NCBI GenBank assembly: GCA_026396615.1
Contig: JAPLWK010000010.1
Coordinates: 48,348-112,347 of the forward strand
Length of the DNA stretch: 64,000 nt
Direction of reading: 5' to 3'
From: a candidate division WWE3 bacterium
GTDB lineage: Bacteria; Patescibacteriota; WWE3; JAPLWK01
Shown: positions 1 to 64,000 of the stretch, piece after piece
Layout of the letters: every line of letters starts with the position of its first letter
Numbering within the stretch: the stretch's first letter is position 1
The notes under the pieces: model-generated
The model's database searches: none
Told to the model about the DNA's origin: nothing
The model's input: only the letters and a program-made list of their open reading frames with translations
Translations under genes and position numbers: made by a program

Positions 1-270
1 GAACCTTTTGGGATTGTGCTTTTGGAAGCGATGGCCTTGGGATGTCCTATTATCGCGTCTAATACCGGAGGTGTTCCCGATCTGGTCAAAAATGATAAGA
101 CGGGAGTGCTTTTTAAGACCGGAGATGTTACCGAACTGTCGTCAAAGCTAGTTGAGCTTATTTATGATGAATTGGAAATGAATCGGTATATTCAAAACGG
201 TTTAACTTTTACTCAAGATTTTGCTTGGAATAAAGTGGCAACTAAATATTTGGAAATCTATGGAAAATAA
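1..270 (+). CDS. Glycosyltransferase family 1 (GT4-like), C-terminal fragment; the 5' end lies outside the window
   Basis: Frame is open from position 1: EPFGIVLLEAMALGCPIIASNTGGVPDLVKNDKTGVLF is the classic GT1 C-terminal E-x7-E nucleotide-sugar-binding motif. TAA stop at 268-270. Confidence 0.75.
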   Translation, partial: EPFGIVLLEAMALGCPIIASNTGGVPDLVKNDKTGVLFKTGDVTELSSKLVELIYDELEMNRYIQNGLTFTQDFAWNKVATKYLEIYGK

Positions 271-1411
271 AAATCATACACCGGTCATCTCCCATCTAAT
301 CTCCGAATTCATGCAAAGCAAGCAGTCTTTTACGTATCGTCAATTTATTAATCACACTAAATACAAAGTCGTGGCTTTAAGTCGGTTTTATTTCAAGGGA
401 TCACGCGAGATTTTTCCGGTCGATGAATTACATTTTTTAACCAGTATTGGTCATATTTATGATTTCTGCGGCCGTTATTTTCCGAAACTACTAGATTTGG
501 CTTTTGATCATTTTTTAAAGTACTGGGTGGTAATTCGCCACATCGAACTTCTCCATATTCATTTTGGCACTTTGGGGGCCAAACTGGCGCATCTGCGCGA
601 TCAACTCAAGATTCCCTTCGTCGTCAGTTTTTACGGTTCCGATACCACATCTTACCCACTAAAACCAGAATGGCAGCCGCTGTACAAAGAGATGTTTGCC
701 AATGTTGACTGTTTTTTGATGCTTTCGGAAATTCCCCGGCAGCAATTAATAGCCTTTGGGGCGCCGGCTGATAAATGCTTGATTCTTCCGCCATCGGTTG
801 ACCTCTCGCACTTCACTTACAAAGAACGAGTGCCTTCAGATGAGATCAAGTTTTTAATTACGGCTCGTTTCGTGGAAAAGAAAGGTCATTTTATTTTACT
901 GGAAGCTTTTAAGAACGTCGTTACCAGCGGACGCCTAGTCAAACTGATGATCATAGGGCACGGTGATCTTTATGGAAAAATTAAAGATAAAATAGCGGCC
1001 GAAAATTTAGGGGACTTTGTGGAGTTAATTGACGTCACGGGAATTACCGATTTCCACAGTTTTATTTTGCCAAAATATCACGAAGCCGATGTCTTCGTTC
1101 TACCGTCAATCGTTGCCGCCGACAACGACCAAGAGGGGACACCGCTTACAATTCTGGAAGCTTCAGCGACCGGTCTTCCCATTATTAGCACCAACGTTGC
1201 CGGTGTTCCTGAAGTCGTTCGGGATGGCATCACCGGTTTCGTGATTCCTCAAAAAGACGTCACCGCATTAACCGAAAAAATGAACGAGCTTTACGATCAA
1301 CCTGAGGTCAGACTAGCCATGGGTAAAGCGGGCCATCAGTTTATGGTCGATAATTTCTCGACGACCAGTTTGCCAGAGAGACTCGATAAAATTTACTCTC
1401 GTCTTTTATGA
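260..1411 (+). CDS. Glycosyltransferase family 1 (GT4-like)
   Basis: ATG at 260 overlaps the upstream stop. The C-terminal half has the GT1 motif (EGTPLTILEASATGLPIISTNVAGVPEVVRDGITGF). TGA stop overlaps the next start (ATGA). Confidence 0.8.
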   Translation: MENKNHTPVISHLISEFMQSKQSFTYRQFINHTKYKVVALSRFYFKGSREIFPVDELHFLTSIGHIYDFCGRYFPKLLDLAFDHFLKYWVVIRHIELLHIHFGTLGAKLAHLRDQLKIPFVVSFYGSDTTSYPLKPEWQPLYKEMFANVDCFLMLSEIPRQQLIAFGAPADKCLILPPSVDLSHFTYKERVPSDEIKFLITARFVEKKGHFILLEAFKNVVTSGRLVKLMIIGHGDLYGKIKDKIAAENLGDFVELIDVTGITDFHSFILPKYHEADVFVLPSIVAADNDQEGTPLTILEASATGLPIISTNVAGVPEVVRDGITGFVIPQKDVTALTEKMNELYDQPEVRLAMGKAGHQFMVDNFSTTSLPERLDKIYSRLL

Positions 1412-3015
1412 ACTTTTTTAAGAAAATTTCCGGAGAATCGTGGGCCGTGGCAGCCATTTTGGTAGCCTCTGCGGTGGTTCGGACCGTGTCTGCCTTTGTC
1501 GTATCGGGGGAGAGTGGGGGAGACTTTTACAACTACCTCTTAATGGGGAAGAGCCTCCTGGCGGGCGGCAGCATCTTCATCGAAAAGCGTTTACCGATTT
1601 ATGCTTTACTTCTCATTCCAGGGCATCTAGTAGGGCACCCACTGGGCTACGCGCGAGTTTTAGGGATCGTTCTGGCTATTTTAACCTTGTACTTTTTCTA
1701 CCGCTTGCTGAAGGATTTACGACTTCCCAGCATAGTTGTAGTAACGTCGTTAATCCTACTGAGCTTTCAACCCACCTTTTTCCTTTTTTCCATTCGGCCG
1801 CTTAGTCACACCCTATTTGATTTGGAAGTAATTATGAGCCTCTACCTTTTCGTCCATCTAACTACAGGCTTTGTTACTACCAAAAAAATCAATTATTTAT
1901 TGCTTGGTCTCTTTGGCCTAGTTTTGGGTATTATGTCAATGACTCGTCACGAAGGTTTCCTGGTCACCGCTGTTTTTCTAGTTTGTCTTTTTATTTTTTT
2001 CTTTTATCAGTATCGCCTTCGTGGTCTCCGAACCATTGCGTCGACCCTTTTCAAAGTTTTGACACTACCCGCATCAATTTTTATTTTGACGGTCTTACCG
2101 TGGTTTATTTCTAATTACCAGCGCTTCGGAAATTTTTTATACACTCAGTATCAGACCGATAACGGCCTTAATGTTGCGTATAATTTGACGTCGGTATTAG
2201 AGAACCTCAACAAAATGCGTCAGATTTTTATAGGGATCTGGAGTAGCTCGAGCATTTTACATTTAACCACAGAAATAATTCCAATTATTTTCATCTTAGT
2301 TTGGTTGACCTTCGGAATGCGACTCGTTAAGAAATCGATCGTCCTTGCAAGTGGGTTAATTATTTTAGGGGTACTCGCCTTTGTTTTTCGATGGCCGCTA
2401 AATTTAGGTTTTGTGGTCGCGGTACTAAGTATTGGATTGACGGCCATCGGTCTTTTTAGCTTGACGACAAAGATTAAATGGCAAATCGCACCGATTATAA
2501 TTATTTTCTTAACCCAGTTTGCTTTTTTGACTTTAGTGCAGCCTTGGTCACGTCACAGCCAACATCTGTTTTTTATCCCGATATTGCTTCTGTCTTTTGG
2601 ATTTTATAAACTAGTATCAACTTACCTAACTAAGGCGACAGCTGTTTGCTGTTTCATATTTGTTTTTCCAATAATACATTATTTTTTTCGGACAGATGTT
2701 CAGGTTGTAAAAGACTACAATACTTCTGGTCTTAAGAATCAACCGCTGTCGCAAACTTTAGTTGACTTTCAAAAATATCCTGATGGAGAGGTTCTAATTT
2801 CGACCGAGTTTAACGATAAGTTTAATAATGATTTGGCGATGGTTGAATATTATTTAGGATCTCGGATTACATACGACTGGAAAGTTTCGACCCGCTTCGT
2901 TTTAGACTATAATGATTCTACGGCATCGAGTCTTTTACCTAAAGAAACGTTAAGGCCGCTAGTACAAGAACAGACGGGCGATAATTGGGCTCAAATTTAT
3001 GAAGTCACTAAGTAA
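1408..3015 (+). CDS. Polytopic membrane protein, GT-C-like; paralog of 11135..12715
   Basis: More than 10 hydrophobic spans. The first loop is acidic (GESGGDFYNY) and a TRHEGFL motif is shared with the 11135 paralog (TRYEGFL). Confidence 0.5.
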   Translation: MNFFKKISGESWAVAAILVASAVVRTVSAFVVSGESGGDFYNYLLMGKSLLAGGSIFIEKRLPIYALLLIPGHLVGHPLGYARVLGIVLAILTLYFFYRLLKDLRLPSIVVVTSLILLSFQPTFFLFSIRPLSHTLFDLEVIMSLYLFVHLTTGFVTTKKINYLLLGLFGLVLGIMSMTRHEGFLVTAVFLVCLFIFFFYQYRLRGLRTIASTLFKVLTLPASIFILTVLPWFISNYQRFGNFLYTQYQTDNGLNVAYNLTSVLENLNKMRQIFIGIWSSSSILHLTTEIIPIIFILVWLTFGMRLVKKSIVLASGLIILGVLAFVFRWPLNLGFVVAVLSIGLTAIGLFSLTTKIKWQIAPIIIIFLTQFAFLTLVQPWSRHSQHLFFIPILLLSFGFYKLVSTYLTKATAVCCFIFVFPIIHYFFRTDVQVVKDYNTSGLKNQPLSQTLVDFQKYPDGEVLISTEFNDKFNNDLAMVEYYLGSRITYDWKVSTRFVLDYNDSTASSLLPKETLRPLVQEQTGDNWAQIYEVTK

Positions 3016-4513
3016 AAAACAGGAACTATTTTTAACGCTCATTGTCTTCGTGATCGCCGTCGCCATTGGCTTTTATCTTCGCTACGTGGCGGCAAGTACA
3101 CTGCCAATGATCAATGACGAAGGTTCTTACCTCTTCGATGCTTACCTTTTAGGTCAAGGTCATCTCCCCTTCCTGACATCCTTCTCGCGAGCGCCAGTCT
3201 TTATGATCCCACTGGCTTTATGGCTAAAGATTTTCGGCGTCAGTATTCTAAGCGGTCGTCTTTTTGCTGTGTTAGTAAGTTTGGGGTCTAGCGTAGTTTT
3301 ATATTTCTTAGGCAAAGAGTTAAAAGGTAAAGCTTTAGGAGTTGTGGCTTTTGTAATTTTTGCCACGATCTCGCCGGTTGCCATTCATGGAAGTTACGTG
3401 CTTACGGAAAATTTAGAAATATTTTTAGGACTACTGGGATCACTATTTTTAATTTACTCTCTTCGAACGCGGCCGTGGTTCCTATCGATTGCCTCTGGTG
3501 TTTGTTTTGGTTTAGCAATAGCGACTAGAGAAACGGCGGCGGTGTACCCATTATTTCTATGTATAGCAATCCTCGTTTTAAGATTTAGTAAACAAACGCT
3601 ACTGCGTTTAGCGCTTTGTGGGTTAGCCACCTTCGGAGTTTGGGCGGTAATGTGGGGTGGGATTGCCTCACAAGTGGGACTAGGCCATGTCGTAAAAAAT
3701 TTTCAAGCGATTTTAAAGATGCATAGTACTGGGGTTAAAGTTTCAACTGGCTTTGTAATTCGCGAGAAGCTGGGCGAAATCTGGTATCTAAAAATTGATT
3801 ATTTGATTTTTTACCTTTCTACTATTGCTTTTGCGATTTTGGCGGTCACTAAGAAGTGGTGGCGTAATAAGCAGATTTGGTTTCTACTAGCTATTGCTGG
3901 TGGTCCAATTCTATTCTACGGCGTTTATTACCAACGCATCCAGCCGGAATATTTCGCGAGCTTTATGCCTGGTTTTACTTTGATGATGGCGTATGTGGTT
4001 GTGGCTATTTATGAATGGCTAAAGACCCGGTCAGCATCTGTAGTAACATCGGTTGGCATCGCCGGCGTCATTATTTTCGGGATTACGAATCTACTTACTT
4101 TTACCTATCAACTTAAAAATAACCGCACTGGAACGTTTTATTTGCAGCCGATGGCAAATGTTGTCGCTTGGTTTCAAGTTAATACCCAGCCGACGGATGA
4201 GATTTTTACCGCGGCCGTCGGGATTCCTATGTTTAGCGGTCGCCACTTGGCACTAAATATTTCCCGGCCGGTAATCTATGGTTACCCGCACATTAAATCG
4301 GATATTAAATATGCCTTGTTCCCCACTCCACAGGCGATTATGGATTATTTAACGGTGAATCAAACTAAGTATTACATTGTGGAAAAAGCAACCAGAGATA
4401 GTTTTTACAACGGGCATTCAGAATTAAAGCAGTTTCTAGAAAGTAACTTTAAGCACTTAAAGACTTTTCCTAATCCTACTAATCCGATTGAAGTTTGGAT
4501 TCGGAACCCCTAA
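2999..4513 (+). CDS. ArnT/PMT-like (GT39/GT83-type) membrane glycosyltransferase-like protein
   Basis: Polytopic. DE motif in the first extracytoplasmic loop (PMINDEGSYLFDAY), typical of polyprenyl-phosphate-sugar-dependent GT-C enzymes. Confidence 0.55.
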   Translation: MKSLSKKQELFLTLIVFVIAVAIGFYLRYVAASTLPMINDEGSYLFDAYLLGQGHLPFLTSFSRAPVFMIPLALWLKIFGVSILSGRLFAVLVSLGSSVVLYFLGKELKGKALGVVAFVIFATISPVAIHGSYVLTENLEIFLGLLGSLFLIYSLRTRPWFLSIASGVCFGLAIATRETAAVYPLFLCIAILVLRFSKQTLLRLALCGLATFGVWAVMWGGIASQVGLGHVVKNFQAILKMHSTGVKVSTGFVIREKLGEIWYLKIDYLIFYLSTIAFAILAVTKKWWRNKQIWFLLAIAGGPILFYGVYYQRIQPEYFASFMPGFTLMMAYVVVAIYEWLKTRSASVVTSVGIAGVIIFGITNLLTFTYQLKNNRTGTFYLQPMANVVAWFQVNTQPTDEIFTAAVGIPMFSGRHLALNISRPVIYGYPHIKSDIKYALFPTPQAIMDYLTVNQTKYYIVEKATRDSFYNGHSELKQFLESNFKHLKTFPNPTNPIEVWIRNP

Positions 4514-4899
4514 GGGGCCCCTTTGGGGCGGTGCCTCTGTTTAAAAATAAAATAAGTTGCTCCAAATAAAGATCCCCAACCAATCAGCCACATAATCGCT
4601 GGTACCCCTTTAATTAGGAAAGTGTTTATTAGTCGTTGTATAAACAGGTGAGTATCGGGGTTAATTACAACTGTCTCGACTGTTTGTTTTAGCAGCGGTT
4701 CCATGATGTGCTTGTTGTATTCAAATTTTATAGCTAAAGTCGCAAAGCCAATCAGATAGACCGCGGCGATGCGCTTAAGCTTGAAAACCAAAACCCCTAG
4801 AGAAATAATTGCCCCAGCCACATAAACAAAAACCAGGCCATTGTGCGCAAAAAGCTGGAAGAATCCAATAATGACATTGTGTTTAAGGTCTTGGTACAT
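4510..4899 (-). CDS. Small (129 aa) membrane protein with 3-4 TM helices; possible GtrA/GtcA-like partner of the adjacent YfhO-like gene
   Basis: Hydrophobic helices, basic C-terminus. Sits immediately downstream of the YfhO-like gene on the same strand. No diagnostic motif recognised. Confidence 0.35.
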   Translation of the reverse strand: MYQDLKHNVIIGFFQLFAHNGLVFVYVAGAIISLGVLVFKLKRIAAVYLIGFATLAIKFEYNKHIMEPLLKQTVETVVINPDTHLFIQRLINTFLIKGVPAIMWLIGWGSLFGATYFIFKQRHRPKGAP

Positions 4900-7258
4900 G
4901 CCCTGATTTTATCATTAATGTGACCGTGGTGAACAAAAGCGCTAAAAATGAGATCACTAAACCATCGTAAATAAATGGATTCCAATATCTTATTACCAAA
5001 GTACCGGGTTGGTTTATCGTAACTGACATGAAAGCACCGTTTTGGGCAATTTTTATAGGCATATTATTAAGTGTGGCTTGGAAGTAAGGGCTGTAAGTCT
5101 TACTTATTAGAATTTGGCCTTTCCCAGTGGGAACTTTTAGGGTAGTAACAAGTGGTGAGCTTTTTGTAACTTGCGCTGTTTGGTAATTAGTTAAAGGCTC
5201 CTCATTTGGTACAAACGCGAATTCTGAAACAAACTTGGGATTTTTATAAATTTTAACCAAATGATCCCAAGGTATTAGGTTTGATTGATTAAAATAGACC
5301 GTGAGCTCCCGATGCTGATTTTCCACTAAGGTTTGAAAATTCCCAACATTGCCTTTGGCAAGTTCCTGGCACAAATTATTATCTTCATCTCGGCACTCAT
5401 TCGTAAAAGCAATCAGCGGGGCACCAATTAATGACCAACTCGGTTCGGAATTAAACTTATTTAAGCAATTTTCTAAAAGTGGGTTACAATTCAGGCTATT
5501 GTCTAAGGCATTTTGGGTGTCTGTCGTCCAACTAGCCCCAAAATAATAGGGGTCATCACCAAATATGGGGGTGTTATTTAAAAAAGTCGCGTACGGCGGG
5601 GCTACGGCGATCCAATTGCGATTATAATGTGGAAAATAGATCCGACCGCCTGTTTGATCTAGTAAACCTTTAATTTTTCCTAAGTACGAAAAATCGGCTA
5701 GTTCTTGTTTGTAGTTAAATAGTAAAAATCCAAAACTGTAACTTTTTGTTCCAAAGGTGGCCGGTCCCCACAGTATTTCCACGAAAACCAGCAGCGAAAT
5801 TGTTAAAGCGCAAAAATAAATTAATAACTTACCGTTTAGAAATCTTTTTAGAGTTCTAAAAACGGCCACAAATCCAACGATCCCAATAATTACTGGAATA
5901 ACGCGGAAAGCTAGGTTGATAACTCGGTTGACGTCAATAAGTCGACCAATAATATTTTCTTGGAAAAAGAAGGCTATGAGCCAAGCCACAACTGGGATAA
6001 GCGTTAATATCGGTTTTTTAGTTAGAATTAATTGGGCTCCTTTAACAATTAGAAAAACATTAGCAATTACCAGGAGCGCTAGGGTTGATGGGATAACGGT
6101 GAAGCGGTTAAAGATCGGTGCTGTAACAAGGAGGTTTGAAATGGGGCTGTCAACCGTCAGTATGATCCCAAGGATTAGTACTCCCAGAAAAGCTTTCTCG
6201 ATTGGCTCAATTGGCCTCTTTTTGACTATTTTGAAAGCTAGCCAGCTTAATCCAAAAAGTAGCAAGATAAAACCGATTAGCCCTGGAGTAAATATTCCCG
6301 TTAGCCTTTGGTCGGGAATGATTGGTAAGTAGTAAACGAGAAATTGTTTTAAAGTTAGATGATTTATCCGGCTTCCAATAACGGTGGAGGTGAGGCGACT
6401 TGAGCCGTTCACAGCCATTAGGCCTACCACTGGCAGTAATTTAACGGCGTAGATTAGCCCAGCCAAGATTCCGGAAAGCGCTAACCACCCTAAGTACTTG
6501 ATTTTGCTTTGAGTGGAGATTGTGTAAACAATAGCAAAAACTGCCAGGCCGATTAAGATGAAAAACGCAGTATTCGGGGAGCCTTCGAATAGAAAGGCTG
6601 TTGGAATAGCCAGAAGGCACAAGTATTTCTTCTCTTTTGTTTGAAAATAGGACCAGGTGAACAAGAAAATTAGTGGTAACCACTTCAACGAGAATAGGTA
6701 CTCAGTGCCGGCACCTTCTGATAGTCGATTAGTAACATAGCCATTGAACATGTAACAAATTCCGCCAATTGTTGCCAGCTCCTTTGATTTAAAAATTCTG
6801 TAAAATAAAAAGAAGGAAAAAAGTCCACAAAGAAATATTTCGATGACGAGTTTAATGTTAAATCCCAAATAGGCGTTATTTAGAAATCAAAGTAGAATTG
6901 TTGGAGAGAAGTATGGGGACAGAGGGTGGGCGAAAATATCAAAACCACCTTCAAAGAGGGTGTTCCAAATCGGAGGCTCTCGAAACTGCAAAATAGTCTT
7001 GCCGAAATATTGGAAGAACGGCAGATTTAAGTGATTGGCATCGGCTTGAGCAATGGCCATTCCGTTAAGAAGCAGCTTACGCATTAAAAAGCCTACTAAA
7101 CCTAAAAACCCTATAAAAATATACCAATTTTCGAAAATGTCTTTTTTGAATTCTTTTAAAATTAGCAGAAAATAAACTAATGGTGCTGTAATTATAAAAA
7201 TAATGAGGAGCCAGTTCCCAAAATCGTAAAAATTCATAGCCGTAATAATACTTGCCAA
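4883..7258 (-). pseudogene. YfhO-like GT-C membrane glycosyltransferase interrupted by an in-frame TGA at 6887-6889 (ORFs 6887..7258 and 4883..6868 share one frame)
   Basis: The upstream 123-aa piece carries the YfhO N-terminal motif (EPPIWNTLFEGGFDIFAHPLSPYFSP). The downstream 661-aa piece aligns colinearly with the intact paralog 32587..34620 across the stop (...SPTILL*FLNNAYLGFNIKLVIE). Confidence 0.6.
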
Positions 7259-7328
7259 GTTTAACCTTCTTGATATCAGCTCGCAACTATCGTTGTCACT
7301 CTGACCAAGAAGTTGTTAGAATGGTCAC

Positions 7329-8909
7329 GTGCCGAAGCTTAAAACGTCGAAATGGCCGTTATCCTTACTACTTGTTGGTTTGTTTGTGTTAACGGTAGCT
7401 ATCAGGATTCCAGTTTTACGATCGGTTGGGGAGACGTGGGACGAATACGCGGTGGTTTACTACGGCGAAACTTATTACTCAGCCTTTAAAAATCTTGATT
7501 TTAGCGTGAGCTCCTGGGAACAAAATTACGAACATCCGCCGGTGGCGAAGTATATTTATGGATTAAGTCGACAAGTTACAAAAAAGATTCCGTTTATCAA
7601 AGCTTTGGATAGTGAGTATCATAGCGATAAAGAATACACATTACCTAGGGTTGTGTCAGCGATCTTTGGTGGGCTTACGGTTGTTTTAGTCTTTTTGATA
7701 GGGTCAACTTTGTTTAATCGCAAGATTGGACTAGCGTCGTCGTTAATCCTAAGCGTTCTTCCTCATTTCATTGCGTACACTTCAATTGCATCACTGGAGT
7801 CTATCTTCATCTTTTTCACGACTTTCTTTATTTATTGCCTTATTAAAGCTTTGAAATCAAATAATTGGCGTTGGCATCTGGCCACCGTCATCGCCTTGAC
7901 GTTATCCTTCGCAACTCGTTTCAATGGCACTTTTTTTGTGGCCCTTTACGCTGTCATTATTGTTTTCTTCTATCGTCAGCAACTGCTAAAACTTAAGTTT
8001 AAAGAAATCCCATGGCCGGTTTTATTGTCTCCGATTATTTTCTTAGGTCTATTTTTTGCATTGTGGCCGTGGTTGTGGATCACACCATTTAACATTATTA
8101 AAACTTTTCAACATTCCTCTGGTGGGCATACCGGTGAGTATTTTTTGGGAAGTTTAGGCCAGCCTGGTTGGTATTACTACATTGTCTATTTCCTAGTAAC
8201 GACACCCGAAGTAATGTTAGTTTTATTTGGTATTTTTATATACACACTGATTAGGAAGTTGGCGAGTTGGAAGTTAGAGGTTGGAATTAGAAGTTGGAAA
8301 TATTTCCTACTACTCGCTTGGTTTCTGACGCCATTCCTGGCTTCGTTCGTGGCTTTTAAGCAAAACGGCATTCGTTACGCCGTTTATTTTATGCCAGCGC
8401 TAGCCTTGATGTCTGGAGTAGCTTTAATAAAACTGTTAGACGCCGTCAAAAAATCGATTTATAAAATTATGGTCGCTGTGATTGCGATGGTTGGCTTGTT
8501 ATATCCGGTTGTTTTGTTTTATCCTTACTATCTCGACTACTACAACTTGGCTTCCGGCGGCCCGAAAGCGGCTTATGAAAATCGATCCTTTGTTATCAGT
8601 TGGTGGGGAGAAGGAGGACTAGCCGCGGTAAGATATATTAATCAGAATGCGCCTCGTGGTGCCGTGGTTCGAACGCTTTTTACACCGGCTCACACTTTAA
8701 TTAAGTTTAGGGATGATTTAGCAATTCATAACGGTTACGATCCTTTAGGACATGACGATTATATATTGACTAATACTTATTACGATTGGTATGGAAATCC
8801 TAAGAATCTAGTAGACTTAAAGAACTATAAAGTAGTGTATGGGATGGCTACTCCCAATTGGTCGCTATTTTCGGCACCACTAGTTCGAGTTTATAAAAGA
8901 GTTATATGA
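7329..8909 (+). CDS. ArnT/PMT-like GT-C membrane glycosyltransferase-like protein
   Basis: GTG start. Polytopic. WDEY acidic motif in the first loop (SVGETWDEYAVVYYGETYY). Confidence 0.55.
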   Translation: MPKLKTSKWPLSLLLVGLFVLTVAIRIPVLRSVGETWDEYAVVYYGETYYSAFKNLDFSVSSWEQNYEHPPVAKYIYGLSRQVTKKIPFIKALDSEYHSDKEYTLPRVVSAIFGGLTVVLVFLIGSTLFNRKIGLASSLILSVLPHFIAYTSIASLESIFIFFTTFFIYCLIKALKSNNWRWHLATVIALTLSFATRFNGTFFVALYAVIIVFFYRQQLLKLKFKEIPWPVLLSPIIFLGLFFALWPWLWITPFNIIKTFQHSSGGHTGEYFLGSLGQPGWYYYIVYFLVTTPEVMLVLFGIFIYTLIRKLASWKLEVGIRSWKYFLLLAWFLTPFLASFVAFKQNGIRYAVYFMPALALMSGVALIKLLDAVKKSIYKIMVAVIAMVGLLYPVVLFYPYYLDYYNLASGGPKAAYENRSFVISWWGEGGLAAVRYINQNAPRGAVVRTLFTPAHTLIKFRDDLAIHNGYDPLGHDDYILTNTYYDWYGNPKNLVDLKNYKVVYGMATPNWSLFSAPLVRVYKRVI

Positions 8910-10033
8910 GAATCGCGATTTTTATTAAGAACACAATTTATCACGGAAAATACGGGGGACTAGAAACGCAAAATGAGAACTTGGTTCAGGGTTTGCGTGA
9001 GGCTGGTCATGACGTCATTGTCTTCGCACCGGCTTCAGAATTGTCAGTTTCTGGATACATATTCGTACCTAGGACAACACCTGGGAAGTACGACGAAGCG
9101 TGGTGGCAAAAGAGTTTAGCCGCTTTTGAATCACTTCATGCCGTCAAACCATTTGATATTGTTATTTCCCAAAGTGCAGCTGGGGCAGAAATTATTAAAA
9201 ATAAAGAGCGACTTCATGTTAAAACAATAGTCGTCGCGCATGGTACTATTTGGGGCGAGGTCAAAACCGTACTTAGAAAAACCAAATCTTTTAAAGATAT
9301 TTATTTTGCTTTTAAGGCAGTGGCGTTTGGATTGAAAACTTACTCTGGACTCGATAGGAAGTATTTATTAAGTGCTGACCATATCATCGCCGTTTCTCAA
9401 GCAGTTAAAAAAGCTTTGACTCAGGAGTTCCCGTTAAGAAACGATCACATAACCGTAATTTCTAATGGGATTGATATTTATAAATATATTATCGCTGATG
9501 AAACTAAAGTGCCAGTTAATTTTTTGTATTTAGGGCGTCTGGAGAAAGAAAAAGGGTTAGAATTACTACTCATGGCTTTTAAGAACGTCCTTGAAAAAGA
9601 GCCGACGGCAACTTTAACTATTGTTGGTAGCGGCCCTTTTAAACTGCAGGCTTCAGATTCAATCACTATCCTGGGTGCAGTTGACTACAAAGACGTGCCT
9701 CGGATTCTCGCTTCGGCTTCAGTTTTTGTACTACCGACTTTGCGTCACGAGGGGCTACCTATGACTTTAGTGGAAGCAGCGGCCTCTGGTCTTCCGCTGG
9801 TCGCTTCGGATATGGGAGGTATCAAAGAGATAGTCAGAGACGGAGTTAATGGCTTTCTGTTAAAATCTGGTGACGCTTCCGTGCTTTCGGAAACATTGGT
9901 TAAACTCGCAAAGGATCCAGAATTACGTCATACGCTGGGGCAGGCGTCACGCCAAATTGCCGAAGCCGAGTTTTCATTGGAAATAATGATTATAAACTAT
10001 ATAAAGGTTATAAAATTTATATGCGGATCCTAA
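8906..10033 (+). CDS. Glycosyltransferase family 1 (GT4-like)
   Basis: GT1 C-terminal motif (HEGLPMTLVEAAASGLPLVASDMGGIKEIVRDGVNGF). ATGA overlap with the upstream gene. Confidence 0.8.
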   Translation: MRIAIFIKNTIYHGKYGGLETQNENLVQGLREAGHDVIVFAPASELSVSGYIFVPRTTPGKYDEAWWQKSLAAFESLHAVKPFDIVISQSAAGAEIIKNKERLHVKTIVVAHGTIWGEVKTVLRKTKSFKDIYFAFKAVAFGLKTYSGLDRKYLLSADHIIAVSQAVKKALTQEFPLRNDHITVISNGIDIYKYIIADETKVPVNFLYLGRLEKEKGLELLLMAFKNVLEKEPTATLTIVGSGPFKLQASDSITILGAVDYKDVPRILASASVFVLPTLRHEGLPMTLVEAAASGLPLVASDMGGIKEIVRDGVNGFLLKSGDASVLSETLVKLAKDPELRHTLGQASRQIAEAEFSLEIMIINYIKVIKFICGS

Positions 10034-11154
10034 GAATAATTTATGATTGGCCGCCGCCGTGGGATGGACTCGCTCCGGCCCCTTTTGCTTTTACTAAAGC
10101 TCAGTCAGCTTTGGGAAATGAAATCCATGTGATTTGTGGTGGTGGTTCGTTACTGTTTAAAAAGCGGGAAGCTGCGTCGCTCCCAGGTGTTAAAGTTACC
10201 CGTCTCCCCAGGACTTTACCACTAGTCGGTCCGTTTTTTACAACGGCGGTGCTGGTCCCTTTTGCCTATTTTTATCAGAAGCTAACCTGGAAACCGGAGG
10301 TAATTCATGGTCACGGTCACGTAAATCTTTGGCTGAATGTCTATAAATATTTCTTTGGTTGGTTAGACAAGACTCCGTATGTACTTCATTTTCACAATAC
10401 CGCTGCCGGTCGGGAACTAAACACTCACAAAAGTGTCCCGTTTTTTACGAGATACGTGGAGTGGCCACTTCATAAACTTTCTGATTGGCTGGGAACAAGG
10501 GTGGCCGATAAATTAGTTTTTGTCTCCAGCGAAACAGCCGAGGAGGCCAAGAATCTATATGGCGCGGATCCGGCGAAGGTTATCGTGTTAGAAAATGGTG
10601 TCGATTGCGAGTTATTTAATCCAAGTGGACAAAAAACTGCTGTCTTTCCCTCAGGGAAGACTTTACTTTATCAAGGATCCTTAAAGTCTCGAAAGAGAGT
10701 TGACGTTTTAATAAAATCTTTGGCGCTTCTTCCAAGTAATATTAATTTGGCGCTTATTGGCCCGGATACTGAACCAAACCTCCATCAAATTGTTGTTGAT
10801 TTAAAACTTGAAAAGCGCGTTAAATTTTTAGGGTACTTGCAGAATTCCGAAACTCCTCAGTATTTTCGGTCTTCAACTTTGTTTGTAATTCCTTCCAGCT
10901 ATGAGGGTTTTCCGAAAGTAGTCCTCGAGAGCCTAGCCTGTGGCCTTCCGGTTCTCGCTTCCGGATTTAAAGTTGAGCCACCAGTTGGAGGCATGAGCAT
11001 TAAAGAATTTAGTGACGAAGTCGCCTTGGCCGCGAGTATTGGCGAAACACTAATGAACTTACCAGCGGTCGACGTTACAGCCATAAAAACCAGATTTGAT
11101 TGGTCAGTTCTAGCAGCTCGTCTGCAGGTAATATATGAAAGCATGGCTCACTAA
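10021..11154 (+). CDS. Glycosyltransferase family 1 (GT4-like)
   Basis: YEGFPKVVLESLACGLPVLAS motif and a two-Rossmann-domain layout. Confidence 0.7.
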   Translation: MRILRIIYDWPPPWDGLAPAPFAFTKAQSALGNEIHVICGGGSLLFKKREAASLPGVKVTRLPRTLPLVGPFFTTAVLVPFAYFYQKLTWKPEVIHGHGHVNLWLNVYKYFFGWLDKTPYVLHFHNTAAGRELNTHKSVPFFTRYVEWPLHKLSDWLGTRVADKLVFVSSETAEEAKNLYGADPAKVIVLENGVDCELFNPSGQKTAVFPSGKTLLYQGSLKSRKRVDVLIKSLALLPSNINLALIGPDTEPNLHQIVVDLKLEKRVKFLGYLQNSETPQYFRSSTLFVIPSSYEGFPKVVLESLACGLPVLASGFKVEPPVGGMSIKEFSDEVALAASIGETLMNLPAVDVTAIKTRFDWSVLAARLQVIYESMAH

Positions 11155-12715
11155 TCTTTGGAAAAACTACAAAGTTTTGATTGTCTTTCTAGTAGTTTTG
11201 ACGATCTTTCGAATCGCAATAATAAATATTAATGTCACTGAATGGGGTGACTCTTTTAGAATTCTACGCGCCGCAAAATATTTACTTAATCTCACTTATC
11301 CGCTTGATGAAAAACGCTTACCATTTTTTTCACTGCTACTGTCACCCGGTATTCTAGTTCTTGAGCCTGTTTTGTGGGGTCGAATCTTTGCAATTGGCAT
11401 GACCATAGTTAATCTATTTCTAACAGCTATTCTTTTTAGAACTTTATTTCCAAAAGTTAAAAATTCCGTCATTACACTCGCCGTAGTTCTCCTGGCTATT
11501 AATCCGATCTTTTTTTATTGGAGCCTTCGAATTATGGCGGAGACGACTTTCGTTTCATTAGTTCTGCTGGCATTTATAGTTTATTTCAAAGGTATTCGGT
11601 CGAATCGTAGTTGGTGGCCGTATTTCCTTGGCTTAGTTCTCGCTTTAGGAGCGCTGACCCGTTACGAAGGGTTTTTACTGTCTGGATCTTTTGGCTTGGT
11701 CTTTCTACTAAAGCGGCAATGGTCAAATATATTTAAAACATTTAGTGTGTGGTTTGTTTTAGTCGCCCCTTGGTTCGTCTTGACAAAATTGATATTGCAC
11801 GGCGGAACGAGTAACGCGTATGTTTCTGAACTAGGAACGTTTAATTTTGATCTAAATCGCTTGGGTTACTTTATCACTTATACCCTGTTCTTTTTAGGTT
11901 ATCCAATTCTCTTAAGTCTAATCGTTCCAAGTATCATTAGTTGGCGTAAGCGTCTGGTGTCTGTCATTCATGCTGCGGCGACGAGCCCTTTGTGGATTTT
12001 TGTAGCGATCGAGGTCGCTCTCTTTTTCGTGTGGACGCCATCATTACCGCGAATCATGCTATCAGTAATTCCTGTTGCCTACATCTTTGCTACTAAAGCT
12101 TTGAGTGATATTGATTTTAGGACTAATCGAAAAATATTGATTTTGTCATCCTCACTTCTTTTAATAATGTTTGTAGTCTTGCAATTAAAATTCCGAATGT
12201 ATTTTTTAGTTTTGTCGAGGTTGGGTGAGGTCTTGATCATTGGGCTGTCGATTTTAGGAATAATTGCAATGTGGCGAAACTCTAAAAAACTATTTTTGAC
12301 AGGACTAATTTTATCATGTCTGATCGGGTCTTTTGTGGTCGTTGCAAACCAGAGACTTGTTTACTCTACAATATATGACGTGTCTTTAAAGGCTGCAGGG
12401 CTTCCGGGAAATATCGCTTTCTCAGATGAGACTGGTGTTTCAGCTTGGTATTTAGGCAACAAGGGTGTTTATTACAATCCGTCGACGCCAATGGACGTTA
12501 CCAAACAGACTGAGTGGCTTCACCAAAACAATATTGCCTATGTTATAAACACCAACGAGTTTAATCGGGGTGACGCACTAAACTTGTCAAAACTAGCATG
12601 TAGTCAGCGAGTTAATGTCACTATCGCCGATACTTTGGACATAATTACCCAGCGGCTTGGCTTGCTAAAAAATAAACAGTATCCTGTTTTGTATAGTGAC
12701 ATCTGCAAAGTGTAA
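11135..12715 (+). CDS. Polytopic membrane protein, GT-C-like; paralog of 1408..3015
   Basis: First-loop motif VTEWGDSF and shared TRYEGFL motif. More than 10 TM spans. Directly followed by a DPM1-like GT2. Confidence 0.5.
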   Translation: MKAWLTNLWKNYKVLIVFLVVLTIFRIAIININVTEWGDSFRILRAAKYLLNLTYPLDEKRLPFFSLLLSPGILVLEPVLWGRIFAIGMTIVNLFLTAILFRTLFPKVKNSVITLAVVLLAINPIFFYWSLRIMAETTFVSLVLLAFIVYFKGIRSNRSWWPYFLGLVLALGALTRYEGFLLSGSFGLVFLLKRQWSNIFKTFSVWFVLVAPWFVLTKLILHGGTSNAYVSELGTFNFDLNRLGYFITYTLFFLGYPILLSLIVPSIISWRKRLVSVIHAAATSPLWIFVAIEVALFFVWTPSLPRIMLSVIPVAYIFATKALSDIDFRTNRKILILSSSLLLIMFVVLQLKFRMYFLVLSRLGEVLIIGLSILGIIAMWRNSKKLFLTGLILSCLIGSFVVVANQRLVYSTIYDVSLKAAGLPGNIAFSDETGVSAWYLGNKGVYYNPSTPMDVTKQTEWLHQNNIAYVINTNEFNRGDALNLSKLACSQRVNVTIADTLDIITQRLGLLKNKQYPVLYSDICKV

Positions 12716-12717
12716 TT

Positions 12718-13422
12718 ATGAGTAAATTATCGATTTGTATTCCTGTTTATAACGAGCAGGCGACTATTAGAGAACTTTTAGACAAAGTCACCGCGGTGCC
12801 ACTTGATAAAGAAATTATTGTGGTCAACGATGGTAGCACCGACAGGACCCCACAGATTCTGGCTGAGTATGCAGATAATCATCATATTTCGGTATTTAAT
12901 AAATCAAATGGCGGGAAGGGAACGGCTTTAATCGAGGCTTTTAAACATGTAAGTGGGGACTATGTTGTAGTCCAAGACGCTGATCTCGAATATGATCCCT
13001 TTGATTTCGTAAAAATGCTTGCAACTGCGGAGTCTAAAAATGTCACAGTAGTTTACGGCAGTCGTTTCCTTGGAAAGCCTTTGACAATGTCAGTTCTAAA
13101 GAATTATTTAGCCAGCAAATTATTATCGTTTTTTGTGTGGCTTTTATACGGTCAGATGATCACTGATGAGTCGACGTGCTACAAACTTTTTAAAACAGAA
13201 GTTTTAAAACAGATTCCTTTGGAATGTAAGCGCTTCGAATTTTGTCCAGAAGTGACAGCGAAGGTTTTAAAAAGGGGCATCAAAATTATCGAAGTCCCAG
13301 TCTCTTTTAATCCACGGGATGCCAAAGACGGAAAAAAGATTAGCTACTTAAAAGATGGTTGGGAAGCGGTGGCGACGCTTTTTAAGTATTCTTCACAATT
13401 CAAATCCAGAGGTATCTCATAA
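12718..13422 (+). CDS. DPM1-like GT2 polyprenyl-phosphate glycosyltransferase (soluble form, no C-terminal TM)
   Basis: IPVYNE, VVNDGSTDRT, GKGTA and VVVQDADLEYDP motifs of the dolichyl/undecaprenyl-phosphate sugar synthase family (GtrB/ArnC/DPM1). Confidence 0.85.
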   Translation: MSKLSICIPVYNEQATIRELLDKVTAVPLDKEIIVVNDGSTDRTPQILAEYADNHHISVFNKSNGGKGTALIEAFKHVSGDYVVVQDADLEYDPFDFVKMLATAESKNVTVVYGSRFLGKPLTMSVLKNYLASKLLSFFVWLLYGQMITDESTCYKLFKTEVLKQIPLECKRFEFCPEVTAKVLKRGIKIIEVPVSFNPRDAKDGKKISYLKDGWEAVATLFKYSSQFKSRGIS

Positions 13423-15119
13423 ATTTTTATCAACGGACCGATTTTTGGTGATGAGACTTTAGGGTCAAATACTTTTACTAGTTTCCATTTAGATACTGAC
13501 GCAAAGTAATTAACCCAAGATTTATAGAAATCTGGATAATACTTTTCAGACTCTTGGCTGATTATCGCGGACGCTATAGAACTGTTAACGACTAAGTATC
13601 TCCGAGGGTACTCTAAAGTATCAGCTTGGCAAAACACTGTTTGCAGAATTGGAGCTAGAGATTTATTAAGCGGGGCATAAGTGCTTCCACAATGCGGATA
13701 CCCTATCTCTACGACATTGTTTAGTCCATATTTATAAAGAGGTGGTGAGGCGTAGCTGGTAGCATTAAAAATTAGATCATTCCCAGATAAGTTACCAACA
13801 ATCCAATTCGCTGCTTCCTCCCGCGTGTCGATCTGCTGACTGGCGTTTAGGAAAATGTATGTATTAATCCCGCTGGGAGCGATAAGTATAATTAATAAAC
13901 TACTGCAGCAAAAGATCCTTAGCACCCGTGATTTTTTAGCAGCTAATTTATAAATTTCTACTACTAGAGCAGCGATAACCGGGATCATTAGTGGCATAAA
14001 TGGCAGCAGGCGACGTAGTGCCATCGAATTAGTACCGCTGTAAAAAATTACTCCTAACACGAACGATAAACATAGTAATCTAATCTTTCGGTTTTTATAC
14101 AGCAGTCCCCAGATAGTTGCTGCAGCTAGCAGGATAGATCCCGGCCACCCCAAAGCCTCCTTAAATGAAGATGGGTTTAAAAGCGGCAAGGTTTCAATAC
14201 TAATGCCATTTCCAAAAAAGTATTGCCACGGTCCAAAGCCTCTAACATCGGAAACACAACCTGATCTCATCGTGTCGGAAATACCTTTAAGGGCCATAAT
14301 TGTTTTTTGAAAATAGATAATGGTGGCTGGTGATAAAATTACAAAAGTAAATCCTGTTAGTATTCCAATCAAAGCTATGTTTCGTATGGTAGTAGTGACA
14401 GTTGCTTCTTTACGAAAAATTAATGCCCCAAAAATAATTAGTAACGGTAACGCGAGAATGAGAGCTCCGGAATTCATGGCAAGCGCGATTCCAAAAGATA
14501 TTCCGACTAGAACAATATTTTTGATTGAGTTTTTTTCATAAAGTCTAAAAAAACAGTACATAAAAAATAAATTGAAAAGCGCGCTAACGTTGTAAGGGGA
14601 GATGGTATGGGCATAAAAAATTAAGTAGTAGCAGAAGACACTCAGTATCAAAGAAATCCAAGCTACGGTATTATCAAAATATTTTCGGCCGAATTTAAAT
14701 AAAACAATAGGTACTAATGCTGTGATTAGAGCGGTGAATACCCTTGCCAGATTAAAAAAATCCGGTCTTGTCCAGGTGTGGATATCGTTCAATAAACTTG
14801 GTAACAATTTATGGCCAATTTGCCATACTTCTTTAAAGATAGTAACTAAGACAAAAAGTAAATTCGTATATCCTTGGGGATGGCCGTAAAAATAATCGGT
14901 ATTAATAAAACTAAGAAAACCGCCAGCGCCAGTTAATTTTGATAAATTAAAAACCAGATTTAGTGATGGTCCAAAGAAATCAATCTCGTCCGGGTTTTCA
15001 AAATTGTCGAGTTTAGGAAGCCCATGAGAAATAAAAGCTATTCTCAGATAAATTCCTAAAGACACAAGACCAATAAAAATAACCGCCGATAATATTTTAA
15101 ATCTTTGTTCTTTAGACAT
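13344..15119 (-). CDS. ArnT/PMT-like GT-C membrane glycosyltransferase-like protein; paralog of 30948..32630
   Basis: Shared N-terminus: YLRIAFISHGLPKLDNFENPDEIDF here versus YLRHGLPDFEVDDEGKF in the paralog. Polytopic. Last gene of the minus-strand GT-C / DPM1 / GT-C operon. Confidence 0.55.
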   Translation of the reverse strand: MSKEQRFKILSAVIFIGLVSLGIYLRIAFISHGLPKLDNFENPDEIDFFGPSLNLVFNLSKLTGAGGFLSFINTDYFYGHPQGYTNLLFVLVTIFKEVWQIGHKLLPSLLNDIHTWTRPDFFNLARVFTALITALVPIVLFKFGRKYFDNTVAWISLILSVFCYYLIFYAHTISPYNVSALFNLFFMYCFFRLYEKNSIKNIVLVGISFGIALAMNSGALILALPLLIIFGALIFRKEATVTTTIRNIALIGILTGFTFVILSPATIIYFQKTIMALKGISDTMRSGCVSDVRGFGPWQYFFGNGISIETLPLLNPSSFKEALGWPGSILLAAATIWGLLYKNRKIRLLCLSFVLGVIFYSGTNSMALRRLLPFMPLMIPVIAALVVEIYKLAAKKSRVLRIFCCSSLLIILIAPSGINTYIFLNASQQIDTREEAANWIVGNLSGNDLIFNATSYASPPLYKYGLNNVVEIGYPHCGSTYAPLNKSLAPILQTVFCQADTLEYPRRYLVVNSSIASAIISQESEKYYPDFYKSWVNYFASVSKWKLVKVFDPKVSSPKIGPLIKIYEIPLDLNCEEYLKSVATASQPSFK

Positions 15120-15135
15120 ATTGATAGGGCTAAAT

Positions 15136-15822
15136 TTAACCTACAAATCTATATTTAATCAGTGTCCAGAGGGCTTCAACACCGTCCCACGCCTTAACTT
15201 TTTTGCCTTCTGAACTGTCTCTTGGGTGGTAACTAATAGGAACTTCAATTATTTTGTAGCCCCTCTTTAGAACTTTCGCGGTCACTTCCGGACAAAATTC
15301 GAAGCGATTACATTTTAGGTTTAGACTCTTTATAAGGTCAGATTTAAAAACTTTATACGCGGTGGCTTCATCCGTAATACGTGATCCGTAAAGAATATTA
15401 ACGGCGGTGGTTAATATTCGATTGGCAAGGATACTTCGAAATGGTAAATTCTCAACTTTATTCATGAAACGCGATCCGTACACCACATGTGTTTGGCCAG
15501 ATTCTATAGGGGCTAGGAGTTTGTAATATTCCTCTGGATCGAGTTCTAAGTCGGCGTCTTGAATAATAACTACATCTCCAGTTACTTGTGCAAGGCCGTA
15601 GCGGATGGCCGCGCCCTTTCCTTTAATTGGGGAGACGACAACTTTTAAAACGTTCCCTGTTAGGGTTGCTTGGTGCTTAAGGATTTCCAAAGTACTGTCT
15701 GTAGACCCGTTTTCAACGGCAATAATCTCTTTGGGTATTGGGACCATTCGCACTCGCTCGATAACTTCGCCAACGGTGCCTTCTTCGTTATACACAGGTA
15801 TTATCACCGATAATAATTTCAT
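15136..15822 (-). CDS. DPM1-like GT2 polyprenyl-phosphate glycosyltransferase (soluble form); variant with ENGSTD in place of DDGSxD
   Basis: [12 protein letters not shown] and [13 protein letters not shown] motifs. Close paralog of 12718 and 17468. Confidence 0.85.
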
Positions 15823-15824
15823 AG

Positions 15825-17363
15825 TTACGTATTCGTTGGGTAAGTATTTACACTAGTATCAATCAAATACAACTGATCGCATTTTATATTAAATAGCAGG
15901 CAATATTTTTCTTCACTCAGATGCAGGTGTGAATCGGTAAGCCATGAGCGAAAAGAGATAACGTACCGCGGGTTTTTTGGAAAATAGTCATAGCCAAGTC
16001 TTGTGTCTAAATCTTGTCCGATATGTTTTTCAGCCAAATTCCAGGCATCCCATTCATAACCACCGTCAATTTCGTTTATGTTTACTTTCTGTCGGAGCAA
16101 GTTTTGACCGAGTTGCCAGCGCGCTTCATTCCACTGTTTAAACTCATAAATCCAGATTAAATTCAATCCAACGAAAAACGCAATTACAAAGGCTGCGCAG
16201 ATTTTAGAAAAATTACTATTAAGAACGAAATATTTTCCGAAACTCAGGGTTAAAAGTGAGACCACTGGCAAATAGTACCTATCACAATGGACCATCATGA
16301 ATGGGAAAAAGGCGACCAGAATTAAGGCTACTATTTGCTCAAGATCAAGCCGCTTTTTAAAATTCGCCACAAATAAAGCGACTCCGATCACCGACAACGT
16401 TGTGGCAATAACTCCTAGCTGTAGTGGGTGTGGAAAAAGAAACATTTTGGTGCCGTCAATAGAATTAGGTGCGAAGCCATTAATTGTTAATAATGCTGGG
16501 GTATAAAACATTAACTTCCCAAATTTCAGCCAATAAACACCGGCAATAAAAACGGCGACAACTGCTCCAATTACGAATTTAAGAATAGATCTTTTGGTTG
16601 GCTTAAAAATGAGAATAGTAACGGGTGGTAGTAACAAACCTAAGTACATTAACGTTTGAGTCCAGCGATCGAGTGCCGTCAAAATGTTGAAAGAAAGATG
16701 ACTAGACTGCATTTGTTGGACAATTGTAGGTGGTTGCACGAAATGAAACCAAGCAAAATATGCGATGAGTCCTAGTCCTGCTGGGATTGTTATTGCAAGC
16801 ATTTTTGAGATTTTTAGAGTCTGCTCTTTTGTTCTTAGTAGGTAAAGATAGTAAATTAGGGCGGCGGCTGGGAGGGCTGCCCCGATTTGACGGACACAAA
16901 TTGAACAGGCGGCCACAATTGACCCCAGAATTAAGAAACGTAATTTATCACTTTTAAGACCATACTCGTAGAAAGCAATGCTAAGAATTAGAAGAACTGT
17001 GAAGAGTACGTCTGTTCCAAAAGAGTACGACAGAAAGAAAAATAAGGGGTTTAAAAATAGTATAAGTGGCAAGTAGGCAGAGTTTATTTTGTAATTAACA
17101 CGTAAGTGCCAATAAGCGACTACAACACCGATGATGGAAAATATCGCGACTAGAAAATGGATCTTAGGAATAGAGAACCCGACTATACTAGAGTAAATAA
17201 AACCAAGTATTGTTTGGAAGAAAGTACTGGCCCTGGCATATTCGGAAACTCTAAAATTACCACTTAAAAACTTCTGAACACTTTGAATGTAAACCCAGTC
17301 GTCGTCGACCGGAAACTTAAAAGTCGGCGGTACGACTAAATAGGCAAGTAGTACCACCCCCAA
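15825..17363 (-). CDS. Polytopic membrane protein, GT-C-like
   Basis: First loop carries VDDDWVY. More than 10 TM spans. Immediately upstream of a DPM1-like gene on the same strand. Confidence 0.5.
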
Positions 17364-17467
17364 AATAATTAGAAACTTCCTCAGTTTATGTTGTTTTACC
17401 CAATGACTTAAGCGAGTTATGGCTATTAGTTTACACTAAAGATGATGCGCTATGCTAGAATTAATCA

Positions 17468-18154
17468 ATGCTTTTATCGATCATAATCCCGGTTTATAAC
17501 GAGGTGGCGACTTTGGAAGAGTTGCTAAAGAGAGTTAAAGCTGTTGAAGGCATCGATAAAGAAATTATTTTGATTGATGACGGTAGTAAAGACGGCAGTC
17601 GGGAACTATTGGGAAAATTAAGTGAGGCCGATTTGTCATTGAAAGTTATTTTGCATGAGAAGAATCAAGGCAAGGGAGCGGCGCTGAAGACTGGATTTGT
17701 GGCAGCAACCGGGGATTACGTGATTGTTCAGGACGCTGACCTTGAGTACGATCCAGAAGATTATCATAAACTTCTAAAACCGATTAATGACGGTAAAGCC
17801 ACAGTGGTTTACGGAAGTCGGTTTACCGGGGAACACCGGAATATGAATTATAAGCATTGGCTGGGGAATAAATTTCTGACGTTTTTAACTAATGTTCTCT
17901 ACGACACCACGCTTTCGGATATGGAAACTTGCTATAAGGTCATTCCACGTGAATTACTGCAAAATATAAAACTTCGCGCTAATCGATTTGACTTTGAACC
18001 GGAGATAACTGCTAAAATACTCAAAACCGGGGTGCGGATATACGAGGTGCCGATATCTTACGCCGGTCGGGAAAGCAACGAAGGCAAGAAAATTAGCTGG
18101 AAAGATGGCCTCCCGGCTTTGTGGTCTTTAATTAAGTATCGATTTGTAGATTAA
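17468..18154 (+). CDS. DPM1-like GT2 polyprenyl-phosphate glycosyltransferase (soluble form)
   Basis: IPVYNE, LIDDGSKDGS, GKGAALK and VIVQDADLEYDPED motifs. First gene of the long plus-strand operon. Confidence 0.85.
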   Translation: MLLSIIIPVYNEVATLEELLKRVKAVEGIDKEIILIDDGSKDGSRELLGKLSEADLSLKVILHEKNQGKGAALKTGFVAATGDYVIVQDADLEYDPEDYHKLLKPINDGKATVVYGSRFTGEHRNMNYKHWLGNKFLTFLTNVLYDTTLSDMETCYKVIPRELLQNIKLRANRFDFEPEITAKILKTGVRIYEVPISYAGRESNEGKKISWKDGLPALWSLIKYRFVD

Positions 18155-18170
18155 TTATGCAAAAAGTTTT

Positions 18171-18766
18171 AGTACGGAAACTCTCCCGATGGTACCTCTA
18201 GAATAGTCGAAACTTTAAAGCAGACTAATTCCCGTTTAAATTTACTAGTAGAAACTAAAAAAGAAGGTTTGGGACGAGCTTACGGTAAGGGTTTTCGGTG
18301 GGGGCTCGATCGTGGCTACGATTTAATTATCGAAAGTGACGCCGACATGTCACACGACCCGAAGTACCTGTCGCAAATGTTAAAGTTGTCAAAATCGGCG
18401 GATCTCGTAATCGCCTCACGCTACGTCAAAGGCGGCGGAACTGAAGGCTGGGGACTGCTACGAAAATTAATTTCTTATGGTGCGAGTGTATATACGCGTG
18501 TCATCTCAGGATTGCTTGTTCACGATGTGACTGGAGGTTACAAATGCTTCCATCGCCAAGTTTTAGAAACAGTGCCTTTCGAAAAAGTTAGGGCTTTTGG
18601 TTATGGCTTTCAAATAGAGATGAATTATCGGGTTTGGAAAGCTGGCTTTAAAATTACAGAATTCCCGATTATTTTTCCGGATCGCCGTAAAGGGGTCTCC
18701 AAATTTAATAAGAAGATATTTGTGGAAGCTTTTTTACTAGTTTGGAAACTACGATTTGCACAATGA
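18171..18766 (+). pseudogene. 5'-truncated DPM1-like GT2 remnant; the first ~45 codons, including the PxYNE region, are missing
   Basis: The frame is open from the stop at 18170-72 and reads NSPDGTSRIVETLKQTNSRLNLLVETKKEGLGRAYGKGF...ESDADMSHDP, i.e. DPM1 from the DGS-DGT motif onward. The only available start is TTG at 18269. Only 114 nt separate it from the upstream intact paralog. Confidence 0.6.
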
Positions 18767-20208
18767 TTAATTATAATCGGCTTATCGTTTTAACTCTATT
18801 TTTTTCGGTAGTAATCGTTGGAATTCTGGGAGTAGTTCGCTATAACGACTTTAATTATTTAGGTTCTGTGCCCGCTTCGAATGCGCACTTCACTCTTAGC
18901 ATCATTCTTAAACGAGCCTTAAATCTTAATACTTATTACGGCGCCTCCGGGGTTGATTTAGCTAGAATCAACGGTGGTGACTATTTACCGGTTTACGCAC
19001 CAGGTTACAGTTTCGCGGCGGCTCTTCCGTACGGATTGCTTCAGATTTTTAATCATTTTTGGGTAAGATTTTTTAATCCGTTATCCGAATCAATATCGCT
19101 CTTTCTAGAAAGTACAGCCTTAGCTTTACCATCAATTTTATCTACAGCATTAATTTCAGTATTAATATATAAATTGTTACTTCACTTTAAAGTCTCAAAA
19201 ACAATCGCAGTCATTACCGCCTGGTCCTTCCCTTTTGCCACTTTTTTACTAGGGTACACCTCAACTACATATAACGGTCTGCTCGCGGCGAGCTTACTTC
19301 TGCTGGCTTTCTACTGGCTGGTGGTTCCGGAAAAATATAACTTGCGAATTCCACTCCTCGTAGGTTTACTTTTCGGAATGATCGCTAACACTGAATACGT
19401 AGTTGCCCTATGTTTTATACCTTCGCTTGTTTATTTCTATATTAAGACCCGTGATAAATATAAAACCGGCATTGTTGTGGCTGGTTTTATGGCGGGGATG
19501 TTGGCCTTAGGACTTTATAATAACGCCTTGTTTGGCAAGCCTTGGACTTTCGGTGAGCAATTTACAGGGACTGCTTTTAGAACTGGTGCAGATTTAACCA
19601 GCATTACTTTTTCAGGTAATTTATGGCAAAGTCTTTACGGAAATCTTTTATCACCAGCTAAAGGCCTAATTTTTCAAGCACCCCTTTCTCTACTGGCTGT
19701 ACCTGGATTAATTTACCTTTTTAAGCGTCGAAGATCGTCGGCCGTTCTGGTAATTTCCTATATTGCTATAGTAGCTTTAGTTTATGCTTTTTGGCATGAC
19801 TGGGGTGGTGGCTGGACTACTGGCCCTCGATTTTACACAGCAATTGTGGCCTTTTTAATTATTGCGGCAGGGTACTTTTTTTCAGAAATTAAACGCAAAA
19901 CATTAGTAGCCCCAGGCTTTTTTGGATTAATTTTATTCGGTGTTTTAGCTGGAGCCACCACACTACTTTTTGGTCCTCGCGATAAATTTTCCGCTAGTTA
20001 CGATGTTTCTAGATTACGCGTTATTCAAAGACTGGAGCACCTGTTTCCAAATCCGGTGTCGGTAAGTAGTTTAGCTCCATATATCCCCAAAACTTTTGGA
20101 GTATCTCTTTCGGCGTATCTAGTGTTGCTAACCACGTTAATACTGGGGTCATTAATTATTTTAATAGTTTTGTCTAGGCGAAACGTGGTTAGTACTTATG
20201 AAAAATAA
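18742..20208 (+). CDS. Polytopic membrane protein, GT-C-like candidate; tandem paralog A
   Basis: Roughly 45% identical over its full length to the next gene, including a shared loop motif GASGVD...PGYSF. 11-13 hydrophobic spans. Confidence 0.45.
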   Translation: METTICTMINYNRLIVLTLFFSVVIVGILGVVRYNDFNYLGSVPASNAHFTLSIILKRALNLNTYYGASGVDLARINGGDYLPVYAPGYSFAAALPYGLLQIFNHFWVRFFNPLSESISLFLESTALALPSILSTALISVLIYKLLLHFKVSKTIAVITAWSFPFATFLLGYTSTTYNGLLAASLLLLAFYWLVVPEKYNLRIPLLVGLLFGMIANTEYVVALCFIPSLVYFYIKTRDKYKTGIVVAGFMAGMLALGLYNNALFGKPWTFGEQFTGTAFRTGADLTSITFSGNLWQSLYGNLLSPAKGLIFQAPLSLLAVPGLIYLFKRRRSSAVLVISYIAIVALVYAFWHDWGGGWTTGPRFYTAIVAFLIIAAGYFFSEIKRKTLVAPGFFGLILFGVLAGATTLLFGPRDKFSASYDVSRLRVIQRLEHLFPNPVSVSSLAPYIPKTFGVSLSAYLVLLTTLILGSLIILIVLSRRNVVSTYEK

Positions 20209-21679
20209 ACCCGTTATTATTAGCTGGATTTTATTTTTAGCAGTTTTTATTGTCGGTGTAACTAGCGTAGTTGCCAACGACAACTTTCAGTTTTTAAGTT
20301 CCATACCTGTAGCTAATGCTAACTTAACTAAAAGTATCGTCTTACAACGGGTATTAAATATTGATAAATATAAAGATGCATCTGGAGTCGATGTAGTTAA
20401 GTTTAAAGGTCACTATTACTCAGCGTATCCGCCTGGTTATAGCTTTTTTGCAGTTCCTTTTTACGGTGTTTTACAGATCTTTAATTATGGTTGGGTTCAC
20501 CTGTTTAAGCCTTTGAATGGTGCAGAATCGAGGTTACTTGAGAGTTTGGCATTGGCACTCCCCTCTATTTTGTCACTTGCTTTAACATCTGTTCTCCTTT
20601 TTAAGTTGCTATACTTTTATAAAAATAAGCTTTGGGTTTCGGCTTTGGCGGCCTGGGCTTTACCATTTACCACATTTTTGCTTGGTTATCTGCCAACGGC
20701 GTTTTTTCATTTACCAGCAGCTTTTTTTCTATTTTTAGGTTTTTATGTACTCGTTACTTCCGAAAAGATAACTATTTTAAGATCGTTTGTAATAGGCCTG
20801 TCATTAGGATTAGTAGCGATAACTGAGTATGTTCCTGCGCTTTGTTTTATTCCCATTTTTTTGGTCTTTATTTATAAATATAGAGACTATAAAAAATCTT
20901 TATTAGTATTATTCGGTTTTCTAGTTGGTTTTTCTATTTTAGGTGCTTATAACTACAAACTTTTTGGAGCCCCTTGGAAATTCGGGGAAAGCTACGCTGC
21001 TACTTCTAATTCTGAAGCAACGTCATTTGGGATTGCCTTTACCGGGAACCCGATTACAGCTTTAAGTGGCAATTATTTATCTCGGATCAAGGGTGTGGTA
21101 ACAAACGCCCCACTTTTCATACTGGCAATCCCTGGTTTTTATTTTTTGCTGAAGCGCCAACGTAAAGATGGCACCTTAGCTTTAGCTGTAGTTTTAGTGG
21201 TTAGTCTTGTTTACGCCTTTTGGCACGATTGGGGTGGTGGTTGGAGTTTAGGGCCACGTTTTTACACAAGTTTGATGCCGTTTTTCTTTACAGCTATTGG
21301 TTTTTTTGTTGAACATTTTTATAGAAATAAGTTTGCTAAAACTTTATTAGCTATAATGTTGGCTATCGGTGTTTTTGTGGCTTTCTGGTCGCTGTCTTTA
21401 GGTCCTAGACTTCTTACACCTAAGGCCGAAGCGAATATAGGTATTGTTGCTACTCAAAGGGCTTCCAGACTTCCATTAATTTTAGAGGAAGGTTTTTCTA
21501 AAAATAATTTAGCCCCATTTATATTTGAAGCGGCTTCTGATTTACCGATAATTAGCAAAATAAATTTTTCAACACTTCTTGCGGGTTATTCTTTCTTAAC
21601 GCTTTTCGTTATAATAGGCTCCTTGCTTTTAATATTAAAAATCGCGAAACCTGATAAGGTTGCGCCCACTATTTTATGA
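20198..21679 (+). CDS. Polytopic membrane protein, GT-C-like candidate; tandem paralog B
   Basis: See 18742..20208. Shared WHDWGGGW and GPRFYT motifs near the C-terminus. Confidence 0.45.
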   Translation: MKNKPVIISWILFLAVFIVGVTSVVANDNFQFLSSIPVANANLTKSIVLQRVLNIDKYKDASGVDVVKFKGHYYSAYPPGYSFFAVPFYGVLQIFNYGWVHLFKPLNGAESRLLESLALALPSILSLALTSVLLFKLLYFYKNKLWVSALAAWALPFTTFLLGYLPTAFFHLPAAFFLFLGFYVLVTSEKITILRSFVIGLSLGLVAITEYVPALCFIPIFLVFIYKYRDYKKSLLVLFGFLVGFSILGAYNYKLFGAPWKFGESYAATSNSEATSFGIAFTGNPITALSGNYLSRIKGVVTNAPLFILAIPGFYFLLKRQRKDGTLALAVVLVVSLVYAFWHDWGGGWSLGPRFYTSLMPFFFTAIGFFVEHFYRNKFAKTLLAIMLAIGVFVAFWSLSLGPRLLTPKAEANIGIVATQRASRLPLILEEGFSKNNLAPFIFEAASDLPIISKINFSTLLAGYSFLTLFVIIGSLLLILKIAKPDKVAPTIL

Positions 21680-23127
21680 CTAAGGATTTACTAAAGTGGC
21701 AATCAATTAGCGTCGCATCGCGGTTTTTTTCTGTGGGGGTGGGGATTGCTCAAAGCATAATTTTGACGCGGTGGATTTTGTCGGTTGAAGAGTTTGGATT
21801 GATTGGCGTCATCGGGGCTGTGGGAGCGATGCTGGGAGTTTTTCAGCATTTAGGTTTGGCTTCTGGCACTACTCGCGAATTAGCTTACCGAGGCGAAAAA
21901 GATGCTTCTAAAGTTTTCATTTCATCACTGATTGCTCGTTACGCCATTTCATTACCACTGGCGATCGGACTTTTCATTTTCGCTGGTCGAATCGCAGCTG
22001 GATATCATCACATCGAAATGGCTGGTCCACTACAAATCTACGCAGTCATTTTACTACTTCAAGCCAGTCAAGATGTCTGTGGCTCAGTGCTTCAAGGTCT
22101 ACAGCGTTTTAAACATTTATTTTTATTTCAAGCATTTCTAGCAATTCTCAGCTTTTGCTTGTATGTTCCCTTAAGTCACTTCTTTAAATTCAACGGTTAC
22201 TTTCTAGCTTTGTCACTCGTCACTTTAGTTTCCGTTGTTGTTATGTGGGTTCTCGTCATTAAATCACTGCGATCTACTTGGAAATTCCCAACGAAGGCTG
22301 AGGTCATTCCTATTTTAAAAGATGTTTTTGCAGTTGGCTTGTCTATCTACATCGTTAAAATAATCTTCACGAACTGGGAAAATTTAGGAACAGTCTTTTT
22401 AGGTACGCAAGTTTCCTTAATTTCGATTGGTTTTTTTACTTACGCCATGGGCTATGCGTTTAAACTAATGACAGTGTCTGATGCTTTAACAGATGTAAAC
22501 CTTTCAGTTATGACCAAGCTTTACAAAGAAGAGCGGGATACTTTTAAACAGGTCTTTATGGAAAATTTTAATAAGATTTATTCTTTTGTGTGGCTCGCGG
22601 CGTTGACAGCGATTTTTTGGGCGCCACAAATCTTCTTTATTTTCGTTAAACATAAGTACGATTCATCTCTTCCGTACATTCTACCGTTGACGCTAGCAGT
22701 TTGGTTCTACTCATACATCAACTATTTAGGGGCGAGTATTATCGTTCCGGCAAAAAAAGTTATTCAGATGATTATTTACTATGTGGTCATGATTGCTAGT
22801 ACCGTGGGCTTTTATTTTATGGCTGGAGGCTTTATAAATGATAAAATATTGCTGATGTCTATTGCAATGGCTGTGGGGTCGGGGTTAGCGCTTATTTATC
22901 AAGTCGCAGTGATTCGTCACCATATCGGTTTTTGGGTCGTCAATAAAACAGTAATGTTAGTTACTTTGCCTTTATTACCGCTATTTATTCCTAGTCTGAC
23001 TGCGTCTGGCTTAACCACCAAAATATTGCTATCTGCTATTTGTTATTCGCTTTTTTTCATAGTCGTTGTCAAGCAAAACGTCGTCACTAAAGCGCAAATA
23101 AACAAACTGTTGCGGAGGTCGGCATGA
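21676..23127 (+). CDS. Wzx-like polysaccharide/oligosaccharide flippase (MOP superfamily)
   Basis: About 14 predicted TM helices, an N-terminal basic stretch followed by TM1 (ASRFFSVGVGIAQSIILTRWIL), and a size typical of Wzx. Confidence 0.6.
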   Translation: MTKDLLKWQSISVASRFFSVGVGIAQSIILTRWILSVEEFGLIGVIGAVGAMLGVFQHLGLASGTTRELAYRGEKDASKVFISSLIARYAISLPLAIGLFIFAGRIAAGYHHIEMAGPLQIYAVILLLQASQDVCGSVLQGLQRFKHLFLFQAFLAILSFCLYVPLSHFFKFNGYFLALSLVTLVSVVVMWVLVIKSLRSTWKFPTKAEVIPILKDVFAVGLSIYIVKIIFTNWENLGTVFLGTQVSLISIGFFTYAMGYAFKLMTVSDALTDVNLSVMTKLYKEERDTFKQVFMENFNKIYSFVWLAALTAIFWAPQIFFIFVKHKYDSSLPYILPLTLAVWFYSYINYLGASIIVPAKKVIQMIIYYVVMIASTVGFYFMAGGFINDKILLMSIAMAVGSGLALIYQVAVIRHHIGFWVVNKTVMLVTLPLLPLFIPSLTASGLTTKILLSAICYSLFFIVVVKQNVVTKAQINKLLRRSA

Positions 23128-25145
23128 AAATACTCATGATCGCTCCGACGCCATATTTTTCAGATAGAGGCTGTCATGTTCGAATATACGAGGAAGCAGA
23201 AGCTCTTAAACGAGCTGGGCACGAAGTGGTTATTACGACTTACCATTTAGGACGCGATCTTGGTGATTTTAAGATACTGCGGACGCCAAAAATACCCTGG
23301 TACAAAAAGACGGCTGCCGGGGCTTCTTGGCACAAGTTTTATTTAGACTTTTTTCTACTTCTGCTAACCGCCAAAACTCTAATTACTTTCAAGCCGGATA
23401 TTATTCACGCCCATTTGCATGAAGGAGCCTTTATCGCCATGATCCTGCGGCGATTCTTTAAACGACCAATTGTATTTGATTATCAAGGCAGCTTGTCTTC
23501 TGAATCTGTAGACCATCACTTCGTAAAGCCAAACAATCCTATTCTGAAGTTGGCGAAGTTTATGGAACAAAAAGTAAATGAGGGCGCGGAGTTTGTGATC
23601 ACCAGCGCGCCGAGGAATCTCAAAGTTGCTCATTTGGAAACTGTTTGTGACGGGGTTGATACCAACATCCTCAAGCCAGATTTATCAAGACATAAGCCTC
23701 AAACATTTGTTTATTTGGGCTTACTTGGTGAATATCAGGGCACTGATTTAATGTTACAAGCATTCGCAATCGTCATCGAGAAATTCCCGCAAGCACAGTT
23801 AATAATTGGTGGTTTTCCAAAGATCGAGTACTACAAAGATATGTCAAAGAAGTTAGGTATTGGGTCACAAGTTGAATTTGTGGGCGCGGTCGACTACTCA
23901 AAAATCGGGGACTTTTTAAACCGTGGTCAATTTGCTATCGCGCCTAAAGTTTCTACAACAGAAGCCAATCAGAAGATGCTAACTTACATGGCTTGCGGTT
24001 TACCGGTTGTGGCCTTTAATACTGAGATTAACGCTAAGATGCTAGGGTCCACGGAACTGCTAGCAACGCTTGGTGATGCTGAATCCTTGGCAAGCAGGAT
24101 GATCTTTTTGTTAACCCAAAGTCTGGAGCAAATTCTATTTTTAGGTGAAGCTAATAGAGTCCAGGCGGAAGAGAAGTTTAGCTGGGAAAGAACCGGTGAG
24201 AAAATTTTAGAAGTTTATAAAAAAGCTATTGAAGTATTCACGCAAAAGAAGTTAGCTCCAAAAACCGTCATCCAGAAATTTTTGGGTTTCCTGCCGAAAC
24301 TCTTAATATCTGGGGCACTTCTTCTTTGGGTGTTTCATAAATTCGATTTCAAATCTGCCCTCATCGCCGTTAAGGCCGCTAATATTTGGATTTTATTAAT
24401 TATTTTGTTATTAGTGGTCTTAAAAAATGTTTTCAGCAGCCTACGCTGGCAGGTGCTTCTGGCGGCACGCGGTCCTAAAGTGCCGTTCTTAATTTTGCTT
24501 AAGCTCTATTTTATTGGCGTCTTTTTTAACAATTTTATGCCAAGTAGCGTTGGCGGTGACATTGTTAAAGCTTATAAACTCTCAAAGTACACCGACCAGG
24601 CTTTTGACAGTTCTATTTCGGTGGTCATGGAGCGAGCGACCGGTCTCTTCGTTTTGATATTTATTGGTTTCACCGCACAGATGTTTGTTTATAAATTAAT
24701 CGGAGTGGCTATCTTTGTTGGTTTCCTGATTGCCTGCGGGATCGGTCTTTTGATAGGTGACAAAGTTTCTAAGATTCATCCTAAAATCAGAAAACTGTGG
24801 TTAGCATTCATTTTTTATAAAGACCGTCCCAAGGCTCTTGCTGCGGCTATCGGCTTATCGTTCCTAATTCAGGGACTTTCAATGGCGTTTCAATACCTAA
24901 CCTTTTCAGCTCTGGGTTATCATTTACCTTTTTGGCAGGCGATGGTGGTTTTCCCAGTCACTAATTTCGTTACCTTCTTGTCGTTGCTTCCTAATGGTTG
25001 GGGAGCGCAAGAGGCTTTGTATGCACTGTTATTCGGTCTAATTGGCATCAATAAGACTATCTCTGTTACTGTCTCGTTAGTTGGCCGTTTAGTCACACTC
25101 CTCGTCGCCCTACTGGGAGGTTTAATCTATGCCACAGAAAAATAG
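23124..25145 (+). CDS. Fusion: N-terminal GT1 (GT4-like) glycosyltransferase plus C-terminal flippase-like LPG_synthase_TM (UPF0104) membrane domain
   Basis: Residues 1-370 read as a GT1 Rossmann pair (KILMIAPTPYFSDRGCHVRIYEEAEALKRAGHEV ... YMACGLPVVAF). Residues 380-673 carry 7-8 TM helices with the UPF0104-type pattern (LRWQVLLAARG ... MPSSVGGDIVKAYKL). Confidence 0.6.
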   Translation: MKILMIAPTPYFSDRGCHVRIYEEAEALKRAGHEVVITTYHLGRDLGDFKILRTPKIPWYKKTAAGASWHKFYLDFFLLLLTAKTLITFKPDIIHAHLHEGAFIAMILRRFFKRPIVFDYQGSLSSESVDHHFVKPNNPILKLAKFMEQKVNEGAEFVITSAPRNLKVAHLETVCDGVDTNILKPDLSRHKPQTFVYLGLLGEYQGTDLMLQAFAIVIEKFPQAQLIIGGFPKIEYYKDMSKKLGIGSQVEFVGAVDYSKIGDFLNRGQFAIAPKVSTTEANQKMLTYMACGLPVVAFNTEINAKMLGSTELLATLGDAESLASRMIFLLTQSLEQILFLGEANRVQAEEKFSWERTGEKILEVYKKAIEVFTQKKLAPKTVIQKFLGFLPKLLISGALLLWVFHKFDFKSALIAVKAANIWILLIILLLVVLKNVFSSLRWQVLLAARGPKVPFLILLKLYFIGVFFNNFMPSSVGGDIVKAYKLSKYTDQAFDSSISVVMERATGLFVLIFIGFTAQMFVYKLIGVAIFVGFLIACGIGLLIGDKVSKIHPKIRKLWLAFIFYKDRPKALAAAIGLSFLIQGLSMAFQYLTFSALGYHLPFWQAMVVFPVTNFVTFLSLLPNGWGAQEALYALLFGLIGINKTISVTVSLVGRLVTLLVALLGGLIYATEK

Positions 25146-26817
25146 ATATGTTTACATATTACTTATAGTTTGTGTCGTTATTTCCGGATTGATTCTCGGA
25201 GGGCTTTTGCTTAGAGCTTTTACTGGTTTAGTCCCTTCGGATTTTTATTGCTACTACTATATTCCAAAGGCGGTTTTAAACTTAGTACGTCGGGAACACC
25301 CTTACATTAACTACGCTCCAATATTCCCCTACTTTTTCCCTCCAGCATCCATACTTCTTTTTAAACCATTAATCCTGCTTCCGATGTACCTAGCAAAAAT
25401 TGTTTGGTCACTAACAAACGCAAGTTTGATGATAACGTCAGCAATACTTGTTTCCAAGGTTTTTAAAAGGCTGTGGCTGTGGCCGATTTTGGTTTTTTTA
25501 GCTGTAATCTATTATCCTTTTCAATTTACGCTTACGGAGGGCCAGTTTAATATCATCCTTTTATTTGTTTATACTTTTGGGCTCTGGGTTTTAGTCAAAT
25601 GGAATCGAGTTTTGGGTAGTACTGTCGGAGGGGTGCTTTTAGCGATTGGTACGATAACTAAAGTTAGCCCACTGCTCATCATCGCCTATGCGTTTTGGAA
25701 AAAGCGTTGGCTGCTGTTAGTAGTTTCTCTTTTTACTGTAGTGGCGCTTTGCGGATTGGCAGAAATATATGTTAAATCCGGAATTAATAATTACTATTTG
25801 CATAACGTTTTAAAATATGTGTCTGATCAGGCAGCAACTCCTAGTTGGCGTGATCAATCGCTTCTCGGGTTTATTAAACGCTTTGATTTGCACATGGATG
25901 AATTTCATATCGCTGGTCACACTATCACCGAAAGTCGTGCTAGGAGTTTAATTTCATATGGGATTATTGGACTACTGATCGCGATTTTCCTAGGACTCGA
26001 TCTACGTCGTAAAAAAGGTGACTTGGACGTTGTTATTAGCTGCCTTTTCTTAACTACCATCGGAGTTCTAGGCACTGGGCTGGCTTGGTACCATCAATAT
26101 ACAATGCTTCTCCTACCGATTTGGGGACTGCTGCTTTTTAGCCTTTTTACTCTACGTAAACCTTATAACTATCTATGCTTGCTTATTTCAGTAATAACCT
26201 ACATTTTAACCTGTGCCAATTTAGAGGGTCGGTTTCTTGGCTTGTTACAGCCAAATATGTTTTATGGAGGGGTGATTTTAACGATATTTCTTCTTATCCT
26301 TAAAGGAAATCAACATTGGTTTAAAGCCGTCACCGCTAACGTTCCGGTTTTTAAAGTAAAAACAAGCCTATTAGTTGTTTTAGGGTTTATTCTAATAATA
26401 AGTGTACTTGTCGGTATTGGGCTTCCCAGGCTCGATCAAAAATTGAAAGAAGCCCGAGATGTTGACCGTCTGGTCGAAATTAATTACATGGGAAATATGC
26501 TCACCAACCATCAAGTAGAGTTTAAAATCGGATACTCTAACAGCATCCTCCGATCGGAAAAGCTTGATGAAGGCTACATTTTATTTGAAAAAGATCAGCA
26601 CATTAAAGTTCGCAGCGAGATCGCAATACTTTTTTTAGATCCAATTAATAACCACGATTATAATTATCAGTTTTCGTCTGCAGATGGTCATGAATTTAAA
26701 CTTTGGACCCATTTAGAAAGCGTAAAATACATCAGTATTTTTGGGAAATACTATTACTATAATCCTGACTCGCAAAGCCCTGGTCAATCTCTTATTCCAC
26801 AAATTGGAAACCTATGA
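25129..26817 (+). CDS. Polytopic membrane protein, DUF2029/GT87-like
   Basis: Multi-TM N-terminal domain with a TITKVSPLLIIAYAFWKKRW motif resembling GT87/DUF2029, plus a C-terminal soluble domain. Confidence 0.4.
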   Translation: MPQKNRYVYILLIVCVVISGLILGGLLLRAFTGLVPSDFYCYYYIPKAVLNLVRREHPYINYAPIFPYFFPPASILLFKPLILLPMYLAKIVWSLTNASLMITSAILVSKVFKRLWLWPILVFLAVIYYPFQFTLTEGQFNIILLFVYTFGLWVLVKWNRVLGSTVGGVLLAIGTITKVSPLLIIAYAFWKKRWLLLVVSLFTVVALCGLAEIYVKSGINNYYLHNVLKYVSDQAATPSWRDQSLLGFIKRFDLHMDEFHIAGHTITESRARSLISYGIIGLLIAIFLGLDLRRKKGDLDVVISCLFLTTIGVLGTGLAWYHQYTMLLLPIWGLLLFSLFTLRKPYNYLCLLISVITYILTCANLEGRFLGLLQPNMFYGGVILTIFLLILKGNQHWFKAVTANVPVFKVKTSLLVVLGFILIISVLVGIGLPRLDQKLKEARDVDRLVEINYMGNMLTNHQVEFKIGYSNSILRSEKLDEGYILFEKDQHIKVRSEIAILFLDPINNHDYNYQFSSADGHEFKLWTHLESVKYISIFGKYYYYNPDSQSPGQSLIPQIGNL

Positions 26818-28418
26818 AGTATTTACAGCCTTCTCGTAATTTAAGTTTATTTATCGCGGCAGCGTTTGTGTTTCTGGTAGCCTTCGGAGTTAGATTTTAC
26901 AACTGGCAAATTGAGGGAATAAATCCGGATGAACCCACCTGGCAACAACGGATCGAAAACTTTTCACTAGCTATTAAGAATCATGAATGGCAATACACTT
27001 TTCAATCACTGCACCCCGCTGTCACTCTAGATTGGCTCTCTTATATTGGTCGAGCTTCCTCAGGATTTAACTATATCCCACAGTATCACTATCCTTTCGA
27101 CACGTCCGACAACACCCCTGGTTTTACGGGTGATGACAGCCCGGCTCGCGGCTTTAAAGACCCTTTAGTATTTTGGACGGTTCACTCGTCTGAAGTTAAC
27201 GTTCTTATTTTGGTTAATGCTGCCGCCTGTTTAATGGTGTTTCTATTACTTTCGAAACTTGTTGATCGGAAAGCGGCTTTTTTGTCCGCACTACTAGTGT
27301 GTTTGGATTTTTATTACATCGCCTCCTCGCGGGTTATTCAGATGGATTCACTGCTAGCCTCGTTTGTGATACTAACGGCTTTGTGTGCGATTTTGTTTTT
27401 TAAATCAAAGAAAAGACTTTATTTGATACTTGCGGCTTTGTTCTCTGGATTAACAGTTCTAACAAAAGTAAATGGTGTACTAGTCTGCGGATTTACTTTA
27501 TTTGTTATAGCGACGCCATTTATTATCGATTTACTCAAAACCCGTCGATTAAAAACACAACTACTCCTTACTACGATTATTAATTTGGCCTTATACGGTG
27601 TGCTTTCTTTGACAGTGTTTTTTGTACTTTACCCAGCAATGTGGGTCCAGCCGATTCTAACGCTAAAAGATTTGGCGTACGGAATTTTTAACCGTGGTCT
27701 ACTTGAGGGTGGGGAATCAGTAGGTGGTACCTTCTTCTTGGGACGGGTGAGTAGTAACCCTGGTTTTGCTTACTATCCACTAATATTGTTAATTCGTTCC
27801 AATCCTTTATCGTTGGTTGCATTTGTAGCTGGTATTACAGCGGCCTTTATAAATACAATTAAAACCAAGAAAATTTCTACACATACTGGACTTACTATAT
27901 TATTTTTAATATTTTTTGTTATCTATTTAATTGGGATGTCTGCTGTTGCTAAAAAAAGTGAACGCTACATAATGCCAATATTCTTGCTTTTTGACATTTA
28001 CGCGGGGTTATTTTTGTACCAACTTCTTAAGAAAGTAGAAGTTAAATTCATAAATAAAGCCAAATTATATTTGATTATTATTCTAGTATTTTTTGGCCAG
28101 TTTATACTGGAGTTGTGCCCATTAAGTTGGCATTATGGGAGTTACTATAATCCACTGATCGGCGGAGCTAAAGTAGCGCAGCGTCTAACTACAACTGGGT
28201 GGGGTGAGGGGTTATTGGAAGTTGCAGATTACATAAATAGTGTCCCGAATTCCAAAAAAATGAGAATATCTACATGTTATAGTTATATCAACCAGATCCA
28301 AAGAAAACAGGATTTAGGCTTGTGGGAAGAGTATCAGCACTTAAAACCGCTTAAAACTGTTACAATTAACGGTATTGCATATGCGTATATCTACCAGGGT
28401 TTACACCCTCTCAAATAA
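26814..28418 (+). CDS. ArnT/PMT-like GT-C membrane glycosyltransferase-like protein
   Basis: PDEPTW acidic motif in the first loop. Polytopic. Extracytoplasmic C-terminal domain. Confidence 0.55.
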   Translation: MKYLQPSRNLSLFIAAAFVFLVAFGVRFYNWQIEGINPDEPTWQQRIENFSLAIKNHEWQYTFQSLHPAVTLDWLSYIGRASSGFNYIPQYHYPFDTSDNTPGFTGDDSPARGFKDPLVFWTVHSSEVNVLILVNAAACLMVFLLLSKLVDRKAAFLSALLVCLDFYYIASSRVIQMDSLLASFVILTALCAILFFKSKKRLYLILAALFSGLTVLTKVNGVLVCGFTLFVIATPFIIDLLKTRRLKTQLLLTTIINLALYGVLSLTVFFVLYPAMWVQPILTLKDLAYGIFNRGLLEGGESVGGTFFLGRVSSNPGFAYYPLILLIRSNPLSLVAFVAGITAAFINTIKTKKISTHTGLTILFLIFFVIYLIGMSAVAKKSERYIMPIFLLFDIYAGLFLYQLLKKVEVKFINKAKLYLIIILVFFGQFILELCPLSWHYGSYYNPLIGGAKVAQRLTTTGWGEGLLEVADYINSVPNSKKMRISTCYSYINQIQRKQDLGLWEEYQHLKPLKTVTINGIAYAYIYQGLHPLK

Positions 28419-30951
28419 AATAACAATTTTTCTTAAGTTTATTCCAATTAAAACTTATCTTCTTCTAGTGCTCGTGTTTGCGTTGGTAATCCGTTTATGG
28501 GGAGTGTGGCATGGGCTTCCCTATATTTATAGCGTTGATGAGCCGGCTCTTGTCCACAGCGTTTTAGGTCTGCGGTTTGACTTAAATCCTCATCATTTCG
28601 ATTGGCCGCATTTCCATTTCTACTTGTCGTATCTAGTCTTTGGGATCTTCTATAAAGCTCGGATTGCTTGGCAAGTTTGGGGTTGGAAGCCGGCTATGGA
28701 GGCGATGGCGCCGATTTTGTGGAATGACGGGGCCGTCTTCTACTTACTTTTAAGACTTTTAAGCTTATTTATGGGGGCGCTTACAGTTATTCCGGTTTAT
28801 TTAGCCTCTAAAGAAATTTTAATCAGCCCTAAAAAGGCTTTACTGGCAGCTTTAGTTTTTGCCCTAATTCCCTTTCACGTGGAGAACTCCAAATATGCGC
28901 TTATAGATGTCCCCGCGACTTTTTGGTGTGCTTGGTCACTGTGGTTTGCCTTAAAAACGGCTAGAAGGCCGTCATTACTAAATTATATACTGGCCGGTCT
29001 GTTTGGAGGCCTCGCTATGTCAACAAAATACAATGGTTTGTTAATTATACTTGTTTTGGTATTAGTTCATTTATCACGCCTTCCATTCGTTGAAACATTC
29101 ATATCTTTGATCAAACGAAAGTGGCGAAATATAGACATCGGAGGTTTACTAAAAGATTGGTGGAAGTTGGTTTTAGCTGGCGTTACGGCACTTGCCGCCT
29201 TTTTTGCCGGTACACCTTACGCACTTTTAGATTGGAAGGAATTTAGTCGCAGCGATACATCAATTGGTGCTTTTTGGCAATTAACTCGCTCCGGAAATAG
29301 ATTGGAATTGGCGGTTTTTGGTAGACTCGCCGATGCCCTTTTTAATAAAATTCTTTCAGGATACGGGTTCATTCCTTTAATTATAAGTTTAGTGGGTTTG
29401 TTTTTCGTTTTTAGACGCGGTAATAAATTACAGAGAGTAACCGGATTATTTTTCGTATTTTTCACTTTGTACGTGGGAAGCTCTGTGTTCGCTCCGATTC
29501 AAATTTTCATGCCATTATTTTTAGTTCTACCCAGCCTTTTTATACTAGGTCTTTTTCCGATTACAGATTTTATTAAGAAAGAATTTTTTGAAAACAACAA
29601 AGCTTGGAGAGTCGCATATCCATTACTGGTTATTACAGCGGTCACTCCTCTAGTTGCGGCGTCATTAAAGGTAGATTACTTATACACGTTTTTAGATACT
29701 CGTAATATTGCCAAGAATTTTATCGATTACGCAATTCCTAAAGGTAAAGTTATAGGAGTAGAAGGTGAGTATCAGCCGTTTTATGAAGGAACTCATCCGG
29801 TAATTGGAGTTCAGGCTTGGCGATACGACCCTCTTAGCCAGAAAAAGATTGAATACGTCGTTGTGAGCGGCGATATGGATTTGCGTGGGATTCGTGAGAA
29901 TTCAAAGTTTGGAGGGATACTCGAAAATTTGTACCCAATTTATAGTTACCAAAACTTTGGTGATCGGCTGGGCCCCAATTTATTTATTTATAAATTGAAC
30001 TATCCACTTAATAATCAATGGTGGCTAAATGAAAGTAAATTACCTAAACTTTCTGTTGACTATTTGACAGCTGATAATCACGAGTGGCGGGAGTCTATTC
30101 TACCTGCCGATTTAACCTACACGGTCGCGGTAACTGGAACTTGGGACTTTTCGGGTAAGACATCAGAAATCATGAAAACGCGAAGTGACTATTCATATCC
30201 GGTTAGTAAGGTCGGCGGACACTTACACGGTCTGGATTTGGCTGTTGCCGATTTGTTGTATCCATTTAAACAGGACTGTTCTGATTTTACGGTTTGCACA
30301 AATAGTGAAGCCGTAAAATCTCTTACAGAAAGTGGAATCGATGTGGTTAATCTGCCGGTAGACCCATCTTTCGCCGAAACAAAGACGGATTTAACAGCAG
30401 CGAAAATCCAGTATTCTGATGGTCAGAACATCTCTTATTCAGATGTTAAGAATAACCATTTAGCTTTCGTGAGCATTAATCCCGCTTCACCAGATTTTAC
30501 TCAAGCGACCATTTCGGCCTCTATTAAGACCGCAAAAGATAACAAGGCCGATGTTATTTTTGTTAATTTTAATTGGCTTAAAAGCCAGTCGCCGTCTAAA
30601 GAACTAGCTCATCTGGCAATTGATTCGGGAGCGACTGTAGTTACGGGAGAATCTTCAAGCGTAAACGGAGTGGAATTTTATAACGAACACTTTATATCTT
30701 ATGGCGGTGGCCAATTTGTAAGCTCTGCGACTAGTCCGGTTGATTTACAAGGACGGGTTGGTCCTGGAGTTACCTATGAGCTTTATTTCTTCGGTAATAG
30801 ATTAGTAGATATAGATTTTGGTTTAAACTACAGTGGCACCTACGATATTTATAGTGGATCCAGTTGCCAAGTATTTGGTGAAGAAAATAAGAATGTGCGT
30901 TTGAAAGTGCTTCAACAAATATCTATCGAGTCCGCAGCGTACATAAAATGA
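28375..30951 (+). CDS. Fusion: ArnT/PMT-like GT-C membrane domain plus C-terminal CapA/PGA_cap-like (metallophosphoesterase-fold) domain
   Basis: N-terminus has the VDEPAL loop motif and about 12 TM spans. The C-terminal 350 aa show CapA-like motifs: TVAVTGTWDFSG, ADVIFVNFNW, GATVVTGESSSVNGVEFYNEHFISYGGGQFVS. The start may lie downstream of the annotated ATG. Confidence 0.5.
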   Translation: MHMRISTRVYTLSNKITIFLKFIPIKTYLLLVLVFALVIRLWGVWHGLPYIYSVDEPALVHSVLGLRFDLNPHHFDWPHFHFYLSYLVFGIFYKARIAWQVWGWKPAMEAMAPILWNDGAVFYLLLRLLSLFMGALTVIPVYLASKEILISPKKALLAALVFALIPFHVENSKYALIDVPATFWCAWSLWFALKTARRPSLLNYILAGLFGGLAMSTKYNGLLIILVLVLVHLSRLPFVETFISLIKRKWRNIDIGGLLKDWWKLVLAGVTALAAFFAGTPYALLDWKEFSRSDTSIGAFWQLTRSGNRLELAVFGRLADALFNKILSGYGFIPLIISLVGLFFVFRRGNKLQRVTGLFFVFFTLYVGSSVFAPIQIFMPLFLVLPSLFILGLFPITDFIKKEFFENNKAWRVAYPLLVITAVTPLVAASLKVDYLYTFLDTRNIAKNFIDYAIPKGKVIGVEGEYQPFYEGTHPVIGVQAWRYDPLSQKKIEYVVVSGDMDLRGIRENSKFGGILENLYPIYSYQNFGDRLGPNLFIYKLNYPLNNQWWLNESKLPKLSVDYLTADNHEWRESILPADLTYTVAVTGTWDFSGKTSEIMKTRSDYSYPVSKVGGHLHGLDLAVADLLYPFKQDCSDFTVCTNSEAVKSLTESGIDVVNLPVDPSFAETKTDLTAAKIQYSDGQNISYSDVKNNHLAFVSINPASPDFTQATISASIKTAKDNKADVIFVNFNWLKSQSPSKELAHLAIDSGATVVTGESSSVNGVEFYNEHFISYGGGQFVSSATSPVDLQGRVGPGVTYELYFFGNRLVDIDFGLNYSGTYDIYSGSSCQVFGEENKNVRLKVLQQISIESAAYIK

Positions 30952-32630
30952 CACATAGAAAATTTAAATTATCATTAGTTTTTATTATTTTTGTCATCGG
31001 AATAATATTACGGGTATCTTATCTTCGACATGGTTTACCAGATTTTGAAGTTGATGATGAGGGTAAGTTTGCTAATCCGGCGATGACAATAACCTTTAAC
31101 CTACCTAATTTACTAAAGACCCGTAATTTAGAATTACTGAACACAGATTATTTTTATCCGCACCCACATGGCTTAACAAACACATTGGTCGTTGTATTTT
31201 CCGCTGTTACCGGGTTCTACAAATTAAGTGGAGTTGGTTCCCGCGTTCTCTCTCACGCGGATTTTATTTTTGTGGCTCGGCTGTTTATCGCTGTGGTTAG
31301 CGGATTTATACCACTGGTAATTTTTTGGTTACTTAAGAAGATATCGGGATTTAAAACTGCGATTATCGGGCTTTTAATTTCGGCACTTGGCTACTATTTT
31401 ATCTACTATTCTCACGTCGTATCGCCGTACCCGATCTGCGCTTTACTAGTGTCGTTGTTCCTATGGCGGTTTTATGAATTCATCGTTCAACCAAATCGGC
31501 GAAATTGGATATTTACTTCAATTGCATTAGGCTTAGTAGCTGGATTTAACTTTGGGGTGATAGTTTTTGCTATTCCAATCGGTCTAACTCTAATTTATTT
31601 GTGTTTAAATCAAGCCTTATCTCTAAAGAAAACAATTATATATTCCTTAGCGATGGGTCTAATCGTGGGTTTGGGATTTTTAATAATCTCGCCCCTGTCG
31701 GTTGTAAATTTTAGGATTACTTTAGCGGCTTTGAGTAACGTCTCTAACCTGCAAAATATCGGAGCGCCAAGCAGCGGTAAACTCCCGACTATTCTTGAAT
31801 ATTTTCTGGGGGTAAATCCGGAAATCATAAGCCTTCAGTTTTTGCGTCCGTATTCGATGGTTAATGCCTTTGGTTTACCGTTTGCAGTCTTGTCTTTGTT
31901 GTCGCTAGTCATTGCTTTGTTCTCTAAAAATATTTTTAGAATCTTTTTGAGTTTATCTTTTATATGCGCTTTGGCTTTTTACAGCAGTCATGGCAGCACT
32001 AATCTTCGCTGGCTGTTGCCATTTTTGCCCATTGTTGTCGTTTTAATGACGCTAAGTATTGCTGATTTTTCTAATTTGTTACGAAGTCAACGAGTCCTGA
32101 TTGCGTTAGTAATCGTGGGAGTTGTTTTATGCACCTCCTTATGGCAAGTCGCTTTCTTTTTACGATCGCATTCACTTCCTGACACCCGAGAATTAGCGCT
32201 ACAATCAATTAGGGGGGAGATATCCAAAGACGCGATTATTTTAAGACCATCATTTGATTCTCCGCCGATTTGGAAATATGGGTACGCAAATAATTTTGTA
32301 ATAAATCACCCCACGTATGGGTCTTCATCACAGGAGCAATTACCACCGGTACTATCCGATGTGTTTTGCGGGTTTAGTACCCTGAATAAAGAACGTTACC
32401 TTATTACAGTTGGAAGTGCCGCTAATTACGTAATCACGTCGCCTAGTTATTCTAACGAACATCCCATGACGGCAGGGATTTGGAAGAAATTTTATTCAAA
32501 TATCACGACTTGGCCTAAGGTTGGTCTTTTCTCACCAACGCTTGCTTCACCTATGACCGGAACTGAGGTAGGTGTCTACAAAGTGCCTAAAGACTTTTGT
32601 GGCCCTGAAACTTTTCTTTGCACCATTTAA
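30948..32630 (+). CDS. ArnT/PMT-like GT-C membrane glycosyltransferase-like protein
   Basis: DDEGKF loop motif. Polytopic. Paralog of 13344..15119. Last gene of the plus-strand operon. Confidence 0.55.
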   Translation: MTHRKFKLSLVFIIFVIGIILRVSYLRHGLPDFEVDDEGKFANPAMTITFNLPNLLKTRNLELLNTDYFYPHPHGLTNTLVVVFSAVTGFYKLSGVGSRVLSHADFIFVARLFIAVVSGFIPLVIFWLLKKISGFKTAIIGLLISALGYYFIYYSHVVSPYPICALLVSLFLWRFYEFIVQPNRRNWIFTSIALGLVAGFNFGVIVFAIPIGLTLIYLCLNQALSLKKTIIYSLAMGLIVGLGFLIISPLSVVNFRITLAALSNVSNLQNIGAPSSGKLPTILEYFLGVNPEIISLQFLRPYSMVNAFGLPFAVLSLLSLVIALFSKNIFRIFLSLSFICALAFYSSHGSTNLRWLLPFLPIVVVLMTLSIADFSNLLRSQRVLIALVIVGVVLCTSLWQVAFFLRSHSLPDTRELALQSIRGEISKDAIILRPSFDSPPIWKYGYANNFVINHPTYGSSSQEQLPPVLSDVFCGFSTLNKERYLITVGSAANYVITSPSYSNEHPMTAGIWKKFYSNITTWPKVGLFSPTLASPMTGTEVGVYKVPKDFCGPETFLCTI

Positions 32631-34620
32631 TTTTTGGTATTAAAAAAATTACCAAAAGAATTATTGTCCAAATTAGTGTTATAACAAGACCAGCTAGATA
32701 GCTGCTATAGATCCACTTAGGAATATTTACTGAGACAGTGGCAACACCCCCTATAATTTTGTAGATGTAAACTATGGGAAGAGGTTTAAATCCAATATCC
32801 TCCTCCATATGGTTACCGGAGGTTGGCCATTTTATAATCTTTATTAATAATAATTGATCTTTTAAAAACTTTGGGAGGTTGCTTGTAATTTCCTCTGTTG
32901 TTACCAATAACGTCGTACCTTGCGATTTAAGATAATCTAGATAATTACTACTAATACTTGGTGCCTCGTATTTATTTGTTATAGCTTGAATATATGAATT
33001 ACTCCAGTAGCTTTTATCAACAAATACAGAAGGCCACAGTGGAACACTAGCCGCAATTAAATTATTAATAACAAAGGAGTTAATTGGACAAACGCTAAAT
33101 GTTGGAAAACAGTCAACCACAGTTAATTTAGGAAAGTTTTTGTTAATAAATTCCAGATGTGGGTAATCATAAAGTGTGTTAATTTTTACTGTTGGAAATC
33201 TTTCTGATAAAGCGACTCTCTCACCCGGTGCGGCATAATAAATTCCGTATGGTAAATATTTACCAAGAATTATAATCGGCGGACTGATAACACCCCAAGT
33301 TTCTCCAAATATTAATAAGGCTACTATAACGCCAGCTAAGCTAGCCAATATTATATTTTTCTTCTTAAGAAATTCGTTGACAACGACTATTAATAGCTCA
33401 ACTCCAAATCCTGATAATAAAGCTATTAAAGAGATTAAAAGAGCGTAGTTTGACGGGGCAATTCCTGATTGGCTAAATAATGGGTAGAATTTATTTAAGA
33501 GTCCGTAGATCGGTGTTTTAATACCTATTAAAATATATAATCCAAATAAGAAAAGTATAAATAACATTTGCAAACGATAACGTTTTAAAAAAATTGCCCC
33601 CAAACTAATTACGGCAAGAAAAATTGCAATATATCCAGGACTAAACCGCCTTTGATTTGTTTGATAGTTAGCTGGCAGTATTGTATTTTTAAAATCATTA
33701 AAACTAGTAATACCTACGGATCGCCAATCTTTTGTGACATCTCTGGTTAAGCTTGTATTTGACGTGAATGATTTAAGCTTATAAGATGGCCAGATTTCTA
33801 TTGCGTTGGACATAAAAATTGAAACTGCAACTATTGCTATAGTTAAAATTACTAGAACAATATTTTTTCGGTCCTTCAAAAATATATACACTAAATATGT
33901 AATAACAATTATTACTATAGCTAAAGAAGAATACACAAAGACGTTTGGTTGAAAGTTAATAATGTTTGAGGCGACCCAACCGGATAACATTGCATAGATA
34001 ACAGATTTTCTTAGACAGTTTATATTTTGTAATGCTTCTAATATAAATAGAAAGCACCATGGTAACCAGCTATAGGCAAAAATATAGCCTATATAAGCAT
34101 TAGTTCCTAGTTTAGAGATAGTCCATTCATTAAACATAAAAACCACAGCCGTGCATATAGCAGCGCCGCTACTAATTTTTAGTTTCTTGGCGAGTAAAAA
34201 AGCGCCAACTCCTGCTAGAATAAAATGGATTAATAGCAGAATGTTAAAGGCGGTATAAGGTTCCAAGATTAAAAATAGGGAAGCAAAAGGGTAATGTAAT
34301 GCGGTTAAAGGATTTCCAAGTGCGGGGACACCGGTTAAGACATGGTTATTCCAAAGAGGTATTAAACCTTGCTTTATAGAATCTCGGTAAACAATGTAAT
34401 TTTGAATAAAATCAAACTGAGCATCCCTTTGGGTAATGGTTACGCCACGGGTAAAAAACGGATCGGCTAAAAATAATAGGCTAAGACCAGCGATTACGAT
34501 TAGGTAAAATTTATTTTTCCAGATAACTTGTCTGATTGAGATTAGCAATATCACGAAGACTATGATCGGAATTAAAATTAATTCGGAGATACCTAAAATC
34601 TGGAAAATGCTTGATAACAC
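32587..34620 (-). CDS. YfhO-family GT-C membrane glycosyltransferase
   Basis: YfhO N-terminal motif (GLIPLWNNHVLTGVPALGNPLTALHYPFASLF), more than 12 TM helices, C-terminal extracytoplasmic domain. Confidence 0.65.
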   Translation of the reverse strand: MLSSIFQILGISELILIPIIVFVILLISIRQVIWKNKFYLIVIAGLSLLFLADPFFTRGVTITQRDAQFDFIQNYIVYRDSIKQGLIPLWNNHVLTGVPALGNPLTALHYPFASLFLILEPYTAFNILLLIHFILAGVGAFLLAKKLKISSGAAICTAVVFMFNEWTISKLGTNAYIGYIFAYSWLPWCFLFILEALQNINCLRKSVIYAMLSGWVASNIINFQPNVFVYSSLAIVIIVITYLVYIFLKDRKNIVLVILTIAIVAVSIFMSNAIEIWPSYKLKSFTSNTSLTRDVTKDWRSVGITSFNDFKNTILPANYQTNQRRFSPGYIAIFLAVISLGAIFLKRYRLQMLFILFLFGLYILIGIKTPIYGLLNKFYPLFSQSGIAPSNYALLISLIALLSGFGVELLIVVVNEFLKKKNIILASLAGVIVALLIFGETWGVISPPIIILGKYLPYGIYYAAPGERVALSERFPTVKINTLYDYPHLEFINKNFPKLTVVDCFPTFSVCPINSFVINNLIAASVPLWPSVFVDKSYWSNSYIQAITNKYEAPSISSNYLDYLKSQGTTLLVTTEEITSNLPKFLKDQLLLIKIIKWPTSGNHMEEDIGFKPLPIVYIYKIIGGVATVSVNIPKWIYSSYLAGLVITLIWTIILLVIFLIPKIKWCKEKFQGHKSL

Positions 34621-34690
34621 AAGATAATACTACCACTAAGTTGCTTTTCTAGTCCATATTTTTAAATAGATAACAGAGTTTAATTATTGC

Positions 34691-34696
34691 TATAAT
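34691..34696 (+). promoter_or_regulatory. Candidate extended -10 element (TGcTATAAT) 20 nt upstream of the DUF2079-like gene start
   Basis: TGCTATAAT lies in the divergent intergenic region. There is no convincing -35. Confidence 0.25.
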
Positions 34697-34715
34697 ATGC
34701 TGTTAACATTAATAA

Positions 34716-36920
34716 ATGACTAGAGTTATTAGCATTAAAAATTTAGTAAGGAAGTTTTTAGCTTTGTTACCTTTTGGTATTTTGCTAACTTTCGGAGTGG
34801 TAATTTTTAAGGTTTCCACAAGGCTTCTTTTTTATAAATACGCCACATTCCAAACAAGTAAATTTGATCTAGGTATAATGGCCCAAACAGTTTGGAACAC
34901 CGCGCATGGTCGGTTTTTTGAATTTACCGATCATTTTGGGACAAACATGTCTCAAGCCGCCACTCACACCGATTATTTAATGGTAATCTTCGCACCTCTT
35001 TTTTGGATTTGGAACGATCCTCGAGTACTTCTAGTAGCTCAAGCACTATTATTAACATCTTCCGTTATTCCCATATATCTTCTGATTAAAATAAAGACAA
35101 AATCTAATTGGCTTGGATTAATTTGGGGAATTATCTTTTTGGTTTACCCGGCTGTCGCCTTTTTACTTCTGTCCGACTTTCACAGCGTTACCTTAGTGAT
35201 TCCATTATTCATTTGGGCCTTTTATTTTTTAGAAAAGAATTGGCTGATACCGTTTTTGATTGTTATTGGTCTTGCTTTGTTTGGCAAGGAAGAAATATCA
35301 TTAATCGTTATATTTTTTGGGCTTTACATTGCCTTTTTTCGTCATAGAAAACATTTAGGACTGGCGGTAATTACTTGCGGAATCTTGTGGGCCATCGTTA
35401 CTTTTGGTTTAATTATTCCTTCGTATGGCGGAATTCGTGAAAAGAGCTTCACTAGCTTTACAAACTACGCGTTGAGCGATCAATCTGAAATGTTTCGCAC
35501 CGGTAACTCACAAAATTTCTTCTTAAATCGTTACGATCAGTTCGGCGATTCATATACGAATATTGCCTGGAATATCATTTCTAATCCAAAAAATACGCTT
35601 AGCGTTTTAATATCTTCTGAAAATAGAGACTATTTATTTAAAGTATTTGGTCCCCTAATTTTTATTCCAGCATTAAATTTACCAATTATTTTAATTACTT
35701 TGCCTGAGTTTGCCATTAACCTGCTTAGTAACAACTCTGCCATGAAAGGAATTAAACTGCAGTATATTTCATCAATTATTCCATTTTTATTTGTATCCTC
35801 TATTTTTTTCATAGCTTATCTAAAAAAGAGAGTACCTGGTAAGTTCTCATTGGTCTCTGTTTATTCCATCTCGCTTGTAGTTTTGGTAGCCTCTCTGTGG
35901 GCTTCTAGTAGGTTTAATAGTCCTTTATGGCCTTATTTAGAACATGGCGGGCCACTAATAAAGCTGGTTAGCTTCGTGAATAATTATTTTGATCACAATA
36001 ACGGTTTAGCCAACACATCAGCCATTGAGTCTACAGATGAAAGCAATTTGAATATATCTCAAACTTCAGGGTTACCTGGAGGTGCAGGCACTTCGGATAA
36101 TGCTAATTTGGTAGTAGTAAAAATAAAGACTAGTATTGGTAATTCCTATGAAGGCTTAGGTTTTAGTAATCCTAAGGATAGTGACACGGCGGAATATACG
36201 ATAAAACAAATTCCGGAAAAGGCCTCTGTTTCGGCGCCTAATTTCTTGGGAGCTCAATTATCGCTAAGACCTTCCTTAGCCCTCTTTCCAGCTAATTATA
36301 AAGATGCTGATGATGTAGTGGTAGACTTGGCTTCTGATCAAGTTTTACATTCGGTTGATAATTTTAACATTACCCCTCTAATACCAAAGTTTGTAAGTGA
36401 TCTTCTAAGTAATAATTCTTATCAAATTAAATACTTTGGTAACAGCTTAATTTTGTTTGAAAAGTCTTCATCTAATAATAATTTTAAAAAAGGCCTTGAT
36501 TTTAATATAGAAGTTTTAGACACCGGAAGTTATTTAAAAGGATCGGAGATCAGTTACAACTCTGGATTGTCTTTACAGGACCCGTTATTTCCAGATCAAC
36601 TCCTCATAAATTCTGATAATAAAATCACGCAAGTTTGGGCGATTAACCGGTATTTTAGCAATAAGCCGCTTATAATTACGACTAGTTTAGTCAATAAAGA
36701 GTCTCGAAAGGTTTTTCAACTGGTTAATTTAGCCAGTTATTCCCTAAATAAGACCGATACTTGGGATGCTGAGCATGTTTACAAAGAAACTCTAAATTTT
36801 AAAATTCCGAGTTTTGTGGCGCCTGGAAATTACGACTTAGTGGTTGGAATTAGTGATTTTGATAATAAAAACATAATTGAAGCCCGTTATATTAAAGAAG
36901 TTGTAGTAGTTACTCCTTAA
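34716..36920 (+). CDS. DUF2079-like polytopic membrane protein with a large Asn/Ser-rich C-terminal extracytoplasmic domain
   Basis: N-terminal motif FDLGIMAQTVWNTAHGRFFEF resembles the DUF2079 DLG..Q..W signature. 10+ TM spans are followed by about 330 aa of soluble domain. Confidence 0.4.
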   Translation: MTRVISIKNLVRKFLALLPFGILLTFGVVIFKVSTRLLFYKYATFQTSKFDLGIMAQTVWNTAHGRFFEFTDHFGTNMSQAATHTDYLMVIFAPLFWIWNDPRVLLVAQALLLTSSVIPIYLLIKIKTKSNWLGLIWGIIFLVYPAVAFLLLSDFHSVTLVIPLFIWAFYFLEKNWLIPFLIVIGLALFGKEEISLIVIFFGLYIAFFRHRKHLGLAVITCGILWAIVTFGLIIPSYGGIREKSFTSFTNYALSDQSEMFRTGNSQNFFLNRYDQFGDSYTNIAWNIISNPKNTLSVLISSENRDYLFKVFGPLIFIPALNLPIILITLPEFAINLLSNNSAMKGIKLQYISSIIPFLFVSSIFFIAYLKKRVPGKFSLVSVYSISLVVLVASLWASSRFNSPLWPYLEHGGPLIKLVSFVNNYFDHNNGLANTSAIESTDESNLNISQTSGLPGGAGTSDNANLVVVKIKTSIGNSYEGLGFSNPKDSDTAEYTIKQIPEKASVSAPNFLGAQLSLRPSLALFPANYKDADDVVVDLASDQVLHSVDNFNITPLIPKFVSDLLSNNSYQIKYFGNSLILFEKSSSNNNFKKGLDFNIEVLDTGSYLKGSEISYNSGLSLQDPLFPDQLLINSDNKITQVWAINRYFSNKPLIITTSLVNKESRKVFQLVNLASYSLNKTDTWDAEHVYKETLNFKIPSFVAPGNYDLVVGISDFDNKNIIEARYIKEVVVVTP

Positions 36921-36973
36921 CCGTTAGAAGCAGACTAGTATTTCATGATAGACTATAGCTTAGTTGTACTCCT

Positions 36974-38488
36974 TTGGAACTTTTAAATATGGTCTATTTT
37001 CTTATTTTCTTAGCCACACTTTTTCCTCGAGTTTATAAAATAGGTTTTGATTTATTCAACACTGATGCCTTCTTTTGGAAAGAGAATACCTATAATTTCA
37101 TTGGTTTATTTGCTGATCACAGGTTTGCCGACATGGCCATCACCCACCACCCTGGCGTAACACTCATGTGGCTGGGAGGAATCGGGATGAAGATTTTTCG
37201 GGGCTTGTACTTTGTTGTCAAACATGTGCCGGCTCCAAATACTCAAGCCGTCGTTTTGTGGACAAACTTCTCCCAGAATTTACCGATCGCGCTTGTTTGC
37301 ACTGGGGCCGTCGCCGTCTCTTACTATTTAATCAAGCGGCTCTTTAATAATCAGCGTTTAGCTTTGGTTACGTCACTTCTGCTGGCGACTGAGCCGTGGT
37401 TGGTGGCTCATAGCCGAGTTTACAATACTGACGCTTTGATGACGTCTTTTATGTTTTTGTCGGTCTTAACTTTGTGGTTGGCTTTGTTGGAAACTAAATA
37501 CATTAAATGGGCGGTACTTAGTGGCGTCTTTGCTGGTCTCGCTTTGTTGACCAAAAGTATCTCGTTATTTTTAATTCCGTTTTTACTGTTAAGTGTTGGG
37601 GCATTTGTAATCTTTAAGAAGTTGTCAATTAAGAAGGCCATGACCATCGTGTCGACCGTTGTTGCAGCATGCGTGGCAACGTTTTTAGTCGTCTGGCCGG
37701 CGATGTGGACGAGTCCTGTGTCGACATTAAAGCTTTACTGGAACGGGATCTTCTTAGAAGGGGATACTCGGCTTAATTTACATAACATGTTTGGGCATCC
37801 AACCATGAACCCAGGGCCGATTTTTTACCCATTAGCTTTTCTATTAAGATTTACTCCAGAATTAATTGCCGCTTTTGCTATTGGCTTGATACTCTTGATA
37901 AAGAGGATTAATAGGAGAGAAGGAGACAAAGATGAAACCAGTTTGTTTTTATTACTATCTTTAGGATTTATAGTTTTCTATATGTTAGAAATATCGCTGG
38001 CAACTAAAAAATTGGATCGGTATTTGCTGCCGGTTGTTCCCTTCGTCGCCTTAATTGCGAGTTACGCTTTTGTGCAGCTAAAAAAGAAAATATTATTAAT
38101 TGTTTTAGGGGTAATATTAGCAATAAGGGTAATTGTTTTGGGTATATATCAACCGGACTATTTGGCTTATTATAACCCACTGCTTGGCGGTCCCACCGCT
38201 GGCTATAACTTTGATGGTGAATGGTGGGGAGAGGGGTATCACTTGGTTGGAAGTTGGATTAATGAGAAGTTAGAAGTTAGAGCGGTAGCGGCTTACGATA
38301 ATCGCCAACTGCGCCCTTTTGTTAAAGATAATATTGCAGTTTATGATGCTGGCGATAAAAAATTGGATGCTAATAAGGTTGATTTATGGGTATTAAAATA
38401 CAAAGATGGTGGTCGACAAGGTTTTCAGATTATAGATACTGTTAGCGTGGCTGGTTATCCGATGTGGGGAATTTACAAAAAGATTTAA
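36974..38488 (+). CDS. Polytopic membrane protein, GT-C (GT39-like) candidate
   Basis: Multi-TM with a first-loop HHPGVTLMWLGG motif and a YNPLLGG C-terminal motif shared with 7329 and 26814 (YNLASGG / YNPLIGG). Confidence 0.45.
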   Translation: MELLNMVYFLIFLATLFPRVYKIGFDLFNTDAFFWKENTYNFIGLFADHRFADMAITHHPGVTLMWLGGIGMKIFRGLYFVVKHVPAPNTQAVVLWTNFSQNLPIALVCTGAVAVSYYLIKRLFNNQRLALVTSLLLATEPWLVAHSRVYNTDALMTSFMFLSVLTLWLALLETKYIKWAVLSGVFAGLALLTKSISLFLIPFLLLSVGAFVIFKKLSIKKAMTIVSTVVAACVATFLVVWPAMWTSPVSTLKLYWNGIFLEGDTRLNLHNMFGHPTMNPGPIFYPLAFLLRFTPELIAAFAIGLILLIKRINRREGDKDETSLFLLLSLGFIVFYMLEISLATKKLDRYLLPVVPFVALIASYAFVQLKKKILLIVLGVILAIRVIVLGIYQPDYLAYYNPLLGGPTAGYNFDGEWWGEGYHLVGSWINEKLEVRAVAAYDNRQLRPFVKDNIAVYDAGDKKLDANKVDLWVLKYKDGGRQGFQIIDTVSVAGYPMWGIYKKI

Positions 38489-38491
38489 TAT

Positions 38492-39697
38492 ATGCGAATT
38501 ATCTGTTTATCAAATCAGCTCTGGGACTGGCCGCTGTGGACTAATAAGCGGCAAGTTATGTCTAGGCTTGCGAACCTGGGGCATGAAGTCATCTTCGTGG
38601 ATCCACCGATTAGGCTGCAGAAATTAGCGAAACAAATTAGTGAAGGAAAGTGGTCAGGCCAACGTCTTTTGACCGGGTCAAGAATTGTGAAAACAGAGTT
38701 TGGGGAAAACAAAGAAGTCTTAAATTACACTCCGATAACATTGTCATATTCTGAAGATCCAAATTTGGTTAGTTTTAATGTGGATCGGATAAATCGGTTG
38801 CGGGTTCAGCAGGTTGAACCCCTACGGTTGGGTCTAGATATGACTCAAGAAAAGACGGTGCTGTGGGTTTATAACGTTTCGATGCGCGAGTATGTTGATA
38901 AAATACCACATGATTACTTAATTTATGATTGCGTTGATAATTATCCGGCGATGGCGAATTATCAGCGGTTAGGATTGTCGGAAGCCGTCGCTAGTTGGGA
39001 AATTGAACTTGCCAAAAAGTCAGACCTGGTTTTTACATCAGCGCCCGGTCTTAAAAAGCGATTAAGCCAAATTAATCCAAAAACGTTCTTTATTCCTAAC
39101 GCTGGCAATTATGAATTATTCTCGTCCGCCAGTCGAGAGCGCACGCCAATGCCGCCAAGCCTTGAAAATATACCCAGGCCGATTATTGGGTTTACGGGAA
39201 CGATTGATGATTACAAGGTCGATGTTGAATTAGTAATCAAAGCGGCGAAGGCATTACCTAATTACTCGTTCGTTATTATCGGTCCGCATGGTGAGGCTGA
39301 TAAATCACCAGATCTTAAAAAGTTGACAGTCCTACCAAACATTCACCTACTACCACAAGTAAAATACGACGATCAAGTGCCTTTCTACACTTATTTTGAT
39401 GCTTTTATTATCCCGTACAGACTTAATGACTATACTATTGAGGGCTGCTTCCCCATAAAATTCTGTGATGCGCTGTCGTCCGGTCTTCCGGTTGTCGTCA
39501 CCAATTTGCCGGCTTACGCTGATTTTAAAGATGTTTGCTATATTGGAGACTCTGATGAAGAGTTTGTTAAAATGATAAAGCAGGCAGTTGACGAAAATTC
39601 CGAAGAGCGTTGTGAGTCGCGTCGCGCGATTGCCAAGCAGAATTCTTGGGATGGAAAAGTGGCCCGTCAGTTAAATATTATCAGTGAGAATCTATGA
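38492..39697 (+). CDS. Glycosyltransferase family 1-like (GT4-type)
   Basis: IICLSNQLWDWPLW...GHEVIFVDP N-terminal Rossmann-like region and a C-terminal IIGFTGTIDDYKVD...FVIIGP donor-binding-like region. Confidence 0.55.
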   Translation: MRIICLSNQLWDWPLWTNKRQVMSRLANLGHEVIFVDPPIRLQKLAKQISEGKWSGQRLLTGSRIVKTEFGENKEVLNYTPITLSYSEDPNLVSFNVDRINRLRVQQVEPLRLGLDMTQEKTVLWVYNVSMREYVDKIPHDYLIYDCVDNYPAMANYQRLGLSEAVASWEIELAKKSDLVFTSAPGLKKRLSQINPKTFFIPNAGNYELFSSASRERTPMPPSLENIPRPIIGFTGTIDDYKVDVELVIKAAKALPNYSFVIIGPHGEADKSPDLKKLTVLPNIHLLPQVKYDDQVPFYTYFDAFIIPYRLNDYTIEGCFPIKFCDALSSGLPVVVTNLPAYADFKDVCYIGDSDEEFVKMIKQAVDENSEERCESRRAIAKQNSWDGKVARQLNIISENL

Positions 39698-40425
39698 GGC
39701 GACTTGAAATTGACATGCCGGTTTATAACGAAGAAGTAGATTTGCCGAAGAATATTCCGGTTTTATATGATTTTTGCGTTGCTAATTTACAGAATTATGA
39801 TTGGTCAATTAAGATTGTTGACAATGCTTCCAAAGATAACACTTGGAATGTCGTTTCTGAGTTGTCACTAAAGTATCTCGGGAAAGTAAGCGGTCTTAAA
39901 CTTGATCGCAAGGGTCGAGGTTGGGCGTTGCGACAAGCGTGGACGACGTCTAAGGCTGACTATGTATCCTACATGGACATTGACTTGTCTTCAGACCTCG
40001 CGACTTTTCCGAAACTGCTCCGTCTTTTGGATGACGGGTACGATATGGCTGTCGGGTCCCGAAACATGCGAGAGTCCGAAGTCATCGGTCGAACGCTGCT
40101 GCGAGAAATCATGTCACGGACTTACATTACCCTCGTTAAATTAATGCATGGCACGCATGTTTCCGATACCCAGTGTGGTTTTAAGGCCTTACGCCGCAGT
40201 GCTTTCATAAAAGTTGAGCCGGTGATTGAAAATAATTTGTGGTTTTTTGATTCGGAAATGGTGATTTTGTTTGAAAAAGTGAGCTTTAAAGTCAAAGATG
40301 TTCCGATCAAATGGGTTGATGACCGTCATACTACGGTAAAAATTGCCAAGGACTCTTACGAGGAATTTAGCGGTCTTACGCGTCTTCTTAGAACTAAACC
40401 TTGGAAGGCTTTAACAACTTCATAA
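39694..40425 (+). CDS. Glycosyltransferase family 2
   Basis: MPVYNEE and IVDNASKDNT motifs, plus a DxD-equivalent YMDIDLSSD. Confidence 0.7.
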   Translation: MRRLEIDMPVYNEEVDLPKNIPVLYDFCVANLQNYDWSIKIVDNASKDNTWNVVSELSLKYLGKVSGLKLDRKGRGWALRQAWTTSKADYVSYMDIDLSSDLATFPKLLRLLDDGYDMAVGSRNMRESEVIGRTLLREIMSRTYITLVKLMHGTHVSDTQCGFKALRRSAFIKVEPVIENNLWFFDSEMVILFEKVSFKVKDVPIKWVDDRHTTVKIAKDSYEEFSGLTRLLRTKPWKALTTS

Positions 40426-40493
40426 ACACGCTATTGACCTTAGGTCTCATCGGATTAAAACTAATACACAGATTCAACTGCCTCAAATATAAA

Positions 40494-40510
40494 TTTCACT
40501 GCCCGTGAAA
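40494..40510. promoter_or_regulatory. 17-bp perfect palindrome TTTCAC-N5-GTGAAA, about 50 nt upstream of nrdD
   Basis: Read directly: TTTCACTGCCCGTGAAA. Candidate operator. Confidence 0.2.
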
Positions 40511-40560
40511 AAGTATTTTTTGTTGCGCTCTGACTTTTTAGTCGGTGCCTTATTTATTGT

Positions 40561-42669
40561 ATGCAAAAAACTTTAAAATCAACGATTAAAAAAGTTAAAA
40601 AACGTAATGGGGAATTGGTGTCTTTTAGTGTCACTAAAATAGAGAAAGCAATTAGTGCCGCTCTTAAATCTTCGGGAGCCCAAGATAAAAAGTTAGCGAC
40701 TGACTTGTCTAAAAAAGTCCTAAAGGACTTAGAACAACGTTTTAATTCCACGATCACTCCGGAAGTGGAGCAAATCCAAGATATTATTGAAAAAGTGCTT
40801 TTGGCTGAGGGTTTAGAGCGAGCCCACCAAGCTTTCACTTTATACCGAGAATTACACCGAAAAACTCGAGATATTACAAGTTTAGTTGATTCCGATGAGC
40901 TGATCCGCAAATATTTAAATCAACAGGACTGGCGGGTTAAGGAAAACGCCAATATGACCTATTCATTGCAAGGCCTTAACAACCACGTGGCCAGTATTAT
41001 TTCTTCTAACTTTTGGCTTAATCAGATCTACACTCGCGAAATTCGCAAAGCTCACGTCCAGGGCGATATTCATATACACGATTTGGCGCTACTCTCGCCT
41101 TATTGCACCGGCTGGGATCTCAAGGATTTTTTGATAAAGGGTTTTGGTGGGGTGCCTGGGAAAGTCAGCAGCAAACCGCCAAAACATCTGTCAACGGCCC
41201 TAGGGCAACTGGTCAACTTTTTCTATACGATTCAGGGAGAGGTGGCCGGGGCGGTGGCAATTTCTAACTTTGACACATATCTGGCGCCGTTTATTCGCTA
41301 CGATAAATTATCGTACAAGGAGTTAAAGCAGAATATACAGGAATTTGTTTTTAACATGAACGTGCCCACTCGCGTTGGCTTTCAAACGCCATTTACCAAC
41401 GTCTCCCTCGACTTAAAACCAACGAAAACGGTTGGTGAAGAAGCCGTCATAATCGGCGGCGAAGTGGTTGACGCGAAATACAAGGATTTTCAGTTAGAAA
41501 TGGATTTGTTTAATCGGGCCTTCGCCGAAGTCATGATGGAAGGTGATAGCCAGGGCCGGGTCTTCACTTTTCCAATTCCCACTTACTCAATAACTAAAGA
41601 TTTTGATTGGGAAAATAAAAATCTGGAACCGGTGTGGGAAATGACTCGCAAATATGGACTGCCATACTTTTCTAATTTTGTAAACTCCGATATGGATCCA
41701 GACGACGCTCGTAGCATGTGCTGTCGACTAAGATTAGATAATCGAACTTTGCGTCGCCGAGGAGGTATGTTTTCCGCTAATCCCCTAACCGGAGCAATTG
41801 GCGTCGTCACTATTAATCTCCCTCGCATCGGATATCTTGCTCATAAAGAAAAAGGGGAGGGAGAAGCCGCGAAAAAGAAGTTCTTCAGTTTACTCGGCCA
41901 ACTTTTAGACATCTCTAAAGACTCACTGGTCATAAAACGAGCGGAAGTTGAGGATTTAACCGTGCGGGGTTTGTACCCATATTGTCGTTACTACCTGGAA
42001 GACATCCACCTGCGAAACGGCGTTTATTGGCGAAATCATTTTAATACGATTGGGATTAATGGGATGAATGAGGCGCTCATTAACCTTTTTGGGAAGACGA
42101 TTTCCGATCCTGAAGGCAAAGAGTTTGCTCTGGAAGTCATGGATTATATTCGGGAGAAGATTTTAATTTATCAAAAAGAGACTGGGGAAATGTTTAACCT
42201 GGAGGCAACCCCGGCCGAAAGTACCGCTTACCGCTTTGCTAAAATAGATAAAGCTCGCTTTGGGGATATTATCGTGGCTAACGAAGAGGCTTACCAAAAG
42301 CAAAAGGCGGCGCCTTTTTATACTAACTCGACCCATTTACCGGTTGACTACACCACAGATATTTTCGAGGCTCTTGATCATCAAGATGATCTACAGGCGA
42401 AATATAACGGGGGAACAGTGATTCACGGATTTATGGGGGAGAGTTTGCCAGACACCAGGTCGGTTAAAGCACTTGTCAAAAAGATCAGTAGCAATTACAA
42501 ACTGCCATATTTCTCAATCACCCCCACTTTTTCGATATGCCCGAAGCACGGCTACTTAAAAGGGTCTCACGAATTTTGTCCACTGTGTGATGAAGAAATT
42601 GGTTATGGAAATGTAGAGGAGGTGACTCCTGTTTATGCCAAAAAAGTCGGTCGATCCAAAAAATCTTGA
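40561..42669 (+). CDS. nrdD: Anaerobic ribonucleoside-triphosphate reductase (class III), body; glycyl-radical tail is out of frame
   Basis: N-terminal ATP-cone, a central MCCRLRLD / GAIGVVTINLPRIGY region, and a C-terminal Zn ribbon CPKHG...CPLCDEE. An NrdG gene follows. Confidence 0.85.
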   Translation: MQKTLKSTIKKVKKRNGELVSFSVTKIEKAISAALKSSGAQDKKLATDLSKKVLKDLEQRFNSTITPEVEQIQDIIEKVLLAEGLERAHQAFTLYRELHRKTRDITSLVDSDELIRKYLNQQDWRVKENANMTYSLQGLNNHVASIISSNFWLNQIYTREIRKAHVQGDIHIHDLALLSPYCTGWDLKDFLIKGFGGVPGKVSSKPPKHLSTALGQLVNFFYTIQGEVAGAVAISNFDTYLAPFIRYDKLSYKELKQNIQEFVFNMNVPTRVGFQTPFTNVSLDLKPTKTVGEEAVIIGGEVVDAKYKDFQLEMDLFNRAFAEVMMEGDSQGRVFTFPIPTYSITKDFDWENKNLEPVWEMTRKYGLPYFSNFVNSDMDPDDARSMCCRLRLDNRTLRRRGGMFSANPLTGAIGVVTINLPRIGYLAHKEKGEGEAAKKKFFSLLGQLLDISKDSLVIKRAEVEDLTVRGLYPYCRYYLEDIHLRNGVYWRNHFNTIGINGMNEALINLFGKTISDPEGKEFALEVMDYIREKILIYQKETGEMFNLEATPAESTAYRFAKIDKARFGDIIVANEEAYQKQKAAPFYTNSTHLPVDYTTDIFEALDHQDDLQAKYNGGTVIHGFMGESLPDTRSVKALVKKISSNYKLPYFSITPTFSICPKHGYLKGSHEFCPLCDEEIGYGNVEEVTPVYAKKVGRSKKS

Positions 42670-42802
42670 AGAGCAAAGAACTCGTTGTGAAGTCTACTCC
42701 AGAATCGTGGGGTACCTGCGCCCGGTCGTTCAGTGGAACGATGGTAAAGCCGCAGAATTTTCGATGCGCCAGACCTACACAAATGGTCTAAAAGAGTCAT
42801 GA
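42635..42802 (+). CDS. nrdD: NrdD C-terminal glycyl-radical peptide in the +1 frame relative to the nrdD body (MPKKSVDPKNLEEQRTRCEVYSRIVGYLRPVVQWNDGKAAEFSMRQTYTNGLKES)
   Basis: RIVGYL + NDGK matches the class III RNR glycyl radical motif (RxxGYLG...N.GK). AGGAGG lies 12 nt upstream of this ATG. The frames cross at CCAAAAAAG. The TGA overlaps the nrdG ATG. Confidence 0.6.
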   Translation: MPKKSVDPKNLEEQRTRCEVYSRIVGYLRPVVQWNDGKAAEFSMRQTYTNGLKES

Positions 42803-43515
42803 CACTGGGGGGCCTTCAAAAAACCACTCTGGTTGACTTCCCAGGACGCGTCGCTTGTACAGTATTTACGGTCGGCTGCAATTTTCGCTGTCCCTTTTGC
42901 CACAATCGAGATTTAGTGACAAGTTCCAAGTTCCAGGAATCCAAGATCCAAGTTATTTCTCAAGAAACCTTTTTCGAATTCCTTAAAGGCCGGATCAAAA
43001 TTTTAGATGGGGTTTGTATCACCGGTGGTGAGCCGACGTTGCAGCCGGATCTAGAAGATTTTTGTCGAAAAATTAAGTCGCTAGGTCTCCTCGTTAAGCT
43101 TGATACCAATGGCGGTCACCCAGAAATCGTTAAAAAGCTTTTAGATCAGAAACTACTTGATTTTATCGCGATGGATTTAAAGGGACCATGGGAAGATTAT
43201 TCGAAAATTAGTAAATTTGAGCAGGTTGAATTGGTCAAGCAGACGATTCTTTTGACTGTCAAAAGTAATTTAGAATATGAATTTCGGACAACTGTTGTGC
43301 CGGATCTCCACTCCGAAAATTCGTTAATAAAACTCGCTTCAGATTTAGTAAAACTGACGGGTTGCAGTGATCATGATTACTTCCTACAGAACTTTAGAGG
43401 GGTTAGTTGTTTGGACAGTTCTTACAACGATCGACCTGGGTTTTCGTCAACCCAGCTTCAGAGTCTGCGAGACGCGGTTGCAAAGATTCTGCCAAAAACT
43501 AAAACTCGAGAATAA
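42799..43515 (+). CDS. nrdG: Anaerobic ribonucleotide reductase activating protein (radical SAM)
   Basis: N-terminal CNFRCPFCHN (CxxxCxxC), 238 aa, GGEPTL motif, directly downstream of nrdD. Confidence 0.8.
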   Translation: MTLGGLQKTTLVDFPGRVACTVFTVGCNFRCPFCHNRDLVTSSKFQESKIQVISQETFFEFLKGRIKILDGVCITGGEPTLQPDLEDFCRKIKSLGLLVKLDTNGGHPEIVKKLLDQKLLDFIAMDLKGPWEDYSKISKFEQVELVKQTILLTVKSNLEYEFRTTVVPDLHSENSLIKLASDLVKLTGCSDHDYFLQNFRGVSCLDSSYNDRPGFSSTQLQSLRDAVAKILPKTKTRE

Positions 43516-43542
43516 TTGCTATAAATTGTATACTAAACACTT

Positions 43543-43980
43543 ATGAATACTAAAAAGTTATTTATGTTGGGCTATGGAGTCATTGCTATTGTCTCCTTGG
43601 TGGTAGTTGGATTCCTGGTTTATCGGGCTTACTCGTTTGATAAAACTTTAAAAAATAGTGACGCTGTTGCCACAACGCTTCCTGTAACTGCTAATTTAAG
43701 AATTGATTTTGGTGAAAATAAATTCGCGACATACTTAGCAATTCAGGTCAACAGCCCAGCAACAGTTCTTAAATTAATTCAAGCCCCTGCCACCAAAGAT
43801 TTAAATTTGGTAATAGAAGTCAAGCCTCTAGGAACATTAATAAAAAGCATTGCCGGTAAAACGGCCAGCAACGGCTATTTTTGGTTGACCTACGTTAATG
43901 GCATTGTTACGCCTTCTGGGGTCGACAGTATTGCGGTCGCCAGCGGCGATTTAATAGAAATTAAGTATAATAAGCTCTAA
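43543..43980 (+). CDS. Small membrane-anchored or secreted protein, DUF4430-like
   Basis: N-terminal TM/signal (LFMLGYGVIAIVSLVVVGFLV) and a C-terminal GYFWLTYVNG...SGDLIEIKY region reminiscent of DUF4430. Confidence 0.3.
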   Translation: MNTKKLFMLGYGVIAIVSLVVVGFLVYRAYSFDKTLKNSDAVATTLPVTANLRIDFGENKFATYLAIQVNSPATVLKLIQAPATKDLNLVIEVKPLGTLIKSIAGKTASNGYFWLTYVNGIVTPSGVDSIAVASGDLIEIKYNKL

Positions 43981-43984
43981 ACCT

Positions 43985-46807
43985 ATGTTTAAAGAGCTTT
44001 CTACAAACGAAAAAATCTCAGATCGCGACGCTCGTTTAATCCAATTTTGGCAGGAAAATAAAATATTTGAGAAATCTGTTTCGGAGCGTTCGGCCGATAA
44101 TTCCTACGTCTTTTATGATGGTCCGCCTTTCATTTCGGGACTACCGCACTACGGTCACTTACTCGGTTCAATAGCTAAAGACATTATTCCCCGATATTGG
44201 ACTATGAAAGGTAAAAGAGTTGAACGTGTTTGGGGTTGGGATGCTCACGGCTTAACGGTAGAAAATAAGGTTCAAAAAGAGCAGGGAATTAAGAATCGCC
44301 GCGATATTGAAAAGTTTGGGGTTAAAAAGTTTGTTGACGCTTGTTATGAATACACTTCCCGCATTTCTTCAGAGTGGGGTTGGTATATTGATAGGATCGG
44401 CCGCTGGGTTGACATGGAGCACGCCTATAAAACGACTGATCAGACTTACATGGAAAGTACTATCTGGGCCTTTAAGCAGTTGTATGATAAAGGCCTAATT
44501 TACGAAGGCTTACGGACGTCATTATTTTGCCCAACTTGTGGAACGCCTGTCTCTAACTTTGAAGTGGGGCTTGATGACTCCTATAAAGACGTAGAAGATC
44601 CGGCGGTGACTATCGAATTCCCAATTACTTCCGAAGGACCCTTTAAGGGATCTGTCATTTTGGCTTGGACGACTACACCGTGGACATTGCCTTCTAATGA
44701 AGCCTTGGTCATTGATCCGGAAGCTATCTACGTCGAATTTGAGGGTCAGACTGAGGGTAGCAGGTTTATTGTCGCCAAACCACGACTCGAATCTGTAAAT
44801 GCTGGTGATACTTATAAAGTGATAAGAGAGTTTAAAGGCCGGGATCTTTTGGGTCTTACTTACGAACCACCGTTCCGTTTCTTTAAAACTTCAGATAACG
44901 CCTATAAAGTCTACGAATTTTCGGGGATGGTGAACATGGAAGATGGCACTGGAATCGTCCACAGCGCTCCGGGCTTTGGAATAATTGATACCGAAATGGG
45001 CCGTCACTTTGGGTTGTCTTTGATGCAGACTATCAATGACGATGGTAAATTTGCGGCTGGTGATAATGGGGCGAATCCTTACGAAGGTCTTTTCTATAAA
45101 GCGGCGGATAAGCTAATCATGGAGGATCTTGCTAAACCAGAACTCAACCGTCTTTTCAAGAGTGCGCGAATTACCCACCGTTTTCCTTATCACGATCGTT
45201 GTGACACTTTGCTTATCCAACGAGCTCAGCATTCCTGGTTTGTTAATGTTTCCGGACTAAAAGAGGCAATGCTTAAAAATAATCAGGATATCAACTGGGT
45301 TCCGGAGCATATTAAAGCCGGCCGTTTTGCATTGGGAATTGAGCAGGCGCCAGATTGGTGCATTTCACGAAATCGCTTTTGGGGCACCCCGATGCCAGTG
45401 TGGGAGTCTGCGGATGGCGATCGGATTGTTGTCTCATCTATTAACGAAATCGAAGAGTTGTCCGGTCAAAAGGTAGTTGATCTGCACCGTCCAGCTATTG
45501 ACGACATTGTGCTTCACAAAGACGGCAAAGATTATAAACGTCGCTCGGAAGTCCTGGATTCTTGGTTTGAAGCCGGTTCCATGCCGTACGCCCAGTTCCA
45601 CTATCCCTTTGAGAATAAAAAGAAGTTCGAAAAGAATTATCCCGGCGATTATATCGTTGAATATATTGCTCAAACTCGAGCTTGGTTCTTCTTCATGCAC
45701 ACTCTCTCGACGGCCCTGTTTGGCAGTAATTCTTTTAAAAACGCGATTTGCACCGGGGTGATGGCTGGCAGTGACGGTCGCAAGATGAGCAAGTCGTACA
45801 ATAATTACGCTGACCCTAAAGGAGTTATAGAAAAATACGGTGGTGACGCCCTTCGTCTCTATTTAATGAACTCGCCGCTTATGATTGGCGAGAACGCTAA
45901 TTTTGATGAACAAGGCCTTAAAACAAAGGCAAATAATGTCATCAACCCGCTTATCAACTCTCTCAAATACTTTGTGACCTACGCCAATCTAAATAATTGG
46001 AGTCCGACGTCGCACGTTTCGTCTGAGGACGTTTTAGATCAGTGGATTACGGCTCGTCTTAATCAAACAACTAGCGTAGTGGCTAGTAATATTGAGTCTT
46101 ACACTGTGCCAGCAGCCGTTGAAGCCGTCGAAACCTTTGTTGATGATCTGTCACGTTGGTATGTTCGCCGTTCCCGCAGTCGAATTTCTAGTGGTGACAA
46201 TGCGGCTCTTTCGACACTTTACAATGTACTCTTAACTTTTTCTAAAGTCGCAGCGCCGATAATTCCATTTGTATCCGAAGAGATTTATTTAGCACTTCGC
46301 GAGAATAATTCTGAGGAATCGGTTCATCTTTGTAGTTTTCCAATATGTATTGAAAGTGACGAGTCAGAGATTATAAATAAAATGCGAGATACTCGGGAAA
46401 TTGTTTCGAAAGCCCTGTCACTGCGGACAGAAAAGAAGATAAATGTTCGTCAGCCATTACGTTTACTCGAAGTAAAAACTAAATACAACAATTATTATAA
46501 AGAAATAATTATGGAAGAGGTAAATGTGAAAGATGTGACATCGTCCCAAATCGACGAGGACATTAAACTCGACATTGTAATCACGCCTGAATTAAAGGTT
46601 GAAGGTGATGCTCGAGCTTTAACTCGTGAGCTGCAAGATTTGCGGAAAGAGGCGGGGTTAACACCAGCTGACACCGTCGTCGCTGATTTCGCGGATACCC
46701 TAGAGAATAAGCTAGCAGTCGAGAAATTTGGTGAAGAGATTAAAAATAAGGTGCGGGCAGTGGCTTTAACGCCTGGCGCCTTGACAAAAGTCGTCAAGAC
46801 AACGTAG
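43985..46807 (+). CDS. ileS: Isoleucyl-tRNA synthetase, eukaryote-like type 2
   Basis: FYDGPPFISGLPHYGHLL (HIGH region of type-2 IleRS), WGWDAHGL, KMSKS, 940 aa. Confidence 0.9.
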   Translation: MFKELSTNEKISDRDARLIQFWQENKIFEKSVSERSADNSYVFYDGPPFISGLPHYGHLLGSIAKDIIPRYWTMKGKRVERVWGWDAHGLTVENKVQKEQGIKNRRDIEKFGVKKFVDACYEYTSRISSEWGWYIDRIGRWVDMEHAYKTTDQTYMESTIWAFKQLYDKGLIYEGLRTSLFCPTCGTPVSNFEVGLDDSYKDVEDPAVTIEFPITSEGPFKGSVILAWTTTPWTLPSNEALVIDPEAIYVEFEGQTEGSRFIVAKPRLESVNAGDTYKVIREFKGRDLLGLTYEPPFRFFKTSDNAYKVYEFSGMVNMEDGTGIVHSAPGFGIIDTEMGRHFGLSLMQTINDDGKFAAGDNGANPYEGLFYKAADKLIMEDLAKPELNRLFKSARITHRFPYHDRCDTLLIQRAQHSWFVNVSGLKEAMLKNNQDINWVPEHIKAGRFALGIEQAPDWCISRNRFWGTPMPVWESADGDRIVVSSINEIEELSGQKVVDLHRPAIDDIVLHKDGKDYKRRSEVLDSWFEAGSMPYAQFHYPFENKKKFEKNYPGDYIVEYIAQTRAWFFFMHTLSTALFGSNSFKNAICTGVMAGSDGRKMSKSYNNYADPKGVIEKYGGDALRLYLMNSPLMIGENANFDEQGLKTKANNVINPLINSLKYFVTYANLNNWSPTSHVSSEDVLDQWITARLNQTTSVVASNIESYTVPAAVEAVETFVDDLSRWYVRRSRSRISSGDNAALSTLYNVLLTFSKVAAPIIPFVSEEIYLALRENNSEESVHLCSFPICIESDESEIINKMRDTREIVSKALSLRTEKKINVRQPLRLLEVKTKYNNYYKEIIMEEVNVKDVTSSQIDEDIKLDIVITPELKVEGDARALTRELQDLRKEAGLTPADTVVADFADTLENKLAVEKFGEEIKNKVRAVALTPGALTKVVKTT

Positions 46808-46820
46808 AATGAGGCTTCTT

Positions 46821-47111
46821 ATGGATTTTGCAATTATTCGTTTCAATGGGAAACAGCACACCGTCACTAATGGCGATGTGTTCAAGGTACAGCGAACTAA
46901 CGCTTCGGTGAAGCCGGAAGTTCTGCTTTGGTCCGCGGACGGTAAAGTAGAAATCGGTACCCCCACTTTAACTGGTCATGAAGTTAAAATTGAGATTTTG
47001 GAAGATAAATTAGATAAAAAGGTAAATGTTAGTCGGTTTAAAGCCAAGTCTCGCGAGCGTAAGCACAAAGGATTTCGGCAGCCGATTAGCGCCGTTAAGA
47101 TTAGCATTTAA
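46821..47111 (+). CDS. rplU: 50S ribosomal protein L21
   Basis: MDFAIIRFNGKQHTV...RFKAKSRERKHKG. Start taken at the second Met by homology. Confidence 0.9.
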   Translation: MDFAIIRFNGKQHTVTNGDVFKVQRTNASVKPEVLLWSADGKVEIGTPTLTGHEVKIEILEDKLDKKVNVSRFKAKSRERKHKGFRQPISAVKISI

Positions 47112-47114
47112 TTT

Positions 47115-47366
47115 ATGGCTCATACTAAAGCTGGGGGCAGTAAAGCTCGTCAACGTAGCAATATATCCGGTCACCGCTTAGGAGTGAAGCTTTACGGTGG
47201 GGAAGTGGTTAAGACCGGTCAAATCATCATTCGCCAAGTGGGGATGAAGTACCGCCCGGGAGAAAACGTCTCCAAAGGTCGCGACTTCACCCTCTTCGCC
47301 CTCAAAGACGGTACCGTTGTCTTTTCCCAAGACGTCCTCAAACGCCCAGTCGTTTCGGTCCAATAG
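47115..47366 (+). CDS. rpmA: 50S ribosomal protein L27
   Basis: [25 protein letters not shown]...VGMKYRPG. Confidence 0.92.
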
Positions 47367-47422
47367 ATTTCAGGAGGTTAACCGCCTTTGGCGGTGTGGC
47401 TCAACTAAGCAATGCTTAAGAG

Positions 47423-47471
47423 CGCCCGAAGTTGTTTACACTATTAGTGTAGGTAACTTCTGGCGCTTTTG
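47423..47471 (+). terminator. Rho-independent terminator after rpmA
   Basis: GCGCCCGAAGTT...AACTTCTGGCGC stem followed by TTTT. Coordinates +-2. Confidence 0.5.
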
Positions 47472-47494
47472 TGGTTTAATAAGGAGGTGATTTT

Positions 47495-47988
47495 ATGGCT
47501 AATGATAGTCAATTTAAGTTAAAAACAAAATATATAGGAACTAGAGGCGTTTTTGAATATCGCCAGTCGATTAGTACTTGGATAAAACCTTGGGATAATG
47601 TCCTAGAAATAGGTTGTGAATGGGGCACGACTTCGGTTCTGATACACATGTCTGTAAGAATTTGATTGCGACAGACATTAGCTCTGAGTGCTTGGAAAAG
47701 GCGAGGATAATGTACCCGGAGATCAGATTTGAGGTCTTAGATGCCTTTAATACTAAGGACGCCCTAAAACTTGGAGATAGCTTTACTAAAATTTACATCG
47801 ATATGTCGGGAATTTCCGGTTACCGGTCAGTTTTAGACGCATTAGCGCTTTTAAATAACTACGCGACATTGTTTGAACCAGAGGCAATTATTATCAAGAG
47901 CGGATCGATTAAGAATTTGGCAGCCCATTTGATACCATGGCCGCCTTGTCTTATCCCAAAATTGATCCGCCCCAAATATAGTCAGTGA
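47495..47988 (+). pseudogene. Class I SAM-dependent methyltransferase with a frameshift: the N-terminal 51 codons are in one frame, the rest in ORF 47620..47988
   Basis: Strong SD (AAGGAGGTGA) plus ATG. The product reads ...VLEIGCEWGTTSVLI (motif I) then stops. The next frame continues ...KNLIATDISSECLEKAR (motif II region). Confidence 0.55.
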
Positions 47989-49132
47989 AGCGTGGTGAGT
48001 GGTGGCGGCCAATTAATCTACAATTTGTCAGTCCTGAGTTTTCAGTTAATCGCGAAAGTGTTGGCAGATCGCTTTTAGTTGGCGTTTCTTTGGTTTCCAG
48101 GGCTAACTTGCTATTTAAGATAAAGTCAATTTCATTACCGGTTTTTAAGGCGTAGTACTGCAAGGTTCCGATTTTTGACAGTTGATTAAAGACCGTATTT
48201 TCAAACTGAGCACCGCCGGAAAGCTCGGCTAAACTGTTGGCTAGGCCAGTATCGCAAAAATAAAGTTTTCGAGTTTTAACAATTTCTCTGTCAACGCTCT
48301 TTGTAAAGACTGGAATAGTGCTAATCAGATAAGTCTTTTCAAAAAACGAGATGTAATTACTAACAGTAGGTCTGGAAAGGCCAACTAGTCTCGATAGAGT
48401 ACTGTACTCGATGCGGCTGCCAACCCGGCCCGCGAGTAGCTTGGCTAGCGAATAAAGATTTCGCTCATCGGCAAAATCTGCCAGAGAGCGGATGTCAATG
48501 TTGACGTACGATGACATAATGTCGAGGAGCAGATCCTTCTTCTCACTTTCCGACGACGCTAGGACCACTTGGGGGAAGCCTCCAAAGTGGATATACTCTT
48601 CATAGTAAGAATTCAGACGGTCGTATTCTATTTTATTAAACGGCTTCTTTTGCCAAGCAGTTCCAGAAAATTTTACACCCTTAAATATTAAGAATTCGCC
48701 AAAATCTAGAGTTGATAATTCAAAAATTTTCTTACGACCGGCTAGTGACTCCGAGAAAAGATTCTTGAGATAGTAAGAGCTGGATCCGGTAACGATAAAT
48801 TTAATATTGTGGTGGTCGACCAGATATTTTATGGCGCTGGGGCTATCGGGGGCGAGTTGGATCTCGTCTATGGCCACTATCATTTGTTTGTCTTTTGACA
48901 GACCTTGGGCAATAAAAGCCTCGTAAATAGCTTCGTAATTTTTTTGTTGAAATAATTCTCGAATGTCCGGCCTCTGTAAATCAAGATAAAGTGAGTTTTT
49001 ATTTTTACTATCAGTAAGTAGCTCTTTAACCAACGTCGTCTTCCCTGTCCGACGCATGCCGGTAAGTACAGTTACCAGCGGTGACTTTAAGTGAGCTAAA
49101 AGTTGAGGGTAGATTTTTCTTTGAAAAGTCAT
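47951..49132 (-). CDS. AAA+ ATPase with a DUF4143-type C-terminal domain
   Basis: Walker A GMRRTGKTT, Walker B IVAIDEIQ, and an architecture typical of the COG1373 family. Confidence 0.7.
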   Translation of the reverse strand: MTFQRKIYPQLLAHLKSPLVTVLTGMRRTGKTTLVKELLTDSKNKNSLYLDLQRPDIRELFQQKNYEAIYEAFIAQGLSKDKQMIVAIDEIQLAPDSPSAIKYLVDHHNIKFIVTGSSSYYLKNLFSESLAGRKKIFELSTLDFGEFLIFKGVKFSGTAWQKKPFNKIEYDRLNSYYEEYIHFGGFPQVVLASSESEKKDLLLDIMSSYVNIDIRSLADFADERNLYSLAKLLAGRVGSRIEYSTLSRLVGLSRPTVSNYISFFEKTYLISTIPVFTKSVDREIVKTRKLYFCDTGLANSLAELSGGAQFENTVFNQLSKIGTLQYYALKTGNEIDFILNSKLALETKETPTKSDLPTLSRLTENSGLTNCRLIGRHHSPRFTDYIWGGSILG

Positions 49133-49187
49133 ATGTAACTATTACTTTACAAATAGTTATACTTTCTGTCAAGTTGGACTTGCAGGC

Positions 49188-49775
49188 CTAATTTAGGCTG
49201 TAGGTAGGATCATTAATGACGAGGCCTTTGCTTGATGGCGGCCAGAGACGAAGCATTGCTCTGCCTACCATGAACTTCATGTCGACTAGTCCCCATTCGC
49301 GGCTATCGCTGCTCACTTCGCGATTATCTCCAAAGACCAAATAATTGTCGGCGGGAACAGTGTAGGGAGTTTCGTTTGGTAAGAAGGCCCTGCCAAAAGT
49401 AATTACTTCTTTAGGAATATAAGGCTCTGGCATCTGGACCCAACCGGATGCCTCTTTTATAAAAACTTTTCCGTCACTAATTTTAAGAGTGTCACCAGGT
49501 AGCCCAATCACTCTTTTTATGTACTCATACTCTGGCGCTTTGGGGTATTTAATAATGACTACCTCACCGCGCACCGGCTTTCTAAAAAGCAAGTAGGTCA
49601 GTTTGTCTGTAAGAACGTATTCTTTGTCAGTAAAATTGGGGAGCATGGAATCGCCAATTACTTGATGTGTCTGGAAGACGAAAATGTAGGAGATTACAAA
49701 AATAGTGAGGGAAATGACGATTATTTCAAGCACATCAAGCAGTAAACTACCAATATTGTGAACCAATTCGGTCAT
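49188..49775 (-). CDS. lepB: Signal peptidase I
   Basis: N-terminal TM, catalytic Ser in GDSMLP, RVIGLPGDT, GDNREVSSDSREWG boxes. Confidence 0.8.
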   Translation of the reverse strand: MTELVHNIGSLLLDVLEIIVISLTIFVISYIFVFQTHQVIGDSMLPNFTDKEYVLTDKLTYLLFRKPVRGEVVIIKYPKAPEYEYIKRVIGLPGDTLKISDGKVFIKEASGWVQMPEPYIPKEVITFGRAFLPNETPYTVPADNYLVFGDNREVSSDSREWGLVDMKFMVGRAMLRLWPPSSKGLVINDPTYSLN

Positions 49776-49812
49776 AAAGAGTATCTTAGCTTATTCTAGT
49801 CTAATAATAAAT

Positions 49813-49844
49813 AATGACCTGTTTACTTGTATAAGCAGGTCATT
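49813..49844 (-). terminator. Hairpin AATGACCTG-N14-CAGGTCATT followed by a T-rich run on the minus strand, between the ASCH gene and lepB
   Basis: Perfect 9-bp stem read directly. A T-rich tract follows on the minus strand. Confidence 0.45.
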
Positions 49845-49849
49845 GTTGT

Positions 49850-50191
49850 TTATTCAACCAACTTAATTTCAATTGCCAATACACCCCACTTCTTTTCGTC
49901 GTCCTCCGAATAATATTTACGCATATCACTGGCAGCTTGTTCTGGTGTCGTGTCACTTGACCAACCAGCAAGCTTTGGACAAACTTTCTCAAATAACTCG
50001 ACGAAGTTGCTGGCGATTGTTAAATTGATAACGGCTACCTCTAGAACCTCGTCACCACAGGTAAATCGAATGCGGTCTCCCGGTTTTATTAATCTCCTCT
50101 TCTCATCATTTAATCTAATCTCTTGTGTCTTTAGCCTGTTCAGGATTTCCTGAAACGCTTCGGGGTTTAGTTTCATGTCGAAAGTGTTCAT
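49850..50191 (-). CDS. ASCH-domain protein
   Basis: LKTQEIRLNDEKRRLIKPGDRIRF matches the ASCH core. The longer ORF start (50239) would overlap tRNA-Val, so the start is taken at MNTF. Confidence 0.6.
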   Translation of the reverse strand: MNTFDMKLNPEAFQEILNRLKTQEIRLNDEKRRLIKPGDRIRFTCGDEVLEVAVINLTIASNFVELFEKVCPKLAGWSSDTTPEQAASDMRKYYSEDDEKKWGVLAIEIKLVE

Positions 50192-50200
50192 ATTATCTCC

Positions 50201-50277
50201 TGGTGGACCCGAGTGGACTCGAACCACTGACCTTTGCAATGTGAATGCAACGCTCTAACCAACTGAGCTACGGATCC
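50201..50277 (-). tRNA. tRNA-Val (anticodon CAC)
   Basis: Manual fold of the reverse complement GGATCCGTAGCTCAGTTGGTTAGAGCGTTGCATTCACATTGCAAAGGTCAGTGGTTCGAGTCCACTCGGGTCCACCA. 7-bp acceptor, canonical D and T arms, encoded CCA. Confidence 0.85.
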
Positions 50278-50338
50278 AAGGCGCCTTCATTTTATCACAC
50301 GGATCTAGTACAATGAGTGACGGTTAGGCAATAAACAT

Positions 50339-50977
50339 ATGTCCCTTCCAAAAACTTACGCTTTCATTGATGCATCAAACTTGTTTTACGGAGGTGAGAA
50401 GAGTTTGGGTTGGAAAATAGACTATCTAAAGTTATTAAAATATCTGAAAGATAAATACAATGTTTCACAGATTTATTATTTTGGTGGTGTTGAGACATAC
50501 GAATATAAACACGATTATTTAAGGCACTATACAGTTCCCTTGACTGACTTAGAAAAAGATTTAGTCGGTTTTATAAAAAAGGAAGGAAAACATTTAGATG
50601 AAGCAAAGCTACTTCTGATCTCAAAACATCTTCAAAGGATTAGATTTTATCTAAAGCTCCAAAAATTTGGCTATAAATTGTTTCTAAAACCGGTTAAAAC
50701 ATACCATAGTGATGATGGTTCTACTCAACGAAAAGCCAATTGTGACGTAGAAATGGCCTTTTATTTGATGAAAGAGAAAGATGATTATAAAAGAGTTTTA
50801 GTGTTATCGGGTGATGGTGATTTTCTACCAGTTCTTAAATACCTGCGAGAGCAGAAGAAGGAGGTAATTATTTTGGCTCGTGGGCCTCGGACTGCCCGTG
50901 AAATCCGCCAATTTGCCGGTAGTAACTTTAGGGATTTTGTGAGATTAGAAAATGAAATAAAGTTTGAGAGAAAATAA
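50339..50977 (+). CDS. NYN-domain (LabA-like, PIN-related) protein
   Basis: AFIDASNLFYGG ... VLVLSGDGDFLPVL pattern of NYN/LabA nucleases. Confidence 0.7.
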   Translation: MSLPKTYAFIDASNLFYGGEKSLGWKIDYLKLLKYLKDKYNVSQIYYFGGVETYEYKHDYLRHYTVPLTDLEKDLVGFIKKEGKHLDEAKLLLISKHLQRIRFYLKLQKFGYKLFLKPVKTYHSDDGSTQRKANCDVEMAFYLMKEKDDYKRVLVLSGDGDFLPVLKYLREQKKEVIILARGPRTAREIRQFAGSNFRDFVRLENEIKFERK

Positions 50978-51181
50978 AAAAGAAGCGGACATACGAGATA
51001 TCCGCCTCATGTTTAGTATCTCCATTATATCAAGATTTGGATAACAAATCAAATACGGCTTATTTATGGCAATACAGCGTGATAGAAAAATTGATATACG
51101 ATTAAGACTTATCATCATCAAAGACGGCTTTCCTCGTCAGGGTATTTATTTATCTAATTTAGGTTAGATTTATTAAGTTTG

Positions 51182-51210
51182 CCGGATTCCGGCTCAGGGG
51201 CCGGAATGAC
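51182..51210. repeat. Palindromic hairpin repeat, copy 3 (CCGGATTCCGGCTCAGGGGCCGGAATGAC)
   Basis: Shares the CTGGATTCCGG...CCGGAATGACG arms with the two copies at 63065..63180. Confidence 0.5.
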
Positions 51211-51221
51211 TAAATTTCTAT

Positions 51222-52328
51222 ATGGCTTACTTAAAAAACGCACAAGTGAATGGTAAAGAAATGATTTTTCCGACGTTTTTTCCGGACGCCACGCGGGCGG
51301 TGGTGCGGAGTTGTGATTCCCTTGATCTTTTATCATCTCATGTTGAAGGCTTGATTGTTAACACTTACCACCTTATGACGGAGCCGGGGACGTCGGTTTT
51401 AGAGGAAGCCGGTGGGGTCAAAAAGTTCATGAACTGGCCGGGATTTATAATTTCCGATTCCGGTGGCTTTCAACTGCTTTCCATGATTTACAAAAACAAG
51501 TCACTAGGGACTATTTCCGATAACGGCGTTGTTTTTCACCAAAGCTCTTCCGGTCAAAAAAAGAAATACGAATTTACTCCCGAAAAGTCGATTCAAGTTC
51601 AGTTTGCGATTGGAGCCGACATCATGATTTGCCTCGATGATTGCCCATCGGCCAAAGCCAAACCGGACGAAGTAAAATTAAGTGTTGATCGGACTTTAGC
51701 CTGGGCGAGGCGCTGTAAAGATGAATTTGAGCGTCAACTTGAGTTGCATCATTTCACTGCCGATAAACGTCCACTGCTTTTTGGGGTCGTCCAAGGAGCG
51801 CACGACAAGAAAGAACGAGAGCGGTGTGCCGAGGGTCTAATCGAAATTGGCTTTGATGGCTATGGCTTTGGCGGCTGGCCGCTGGATGAGCTGCACGAGG
51901 TCAACTTCGAAATTTTAGAGTTTACAGCATCGTTAATGCCGGACGATAAGCCCAAATACGCTCTGGGACTCGGGAGTCCTTCCGACATCGCACGCCTTGT
52001 TGGTTTCGGCTATCAAATTTTTGACTGCGTATTGCCTACTCGCGATGCTCGTCACGAAAGGCTTTATGTCTTTAAAACAGATCCCGCCGGTCAAAATTTA
52101 TTAGAAAATCCTGATTGTACTAAGTACGTCCAAATTGGGCGGGAGGAGTATTTTAGGGATAGACAACCGATTAGTGAATTTTGTGATTGTGTGGCTTGCC
52201 AGAACTATTCTAAGTCTTATATCCAACATTTATTTAGGTTAGAAGAGTTTACTGCTGGAAGACTGGCAACGATTCACAATTTACGAACGTACACTAAACT
52301 CATCGAGAACTTGAGGCGGGTTGTTTAG
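51222..52328 (+). CDS. tgt: Queuine tRNA-ribosyltransferase
   Basis: VVQGAHDKKERERC, DGYGFGGWP, Zn site CDCVACQNYSKSYIQHLF. 368 aa. Confidence 0.85.
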   Translation: MAYLKNAQVNGKEMIFPTFFPDATRAVVRSCDSLDLLSSHVEGLIVNTYHLMTEPGTSVLEEAGGVKKFMNWPGFIISDSGGFQLLSMIYKNKSLGTISDNGVVFHQSSSGQKKKYEFTPEKSIQVQFAIGADIMICLDDCPSAKAKPDEVKLSVDRTLAWARRCKDEFERQLELHHFTADKRPLLFGVVQGAHDKKERERCAEGLIEIGFDGYGFGGWPLDELHEVNFEILEFTASLMPDDKPKYALGLGSPSDIARLVGFGYQIFDCVLPTRDARHERLYVFKTDPAGQNLLENPDCTKYVQIGREEYFRDRQPISEFCDCVACQNYSKSYIQHLFRLEEFTAGRLATIHNLRTYTKLIENLRRVV

Positions 52329-52926
52329 CAATCATTACGAATATCTTCGTCTCTTGAGGTAACGTCACAACATTTAGGTTCGGATTAGCTTTAGTAAAAG
52401 CGTCGACGACCTCTACTTCGGACAGGCCTTTTTGGGTGATTAGCCAACCGTTTTTGTTTAGTAAAAACAGATTTGGGCTTACAAGGCGCTCCAAAGGGGC
52501 TACAGCGCGGGCAGTGGCAATATCGAACGTCCCCCAGTATCTTTCATCTTTAACTAAGTCCTCGCTTCTGGCGTTAACCACATCAACATTGACTAAATTT
52601 AACCTTTTAACTATTTCGTTTAGAAACAAACATTTTTTACCAACCGATTCCACCAGCGTTACCTTTAAATAAGGGTAAACAATGTTTAGAGGAATTCCCG
52701 GGAAGCCGGCGCCGCTACCTATGTCTAGAATTTTTAATGGTTGGTTAATATTTAGACCGCACTCTTTAATTGCGGTGGCAAATGAAAGCGAATCTTCAAA
52801 ATGTTTGCGGTCAATTTCAGCTGGATCCGTAACTGCCGTCAAATTAAACTTCTGATTCCACGCAATTAATAGTTGCTTGTAGGTAAAAAATTTATCTTGT
52901 TGTGAGGTTGTTAATTTATTTAGCAT
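52300..52926 (-). CDS. rsmG: 16S rRNA (guanine527-N7)-methyltransferase
   Basis: ILDIGSGAGFPGIPL SAM motif and GidB-like length. TGA stop. Confidence 0.85.
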   Translation of the reverse strand: MLNKLTTSQQDKFFTYKQLLIAWNQKFNLTAVTDPAEIDRKHFEDSLSFATAIKECGLNINQPLKILDIGSGAGFPGIPLNIVYPYLKVTLVESVGKKCLFLNEIVKRLNLVNVDVVNARSEDLVKDERYWGTFDIATARAVAPLERLVSPNLFLLNKNGWLITQKGLSEVEVVDAFTKANPNLNVVTLPQETKIFVMIAKQPASSSR

Positions 52927-52937
52927 TTGCCTATTTT

Positions 52938-54194
52938 CTAAAGGTTAAACTTTGCTAATTCGATAGGGTCGAAACTTTTAGCGGCGTTAACGAATATTCC
53001 TGGATCAAGTTTAGCCCTTTGGGGGTAACGAAAGGTGAAATCTAGAGTATACAAAGTAGCTTCGATCACAAAACTAATCAAAACCAAGCTACTAAGTACC
53101 TTATTGCCTTGTGTTTTAAGGTAACATATGCCATAGACCATAATAATAATTATAAAAGGTAAAATATTAGCAATTCGTAATAAATGTGGCTGGTTATCAA
53201 AAGTTAGAATCGAGGCAACGGGGGAAATTAAAGTAGCTAGAATAATGAAGATTGCCCAGCGATCTTTCACAAGACACTTTTTAATGAGAACTGTTATTCC
53301 TAAGATTAGAAATGGAATAGTACTAATCAAAAGTAAGCCTCTAAATTGTGAAGAGAAGAGTAGGTCGCGACTGCCACTGATGAATAAAAATTGGGGTGAC
53401 AGAATTTTTAAAATATTATCTAAAAGTGATTGTAGCATATTAGGTCTAGACAAAATTGAGATTTGGCTAAGCCGATTTAGAACGATCGCCATATTTTGTG
53501 AAGCACTCACGATAAAAGGAATTACTGTGATGATAAAAACTGCCGACGTAAATATTCGATCACGATTGTTTTTAATAATAATGATTACTGCTAGCCCACA
53601 ATAAAGCCAAGCTAGTAAACGTGCTGTTGGGTAGGAGTAGACAGTTAATCCCCAGATAAACCCAGATGCTACAATGAGCGCTTCTTTTTTTGAATTTAAT
53701 AGAAGTAAAGCTAAGGCTATTAGAGTAGGGAAAACCACAACCTCGAAACCAAGATGACTAAGACTAACTAACCCTGGAGTAAAAAGTACTAAAATTCCAG
53801 CAAGTAGGCTGACTTTTATTTCCTTAAATATTTTAAATGCTAGTAAGGTCATAACTACCGCTAATCCGATTCCCCAGAGGGCGGATTCAAGCCGAATCGT
53901 CTGGAGGCTCAGCCCGAATATTTTTATTAGTGGTACCAGTAAATATATGAAAATTGGACTTTTGTATTCGCCGAAAGCTTTAAAGAAGATTGGAAAGCGT
54001 ACGCCCCATTGATCAGAGCCGGTTCTTAGTATATCGCCAGCGTTCATCCCAATTGAGGCCTCATCGGCTGTTAACACCGGGGGAATATTCCAAGTTTGAA
54101 GTCTGAAATAAATCCCAAGGACAAAAATTACTAGCAGCAAGCCGGTTGTCAGTTTTGACTGTAAAGACTCCATAGCTCTGCTATTATATATCAT
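52938..54194 (-). CDS. ArnT/PMT-like GT-C membrane glycosyltransferase-like protein
   Basis: TADEASIGMNAGD first-loop DE motif. Polytopic. Its start abuts the divergent Wzx start, so the true start may be the internal MESLQ. Confidence 0.55.
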   Translation of the reverse strand: MIYNSRAMESLQSKLTTGLLLVIFVLGIYFRLQTWNIPPVLTADEASIGMNAGDILRTGSDQWGVRFPIFFKAFGEYKSPIFIYLLVPLIKIFGLSLQTIRLESALWGIGLAVVMTLLAFKIFKEIKVSLLAGILVLFTPGLVSLSHLGFEVVVFPTLIALALLLLNSKKEALIVASGFIWGLTVYSYPTARLLAWLYCGLAVIIIIKNNRDRIFTSAVFIITVIPFIVSASQNMAIVLNRLSQISILSRPNMLQSLLDNILKILSPQFLFISGSRDLLFSSQFRGLLLISTIPFLILGITVLIKKCLVKDRWAIFIILATLISPVASILTFDNQPHLLRIANILPFIIIIMVYGICYLKTQGNKVLSSLVLISFVIEATLYTLDFTFRYPQRAKLDPGIFVNAAKSFDPIELAKFNL

Positions 54195-55631
54195 GTGGCT
54201 TCATCAACGAACAAAGTGGTTGCCAACACTTTCTACCAAATATTCGGGCGACTGTTTTCTGCAGCCGAAACCCTGGTGGCGACTTATTTTTTAGCGCGGG
54301 CTTTAGGCACTTCGGGCTACGGCGATCTTACTATTATTCTCACTTTTACCGGAATTTTTAGCGTCATTTCGGACTTTGGAATCAATGTAATCATTGTTCG
54401 GGAGTGGTCCCTCGAAGCGCTTCGGATTAAAAAGGAGTTTACCCAATTAGTGGTTTTTAGGGTCGTTCTAGCTTTGTTTTTGACAGTTCTAGCATCCGTT
54501 GTTGTTCTCGTGCTTAGTCACTTTTCTTCAGCTTACAATCCGCTGGTCGTTAAAGGGATTTTAGTGGGATTACTTCTCGTCACCGGGCAGTCTCTTTATT
54601 ACTCCTGCACTGCGATTTTTCAAACCACTTTTTCCTATGTTAAATCTTTTTTAGCCAGTATCTGGGGGAATCTGGGGGCGTTAGTTCTGATCATCGTCGG
54701 CATAGTTTTGCACGTCACGTTCTTAAAGTTAGTCTTGCTGCTCGTCGTCGGGTCGTTGCTGCCGACTGCGATCTCGCTCTTTTATGTTAGAACGTATTTC
54801 GACTTCACTGGTTTTAAGCTCGACCTTAAATTCTGGAAAAGAATCTTTATCGCGTCGCTACCAACCGGGCTGGGACTAATCATCAACACTTTATATACTT
54901 CCGCGGATCGGGTTATGTTGTCGCTCCTGTCGACCACGACGGCGATTGGGTTGTATGGGCTGTCTTATAAAATATTTGAAAATATCCTAGTCATTCCGAA
55001 CTTTTTTATGAATGCCAGTTACCCGGTTGTCGTCGCTCATCGAGCCGAATCTGCTGACCGGGTCAGCGTTACCGTTCAGAAGCTTTTCGATGCTTTATGC
55101 TTGGCGGTTTTTCCAATTGTGACTTTGGGGGTGATTCTCTCGGTTCCGATTCTTAATCTAATTGGAGGAGCAAAGTTCGTGGTCGGGGCGCCGGTCTTAG
55201 TCCTACTGTTTTTAGGACTTCCCATTTATTTTATTTCACCACTTTTTAGGTGGCTGATCATCGTCGAGAAGAAAGAGTGGTGGCTGCCATTTATTTACGC
55301 TGGTGGTCTTATTAGCAACGTCCTTTTGAATTTATATTTGATTCGACGTTTTGACATCTTAGGCGCCGCTCTGGCGAACGCCATTTCTGAGCTATTAGTA
55401 CTGGTTATAATTTTTATAGTTCTTAGAAGAGCGTTGAATTTAAAGTTACGTTTCAATTATTTAGTGATTGCGGTTTTGGGATCATTATTTATGGCGCCGT
55501 TTGTGAATCTTTTTAAAGATTGGTATTTCGTGGGTCCGATCATACTTGGCGGCATTGCTTACTTTTTAGCCGTCTATCTACTTACGCGTGGTCAGGTTTT
55601 AAAAAGTCTGCGTCAACTAATTTCCAAATGA
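54195..55631 (+). CDS. Wzx-like polysaccharide flippase (MOP superfamily)
   Basis: GTG start. N-terminus NKVVANTFYQIFGRLFSAAETLVATYFLARALG typical of Wzx/RfbX. 14 TM. Confidence 0.6.
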   Translation: MASSTNKVVANTFYQIFGRLFSAAETLVATYFLARALGTSGYGDLTIILTFTGIFSVISDFGINVIIVREWSLEALRIKKEFTQLVVFRVVLALFLTVLASVVVLVLSHFSSAYNPLVVKGILVGLLLVTGQSLYYSCTAIFQTTFSYVKSFLASIWGNLGALVLIIVGIVLHVTFLKLVLLLVVGSLLPTAISLFYVRTYFDFTGFKLDLKFWKRIFIASLPTGLGLIINTLYTSADRVMLSLLSTTTAIGLYGLSYKIFENILVIPNFFMNASYPVVVAHRAESADRVSVTVQKLFDALCLAVFPIVTLGVILSVPILNLIGGAKFVVGAPVLVLLFLGLPIYFISPLFRWLIIVEKKEWWLPFIYAGGLISNVLLNLYLIRRFDILGAALANAISELLVLVIIFIVLRRALNLKLRFNYLVIAVLGSLFMAPFVNLFKDWYFVGPIILGGIAYFLAVYLLTRGQVLKSLRQLISK

Positions 55632-56746
55632 AGATTTTATTTGTTAACCCATTTTACAAACCATATTTAGGGGGGATTGAAAGGGTGATCGAAAAGCTGG
55701 GGGCTGAGTATCTAAAGCTTGGATATGAGGTTGCGGTGCTTACTACTAAGTATAGCTTCCCATATGAATACCATGGTAATTGGCTTGGGGTGGTTAGGGA
55801 GGTAGGGGTTGTAAGGGATGTAAATATTTATCGGTTGGAATCGGGGCCGCAGCGGGCTCCGAGGTTCTACCAGGCACCTTTGGTTTGGTTCTCACCTCTA
55901 GAAATTAGAAAAATCGTTAATGAATTTATGCCGGATATTGTCATCTTCATGGGGGATAAGTGGTTTTGCGGAAACTTTTGGGTTCGAATATTTACTCCGA
56001 AATCTCGTCACATTTGGTCGGTGGTGTGGCATGATTTAAGCTGGAAAAAGCTGTGGCTAAAAGCTATTAATTATGTTTTTGGAAAGATGGTTGATCAGGT
56101 CGTAGTCGCGACTAATCTTGAGAAAGAGAAAGTTAGGTTGGCTTACGGAATCGTCAACTCACATTTAAAGGTTGTACCTTGGGGTGTTGAGAAGACGGTT
56201 AAACTAAATCCAAAAGTTACGAAAGATTATTTGCAAATATTATGTGTTGGTCGCTTATCACATCATAAGGGTCAGCATTGGCTTGTAAATAGATTTATTG
56301 AGGCTTCCCCAGAATTTAAGCAGCCGGTCAAACTGTGGTTAATTGGTCAAGCGGAGGATAGCACATTCGATGAGATTAAAGAATTAGTTAAGGGGCGTTC
56401 AGACGTCGAAGCTATTTTGACAGCGTCAGACGAAGAACTGGAAAAGTTTTATGGCGAAAGTGATATCTTTGCGTTGTTTCCAGAATACGAATCTTTTGGT
56501 TTAGTATTTCTGGAGGCGCAGAGTTACGGTTTACCGGTGTTGACGCATAAAGTGGGGGCAATAGGGGAAGTCTTAGTGGAATCAGCGGTCATCACTGAGG
56601 CTTATGATAAAGCTTCGGCGACGCAAGAACTGGTAAAATTGGTTAACGATCGGGAATATCGTGAAGAGTACGCAAAGCGGTCACAAGAGCATTTTAGGTC
56701 ATCTTTATCATGGAATGATGTGGCTCGTAAGTTTTTAGAAATTTAG
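55628..56746 (+). CDS. Glycosyltransferase family 1 (GT4-like)
   Basis: Start taken at MKILFVNPF (ATGA overlap with the Wzx stop). C-terminal motif YESFGLVFLEAQSYGLPVLTHKVGAIGEV. Confidence 0.75.
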   Translation: MKILFVNPFYKPYLGGIERVIEKLGAEYLKLGYEVAVLTTKYSFPYEYHGNWLGVVREVGVVRDVNIYRLESGPQRAPRFYQAPLVWFSPLEIRKIVNEFMPDIVIFMGDKWFCGNFWVRIFTPKSRHIWSVVWHDLSWKKLWLKAINYVFGKMVDQVVVATNLEKEKVRLAYGIVNSHLKVVPWGVEKTVKLNPKVTKDYLQILCVGRLSHHKGQHWLVNRFIEASPEFKQPVKLWLIGQAEDSTFDEIKELVKGRSDVEAILTASDEELEKFYGESDIFALFPEYESFGLVFLEAQSYGLPVLTHKVGAIGEVLVESAVITEAYDKASATQELVKLVNDREYREEYAKRSQEHFRSSLSWNDVARKFLEI

Positions 56747-56749
56747 ATT

Positions 56750-57697
56750 GTGAAAATATCTGTCGTAGTTCCTACATTTAATAACGCTCAGATCTTGGCC
56801 AGGTCGCTGGTTCGTTTATTTAACCAAACTTTACCCAAAGAAGATTTTGAAATAATTTTAGTGAATGATTATTCTACGGATGAAACTAGTAGCGTTGTAG
56901 ATAAAATTGTTAGTGATTACAAAATTAATAATATTAAAATAATTAATTTGCCTAGAAATAGTGGGCCATCGGTTGCCCGTAACGAAGGCATTAAGGAGGC
57001 TGCAGCGCCGATCATCGTTATGACTCAAGATGATATGTTAGTGCAACCGGATTTTTTGGAGCAACACTTAAAATTTCATCAGTTGCATCCCAAAAATGAA
57101 GAAGCAGTGGTGGGGTTAATCGAATTTGATAAAAGTTTAAAATTAACGCCATTTATGAAGTGGTGGGAAAATGGACACCAGTTTAAATTTCCTAAAGTTT
57201 CCCGTGATGTTAAATACTTACGACTAAAATCGCGACCATACCTTAATTTTTACCCTGGTAATTTGTCGCTAAAAAAAGAATTTTTGGTCGAAAAAGAAGG
57301 TTGGTTTGATAGTGAGTTTTTTCTGGACGGAGCAATTGGTTATGAAGACACGGAACTGGGGTATCGCTTGTGGAAGCAAGGTTTAAAACTTTTCTACGCC
57401 CCGGACATCGTTGTCTCGCATCACCACATAAAAACCTTCGCTAGTATTTGTAAATTAAGTTATTACAAAGGTAAACTCTTACATATTTTATACCGAAAGC
57501 AACCCGATTTTAAGCGGATCTTTGGTCAGACCTTAAAGCTGCTCATCAGCCGTATTTTCGTAGGTCGAGTTTCTATTACAATACTTGAACCCGTGGCTAA
57601 AATATCAGAAAAACATTTTAAAGTTGGTTTAATATATTGGCTAGTGCTGCGTTACTATTTTAATCAGGGATATGAAAATTTACTCAAAAATCCTTAG
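56750..57697 (+). CDS. Glycosyltransferase family 2
   Basis: VVVPTFNN, ILVNDYSTDET and TQDDM (DxD) motifs. Confidence 0.7.
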   Translation: MKISVVVPTFNNAQILARSLVRLFNQTLPKEDFEIILVNDYSTDETSSVVDKIVSDYKINNIKIINLPRNSGPSVARNEGIKEAAAPIIVMTQDDMLVQPDFLEQHLKFHQLHPKNEEAVVGLIEFDKSLKLTPFMKWWENGHQFKFPKVSRDVKYLRLKSRPYLNFYPGNLSLKKEFLVEKEGWFDSEFFLDGAIGYEDTELGYRLWKQGLKLFYAPDIVVSHHHIKTFASICKLSYYKGKLLHILYRKQPDFKRIFGQTLKLLISRIFVGRVSITILEPVAKISEKHFKVGLIYWLVLRYYFNQGYENLLKNP

Positions 57698-58982
57698 AAT
57701 TTTACTTTTCTTAGTAGTCTTCACGGTTCCTTTGGGGCAATTGGGAAAGTTGCCTTTTGTAGATCCAACAATCGGGTTATATTTTTCTGATTTATTTTTA
57801 GGACTGTTTATCATCGTTACGGCTTTCTTTCTTTTAGTCGTTGACCGACGCCTCAAGATTAATTTACCGATTATTTTAGCTTTCATTTTTGCTGGTTGGG
57901 CATTGGTTACCTTGCTACTTGGCGGGCAGGGACTGCCGGTGCCACAACTTTTGGTAAGTTTTTTTTACTGGGTGCGGCTAGTGGCGATTTTCCTATTTTT
58001 TTGGATTATTTACACTCTTAAGCAAACACACCCGGAAGTGATTAAAAATTTAGAGTGGTGGCTGATTGGTAGCGGAGTGTTACTCGCAGCTGCTGGATTT
58101 GTGCAGTTAATTGCCTTTCCAGATTTTGGTAAATTGCATCCAGCTTTGGGTTGGGACCCGCATTACTATCGATTGAATAGTACCTTCTTTGATCCGAACT
58201 TCACTGGTGGATACCTAGTACTGTGTGTTTCCCTATTGCTGCGAGTAGTAAACAAATTTCGAGAGGAAAAGAACAAACAACAGATAACAAAGAACGCTCA
58301 GCTTCGCTTCGCTATCAATTTTCGTGGCGGAAATTGTAACAAGTCGATTGCTGTTTGTTATTTGTTATTTGTTATTTTATTAATCGCCATCTTTCTCACT
58401 TTCTCCCGTAGCGCGTGGTTGATGCTGGCGATTTTAGTTTTTATTTACGGAGCGTTTAAGGTGCGTTGGCTTCTCTTCGTGGCCTTAGTTATCATATTTG
58501 GGGCGTACTTCGCTGTCCCTCGGGTTCAAACGAGGCTTGCGGGTATTACCGATCCGGCGGATTCGGCTAGCTTTCGCCTACAATCGTGGCAACAGGGTTT
58601 ACAGTTGTCCTCTAAGAATTTAATCACCGGAGTTGGCTTTAATACGCTGCGTTACGCCAAAGACGCCTCGGAGTTTTATGATTACCGGGAAGCGGCCGGT
58701 GTCCATAGCGGGGCAGGGTTTGATTCAAGTATTCTGGTGGTTTTAGCTACGACTGGAATTCCGGGGCTGTTGCTGTTCCTGGGTTTTTTGGGATCGTGTT
58801 TGATAGGTATGATAAGTAGAATAGGTAAAATAGGTACGATAGGTGCGGAAAGTTTTTTAGTTAATCTATCGGTAATCGGAGCACTGCTGGCTTTGCTAAT
58901 AGAATCTAATTTTGTGAATTCGTTGTTTTATGCGCCGATTATGGTTTTGGAATTTGCTATCTTAGGGCTTTGCGTAGACTAG
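57672..58982 (+). CDS. O-antigen ligase / Wzy-like polymerase family membrane protein
   Basis: About 10 TM. Periplasmic-loop region with FSRSAWLMLAIL and ...GVGFNTLRY...GVHSGAGFDS resembling the Wzy_C / O-antigen ligase domain. Confidence 0.55.
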   Translation: MKIYSKILRILLFLVVFTVPLGQLGKLPFVDPTIGLYFSDLFLGLFIIVTAFFLLVVDRRLKINLPIILAFIFAGWALVTLLLGGQGLPVPQLLVSFFYWVRLVAIFLFFWIIYTLKQTHPEVIKNLEWWLIGSGVLLAAAGFVQLIAFPDFGKLHPALGWDPHYYRLNSTFFDPNFTGGYLVLCVSLLLRVVNKFREEKNKQQITKNAQLRFAINFRGGNCNKSIAVCYLLFVILLIAIFLTFSRSAWLMLAILVFIYGAFKVRWLLFVALVIIFGAYFAVPRVQTRLAGITDPADSASFRLQSWQQGLQLSSKNLITGVGFNTLRYAKDASEFYDYREAAGVHSGAGFDSSILVVLATTGIPGLLLFLGFLGSCLIGMISRIGKIGTIGAESFLVNLSVIGALLALLIESNFVNSLFYAPIMVLEFAILGLCVD

Positions 58983-59711
58983 TTTTCGATCAATAATTAC
59001 CTCATTACCGGCTTTATCAACAGCTTTAAATTTAAAGAAATTGTCGCCTTCTTTAAGATTTAAAACAATTGAGAATTTTTTGTCGGCGTCTAAACCGGCT
59101 TGATGGTCGTTGACGTAAACGGTTGCATCCTCGTCAACCGAGCCTTCAGCGGTGTAAAAAGGACTGGGATCAGTAAATTTTTCGCCATCTTTGGGTTTAT
59201 CGATAGTTAACTTGGGAGCGGTTTCGTCAAAAGTCACGGTGTACGATTTAGAAGGACTGCTTTCTTGTTCTTTGCTGTTTTTCACTTTTGCGTATAAAGT
59301 TATGCTGCCAGTGGGGAATTTAATATCTGAAAATAAAAAGTTGCCGCTGCTATCTACTATTGTATCTCCGGACTTCATTTCATTTATATATAATGTGGCT
59401 TTTAAACCGGGATCGCTATAACCTTTAATATTAAAAGATTTTTTGTTTATAAATTCTGGTACATCCGCTAAAGTAGGAGGGGAAGGCAAAGCGTTAAAAC
59501 TGCTACTGGCTGTCGCTTCTTTACCGTTTTGACCTCGTAAAAATCCCCAAAAATTATTAATGTTGGCGGTGGCAATAAAAAACCAGAAGTAAAATAGCCC
59601 AATTAAAAAGACAATGCCACTAAGCATGAGAAAAAGCCTACCTGTTAGCTTTTTATCTTCCATACTCATTTTTGATCTGGATCTGGGGACTACTCGATAA
59701 GAAATCGACAT
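58962..59711 (-). CDS. Hypothetical membrane-anchored protein with a beta-rich (Ig-like?) extracytoplasmic domain
   Basis: N-terminal TM (LFLMLSGIVFLIGLFYFWFFIA) then a soluble domain. No confident family assignment. Confidence 0.4.
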   Translation of the reverse strand: MSISYRVVPRSRSKMSMEDKKLTGRLFLMLSGIVFLIGLFYFWFFIATANINNFWGFLRGQNGKEATASSSFNALPSPPTLADVPEFINKKSFNIKGYSDPGLKATLYINEMKSGDTIVDSSGNFLFSDIKFPTGSITLYAKVKNSKEQESSPSKSYTVTFDETAPKLTIDKPKDGEKFTDPSPFYTAEGSVDEDATVYVNDHQAGLDADKKFSIVLNLKEGDNFFKFKAVDKAGNEVIIDRKLVYAKP

Positions 59712-59756
59712 AAAGCCATTATATTGTGGATTAAATTGAAGTTGATGTCAAAAACT

Positions 59757-59830
59757 TGGAGCGGGTAACGGGAGTCGGACCCGTCTCTCGTCCTTGGGAA
59801 GGACGCATCTTACCGATGGACGATACCCGC
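59757..59830 (-). tRNA. tRNA-Gly (anticodon CCC), with an unusual TCCGACT T-loop (C at position 55)
   Basis: Manual fold of the reverse complement GCGGGTATCGTCCATCGGTAAGATGCGTCCTTCCCAAGGACGAGAGACGGGTCCGACTCCCGTTACCCGCTCCA. 7-bp acceptor, 3-bp D stem, perfect anticodon and T stems, encoded CCA. Confidence 0.6.
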
Positions 59831-59898
59831 CTACGCGCGGCGCTTCCAACTTCGCTAAAGCTTCGTCGGACAAGTCGGCGGGCAAGCCCGCTATCGAG

Positions 59899-60411
59899 TT
59901 ATGGAAGCGTCAATACTTGTCCTGGATAGATTAAAGGCTTGCCGAGATCGTTATAGGTAATGTTGTTGGCAATCGCGATTTTCTGCCAATCAAAACCAGA
60001 ACCATATCGTCCCTGGGAAAGTTCCCAAAGCGTGTCTCCAGATTGAACTGTATAAGTATCACCTGAAATGGAGCCGATATCATGAGATAGAGCAACCCAA
60101 TCACTTGTAGAAGCAGACAATGGTTGTGAGGTGCTTGGTTCAGTCGCAATCGCTGGAGTTGGAGTAGTCACATCTGAAGGAGCTGGTTGTAATTCGGCTT
60201 GACTGGCTTCTGGTGTGCTAGCGGATTGGACTTCCGGAGTATTTTCGCCTGAAGTAGTACTTACTTGAGTTGGAGTACTAGGTTTGGCAAAAAAGTTATA
60301 GAGTAAAAATCCGGCGATGATGACTAGAATTCCAGCGGCCACGGTTGCCACCGCGGCTTTTGTTGGCTTTATTTCGAATTCTAGATCGTCTTTTTCGTTA
60401 GTATTGTCCAT
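59899..60411 (-). CDS. LysM-domain protein, membrane anchored, with a Ser/Thr/Pro-rich linker
   Basis: C-terminal YTVQSGDTLWELSQGRYGSGFDWQKIAIANNI...YPGQVLTLP is a LysM repeat. Start taken at MDNT to avoid overlap with tRNA-Asp. Confidence 0.7.
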   Translation of the reverse strand: MDNTNEKDDLEFEIKPTKAAVATVAAGILVIIAGFLLYNFFAKPSTPTQVSTTSGENTPEVQSASTPEASQAELQPAPSDVTTPTPAIATEPSTSQPLSASTSDWVALSHDIGSISGDTYTVQSGDTLWELSQGRYGSGFDWQKIAIANNITYNDLGKPLIYPGQVLTLP

Positions 60412-60421
60412 AAATTTCAAA

Positions 60422-60498
60422 TGGCGGAACCGACGGGACTCGGACCCGCGACCTCTTCCGTGACAGGGAAGCGCTCTAACCAACTGAGCTACGGTTCC
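60422..60498 (-). tRNA. tRNA-Asp (anticodon GTC), T-loop TCCGAGT
   Basis: Manual fold of GGAACCGTAGCTCAGTTGGTTAGAGCGCTTCCCTGTCACGGAAGAGGTCGCGGGTCCGAGTCCCGTCGGTTCCGCCA. Canonical cloverleaf, encoded CCA. Confidence 0.8.
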
Positions 60499-60568
60499 AC
60501 GATTTCAACTGAGGTCATAATACTAGCTTATAATGCAGCTGACAATACTTTAAAAAAGTCTAAAATAT

Positions 60569-60655
60569 TGAACTCACATTATGAAAGTGCACTAAGGTAG
60601 TGAGTTCATATAAATGTCACATAGAATCTTAGTGTATTATCAGAATGTGACATTT
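60569..60655. promoter_or_regulatory. Two inverted repeats upstream of polX: TGAACTCAC-N22-GTGAGTTCA (60569..60608) and AAATGTCACAT-N22-ATGTGACATTT (60612..60655)
   Basis: Perfect 9-bp and 11-bp arms read directly. The second ends 9 nt before the polX ATG. Confidence 0.25.
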
Positions 60656-60663
60656 ACAGATAT

Positions 60664-62505
60664 ATGACGTCAAATTCCAATCTTCCAAAATTCGATAACT
60701 CCTCAGTCGCAAATCTTCTTAGTAACATTGCAGCTGCCCTTATTGTTTTAAAGGAGGATAAGTTTCGGATTCGGGCTTATGAAAATGCAGCGGAGGCGAT
60801 CGTTAAATCAAGTTCGGAGGTCAAGGATCTTTGGGAAGAGGGGAATTTAACGGCGATTCCCGGTGTTGGTAAAGGCATTGCTGGGGCACTGGACGAGTAT
60901 TTTAAAACTGGAAAAGTAAATGATTTTGAAAAAGTTTTAAGTAAGATGCCAGAGGGAATGTTTGAAATCTTGGGACTGCCGGAAATCGGGCCGGCGACGG
61001 CGTACAAGCTAGCCAAAGAACTCCATATCAAGTCTGTGGAAGATTTAAAAGAGGCGGCAGAGGCGCATAAAATTGCCGAGTTACCGGGATTTGGCCTGGA
61101 ATCAGAAAAAGATATTTTAAAGGCTTTGGAGACGCCGGTTGCCGAGATTTCGCATCGGTACTTATTTCCAGAAGCCGAAGCGATCGCATACAGCTATATA
61201 GATTATTTAAAGACTTGTAAGAGTGTTATCAAAGTTGATCCTTTAGGATCGTTGCGGCGGCGCTCGTCGACCGTTGGTGATATTGATATTTCAGTGGCCA
61301 CTGATAATCCTAAAGAAGTTATTTCTTTTTTCAAAAATTATAACCTGGTCAAAGAGGTCGTGAGTTCTGGCGATGTTAAGTGTACGGTCGTTCTAAAGAC
61401 TAGAGAGCAAGTGGATTTAATGACTCAAAAACCACAGGCTTACGGGTCATTGTTGCAACACTTTACAGGGAGTCAGGCGCATAATGTGGCTCTGCGGACG
61501 TTCGCGAAGGACAAAGGCTGGTCCTTGTCTGAGAATGGCATCAAGAAACAGGGAACAAACCCTTCGACAAGCTCAGGGCAGGTAACAGTGGAAGTGGATA
61601 CCGAGGAGAAATTTTATAAAGAGCTGGGAATGGATTTTATTGTGCCGGAGCTCCGGGAAAATCGGGGCGAAATCGAGGCGGCGCTTAGTCGTAAACTGCC
61701 AAAATTGGTTGAGCTGGTCGACATTAAAGGCGATTTGCATAATCATACGAACTTCATCGAGGGCGAAAATACTTTAGAAGAAATGATTATTAAAGCGAAG
61801 TCGCTTGGTTATAATTATTACGCCTATTGTGATCACGCACCGAGTATCGAAAATAGAGGACTTGATGAGATTACGAAGATTATAGAGGAGAGAAGAGGAA
61901 AAGTGGACGGTTTTAATGCTAAATCTACTAACTTTAAATTGTTTTCGGGACTGGAAATTAATATCACGGCCAAAGCGGAAATGGCATATCCGAATGAACT
62001 CATGTCAAAATTAGATTACGTAATTGCATCGATTCACACTAATTTGACAGCCTCTAAAGAGGAACAAACGAAGCGCTTAATGGCAGCAATTAAAAATCCC
62101 TATGTTTCTATAATTGGGCACCCGACCGGTCGTCTAATTAACGAACGATCTTCGTATGAAGTAAACTGGACAGAAGTCTTTAAATTAGCGGCCACGACTG
62201 GTACAATTATGGAGATCAACGCTCATCCCAGGCGTTTGGATTTGCCGGATGATCTGGTTAAAATGGCGTTATCATACGGGGTTAAGTTTATAATCAGTAG
62301 CGATGCTCATAATGTGACCGGTCAAGATATAATGCATTACGGCATTGATGTGGCGAGGCGAGGTTGGTTGCAGGCTTCCGACGTAGTGAATACTTTGAGT
62401 TACGAAAAACTTGGTGATTATTTGAAAGAGATTCGTAAACGGAAAGCCCATTCGACGGGCTCAGGGCTAGTCTTTCGACAAGCTCAAGACAAGGAGGTGA
62501 ATTAA
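60664..62505 (+). CDS. polX: Family X DNA polymerase with a C-terminal PHP (histidinol-phosphatase-type) domain
   Basis: HhH motifs (GVGKGIAGAL, GIGPATAYKLA), Pol-beta-like nucleotidyltransferase GSLRRRSSTVGDIDISV, PHP His motifs (HNHTNF ... CDHAP ... HPT). Confidence 0.85.
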   Translation: MTSNSNLPKFDNSSVANLLSNIAAALIVLKEDKFRIRAYENAAEAIVKSSSEVKDLWEEGNLTAIPGVGKGIAGALDEYFKTGKVNDFEKVLSKMPEGMFEILGLPEIGPATAYKLAKELHIKSVEDLKEAAEAHKIAELPGFGLESEKDILKALETPVAEISHRYLFPEAEAIAYSYIDYLKTCKSVIKVDPLGSLRRRSSTVGDIDISVATDNPKEVISFFKNYNLVKEVVSSGDVKCTVVLKTREQVDLMTQKPQAYGSLLQHFTGSQAHNVALRTFAKDKGWSLSENGIKKQGTNPSTSSGQVTVEVDTEEKFYKELGMDFIVPELRENRGEIEAALSRKLPKLVELVDIKGDLHNHTNFIEGENTLEEMIIKAKSLGYNYYAYCDHAPSIENRGLDEITKIIEERRGKVDGFNAKSTNFKLFSGLEINITAKAEMAYPNELMSKLDYVIASIHTNLTASKEEQTKRLMAAIKNPYVSIIGHPTGRLINERSSYEVNWTEVFKLAATTGTIMEINAHPRRLDLPDDLVKMALSYGVKFIISSDAHNVTGQDIMHYGIDVARRGWLQASDVVNTLSYEKLGDYLKEIRKRKAHSTGSGLVFRQAQDKEVN

Positions 62506-62509
62506 TTTT

Positions 62510-63061
62510 ATGTCTTTACCAATAATTTTAATCGGACTTTTAGTAATTGTTGGATTATATTTACTATCACTTTACAACGGTTTAGTCAGTTCTAAACTTG
62601 GGGTTGATGAGTCCTGGAGTGGGATTGACGTGCAGCTAAAGCGAAGGTCCTCTTTAATTCCAAATCTAGTCGAGACTGTTAAGGGTTACGCGGCTCACGA
62701 ATCGGGAGTGTTTGAGAAGGTTACGGAAGCAAGATCAGCTTTAATGTCGGCGACAACGCCAAACGATGCCGCAGTTGCTAATAACCAACTGACTGGAGCC
62801 TTAAAGTCGTTATTCGCAGTCGCTGAAGCTTACCCCGAACTAAAAGCCAATGCTAACTTTCAGCAGTTGCAGAATGATTTAAATGATACTGAGGATAAAG
62901 TGGCGTATAGCCGGCAGTTTTATAACAGTAACGTGATGAATTTTAATACTAAGATCAAAGTGTTTCCAGCGGTGCTTATTGCCGGGTCAATGGGATTTAA
63001 AGAGTACGCGTTTTTTAAGGCTGACGATTCTGAGAAGGCTGATATTGCGGTAAAGTTTTAG
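62510..63061 (+). CDS. lemA: LemA-family membrane protein
   Basis: N-terminal TM, then LYNGLVSSKLGVDESWSGIDVQLKRRSSLIPNLVETVKGYAAHE, typical LemA. Confidence 0.8.
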   Translation: MSLPIILIGLLVIVGLYLLSLYNGLVSSKLGVDESWSGIDVQLKRRSSLIPNLVETVKGYAAHESGVFEKVTEARSALMSATTPNDAAVANNQLTGALKSLFAVAEAYPELKANANFQQLQNDLNDTEDKVAYSRQFYNSNVMNFNTKIKVFPAVLIAGSMGFKEYAFFKADDSEKADIAVKF

Positions 63062-63064
63062 TTT

Positions 63065-63094
63065 CGTCATTCCGGCCCCGGAGCCGGAATCCAG
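63065..63094. repeat. Palindromic hairpin repeat, copy 1 (CGTCATTCCGGCCCCGGAGCCGGAATCCAG)
   Basis: Internal 7-8-bp stem ATTCCGG/CCGGAAT. Reverse-complementary to copy 2, 57 nt downstream. Confidence 0.5.
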
Positions 63095-63151
63095 TAAACG
63101 ATGGATCCAGTTGGTATTTGTGCTTTGATTTTTTTTGGTTTAAATCTGTTA

Positions 63152-63189
63152 CTGGATTCCGGGTCAAGCCCGGAATGACGTGTTTTTTT
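63152..63189 (+). repeat. Palindromic hairpin repeat, copy 2 (CTGGATTCCGGGTCAAGCCCGGAATGACG) followed by a T7 run; candidate terminator after lemA
   Basis: Stem ATTCCGGG/CCCGGAAT, loop TCAAG, then GACGTG TTTTTTT. Confidence 0.45.
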
Positions 63190-63191
63190 GT

Positions 63192-63485
63192 ATGTTGTCT
63201 GATATTAACGTCAAAAAAATTGCTAAACTAGCCAACCTCAACCTCACTGAGAGTGAGGTTGGTTTGTTTGTTCCACAGCTTTCCAAAGTTATAGATTATG
63301 TAGCTAAACTTTCGACCGTTGATACCAAAAACGTCACAGCGACTTTTAACGTTACGGGACTAGTTAACGTCTGGCGGGATGACGTTGTCACTGATTCACT
63401 GAGTCAAGAAGATGCCCTTAAAAATGCCAAACGGACTGAACGCGGTTATTTTGTGGTTGATCGAGTGGCGGCCGGGGAAGCTTAA
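63192..63485 (+). CDS. gatC: Asp-tRNA(Asn)/Glu-tRNA(Gln) amidotransferase subunit C
   Basis: [23 protein letters not shown]...VDTKNV pattern of GatC, followed 2 nt later by gatA. Confidence 0.85.
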
Positions 63486-63486
63486 T

Positions 63487-64000
63487 ATGAATGAACGTAT
63501 AGATAAAATAGACGCTAAAATTCACGCCTTTTTAACCACTGAAAATGTTCCTGATGCGGTCAAAACTGATTCAACAAAGCCACTGGCGGGAAAGACCATG
63601 GGTGTGAAGGGGGTTCTTTCGATGGCTGGGAAACCATCGTGGGCCTCATCAAAAGTTTTAGAAAATTATATGCCCGTTTATTCAGCAACTGTCGTTAAAA
63701 AGTTAGTTGAAGCCGGGGCGATTATTGCCGGGCAAACTAATTGTGATTCGTTTGCCGAAGGGGCGTCGACTGAAAACAGTGGCTTTGGGCCAACGCGAAA
63801 TCCTTGGGATTTATCACGAGTTCCCGGTGGCTCCAGCGGTGGTTCAGCGGCGGCCGTGGTCGCGGGTGAGGTCGATTTTGCCTTAGGGACTGATACTGGT
63901 GGCTCGATTCGTCAGCCAGCATCTTTTTGCAATGTGGTTGGCCTTAAAAATACTTACGGCCGCTGTTCTCGTTATGGGCTGATGGCCATGGGCTCGTCTT
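63487..64000 (+). CDS. gatA: Glu-tRNA(Gln) amidotransferase subunit A (amidase), N-terminal part; runs off the window
   Basis: ATG at 63487. Amidase signature [14 protein letters not shown]...[12 protein letters not shown]. Not in the ORF track because there is no in-window stop. Confidence 0.85.

Follow-up and report, generated by a model that had tools for sequence, protein, structure and literature searches.

A conserved chromosomal locus rich in GT-C glycosyltransferases in a candidate division WWE3 bacterium may encode a multi-component transmembrane glycosylation pathway

Among described glycosylation systems, GacI/J/K/L represents a recognised variant in which a soluble GT-A enzyme is combined with a Wzx-type flippase and a GT-C glycosyltransferase of the PMT_2 type (PMC8035078). 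For MprF-like domains a role as glycosylation flippase has been proposed, e.g. for the C-terminal domain of AglD (PMC5898192), fusions of GT-B enzymes to such domains have been catalogued (bioRxiv 10.1101/2022.03.11.483950), and glycolipid operons that pair a glycosyltransferase with a flippase exist, such as gpgSDF (PMC12713373). A WWE3 genome was remarked upon earlier for its richness in glycosyltransferases (PMC3812714). The component families discussed here are already known; their numbers at a single locus are unusual, and the host is a tiny uncultured bacterium of candidate division WWE3 (Patescibacteria/CPR).

The window analysed, a stretch of 64,000 nucleotides, is filled without gaps from position 1 to 40425 by 29 genes, with a widest intergenic spacing of 104 nt and many overlaps of 4-44 nt; they form a few operon-like runs of genes overlapping or at most 104 nt apart. 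The cluster has a length of about 41 kb and extends past the left edge of the window, beyond position 1. It comprises 16 GT-C genes, five soluble GT2 genes, six GT4 genes, one Wzx-type flippase and one unassigned ORF. The sequence-only reading had called nearly every gene in this range glycan-related, and this was borne out: 28 of the 29 genes belong to glycosylation families, the sole exception being a membrane protein of 129 aa with at least two hydrophobic segments (4510-4899, minus strand), which has no Pfam match even at E<=10. A run of 29 genes with 16 GT-C members is far from random. Elsewhere in the window, in the remaining 23.6 kb, there is one weak GT-C candidate, and a tblastn search with the 16 GT-C proteins against 1.47 Mb of 80 IleRS loci, mostly from Patescibacteria, gave no match at E<=1e-6. 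In Pfam searches the window lacked an initiating phosphoglycosyltransferase of the WecA or WbaP type, genes for nucleotide-sugar synthesis and any candidate for an acceptor protein, and the cluster itself lacked an oligosaccharyltransferase or ligase.

The cluster is a conserved syntenic chromosomal locus and not a mobile island. About 20 co-directional genes form a core that is shared with two related metagenomic genomes in the same order (GT4-GT4-GT-C-GT2-GT2-GT2-GT-C-GT-C-Wzx-fusion-GT-C-GT-C-GT-C-GT4-GT2) and that lies, in those genomes, between ftsZ and a ribonucleotide reductase gene. Because this core is conserved and syntenic in at least two related genomes, "island", as the locus had been called, is the wrong word; specific to this genome are only four cassettes, A (4510-7258), B (13344-17363), C (25129-26817) and D (30948-36920). 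The relatives lack all four blocks at the corresponding junctions, three of the four cassettes include opposite-strand genes, and G+C is 0.374 in the cassettes versus 0.406, with a minimum of 0.33 in one cassette gene. Cassette B consists of a GT2 gene between two GT-C genes and looks like the only part resembling a self-contained donor-plus-transferase module.

In all 16 GT-C candidates, 7-12 transmembrane segments are predicted and loop 1 carries an Asp or Glu motif. The acidic motif claimed earlier for at least 17 polytopic proteins was hence found throughout, but the 17 ORFs represent 16 genes, since one gene is split. Pfam gathering scores are passed by 11 of the 16 candidates. For PMT or PMT_2 these are, on the plus strand unless stated and named by left coordinate where cited again, the core genes 2999-4513 (PMT_2, 41.1 bits versus a cut-off of 26.1; loop-1 NDEGSY; 59% identical to its L091 ortholog), 7329-8909 (PMT/PMT_2, PMT 57.5 bits; named [quoted passage not shown] at NCBI), 11135-12715 (PMT_2, 33.7 bits; orthologs 55-56%), 18742-20208 (PMT_2-like, 28.8 bits versus 26.1), 26814-28418 (PMT, 41.8 bits; loop-1 PDEP; orthologs 41-46%), 28375-30951 (PMT, 58.8 bits, with a C-terminal PGA_cap-like domain of 54.8 bits at residues 693-783; the L087 ortholog, 51% identical, keeps both domains) and 36974-38488 (PMT_2/PMT, PMT_2 52 bits; ortholog 61%), together with the two GT-C genes of cassette B, both on the minus strand: 13344-15119 (PMT_2, 40 bits), absent from L085/L087 and L086/L091, and 15825-17363 (PMT_2, 32.4 bits; loop-1 VDDDW), absent in relatives. 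The remaining matches above cut-off are to GT87 in cassette C (25129-26817, 76.4 bits; weakly matching NCBIfam PRK13375 "mannosyltransferase" as well; in L087 and L086 the fusion gene and the 26814-like gene have no such gene between them) and to the GT-C clan family DUF2079 in cassette D (34716-36920, 184 bits; G+C 0.35; absent in L087). A further cassette D gene, 30948-32630, matches PMT_2 below threshold (21.6 bits, cut-off 26.1) and is absent in L087.

Four candidates have no Pfam match and are tied in by other evidence: the core genes 1408-3015 (12 transmembrane segments; L091 ortholog 44%) and 20198-21679 (conserved motifs ASGVD and WHDWGGGW..GPRFYT; orthologs 54%), and two YfhO-like genes on the minus strand, the interrupted 4883-7258 of cassette A, which is absent in L091, and the divergent 32587-34620 of cassette D, the gene with the G+C minimum of the cluster. 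Each belongs to one of four proposed paralog families, all of which were confirmed by sequence comparison: 1408/11135 (31%, E 8e-12), 13344/30948 (30% over 556 aa, E 2e-79), 18742/20198 (41.5%, E 3e-112) and 4883/32587 (23%, E 9e-8; residues 2-261 of ORF 4883 align with 124-390 of 32587). In profile comparisons with hhalign, the PMT profile A6 was matched by A4, the 1408/11135 family (probability 97%, E 3e-11), and by A5, the family profile of 18742 (96%, E 7e-9). The loop-1 Asp is invariant or almost so inside each family alignment, as illustrated by the invariant G38-D39 of A4 and by D38 and E39, the WDEY motif of 7329, which are invariant across A6. Assignment of the polytopic proteins to transporters would have contradicted the earlier reading; in profile searches all matches were to GT-C families and none to transporter families.

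Four of the five soluble GT2 genes are intact and one is a deletion pseudogene; their nearest solved relatives are the polyprenyl-phosphate sugar synthases DPMS, ArnC and GtrB, which suggests that they make lipid-linked donors, as proposed before. Three of them form a trio of 228-234 aa with 48-50% mutual identity: the core genes 12718-13422 (Glycos_transf_2, 119 bits; orthologs 66-72%) and 17468-18154 (136 bits; orthologs 73-79%), and the cassette B gene 15136-15822 (minus strand; 49-50% identical to the other two), which is 86% identical to 12718 at the nucleotide level over a patch of 76 nt and makes a third where relatives have only two such genes. The trio has no predicted transmembrane segment and had been counted wrongly among the polytopic proteins. 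Its members are also nearer to AglJ/ArnC-type enzymes than to DPM1, whose paralogs they were said to be; among the GT2s it is the dead gene 18157-18766 that resembles DPM1 most. In NCBIfam the trio matches AglJ, ArnC and Dol-P-hexose transferase best (for 12718 each under its own cut-off), with PpgS lower, and as all NCBIfam matches stay below equivalog cut-offs, they do not allow sugars or acceptors to be named. DPMS and ArnC lead the PDB matches of each GT2 queried, i.e. 17468 (DPMS 5mlz E 9e-21, ArnC E 2e-20 and also GtrB E 4e-13), the intact ortholog of the pseudogene, and 39694-40425 (Glycos_transf_2, 73 bits; DPMS 5mlz E 1.7e-15, residues 4-207). The latter is a core gene and the last of the cluster; L087 has a 245-aa gene at the equivalent position, followed by the ribonucleotide reductase gene. 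It is the only one of two additional GT2 genes reported for this range, the second being located at 56750. Pfam searches detected neither a small membrane partner of the GacJ/DPM3 type for the soluble GT2s nor a GtrA-type flippase, and no ORF of at least 100 aa had a GtrA-family match.

The GT-B enzymes, labelled GT1 in the sequence-only reading, belong to CAZy family GT4 (Pfam Glycos_transf_1), and instead of at least seven there are six in the range, counting a C-terminal fragment and the fusion protein; a seventh lies at 55520. The fragment (1-267; frame +1 translation ending ...EPFGIVLLEAMALGCPIIASNTGGVP...YGK*) belongs to a gene that begins left of the window; L082 carries 403 nt more upstream of it, and in L091, too, the cluster opens with a GT4 gene. 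It is followed in the core by 260-1411 (Glycos_transf_1, 111 bits; product from ATG 260 on record; L091 ortholog 53%), 8906-10033 (125 bits; L086/L091 orthologs 48-54%), 10021-11154 (83 bits; orthologs 54-59%) and 38492-39697 (Glyco_trans_1_4, 47.7 bits; best NCBIfam match TuaH-like, below cut-off; ortholog 68%). The Wzx-like flippase noticed earlier is real (21676-23127; a MOP-type core protein with 10 transmembrane segments; Polysacc_synt_3, 59.7 bits versus a cut-off of 23; orthologs 68-78%). So is the fusion of a glycosyltransferase to a flippase-like domain in the core gene 23124-25145, although its glycosyltransferase part is again GT4: GT4 domains at residues 16-333 precede an MprF-like domain (LPG_synthase_TM/PplT, 169.6 bits on residues 392-665; TIGR00374, 99.8 bits versus 43.2), and orthologs spanning its full length are 58-65% identical.

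The locus shows visible signs of genes being gained, duplicated and degraded, in line with the turnover suspected before, and two lesions account for the pseudogene and the truncated GT2 remnant. In cassette A, a single in-frame TGA (6887-6889) splits one gene, whose read-through product has 791 aa, into the ORFs 6887-7258 and 4883-6868; the TGA is also present in the independent Logan assembly L090, which matches at 100% identity over 5603 bp, and 4883-7258 is likely a pseudogene. No gene of the type 4510-4899 is found in L091 between the 2999-like and 7329-like genes. The DPMS-like GT2 gene 18157-18766 has retained its start MQKVLV and lost about 107 nt (codons ~7-42, including TPTYNE), accompanied by a frameshift, as judged against an intact ortholog of 238 aa (L085:3447-4163; 78% identical over the remaining part), which matches DPMS 5mlz over its full length (E 1e-30).

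With slightly better than even confidence, and with every function assigned by remote homology, we read the locus as encoding a multi-component transmembrane glycosylation pathway that acts on both membrane faces. Cytoplasmic GT4 enzymes would assemble a lipid-linked starter from nucleotide sugars, and the GT4-MprF-like fusion may both synthesise a glycolipid and flip it. The Wzx-type protein, the MprF-like domain or both would bring lipid-linked intermediates to the outer face, where 15 intact GT-C enzymes of four families (PMT/PMT_2-like, GT87, DUF2079 and YfhO-like), each presumably with a linkage or acceptor of its own, would transfer sugars onto a surface glycoconjugate; single sugars would be loaded onto polyprenyl phosphate by the four intact soluble GT2s. 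The analysis establishes protein families and folds, synteny, the layout of the cassettes and the two inactivating lesions; we infer the donor lipids, sugars, flipping, acceptor and order of steps in this scheme. The core genes would most likely constitute a single pathway whose product is a complex glycan or lipoglycan, and the four cassettes accessory decoration modules that were gained, duplicated and lost. The case for a single pathway is made by synteny and gene packing, and the core could also house several independent systems.

Alternatively, the genes might represent independent three-component modules of the Gtr or CsbB/GtcA/YfhO type, each adding one decoration to an existing teichoic-acid-like polymer, polysaccharide or S-layer glycan and together generating combinatorial surface variation. 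GT2, flippase-like and GT-C classes are indeed all present, cassette B is a compact GT-C/GT2/GT-C unit absent in relatives, genes have been gained, duplicated and lost, and in Firmicutes one flippase serves several GT-A/GT-C pairs (PMC8035078). However, the GtrB/GtrC or CsbB/YfhO framing of the sequence-only reading does not fit GT2s without a membrane anchor or the missing GtrA match; the ratio of four donor synthases to 15 transferases argues against one-to-one modules, and most GT-C genes are unpaired, in a conserved co-directional core with GT4 and Wzx genes. Nor is combinatorial variation supported, as the cluster contains no homopolymer or simple-repeat tracts and its inverted repeats do not flank promoters. 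Two cassette genes also had no relatives on viral contigs in a search of limited sensitivity. We regard independent modules as unlikely.

Protein O-glycosylation similar to that by actinobacterial Pmt or eukaryotic PMTs, in which PMT-like enzymes transfer sugar from polyprenyl phosphate to Ser/Thr of secreted proteins, seems equally doubtful. Its substrates would be S-layer proteins, pilins or adhesins, with the paralogs specialised by substrate or extending the O-glycan. Consistent with this, Pfam PMT (PF02366) itself is above cut-off in 7329, 26814, 28375 and 36974, homologs at NCBI and JGI are named "GT39" or "dolichyl-phosphate-mannose-protein mannosyltransferase", DPMS-like donor synthases adjoin, the structural matches of 32587 include Pmt4 and OST subunits, and WWE3 has been suggested to carry a glycosylated S-layer (PMC3812714). 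Matches to PMT or PMT_2 are, however, generic for the ArnT/PMT clan, which also covers transferases for lipid A, teichoic acid and polysaccharides (PMC8035078). In addition, Pfam searches detected no MIR domain in these proteins and, as stated above, no acceptor in the window, there is no sequence-level Pmt match in the PDB for 7329, 25129, 34716 and the YfhO-like profile A1, and the GT4 and Wzx genes suggest a lipid-linked oligosaccharide, beyond transfer of single sugars to protein. A chimeric contig joining unrelated glycosylation genes, or polytopic proteins that are transporters or other membrane proteins, is highly improbable and largely refuted: although the contig comes from a metagenome-assembled genome, four of the polytopic proteins lack a direct Pfam match and the only GT-C candidate modelled, one of 16, has low confidence in its C-terminal domain, independent Logan assemblies of single runs match with 100% identity over 1-2065, 2351-7953, 22907-25308 and 30305-34839, including both junctions of cassette A, contigs of other samples reproduce the gene order, transporter families are unmatched, and in the fold search with the modelled protein GT-C enzymes rank first and transporters reach only non-significant scores.

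GtrB and CsbB have a membrane anchor that the GT2s of this cluster lack, and the logic of the proposed WWE3 pathway would be similar to that of mycobacterial PIM/LM/LAM assembly and of the eukaryotic ALG pathway.

Between positions 1 and 40425 the window holds 29 genes, which are tightly packed (largest intergenic gap 104 nt; overlaps of 4-44 nt are common), and a GT4 C-terminal fragment at 1-267 shows that the cluster runs past the window edge. All components belong to known families, and the locus reveals no new enzyme class; what is unusual is its scale and organisation, with 16 GT-C genes of four families and five donor-synthase genes in a single 41-kb locus of an organism with a small genome, where a conserved core is combined with cassette turnover. 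This inventory, in which genes are named by their start coordinate, is based on Pfam, NCBIfam, hydropathy and an all-against-all BLASTP comparison. The DNA stems from a metagenome-assembled WWE3 (Katanobacteria, Patescibacteria/CPR) bacterium. The product of 32587-34620 is identical to NCBI 'MAG: hypothetical protein NT141_03355 [candidate division WWE3 bacterium]', two further cluster proteins are filed under the same organism name, and the IleRS gene (43985-46807) is 57-62% identical to homologs from WWE3 and Patescibacteria MAGs. The window has a G+C content of ~0.40 and three tRNA genes, with no other match in an Rfam search. A promoter scan returned 40 sites compared with 45 expected from shuffled sequence, i.e. 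no excess, and terminator-like sites were in slight excess (29 versus 20 expected). Several components already carry NCBI names such as 'glycosyltransferase family 39 protein' or 'flippase-like domain-containing protein'.

By family assignment, the 16 polytopic proteins of the cluster belong to the GT-C superfamily, and their sequence-only reading as membrane glycosyltransferases, as opposed to transporters, has held up in Pfam, hhalign and Foldseek comparisons. Eleven of them exceed the Pfam gathering scores of GT-C clan families, with matches to PMT or PMT_2 (2999, 7329, 11135, 13344, 15825, 18742, 26814, 28375 and 36974), GT87 (25129) or DUF2079 (34716). For the other five the profile assignment is indirect, as one is a sub-threshold match, two were linked through hhalign and two transitively through YfhO-annotated homologs. 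The sub-threshold match is that of 30948 to PMT_2; this protein is 30% identical to 13344 over 556 residues (E 2e-79). The proteins 1408 and 20198 gave no Pfam match; the former is a paralog of 11135 (E 8e-12), the latter of 18742 (41.5% identity, E 3e-112). When aligned together with their orthologs, the 1408/11135 family matches the PMT-family profile with an hhalign probability of 97% (E 3e-11) and the 18742/20198 family with one of 96% (E 7e-9). Four of the GT-Cs are thus too divergent for Pfam. Hydropathy predicts 7-12 TM segments in all 16 proteins, which share a multi-pass N-terminal membrane domain. All 16 also show the acidic residues typical of the first loop of GT-C enzymes, whose catalytic role is putative here; by inspection the motifs are NDE, WDEY, PDE, DDE, DDD, GVD, SDF, PDEP, VDEP and FDL. 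Loop-1 residues are invariant or nearly so in the family alignments, namely D39 in the 1408/11135 family (A4), D65 in the 18742/20198 family (A5), D38/E39 in the PMT family (A6) and D66 in alignment A3. PDB sequence searches with 7329, 25129, 34716 and a YfhO-like profile yielded nothing useful because these GT-Cs are too divergent, and only the comparison of folds worked; the GT-C fold was recovered in the one candidate of the 16 that was modelled (32587). In the PMT-type GT-C encoded at 28375-30951, residues 693-783 correspond to a C-terminal PGA_cap (CapA-like) domain, a fusion that is kept in its ortholog on the related JGI contig (L087).

Neither 32587 nor the split gene 4883/6887 matches Pfam YfhO (PF09586), even at E<=10, and as the gathering score is not reached we refer to both as YfhO-like and not as members of that family. 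Two direct phmmer homologs of 32587 (P0003 and P0004; E 4e-9 and 5e-8) do carry PF09586, and a profile built from its direct homologs retrieves ~85,000 proteins, with a YfhO match in 54 of 60 sampled. In the YfhO-like family, Asp66 in loop 1 is nearly invariant. The domain architecture is that of YfhO, with TM segments up to about residue 441 of 32587, a ~200-aa stretch devoid of TM segments and a terminal one at 643-661, which has its counterpart at 635-653 of ORF 4883. An AlphaFold2 model of 32587 (pLDDT 72, pTM 0.78; above 90 in the transmembrane core) consists of a helical bundle over residues 1-445 plus a C-terminal TM helix, and the top 27 Foldseek matches of a deeper model are all GT-C. 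The minus-strand ORFs 6887-7258 and 4883-6868 share a frame, with a single TGA between them; reading through it gives a YfhO-like protein of 791 aa, both parts of which align in order with 32587. An independent per-run assembly, 100% identical over 5603 bp, carries the same stop, so that a consensus error in the MAG can be discounted. Recoding of this TGA is unlikely since all other genes read normally with table 11, and a nonsense mutation is the simpler reading.

All five GT2s of the cluster are 228-243 aa long and have no predicted TM segment. Three of them (12718, 15136 and 17468; 228-234 aa, no TM segment) are 48-50% mutually identical paralogs related to polyprenyl-phosphate sugar synthases, and sit nearer to AglJ/ArnC-type enzymes than their earlier label DPM1-like suggests. 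The protein 17468 matches the Pyrococcus dolichol-phosphate mannose synthase (5mlz) at E 9e-21 over residues 2-207 and GtrB (5ekp) at E 4e-13; ArnC and GtrB are also among the closest solved structures. The best NCBIfam matches of the trio are AglJ, ArnC and a Dol-P-hexose transferase, with PpgS lower, all of them far under the equivalog cut-offs (for AglJ, 115 bits at best versus 325). As every named-equivalog cut-off was missed, the GT2s are given neither a specific enzyme name nor a sugar here. The last cluster gene, 39694, is DPMS/ArnC-like as well (5mlz, E 1.7e-15) and not another kind of GT2. The remnant at 18157-18766 (ORF start at 18269) is indeed what is left of a DPM1-like gene, but it represents a separate lineage, 27-30% identical to the trio. 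Its intact 238-aa ortholog on a related contig matches 5mlz over the full length (residues 2-237) at E 1e-30; the copy in the window has kept its start (MQKVLV, ATG at 18157) and lost ~107 nt, so that codons ~7-42 are gone and the frame is shifted. The most DPM1-like gene of the locus is thus the dead one, and this deletion, like the TGA shared between assemblies in the split gene, bears out the view that both genes are in decay. DAD motifs are visible in 17468, 39694 and the intact ortholog of 18157, in line with their homology to DxD-type GT-A enzymes over the full domain, and a conserved C-terminal stretch (W..DG...W.LIKYRF) could form an amphipathic helix. A Pfam search that included small ORFs recognised no GacJ- or DPM3-like membrane partner for the GT2s; the 129-aa ORF 4510 and the small ORFs of the related Logan contig L091 were considered as GtrA- or GacJ-like candidates and gave no Pfam match at E<=10.

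Between 12718 and 15136, whose proteins are 50% identical overall, a patch of 76 nt (13223-13298 and 15239-15314) is 86% identical at the nucleotide level. It covers a 21-residue motif and reflects either strong constraint or local gene conversion. Homologs of 39694 occur beside an MptA_B_family (Pfam) GT-C on another contig of metagenome 3300013125 (L092, 1328-3501), beside an 18269-like GT2 in a Patescibacteria MAG (L045, 2948-4172) and in the actinobacterium Segniliparus rugosus (L080, 21937-22593; 38% identical). A link to MptA/B was rejected, as the MptA_B_family protein of L092 has no similarity to proteins of the window.

The GT-B enzymes of the cluster, labelled GT1 in the sequence-only reading, belong to CAZy family GT4 (Pfam Glycos_transf_1) and number six in this range, one of them a fragment; none reached a named NCBIfam equivalog. 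Both the Wzx-like flippase and the glycosyltransferase-flippase fusion recognised at first sight are supported by profile scores above the cut-offs. The former, 21676, is of the Wzx type (MOP), with 59.7 bits for Polysacc_synt_3 (cut-off 23), 40.4 bits for Polysacc_synt (cut-off 28.2) and 10 TM segments by hydropathy; it, too, reached no NCBIfam equivalog. The latter, 23124, is a GT4 fused to an LPG_synthase_TM/PplT/TIGR00374 (MprF-like) domain (PF03706, 169.6 bits versus a cut-off of 33.4; TIGR00374, 99.8 versus 43.2), for which the profile predicts flippase function and which has seven TM segments in residues 386-653. Its GT4 domain shares 40-50% identity with stand-alone GT4s that are widespread, and its match to the GlcNAc-PG synthase model is weak (E 5e-4).

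The term island, used for the cluster before, had to be abandoned, because its core is conserved and syntenic in relatives. In these the core genes lie on one strand in the order GT4, GT4, (epimerase, small ORF), the 1408-, 2999- and 7329-like GT-Cs, two GT4s, an 11135-like GT-C, two trio-type GT2s, the intact DPMS-like GT2, two GT-Cs of the 18742/20198 type, Wzx, the GT4-flippase fusion, the 26814-, 28375- (with PGA_cap) and 36974-like GT-Cs, a GT4 and a 39694-like GT2. This order was pieced together from two contigs of other samples, neither of which spans all of it: a Logan contig (L086/L091) that reaches from ftsA through the 26814-like gene, and a JGI contig (L085/L087) that reaches from the 10021-like GT4 through ribonucleotide reductase. 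Amino acid identities to the window are mostly 41-79% (28-29% for the second copy of the 18742/20198 type). On the Logan contig the cluster begins directly after ftsA-ftsZ and a 177-aa ORF (L091, 13-3026); on the JGI contig and in the window it ends at a ribonucleotide reductase gene, though of different class. At this position the window encodes anaerobic NrdD and a radical-SAM activase directly after the cluster (40561-43515), and the JGI contig a 719-aa reductase with Ribonuc_red_lgN/lgC and ATP-cone domains (L087, 18330-20585), followed by a CobA/BtuR-type gene.

Four cassettes of the window are absent at the matching junctions in relatives: cassette A (4510-7258, minus strand) with the broken YfhO-like gene and the 129-aa ORF, cassette B (13344-17363, minus strand) with a GT-C, a GT2 and a GT-C, cassette C (25129-26817) with the GT87 gene, and cassette D (30948-36920) with a GT-C, a minus-strand YfhO-like gene and DUF2079. 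Independent assemblies cover cassette A at both of its junctions and cassette D at the left one. The cassettes have a G+C content of 0.374 versus 0.406 in the core, falling to 0.33-0.35 in 32587 and 34716; the core itself compares with 0.419 in the rest of the window. The cluster is thus a conserved locus in which only these four cassettes are variable. A mobile genomic island is ruled out by the same core order and chromosomal position in relatives and by a composition near that of the window, and no integrase, transposase or flanking tRNA was found at the cluster. A low-sensitivity search found no relatives of 13344 or 34716 on viral contigs. Phase variation was rejected, as the cluster has neither homopolymer nor simple-repeat tracts and inverted repeats do not flank promoters. 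By tblastn at E<=1e-6, none of the 16 GT-C proteins of the cluster had a match in 80 IleRS loci (1.47 Mb, mostly Patescibacteria). Cluster and NrdD are both missing from the 10 kb upstream of IleRS in its nearest relatives (L002-L009).

A further glycan cluster, smaller than the first, is located at 52938-58982 of the window. It comprises a minus-strand polytopic protein of 418 aa whose PMT_2 match is sub-threshold (18.1 bits), Wzx (54195-55631), a GT4 (55520-56746), an EpsD-like 315-aa GT2 (162 bits, under the cut-off) and a Wzy_C/O-antigen-ligase-like protein (57672-58982). In WWE3 relatives only Wzx, Wzy_C and an adjoining Glucodextran_B-domain protein are kept; the other three genes (GT4, GT2 and GT-C-like) are extra here. 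Further afield, a G+C-rich, internally palindromic element of 38 nt (GTTTGCCGGATTCCGGCTCAGGGGCCGGAATGACTAAA) occurs in two inverted, intergenic copies (51177-51214 and 63062-63099; 89% match) and may be a repeated terminator-like or REP-like sequence. An AAA_14/DUF4143 ATPase (47951-49132, minus strand) with an adjoining 122-aa ORF that has no Pfam match (47620-47988) lies among housekeeping genes (IleRS, L21, signal peptidase, TGT, GidB).

The families and folds of the proteins, the dense, operon-like spacing of their genes, the order kept in relatives and the presence of cassettes lead us to infer a two-compartment pathway. The GT4 enzymes would act in the cytoplasm; the Wzx-type protein, the MprF-like domain or both would flip lipid-linked intermediates. 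The four intact soluble GT2s would make polyprenyl-phosphate monosaccharides, presumably on undecaprenyl phosphate given that the organism is a bacterium, and the fifteen intact GT-Cs would use these outside the membrane. Candidate acceptors are a lipoglycan, a wall polysaccharide and surface proteins. With four donors for 15 transferases and a shared core, an assembly line like that of mycobacterial LM/LAM or the eukaryotic ALG pathway fits better than one-to-one Gtr-like modules. Independent decoration modules, for which cassette B with its two GT-Cs and one GT2 looks like an add-on example, are an unlikely though compatible explanation of the locus as a whole, the ratio of donors to transferases and the shared core favouring the assembly line. 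PMT-style protein O-glycosylation is about equally unlikely, and it, too, could coexist with an assembly line. Independent assemblies, synteny and folds together all but exclude an artefact or a set of proteins other than glycosyltransferases. The boldest form of the assembly-line reading is that the locus builds the main envelope polymer, a lipoglycan or wall polysaccharide made mostly outside the membrane by ~15 GT-Cs from lipid-linked monosaccharides. We regard this as highly improbable; if true, the ALG or LAM pathways would have a counterpart in bacteria that is condensed into one operon-like locus. In this reading the locus, which in a relative follows directly on ftsA-ftsZ, might make up for a peptidoglycan pathway that was reported to be incomplete in one WWE3 genome (PMC3812714).

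For a WWE3 genome, a wealth of glycosyltransferases was noted in 2013, as was a possible glycosylated S-layer or polysaccharide (PMC3812714), and full-text searches on glycosyltransferases and GT-C enzymes of CPR, Patescibacteria or WWE3 brought up no description of the locus architecture. With ~41 kb and 16 genes for outward-facing glycosyltransferases in one locus, an elaborate surface glycan seems to be a major investment of this organism. CPR/Patescibacteria are ultra-small and mostly uncultured, and the cultivated ones live attached to other microbes. To our knowledge, their surface chemistry, which presumably governs attachment, host range and phage resistance, is almost unknown. The locus offers a conserved gene set for testing lipid-linked sugar synthesis in heterologous hosts, for the comparative study of cassette turnover and for the mining of divergent GT-Cs.

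In mycobacteria, PIM/LM/LAM and arabinogalactan are made by PimA/B (GT4), Ppm1 (GT2), PimE (GT87) and the GT-Cs MptA-C, Emb and Aft, whose genes are dispersed. The locus shares with this system the four enzyme classes, the two-compartment logic, a small number of lipid-linked donors for many GT-Cs, a GT87 member and a soluble donor-synthase catalytic domain. It differs in being a single 41-kb locus, in having no MptA_B_family Pfam match and no visible PI-anchor or decaprenyl-phospho-arabinose genes in the window, and in showing no orthology to a named mycobacterial enzyme. In the ALG pathway a similar order of ALG1/2/11 (GT4), Rft1 (a MOP-type flippase) and ALG3/9/12 (GT-C) is found, and the trio resembles archaeal Agl proteins in its best match to AglJ (115 bits, under the cut-off) and its similarity to Pyrococcus DPMS. 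Unlike ALG and Agl systems, the cluster has no STT3/AglB/PglB oligosaccharyltransferase and no ALG7/WecA-type initiator; a scan of window ORFs of at least 100 aa revealed no GtrA-family protein, initiating phosphoglycosyltransferase, oligosaccharyltransferase or nucleotide-sugar gene.

The fusion protein 23124 is reminiscent of AglD, in which a glycosyltransferase is fused to a UPF0104/MprF-like domain that has been proposed as a flippase of archaeal glycosylation (PMC5898192), although the partner is a GT2 in AglD and a GT4 (GT-B) here. Fusions of MprF-like domains to family-B glycosyltransferases exist in other phyla (bioRxiv 10.1101/2022.03.11.483950). In HexSDF of C. difficile (PMC10128005) and gpgSDF of P. 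aeruginosa (PMC12713373), such a domain partners glycolipid synthases, and a glycosyltransferase is likewise coupled to a PplT/LPG_synthase_TM flippase; there the flippase is a separate gene, whereas it is fused in 23124, and the locus has no deacetylase partner.

With the GtrA/GtrB/GtrC system, which glucosylates O-antigen, and the CsbB/GtcA/YfhO system of teichoic acid GlcNAcylation the locus has in common a GtrB-related GT2, YfhO-like and PMT_2-like GT-Cs and signs of modular gain and loss. The three-component Gtr modules of the sequence-only reading nevertheless do not fit: the GT2s have no C-terminal TM helices and thus no membrane anchor, GtrA/GtcA (PF04138) gave no match at E<=0.01 among the scanned window ORFs of at least 100 aa (such a gene could be encoded elsewhere in the genome), the YfhO-like proteins miss Pfam YfhO, and GT2s and GT-Cs are not paired one to one. 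[quoted passage not shown] GacI/GacJ/GacK/GacL of Streptococcus pyogenes (PMC8035078) and the locus share an anchorless cytoplasmic GT-A of ~230 aa, a Wzx-type flippase and a PMT_2-type GT-C for sugar transfer on the outer side of the membrane. The locus differs by the lack of a detected small GacJ-like partner and by its 16 GT-Cs of four families and 4-5 donor synthases, where the Gac system has one of each.

Follow-up and report, generated by a model that had tools for sequence, protein, structure and literature searches.

The window, by which we mean the whole 64-kb stretch of DNA that was analysed, comes from a metagenome-assembled genome (MAG) of an uncultured bacterium of candidate division WWE3 (Katanobacteria, CPR) and is rich in PMT, PMT_2, GT87 and DUF2079 genes. 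On its minus strand lies a frame of 784 codons in which a TGA is the sole stop ahead of the terminal TAA (Table 1). Around this TGA the minus strand reads ...ACA ATT CTA CTT TGA TTT CTA AAT AAC GCC TAT TTG GGA... An earlier reading made from the letters only (the sequence-only reading) had described two open reading frames in the same frame that are split only by the TGA, and the minus-strand sequence confirms this. The same reading had given the downstream frame as 4883..6868. Its phase is right and its beginning is not: the frame reopens at 6886, and 6868 is the first TTG, seven codons past the stop. NCBI starts the C-terminal piece at this TTG (661 aa, MCX6784062.1) and the Logan gene call starts it at ATG 6751 (622 aa), while both call the N-terminal piece identically (116 aa, MCX6784063.1 at NCBI). 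For the upstream frame ATG 7237 is the more likely start; TTG 7258, which would add 7 codons, is the alternative. The N-terminal fragment holds two hydrophobic helices and a loop with the family-invariant Asp66 (motif QADANH), and the downstream part holds the remaining transmembrane helices and a C-terminal beta-rich extracytoplasmic domain. In the NCBI annotation of the MAG the two products are separate hypothetical proteins; together they make up a single gene for a YfhO-family GT-C glycosyltransferase. Scanning 4400-7500 for promoters and terminators gave results at chance level.

Table 1. Features of the interrupted gene and of the genes it is compared with.
Feature	Coordinates	Strand	Remarks
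N-terminal fragment	6890..7237	minus	116 sense codons from ATG 7237; start aligned with homolog N-termini
In-frame TGA	6887..6889 (6889-6887)	minus	codon 117 of 784; plus strand reads TCA; next base U
Downstream continuation of the frame	4883..6886	minus	667 sense codons and TAA 4885-4883
Intact 677-aa paralog	32587..34620	minus	same divergent YfhO-like family; BLASTP E 2e-16 across the stop
PMT-family GT-C gene, divergently transcribed	7329..8909	plus	Pfam PMT/PMT_2

Near the interrupted gene, redundancy is visible in the many PMT, PMT_2, GT87 and DUF2079 genes of the window, and decay in two other damaged genes: a 5'-truncated GT2 remnant and a probably frameshifted methyltransferase gene. 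Other same-frame pairs of open reading frames were considered as interrupted genes (those around the stops 38486 TAA and 56744 TAG, and the L21/L27 pair) and turned out to be complete separate genes.

The joined 784-aa product aligns with an intact ortholog of 781 aa (P0008) in one stretch (query 13-775, 42% identity, E 9e-170). This alignment is colinear to the C-terminus, with 47% identity upstream of the stop and 40% downstream. About 15 further intact homologs are colinear with the joined product, and P0004, P0009-P0014 and others (625-712 aa) are uninterrupted. Orthology with P0008 is supported by synteny, because the same divergent gene pair is present in locus L011; there the neighbour of the ortholog matches the PMT-family gene of the window over the full length (35% identity, E 2e-80). 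The sequence-only reading had also claimed colinearity with the intact paralog on both sides of the TGA. This holds true: in BLASTP a single alignment spans the stop and covers residues 22-391 (23% identity, E 2e-16). Colinear alignment across the stop with both ortholog and paralog is far beyond chance. Comparison with orthologs had been suggested as a check, and these are single uninterrupted genes, P0008 being one of them. At the column of the stop the homologs have S, L or F, and a conserved Cys, Trp or Gly does not occur. The codon of the paralog at this column is TTA, which is also the commonest Leu codon in the interrupted gene (used 33 times). Note that all 8 invariant and 6 near-invariant residues of the family are retained in the interrupted gene.

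In the collections searched, sister genomes in the range between 42% and 100% identity were absent. When contigs of the JGI metagenomes were scanned for the pattern with NNN in place of the stop codon, 0 matches resulted, and neither GTDB species genomes nor JGI metagenomes yielded a confirmed relative in alignment-based scans. A word-index protein search returned only the two fragments and P0002 (31% identity), and an exact look-up of the 661-aa NCBI product found no record. As to the other side of the locus, the 129-aa ORF 4510..4899 has no homology to the neighbours of the orthologs, and the 504-aa PMT_2 gene 2999..4513 was rejected as an ortholog of the downstream PMT_2 gene in L011.

The product had been called YfhO-like from the letters, and this is confirmed indirectly, through homologs: it is a divergent YfhO-family GT-C glycosyltransferase. 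A direct match to the Pfam YfhO model is absent at E<0.1 for the fragments and the paralog, and Pfam/NCBIfam scans of both fragments, the paralog, P0004 and P0008 gave no match at E<0.1 or E<1. A phmmer search with the joined protein against 1.8 billion representatives found 830 matches at E<=1e-3. Among the distant HMMER matches that were sampled, 48 of 57 fit PF09586 (best E 2.7e-32), and they cover approximately residues 45-290 of the query, i.e. both sides of the stop. Direct HMMER homology between the joined protein and members of the YfhO family lies at E 1e-7 to 1e-17. The AF2 model of the joined protein (pLDDT 80.6, pTM 0.86) has about 13 long helices, then, at 600-750, a beta-rich domain, and lastly one more helix. 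All 15 best Foldseek matches in the PDB are GT-C enzymes (AftA, AftD, AglB, DPY19, PglB, STT3, EmbA/B); the probability stays at 1.00 as far as rank 13, and the TM-scores are modest (0.3-0.46). No significant match came from a profile search of solved structures. The predicted fold is that of GT-C enzymes, in which an extracytoplasmic domain follows a polytopic membrane domain. D66 in the QADANH motif (homologs have Q-x-D-[FA]-N) does not vary among 19 sequences. It would supply the acidic motif of an early loop, which the model places on the extracytoplasmic side.

YfhO (PF09586) is the GT-C member of the three-component system CsbB/GtcA/YfhO, by which Bacillus subtilis, Staphylococcus aureus and Listeria decorate their lipoteichoic or wall teichoic acid with GlcNAc (PMC5836110, PMC8035078), and its early-loop acidic site is a modified DxD motif (PMC8035078). 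The WWE3 protein resembles YfhO in having a multi-helix membrane domain and a C-terminal extracytoplasmic beta-rich domain, as well as an invariant Asp in the early loop at the place of the modified DxD motif. Small GT2 genes of the CsbB/GtrB type are found nearby at 12718..13422, 15136..15822 and 17468..18154. More generally, several GT2 genes of 228-243 aa are present in the island, none of which adjoins the interrupted gene. A gene for a GtrA-family flippase was not detected, and the 129-aa membrane ORF next to the interrupted gene matches no family. On the other hand, the WWE3 protein is too divergent for the Pfam/NCBIfam models, its gene copy is interrupted by a stop, and its host is a CPR bacterium. 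To our knowledge, no teichoic acid has been described in CPR bacteria.

The TGA is present in the DNA and is unlikely to come from sequencing or assembly. Across the TGA the window is matched at 100% identity by two Logan contigs, one from run SRR20698641 (5603 bp) and one from run SRR20698644 (1405 bp), and together with the MAG three assemblies, drawn from at least two runs, have exactly the same sequence at this site. The two runs were assembled separately, were compared as assembled contigs and contain the same strain (identical over several kilobases); their agreement is independent as libraries, not as populations. It might be argued that the TGA is nevertheless an artefact or a minority allele, and that most cells carry a sense codon here. 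The source is a metagenome-assembled genome, after all, and one could take the probable frameshift in another part of the window as a hint that the assembly is imperfect. We consider this unlikely, since the three assemblies agree at the site and an intact allele is absent among approximately 15 billion catalogued proteins, where the 90% clusters contain fragments only. Moreover, the Logan contigs run unbroken through the site, where a frequent variant might cause a break, and substitution errors seldom persist in an Illumina consensus.

UGA is a normal stop codon in this organism. TGA ends 13 of the 49 open reading frames of the window (27%), among them nrdD and the three neighbours that the sequence-only reading had listed: rsmG (GidB, 52300..52926, minus strand), the glycosyltransferase gene ending at 1411 (a GT4 gene, 221..1411) and the PMT gene ending at 8909. 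In the latter the C-terminus coincides with that of its ortholog. The TGA of the interrupted gene is the only one that links two long same-frame ORFs in the 64 kb, and genome-wide recoding of UGA, which had been judged unlikely, finds no better footing now. It is known that in a complete WWE3 genome UGA ends 22% of ORFs and that WWE3 uses the standard code (PMC3812714). What speaks for recoding is that two other CPR lineages, SR1 and Gracilibacteria, read UGA as Gly (PMC3812714). An in-frame UGA within a conserved CPR gene is a feature shared with this code (code 25) and with selenocysteine insertion. In contrast to those systems, UGA in the window stands at expected C-termini of more than a quarter of the ORFs, one gene is affected with no second such TGA in 64 kb, and the aligned residue of the homologs is S, L or F, not Cys or Gly. 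Nothing in the window points to a code with UGA as a sense codon (codes 4 and 25). Neither a SECIS element just downstream of the TGA nor an aligned Cys in the homologs was found, and the Rfam scan of the window gave 3 tRNAs only (Val-CAC, Gly-CCC and Asp-GTC), with no selC-like tRNA in the 64 kb. Recoding, be it selenocysteine or an alternative code with UGA as Gly or Trp (SR1/Gracilibacteria or code 4), is effectively refuted by these data. An in-frame UGA is no sure sign of code reassignment in a CPR genome.

Among bacterial stop codons UGA is the leakiest, and a stop that is real DNA and normally terminates could still be read through at this one locus. A suppressor tRNA, or a near-cognate one such as tRNA-Trp, would then yield full-length enzyme in useful amounts, possibly as a control that keeps expression low. 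S, L and F are tolerated at the site in homologs, so inserted Trp, Cys or Arg might be accepted, and the remainder of the frame is intact. Against this stand several observations, and we regard readthrough as very unlikely. A stop is absent at this site in every ortholog and paralog, no other gene of the window has an in-frame TGA, and the window tRNAs are limited to the three mentioned above. The base after the stop is U, and UGA-U is said, following Poole et al. in 1995, to be the best-terminating UGA context in E. coli. Folding of 101 nt around the TGA gives a weak AU-rich local hairpin (z = -1.4; 18 of 200 shuffles fold as well), and a SECIS or a readthrough-stimulating structure was rejected on this ground. 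Thus neither a conserved stop nor a leaky context or stimulatory structure, as in programmed readthrough, is found here.

The two pieces might also work together as a split enzyme. If ribosomes terminate at the TGA and reinitiate at TTG 6868, the 116-aa piece and the piece of approximately 661 aa could assemble as an active two-chain GT-C enzyme. Membrane proteins cut in loops can often reassemble, and here the cut is located in a loop that separates the segment with the Asp from the transmembrane helix that comes next. The TTG lies 21 nt past the stop and lacks a Shine-Dalgarno motif, which is not decisive because most genes in this genome are without one. The downstream part shows no decay; recency of the mutation explains this just as well. 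Reinitiation at the TTG would lose 7 residues beside a helix, and all real homologs are single-chain, with no naturally split one among them. Two apparent split homologs proved to be artefacts: in L013 (P0018 and an upstream ORF) a 10-N scaffold gap with duplicated flank, and in L014 (P0031) a chimera with Illumina adapter sequence. We find the two-chain enzyme improbable. That the gene is still in use in either manner, as a two-piece enzyme with reinitiation at TTG 6868 or via low-level readthrough that yields little but enough full-length enzyme, appears very doubtful.

Our results favour a recent loss-of-function allele, i.e. a nonsense pseudogene, of a divergent YfhO-family GT-C gene, with a probability of roughly 0.7. 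The sequence-only reading had left three options, a nonsense pseudogene, a sequencing error and locus-specific readthrough. Error has become unlikely with the identical TGA in two independently assembled runs, readthrough is unsupported (sense codons in orthologs, a variable site, no structure, UGA-U), and the pseudogene remains. An in-frame stop is found where orthologs and paralogs have a sense codon, and the gene is otherwise colinear with them. We propose that a single-base substitution changed the sense codon of a variable residue just before a transmembrane helix to TGA. The ancestral codon would most likely have been Leu TTA, altered by a T-to-G transversion, because TTA is the codon of the paralog and the commonest Leu codon in the gene; Ser TCA and Trp TGG are also one step away. 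Since the organism reads UGA as stop, ribosomes would terminate after 116 residues. The released fragment would contain the helices of the N-terminus together with the loop that bears the invariant Asp, and lack the other transmembrane helices and the C-terminal extracytoplasmic domain. In the AF2 model residue 117 of 784 lies in the loop 86-121, before the helix 122-149, and the truncation is severe. From the 116 of 784 residues made before the stop we infer that the function of the product is lost, save for a trace of full-length protein that basal misreading of UGA, general to bacteria, may supply. The loss would be tolerated because the glycosylation island of approximately 45 kb has at least 12 other GT-C genes, including the intact paralog.

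The mutation is probably recent, because there is no second lesion, the invariant residues are kept and the parts before and after the stop have similar identity to the ortholog. It is important to note that the near-perfect condition of the gene apart from one codon fits a still-functional gene equally well. Also, CPR genomes are streamlined and usually have few pseudogenes, which counts against a pseudogene here. In other respects the locus resembles ordinary single-lesion nonsense pseudogenes: one stop at a sense codon of the relatives, an intact frame, redundant paralogs and other damaged genes in the region. There is no difference in kind; only the host, a CPR bacterium with a small genome where pseudogenes are thought to be rare, is unusual.

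If the gene were still in use after all, a stop codon would serve a CPR bacterium to tune or diversify the glycosylation of its surface. As a modest by-product, the analysis yields a group of about 17 YfhO-like sequences (E<1e-30), a CPR subfamily missed by current Pfam/NCBIfam models. As a nonsense pseudogene, the locus carries little weight beyond annotation, where MCX6784063.1 and MCX6784062.1 should be flagged as pseudogene, and it would be a clean example of recent gene loss in a very large, paralog-rich WWE3 glycosylation island.

The minus-strand frame reads ...TCT CCA ACA ATT CTA CTT TGA TTT CTA AAT AAC GCC TAT TTG GGA... around the stop (...S P T I L L * F L N N A Y L G...). Upstream of the TGA it is open as far back as TTG 7258. 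ATG 7237 is the likely start, since it is used by both public gene calls (116 aa) and aligned with homolog N-termini. Downstream, 667 sense codons continue in the same frame to a TAA at 4885-4883, which makes 783 sense codons from ATG 7237 with this single interruption. The sequence-only reading had the coordinates and the shared frame right; of its downstream ORF, 4883..6868, the end and frame stand, but the start is merely the first TTG past the stop. The two fragments exactly match the public proteins MCX6784063.1 (116 aa) and MCX6784062.1 (661 aa), which are annotated as hypothetical and encoded on a contig of 200,826 bp in the MAG of a candidate division WWE3 bacterium. WWE3 (Katanobacteria) is a member of the Candidate Phyla Radiation (CPR). 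We interpret the locus, with a probability of about 0.7, as a nonsense pseudogene of recent origin, derived from a divergent GT-C glycosyltransferase gene of the YfhO family in this WWE3 bacterium. A 129-aa hydrophobic ORF (4510..4899, minus strand) shares 17 nt with the gene's 3′ end and shows neither a family match nor homology to genes flanking the orthologs.

The joined protein, i.e. both fragments read through the TGA, was searched exhaustively with HMMER against 1.8 billion representative proteins. The search retrieved P0008, an uninterrupted 781-aa protein that aligns in a single stretch over query positions 13-775 (42% identity, E 9e-170). On its 284,806-bp JGI contig, a divergently transcribed PMT-family gene lies directly upstream, as in the window, and shares 35% identity, along its entire length, with the window gene 7329..8909 (E 2e-80). 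Sequence match and shared divergent neighbour together support P0008 as the ortholog. About 15 more homologs (625-712 aa) also align colinearly across the stop position, as does the intact paralog (32587..34620, minus strand), for which colinearity had been claimed from the sequence. Judged by these alignments, the two fragments are halves of one gene. The interrupted gene and P0008 have in common an insertion of ~75 residues (5770..6010, minus strand; joined-protein residues ~410-490) with predicted extra helices and low pLDDT, absent in all other homologs and the paralog.

Pfam and NCBIfam models match neither fragment, nor the paralog or close homologs. Distant HMMER matches (E 1e-7 to 1e-17) extend across the stop (query positions ~45-290), and 48 of the 57 sampled match PF09586 (YfhO). 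An AlphaFold2 model of the joined protein, built on 19 sequences, is confident (pLDDT 80.6, pTM 0.86). Among solved structures, every one of its best matches is a GT-C glycosyltransferase (AftA, AftD, AglB, DPY19, PglB, STT3, EmbA/B), with modest TM-scores of 0.3-0.46. D66, in the motif QADANH, is invariant across the family alignment and fits the modified DxD motif described for GT-C enzymes (PMC8035078). Because of these distant hits, the GT-C-only fold matches and the invariant D66, the designation YfhO-like made in the sequence-only reading holds as a distant family assignment. The YfhO of Firmicutes acts with CsbB and GtcA to move GlcNAc from a lipid carrier onto teichoic acids (PMC5836110, PMC8035078).

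The TGA could be an artefact or a minority allele, which we hold to be quite improbable. Across the TGA, the window agrees at 100% identity with two contigs of the Logan project, each assembled independently and from its own sequencing run: one from SRR20698641 (5603 bp, window 7953..2351) and one from SRR20698644 (1405 bp, 7948..6544). No intact allele was found among ~15 billion catalogued proteins, and the 90%-identity clusters contain fragments only. A random sequencing or assembly error is an unlikely source of the TGA, and the interruption, identical in both runs and crossed by colinear homologs, is confirmed.

Special decoding of UGA was looked for through stop usage, frame scanning, the stop column and RNA folding, and no evidence of it was found. 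Among 49 long ORFs in the window, 13 end in TGA, 24 in TAA and 12 in TAG; rsmG and nrdD are among the TGA-terminated genes, and so is the adjacent PMT gene, whose product ends at the same C-terminal position as its ortholog. In this window, UGA serves as an ordinary stop. In a six-frame scan, this TGA alone separates two long same-frame open stretches, which agrees with the earlier view that genome-wide recoding is unlikely; other same-frame pairs, divided by TAA or TAG, are complete separate genes. UGA ends 22% of ORFs in a complete WWE3 genome, and SR1 decodes it as Gly (PMC3812714). In homologs, the stop column is variable: Ser (P0008, TCC), Leu (paralog TTA; P0004, another homolog, CTT) or Phe, with no conservation of Cys, Trp or Gly. 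Folding of the RNA flanking the stop yielded just a weak, AU-rich hairpin (z = -1.4; an equally good fold is reached by 18 of 200 shuffles), and an Rfam scan of the window found three tRNAs only (Val-CAC, Gly-CCC, Asp-GTC). The base directly after the TGA is U, reportedly the most efficient context for UGA termination in E. coli, so that the context appears to favour termination. Nothing points to programmed UGA readthrough at this locus, and we consider it highly improbable. Basal misreading of UGA is expected to yield traces of full-length protein in any bacterium.

The AlphaFold2 model places residue 117 in a loop modelled with confidence (86-121); a long transmembrane helix (122-149) starts five residues further on. 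Termination at the TGA would yield a 116-residue fragment that retains the initial helices and the loop bearing the Asp but lacks all later helices and the C-terminal beta-rich domain. A cut within a loop would suit a functional split gene, its downstream piece made by reinitiation at TTG 6868, but none of the homologs is naturally split and we regard this as improbable. Two public metagenome contigs (L013, L014) give false split or truncated YfhO-like proteins: the break in P0018 (L013, 2030..2050) is a 10-N scaffold gap with duplicated flanks, and in L014 (1..70) Illumina adapter sequence is fused to the gene.

The nonsense pseudogene was the first option listed in the sequence-only reading, whose reasoning was sound, and we accept it as the ordinary explanation. 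A single substitution would have created the TGA. The simplest path would be from TTA (Leu), since the paralog has TTA at this column and the gene itself uses TTA more than any other Leu codon (33 times); TCA and TGG are likewise one step away. The event looks recent because no second lesion occurs in 784 codons, family positions are retained (8/8 invariant, 6/6 near-invariant) and identity to P0008 is similar on both sides of the stop (47% upstream, 40% downstream).

Loss of the gene would be tolerated given the many other glycosyltransferase genes around it. The first ~46 kb of the window, and also 54000..59000, form a very large glycosylation island with at least 12 GT-C genes (PMT, PMT_2, GT87, DUF2079 and two YfhO-like, including the intact paralog), at least six GT4 and at least five GT2 genes, two Polysacc_synt flippases and one Wzy_C (Wzy-like) gene. 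Glycosyltransferases are reported to be abundant in WWE3 (PMC3812714), and the island agrees with this. Two further genes in the window are damaged, a GT2 and a SAM methyltransferase. A TAG stands shortly before the GT2 frame, which can be aligned with its intact neighbour (17468..18154) only from that protein's residue 40 and has its Pfam GT2 match confined to positions 72-166; it is probably a 5′-truncated remnant. In the methyltransferase gene, a 1-nt frameshift near 47645-47660, where there is no homopolymer, appears to have broken the reading frame. Its ORFs are 47495..47665 (56 aa, strong Shine-Dalgarno taaggaggtg) and 47620..47988 (122 aa), and after conceptual repair Pfam Methyltransf_25 matches over the join (E 3.2e-5; 25 bits, the cutoff being 27). 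Given these two damaged genes, the YfhO-like locus is not alone in showing gene decay or a modest rate of assembly error. For most window genes, no Shine-Dalgarno motif can be recognised in the 25 nt before the start; a few starts (47495, 62510) follow a perfect AGGAGG, and 4-nt overlaps (ATGA) between neighbouring genes are common.

Interrupted, damaged and unusual genes in the window
Feature	Position	Strand	Remark
In-frame TGA	6889-6887	-	codon 117 counted from ATG 7237
Damaged GT2 (DPM1/CsbB-like) frame	18155..18766 (about 18176-18766)	+	first ~40 residues missing
Unusual fusion GT4 + LPG_synthase_TM	23124..25145		
Unusual fusion PMT + PGA_cap	28375..30951		
Damaged class-I SAM methyltransferase	47495..47988	+	two overlapping ORFs, different frames

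Two results are of use: the annotation of the interrupted gene is corrected, and a CPR subfamily of YfhO-like proteins is recognised that escapes curated models.

Follow-up and report, generated by a model that had tools for sequence, protein, structure and literature searches.

GT-C glycosyltransferases make much of the cell envelope, and outward-facing extra domains often decide which acceptor they use. The MIR domain of eukaryotic PMTs and the carbohydrate-binding modules of mycobacterial EmbC and AftD are outward accessory domains that aid acceptor recognition, and extra soluble domains serve such accessory roles in other GT-C enzymes. The actinobacterial assembly lines of the lipomannan/lipoarabinomannan type comprise a cytoplasmic GT4, a polyprenyl-phosphate-sugar synthase GT2, a flippase, the GT87 PimE and further GT-C enzymes. 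Within the Patescibacteria, GT39/PMT-like homologues of ~500 aa, named ‘phospholipid carrier-dependent glycosyltransferase’, number in the hundreds. The CapA/PgsA family is one of poorly understood biochemistry. Residues D11, E44, N87, H88, H259, H261 and H295 of MslH (PDB 8GQ9), the one solved member, are experimentally essential (PMC10406935), and PgsA influences the D/L ratio of PGA (PMC6029982).

A window of 64,000 nucleotides from a candidate division WWE3 bacterium, the whole stretch of DNA analysed here, contains a gene that fuses a GT39/PMT-like GT-C glycosyltransferase to a degenerate CapA (PGA_cap)-like domain. The gene occupies positions 28375–30951 of the forward strand, on which all features described below are located, and encodes 858 aa when read from TTG 28375 to the TGA stop codon at 30949–30951. 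Translation probably begins at ATG 28381 (856 aa), because the identical NCBI protein (MCX6784079.1, 100% identity, from a candidate division WWE3 MAG) has 856 aa and the orthologues start with MRIS or MTIK. The sequence strings quoted in an earlier note on this DNA are all present in the translation, with VDEP at residues 54–57, VAVTGTWDF at 584–592, DVIFVNFNW at 726–734, GATVVTGESS at 752–761 and YGGGQFV at 776–782. Among 5.8 billion proteins the fusion makes up five clusters at 90% identity, it is absent from all 185,579 GTDB species representatives, and no CapA-family domain was found on any other GT-C enzyme. The five versions originate from independent samples (NCBI, JGI, Logan and ENA) and are divergent (50–57% identity), and they share the same architecture, an uninterrupted frame and a conserved junction (NYPLxNQWWL). 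The fusion is confirmed as real, conserved and rare. The earlier note had not recognized the combination as a described architecture, and no description of it was found here either.

Residues 1–545 form an intact glycosyltransferase with a GT-C_A fold that belongs to the GT39/PMT-like group. The polytopic membrane module spans residues ~20–438 (28432–29688), as defined by Pfam PMT and PMT_2 matches, hydropathy, the AF2 helix list and Foldseek, and ~13 transmembrane helices were counted in the AF2 model, which would place the N-terminus inside and leave the C-terminus outside. The Pfam PMT model (PF02366) matched residues 99–238 with an E-value of 8.1e-16 (58.8 bits against a cut-off of 22.7), and PMT_2 (PF13231) matched with an E-value of 2.1e-9 (38.3 bits against 26.1). 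The catalytic acidic pair D55-E56, which forms part of the VDEP motif in the first extracytoplasmic loop (28537–28542), is identical in 56/56 GT39-like relatives and kept in the window protein, as are ~25 further residues that are 100% conserved or nearly so in those 56 relatives. The retained residues include R40, N71–H79, R96, Y123, R127, K218, Y219, D286, W301, Q302 and D441–R443. Foldseek searches with the full-length model (pLDDT 87.9) matched STT3 (E 1.7e-10), ALG12, ArnT (5F15), PglB and Pmt4, and the model together with these matches shows the polytopic core and extracytoplasmic C-terminal domain of the GT-C_A fold. The latter is an alpha/beta domain of residues 439–545 (29689–30009) that is native to the GT39-like family; homologues consisting of the glycosyltransferase alone stop at window residue 541–549, and the domain is 60–72% identical across the five fusion orthologues. 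The assignment of an intact GT-C part is based on the PMT score, the retained residues and the fold matches. By analogy, its donor would be a polyprenyl-phosphate-linked sugar. The earlier description of this part as ArnT-like holds at the superfamily level only, as PMT is the best Pfam family and the ArnT equivalog (NCBIfam NF009784, lipid A 4-amino-4-deoxy-L-arabinosyltransferase) scored 27.6 bits against a cut-off of 567, with residues 126–234 alone being matched.

Residues 546–858 represent the whole ectodomain of a CapA-family enzyme of the CPR (candidate phyla radiation) type. The junction and pre-domain segment (residues 546–580, 30010–30114) contains the clade-invariant residues N547, W549, W550, L551, H569, W571 and R572 and is the counterpart of the juxtamembrane segment in standalone CapA-family proteins, with the GT-C module located where these proteins have an N-terminal membrane anchor. 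The following domain (residues 581–858, 30115–30948) was identified as a degenerate PGA_cap/calcineurin-like metallophosphoesterase fold through Pfam, AF2, Foldseek and a residue census. Pfam PGA_cap (PF09587) matched in two stretches with an E-value of 1.3e-14 (54.8 bits against a curated cut-off of 27), the best being residues 693–783 on profile positions 158–253 of 255, although this match is not to be taken as poly-gamma-glutamate synthesis or phosphoesterase activity. No match to Pfam Metallophos (PF00149) was present in the fusion protein at E<=1. A profile search with the C-terminal domain returned 6806 proteins at E<=1e-3, and the top standalone matches (E 4.6e-44) covered profile positions 10–280 of 312, indicating homology across the whole domain that is well beyond chance. 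The domain is most closely related to CPR CapA proteins that are anchored in the membrane, such as those of Candidatus Woykebacteria. The AF2 model of the domain (pLDDT 90.5, pTM 0.91) gave MslH as the best Foldseek match (E 3.9e-15, TM 0.66–0.67), followed by 5'-nucleotidase, Mre11 and Vps29. Pfam, the model and Foldseek thereby agree with the arrangement proposed in the earlier note, of an N-terminal polytopic GT-C part with an acidic loop motif and an extracytoplasmic CapA/PGA_cap domain within residues ~500–858.

The CapA-like domain is predicted to lie on the extracytoplasmic side, as does the GT-C loop. No hydrophobic segment was detected by hydropathy beyond residue 431, the standalone relatives are anchored, and a cysteine pair, C635 and C641 (30277–30297), is kept, all of which were judged consistent with this topology. 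The pair is present in 5/5 fusion proteins, with equivalents in 96 and 97 of 99 standalone relatives respectively, and from its conservation would be expected to form an extracytoplasmic disulfide.

The active site of the domain has been lost. Eleven metal-binding or catalytic positions, which include the equivalents of the essential MslH residues, are each kept in 91–97 of the 99 closest standalone relatives, and in the window protein none of the 11 is kept. Across the five fusion proteins 11, 10, 11, 10 and 8 of the 11 are missing, with 8–11 missing in the four orthologues. In the window protein the substitutions are GD to GT, NxE to DxL, NNH to VDP, HWGxE to NWLxS, HPH to SSS and GN to GQ, and the NNH and HWGxE motifs additionally carry deletions in the fusion proteins. 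The replacing residues vary between orthologues (TSTSD, LVFNS, NDTDN and so on), and no conserved substitute set of polar residues was found among the five. With its fold, hydrophobic core and cysteine pair kept, the C-terminal domain is, from its sequence, most likely a pseudoenzyme. The ‘CapA hallmarks’ pointed out previously do sit at the family motif positions, but the functional residues within them are replaced, which makes phosphoesterase-like or MslH-type epimerase activity unlikely. Polymer anchoring, which had also been suggested, is to our knowledge not among the recognized activities of CapA; in Bacillus anthracis, capsule anchoring is performed by CapD. Binding of a polymer or an acceptor by the domain, without catalysis, is possible.

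Every occurrence of the fusion sits in the same glycosylation operon, which is syntenic in the orthologous loci L001–L004 and encodes flippases and small GT2 enzymes together with numerous GT-C paralogues. That the genes form an operon is indicated by overlaps of the fusion reading frame with the upstream gene (38–44 nt) and with the downstream gene (4 nt, ATGA). The upstream gene (26814–28418), conserved beside the fusion gene at every orthologous locus, encodes a PMT-type GT-C protein of 534 aa that is related to the fusion only as a distant paralogue (28% identity). Further conserved members are a GT4::LPG_synthase_TM fusion gene (23124–25145) and a Polysacc_synt_3 flippase (21676–23127). 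PMT_2 GT-C, GT4 and GT2 genes (36974–40425) follow the fusion gene directly in locus L002, with three extra genes (30948–36920) lying between them in the window. Overall the island contains GT4s, small GT2s, flippases, one GT87 and at least 12 GT-C paralogues. Genes for the CapB/PgsB and CapC/PgsC families (capB and capC) were not found among 43 window ORFs scanned with Pfam or in the orthologous loci.

By analogy with described enzymes, the protein is probably a glycosyltransferase dependent on polyprenyl-phosphate sugars whose ex-enzyme ectodomain would bind the acceptor or serve as a scaffold. The small GT2 enzymes of the operon would make the lipid-linked sugar donor, which would be flipped by the operon flippases. 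The GT-C part would then move the sugar from the polyprenyl-phosphate donor to an acceptor on the membrane's outer face, as in PMT, ArnT and STT3. The dead CapA-like domain would be a non-catalytic accessory on this face, most likely binding or positioning the acceptor, be it a cell-envelope glycan, a glycolipid or a protein, or else docking partner proteins.

The C-terminal domain could instead be a decaying remnant, in which a capA-like gene was fused by accident, lost its function and stays as a neutral or near-neutral appendage. The complete loss of the active site, the tiny size of the clade and the rate at which the domain evolves would all suit such a history. No other segment of the operon evolves as fast (window and L002 share 33% identity here and 41–79% in the other products), and the domain is 31–41% identical among orthologues compared with 59–72% for the remainder of the protein, which would also fit a domain being lost. 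The clade-specific invariant residues number only ~10 and are mostly in the junction rather than the domain body. However, an unconstrained stretch of 310 aa at this divergence would gain stops or frameshifts and lose detectable similarity, whereas 5/5 orthologues keep a full-length domain without ORF disruptions, with invariant structural Gly, Cys and core hydrophobic residues and a confident predicted fold (pLDDT 90). Given this level of identity, the invariant residues and the intact frames, the domain is still under constraint and decay is an unlikely explanation.

A variant of the preferred accessory role is that the domain is purely a protein–protein scaffold, assembling the upstream PMT and downstream PMT_2 proteins with no acceptor binding. 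Eukaryotic PMTs act as dimers, and Vps29, one of the fold matches, is a catalytically inactive metallophosphoesterase fold that serves as a retromer scaffold. The order PMT–fusion–PMT_2 never varies and the reading frames overlap, but the three extra genes between the fusion and PMT_2 in the window speak against this variant, which is considered improbable. A further reading is that the dead domain keeps its ancestral groove and reads a peptide or gamma-glutamyl component of the envelope, steering the GT-C part to peptidoglycan or a wall-linked polymer. Fusions of related active domains to D-Ala-D-Ala carboxypeptidases and VanY give a hint of stem peptides of peptidoglycan. The chances of this being correct are slim; if true, it would represent a new, pseudoenzyme-guided acceptor selection in the GT-C glycosyltransferases of CPR bacteria.

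A bifunctional protein, in which sugar transfer by the GT-C part is paired with a metal-dependent reaction of the CapA-like domain on the same substrate, is highly improbable. The second reaction would be that of a phosphoesterase, the coupling raised in the earlier note, or a peptide or poly-gamma-glutamate epimerase as in MslH and PgsA. The above-threshold PGA_cap match, the confidently predicted fold, the probable location of both domains on the same membrane side and the enzymatic nature of active relatives such as MslH (PMC10406935) and PgsA (PMC6029982) are compatible with this. In MslH, however, single substitutions at the positions concerned abolish activity (PMC10406935), and in the window protein all 11 are lost, with unconserved replacements and motif deletions among the five fusions. 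Lastly, although the sequences come from MAGs or metagenome contigs and one ENA contig splits the orthologue into 184-aa and 653-aa products, the chance that an assembly or gene-calling artefact joined two neighbouring genes is negligible, given that this split falls within the GT-C membrane module and away from the domain junction, that five divergent versions from four sources keep a single continuous frame across a conserved junction, and that the N-terminal anchor carried by every standalone relative is missing from the CapA part.

Compared with known systems, the window protein resembles the bacterial GT39/PMT-like, ArnT-type GT-C_A enzymes in its polytopic module, the acidic pair in the first outer loop, the family-invariant Arg, Lys and Tyr residues and the small extracytoplasmic C-terminal domain. 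It differs in the extra 313-residue CapA-like domain past the normal C-terminus, and it is not an equivalog of ArnT. With the CapA/PgsA family and MslH it shares homology across the whole domain, the calcineurin-like fold, the predicted extracytoplasmic location and the conserved cysteine pair. Unlike these, the domain has neither the metal/catalytic residues nor a capB/capC partner gene, its single N-terminal anchor is swapped for a polytopic GT-C module with the juxtamembrane segment kept, and its score with the Pfam model is 54.8 bits where single-domain active relatives reach 172–255. Vps29 is similar in having a metallophosphoesterase fold without a working metal site and in its non-catalytic use, a scaffold role that here would be by analogy, but it is cytosolic and eukaryotic with no specific sequence relationship. 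The operon shares its enzyme classes (GT4, GT2, flippase, GT87 and GT-C) with the actinobacterial lipomannan/lipoarabinomannan-type lines, a likeness in gene content only, the host here being a WWE3 member of the Patescibacteria. The protein is a candidate handle on the surface glycans of these uncultivated bacteria, whose envelopes mediate an episymbiotic lifestyle. The design of a membrane core with an outward-facing accessory domain is that of the PMTs with MIR domains and of EmbC and AftD, whereas the accessory fold here is a CapA-family ex-enzyme, apparently drawn from that family and then stripped of catalysis, which would make it a clean natural case of a CapA-fold pseudoenzyme.

The open reading frame at 28375–30951 (+) encodes a protein of 858 aa when translated from TTG. 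Two codons past this TTG, an ATG at 28381 gives the 856-aa product deposited at NCBI as MCX6784079.1 (100% identity; 'MAG: phospholipid carrier-dependent glycosyltransferase [candidate division WWE3 bacterium]'), and the start of the orthologues coincides with the position of this ATG. The peptides quoted in the earlier note were all located (VDEP at residues 54–57, VAVTGTWDF at 584–592, DVIFVNFNW at 726–734, GATVVTGESS at 752–761 and YGGGQFV at 776–782). That note would have been refuted by the lack of any PGA_cap or calcineurin-like match at residues ~500–858; Pfam instead gives a PGA_cap match with an E-value of 1.3e-14 and 54.8 bits, above the curated cut-off of 27, which confirms the observation. 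The full-length AlphaFold model (pLDDT 87.9, pTM 0.77) consists of approximately 13 membrane helices to residue 438, a small alpha/beta domain (residues 439–545) and a second alpha/beta domain, with no membrane segments past residue 431 by hydropathy. A Foldseek search with this model matched the C-terminal part to MslH and returned no single solved chain spanning both the GT-C and C-terminal parts. On one ENA contig of 19,307 bp, an orthologue clustering with database protein P0004 is annotated as separate proteins of 184 aa and 653 aa (P0291 and P0293); the break lies within the GT-C membrane module, away from the domain junction, and is probably a sequencing frameshift.

The N-terminal part matches the Pfam families PMT (E = 8.1e-16, residues 99–238) and PMT_2 (E = 2.1e-9), and its structural matches in Foldseek include STT3, ALG12, ArnT (5F15), PglB, Pmt4 and ALG9. 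Homologues consisting of GT39 only, approximately 500 aa in length, are plentiful in Patescibacteria, and because their alignment covers window residues ~16–545 and ends there, the fusion protein comprises a complete GT39-like enzyme with a 313-residue extension. Asp55 and Glu56 are identical in all 56 GT39-like relatives and are both kept in the window protein, as are the equally invariant Arg40, Asn71–His79, Arg96, Tyr123, Arg127, Lys218, Tyr219, Asp286, Trp301, Gln302 and Asp441–Arg443. The description 'ArnT-like' holds only as far as membership of the GT39/PMT-like GT-C group is concerned, but the protein is not an ArnT equivalog, scoring 27.6 bits against a cut-off of 567.

Structure prediction, proposed in the earlier note as a check, was performed on the C-terminal domain alone (104 aligned sequences; pLDDT 90.5, pTM 0.91), and the predicted fold is that of a calcineurin-like metallophosphoesterase. 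The best PDB matches were structures of MslH, a lasso-peptide epimerase of the CapA family (E = 4e-15, TM 0.66–0.67), followed by 5'-nucleotidases, a YmdB-like phosphatase, Mre11 and Vps29. At the sequence level, the single domain retrieved nothing significant from the PDB, and the profile alone reached MslH. A word-indexed search with the C-terminal alignment gave one weak match and missed the query's own family; in its place, a profile built from the C-terminal domains of all five fusions was searched exhaustively and returned 6806 relatives. The top relatives (E = 4.6e-44 and weaker) are proteins of 320–410 aa in which a membrane anchor at the N-terminus precedes a full PGA_cap domain, and a CapA-domain protein of Candidatus Woykebacteria is among the closest. 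Both the profiles and the model identify the C-terminal part as a homologue of the CapA/PgsA/MslH family.

Within a collection of 5.8 billion proteins, PF09587 is combined with PF02366/PF13231 in five 90% clusters only. Among the best 150 representatives of the exhaustive search this clade is the sole GT-C fusion, the other architectures being standalone, tandem PGA_cap, Memo+PGA_cap, Peptidase_S11+PGA_cap (one with VanY) and Big_2+PGA_cap. The same fusion, which the earlier note had proposed to seek in other genomes, was thus found in five clusters but not outside this small clade. Two scans of 185,579 GTDB species representatives, with a junction pattern and with N-terminal invariant patterns, revealed no fusion and matched GT39-only relatives alone, up to residue 542; a metagenome scan yielded nothing beyond the loci of P0004 and P0005. 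No unfused precursor, in which a standalone capA would lie downstream of a GT39 gene, was present at 17 loci of the closest non-fusion homologues. Four standalone CapA relatives lie in housekeeping-gene surroundings, once beside a beta-lactamase-fold gene, with no consistent link to glycosyltransferases. Active PGA_cap domains close to this one also occur in fused or tandem form (P0122, P0123, P0149, P0209, P0245, P0263, P0179 and P0193). Their partners are Memo-like, Peptidase_S11 D-Ala-D-Ala carboxypeptidase (one with VanY) and Big_2 domains, and the fusions to carboxypeptidase and VanY suggest that this branch of the family may act on peptidoglycan peptides. No description of a GT-C::PGA_cap architecture was found in the literature on PF09587/PGA_cap and on GT-C enzymes in Patescibacteria.

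To census the active site, the five fusion domains were aligned with 99 standalone relatives and 11 positions were followed within the motifs GD, NxE, NNH, HWGxE, HxH and GN. Each position is retained in 91–97 of the 99 standalone relatives. The window protein, which carries Thr589, Asp626, Leu628, Val662, Asp663, Pro664, Asn733, Ser737, Ser760, Ser762 and Gln780 at these positions, retains none of the 11, and the four orthologues lack 10, 11, 10 and 8. The NNH and HWGxE motifs are additionally shortened by deletions in the fusion domains. Because the replacement residues vary between orthologues (TSTSD, LVFNS, NDTDN, STDNT), no substitute site has been fixed at these positions. In the profile alignment to MslH, the 11 positions include Asp11, Glu44, Asn87, His88, His259, His261 and His295, single substitution of any of which abolishes epimerase activity (PMC10406935). 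Judged from these residues, the CapA-like domain is not a working enzyme, in contrast to the GT-C part, which is untouched. With none of the 11 residues kept, the 'CapA hallmarks' of the earlier note mark the motif positions of the family without their functional residues, and the suggested coupling of glycan transfer with a phosphoesterase-like activity is unlikely. Predicted dead PGA_cap domains also occur outside the fusion clade, and catalytically dead CapA-like domains seem to arise repeatedly, since three of the 99 standalone relatives (P0144, P0153 and P0181) also lack 7–9 of the 11 catalytic and metal positions.

Gene order is conserved across the four orthologous loci, running from three GT2 genes through the genes for two polytopic proteins (~490 aa each), the Polysacc_synt_3 flippase, the GT4::LPG_synthase_TM fusion and the PMT to the GT-C::PGA_cap fusion gene. 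At L002, where the contig reaches further, the fusion gene is followed by PMT_2, GT4, GT2 and a ribonucleotide reductase gene. The window operon keeps this order but contains additional genes: a PimE-like GT87 gene (25129–26817) precedes the upstream PMT, and three genes come after the fusion (30948–36920; a weak PMT_2 match, a polytopic minus-strand ORF of 677 aa and DUF2079). The GT4::LPG_synthase_TM protein (23124–25145; 673 aa), which carries an MprF-type flippase-like membrane domain and whose place in the operon is conserved in each of the four orthologous loci, may synthesize and flip a glycolipid. The operon lies in a glycosylation island of ~40 kb (221–40425) with at least 12 ORFs matching GT-C families (PMT, PMT_2, GT87, DUF2079 and Glyco_transf_22), a density of GT-C paralogues unusual for a small CPR genome. 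Polytopic ORFs without a Pfam match, with 9–12 hydrophobic segments each, are located at 1408–3015, 4883–6868 (−), 20198–21679 and 32587–34620 (−), and the remainder of the island consists of four GT4, four small GT2 and one flippase gene. A 165-aa ORF (18269–18766), adjoining an intact 228-aa GT2, aligns solely to the GT2 profile's C-terminal half (positions 72–166 of 168) and could be a pseudogene or a truncated copy. The window contains neither capB nor capC nor a further PGA_cap gene, and membership of a poly-gamma-glutamate synthesis system was rejected given the absence of capB and capC.

The syntenic position after the operon is occupied in the window by anaerobic ribonucleotide reductase NrdD and its radical-SAM activase (40561–46807), and at L002 by an ATP-cone/Ribonuc_red_lgN/lgC reductase and CobA/CobO/BtuR (16086–22184). 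The housekeeping genes here look to have been replaced by non-orthologous types; the IleRS proteins adjoining the reductase genes, only 31% identical and probably of different types, were rejected as a ruler of divergence in favour of operon proteins. The window also holds a second, smaller surface-polysaccharide cluster (54195–58982; Polysacc_synt flippase, GT4, GT2 and an O-antigen ligase/polymerase-like Wzy_C), a family X DNA polymerase (60664–62505; HHH_8, pol-beta thumb and PHP domain) followed by LemA (62510–63061), and tRNA-Asp, tRNA-Gly and tRNA-Val genes on the minus strand near 60664–63061.

In summary, an intact GT-C enzyme is extended by a CapA-family ectodomain that is correctly folded but lacks an active site, within a conserved operon of small GT2s, flippases and further GT-Cs. 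By analogy with PMT, ArnT and STT3, the GT-C part would use a polyprenyl-phosphate-sugar donor and act at the outward-facing side of the membrane. The C-terminal domain is probably located on that same side, given the odd number of helices, the absence of anything hydrophobic past residue 431, the anchored-ectodomain relatives and the conserved cysteine pair. There, the dead domain may bind or position the acceptor or dock partner enzymes. This combination of an intact GT-C with a non-catalytic, acceptor-binding or docking ectodomain is favoured with moderate confidence, nearly all of which attaches to 'non-catalytic' and far less to the specific role. A variant in which the CapA-like domain is a scaffold for the neighbouring GT-Cs is regarded as improbable.

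The CapA-like domain could instead be a decaying remnant. Among the five orthologues its identity is 31–41%, compared with 59–68% for the membrane module and 60–72% for the native outer domain, and in the comparison of the window with L002 no other part of the operon diverges as much (33% identity vs 41–79% for other products). Near-identical variants differ by too few nucleotides for dN/dS (6 between L004 and L022, 0 between L002 and L003). However, the domain is retained at full length in all five divergent lineages, which contradicts decay and leaves a remnant unlikely. Structural Gly, Pro and hydrophobic positions are invariant, as is the family cysteine pair Cys635/Cys641, and the few residues invariant specifically in this clade (Asn547, Trp549, Trp550, Leu551, His569, Trp571, Arg572, His616, Lys677 and Phe806) cluster in the junction. 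Despite the low identity, full-length retention, the invariant core and cysteines and the confidently predicted fold point to a relaxed but real constraint, fitting a structural or binding module rather than junk. A truly bifunctional enzyme is contradicted by the census of active-site residues and is very unlikely, and an assembly artefact is extremely improbable given five independent continuous ORFs.

The C-terminal part is unsuited to annotation as a capsule-synthesis protein or phosphoesterase; as a whole, the protein is a GT-C enzyme whose accessory domain had not been seen before. This genuine, rare and so far undescribed architecture is, however, limited to one small CPR lineage, with an added domain that is predicted to be catalytically dead and a role proposed by analogy. 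The added domain differs functionally from the CapA/PgsA/MslH family in that the catalytic residues, the capBC partners and the domain's own membrane anchor are all absent. The analogies behind the proposed non-catalytic role are PMTs with their MIR domain, EmbC and AftD with their carbohydrate-binding modules, and inactive proteins of the metallophosphoesterase fold, Vps29 among them.
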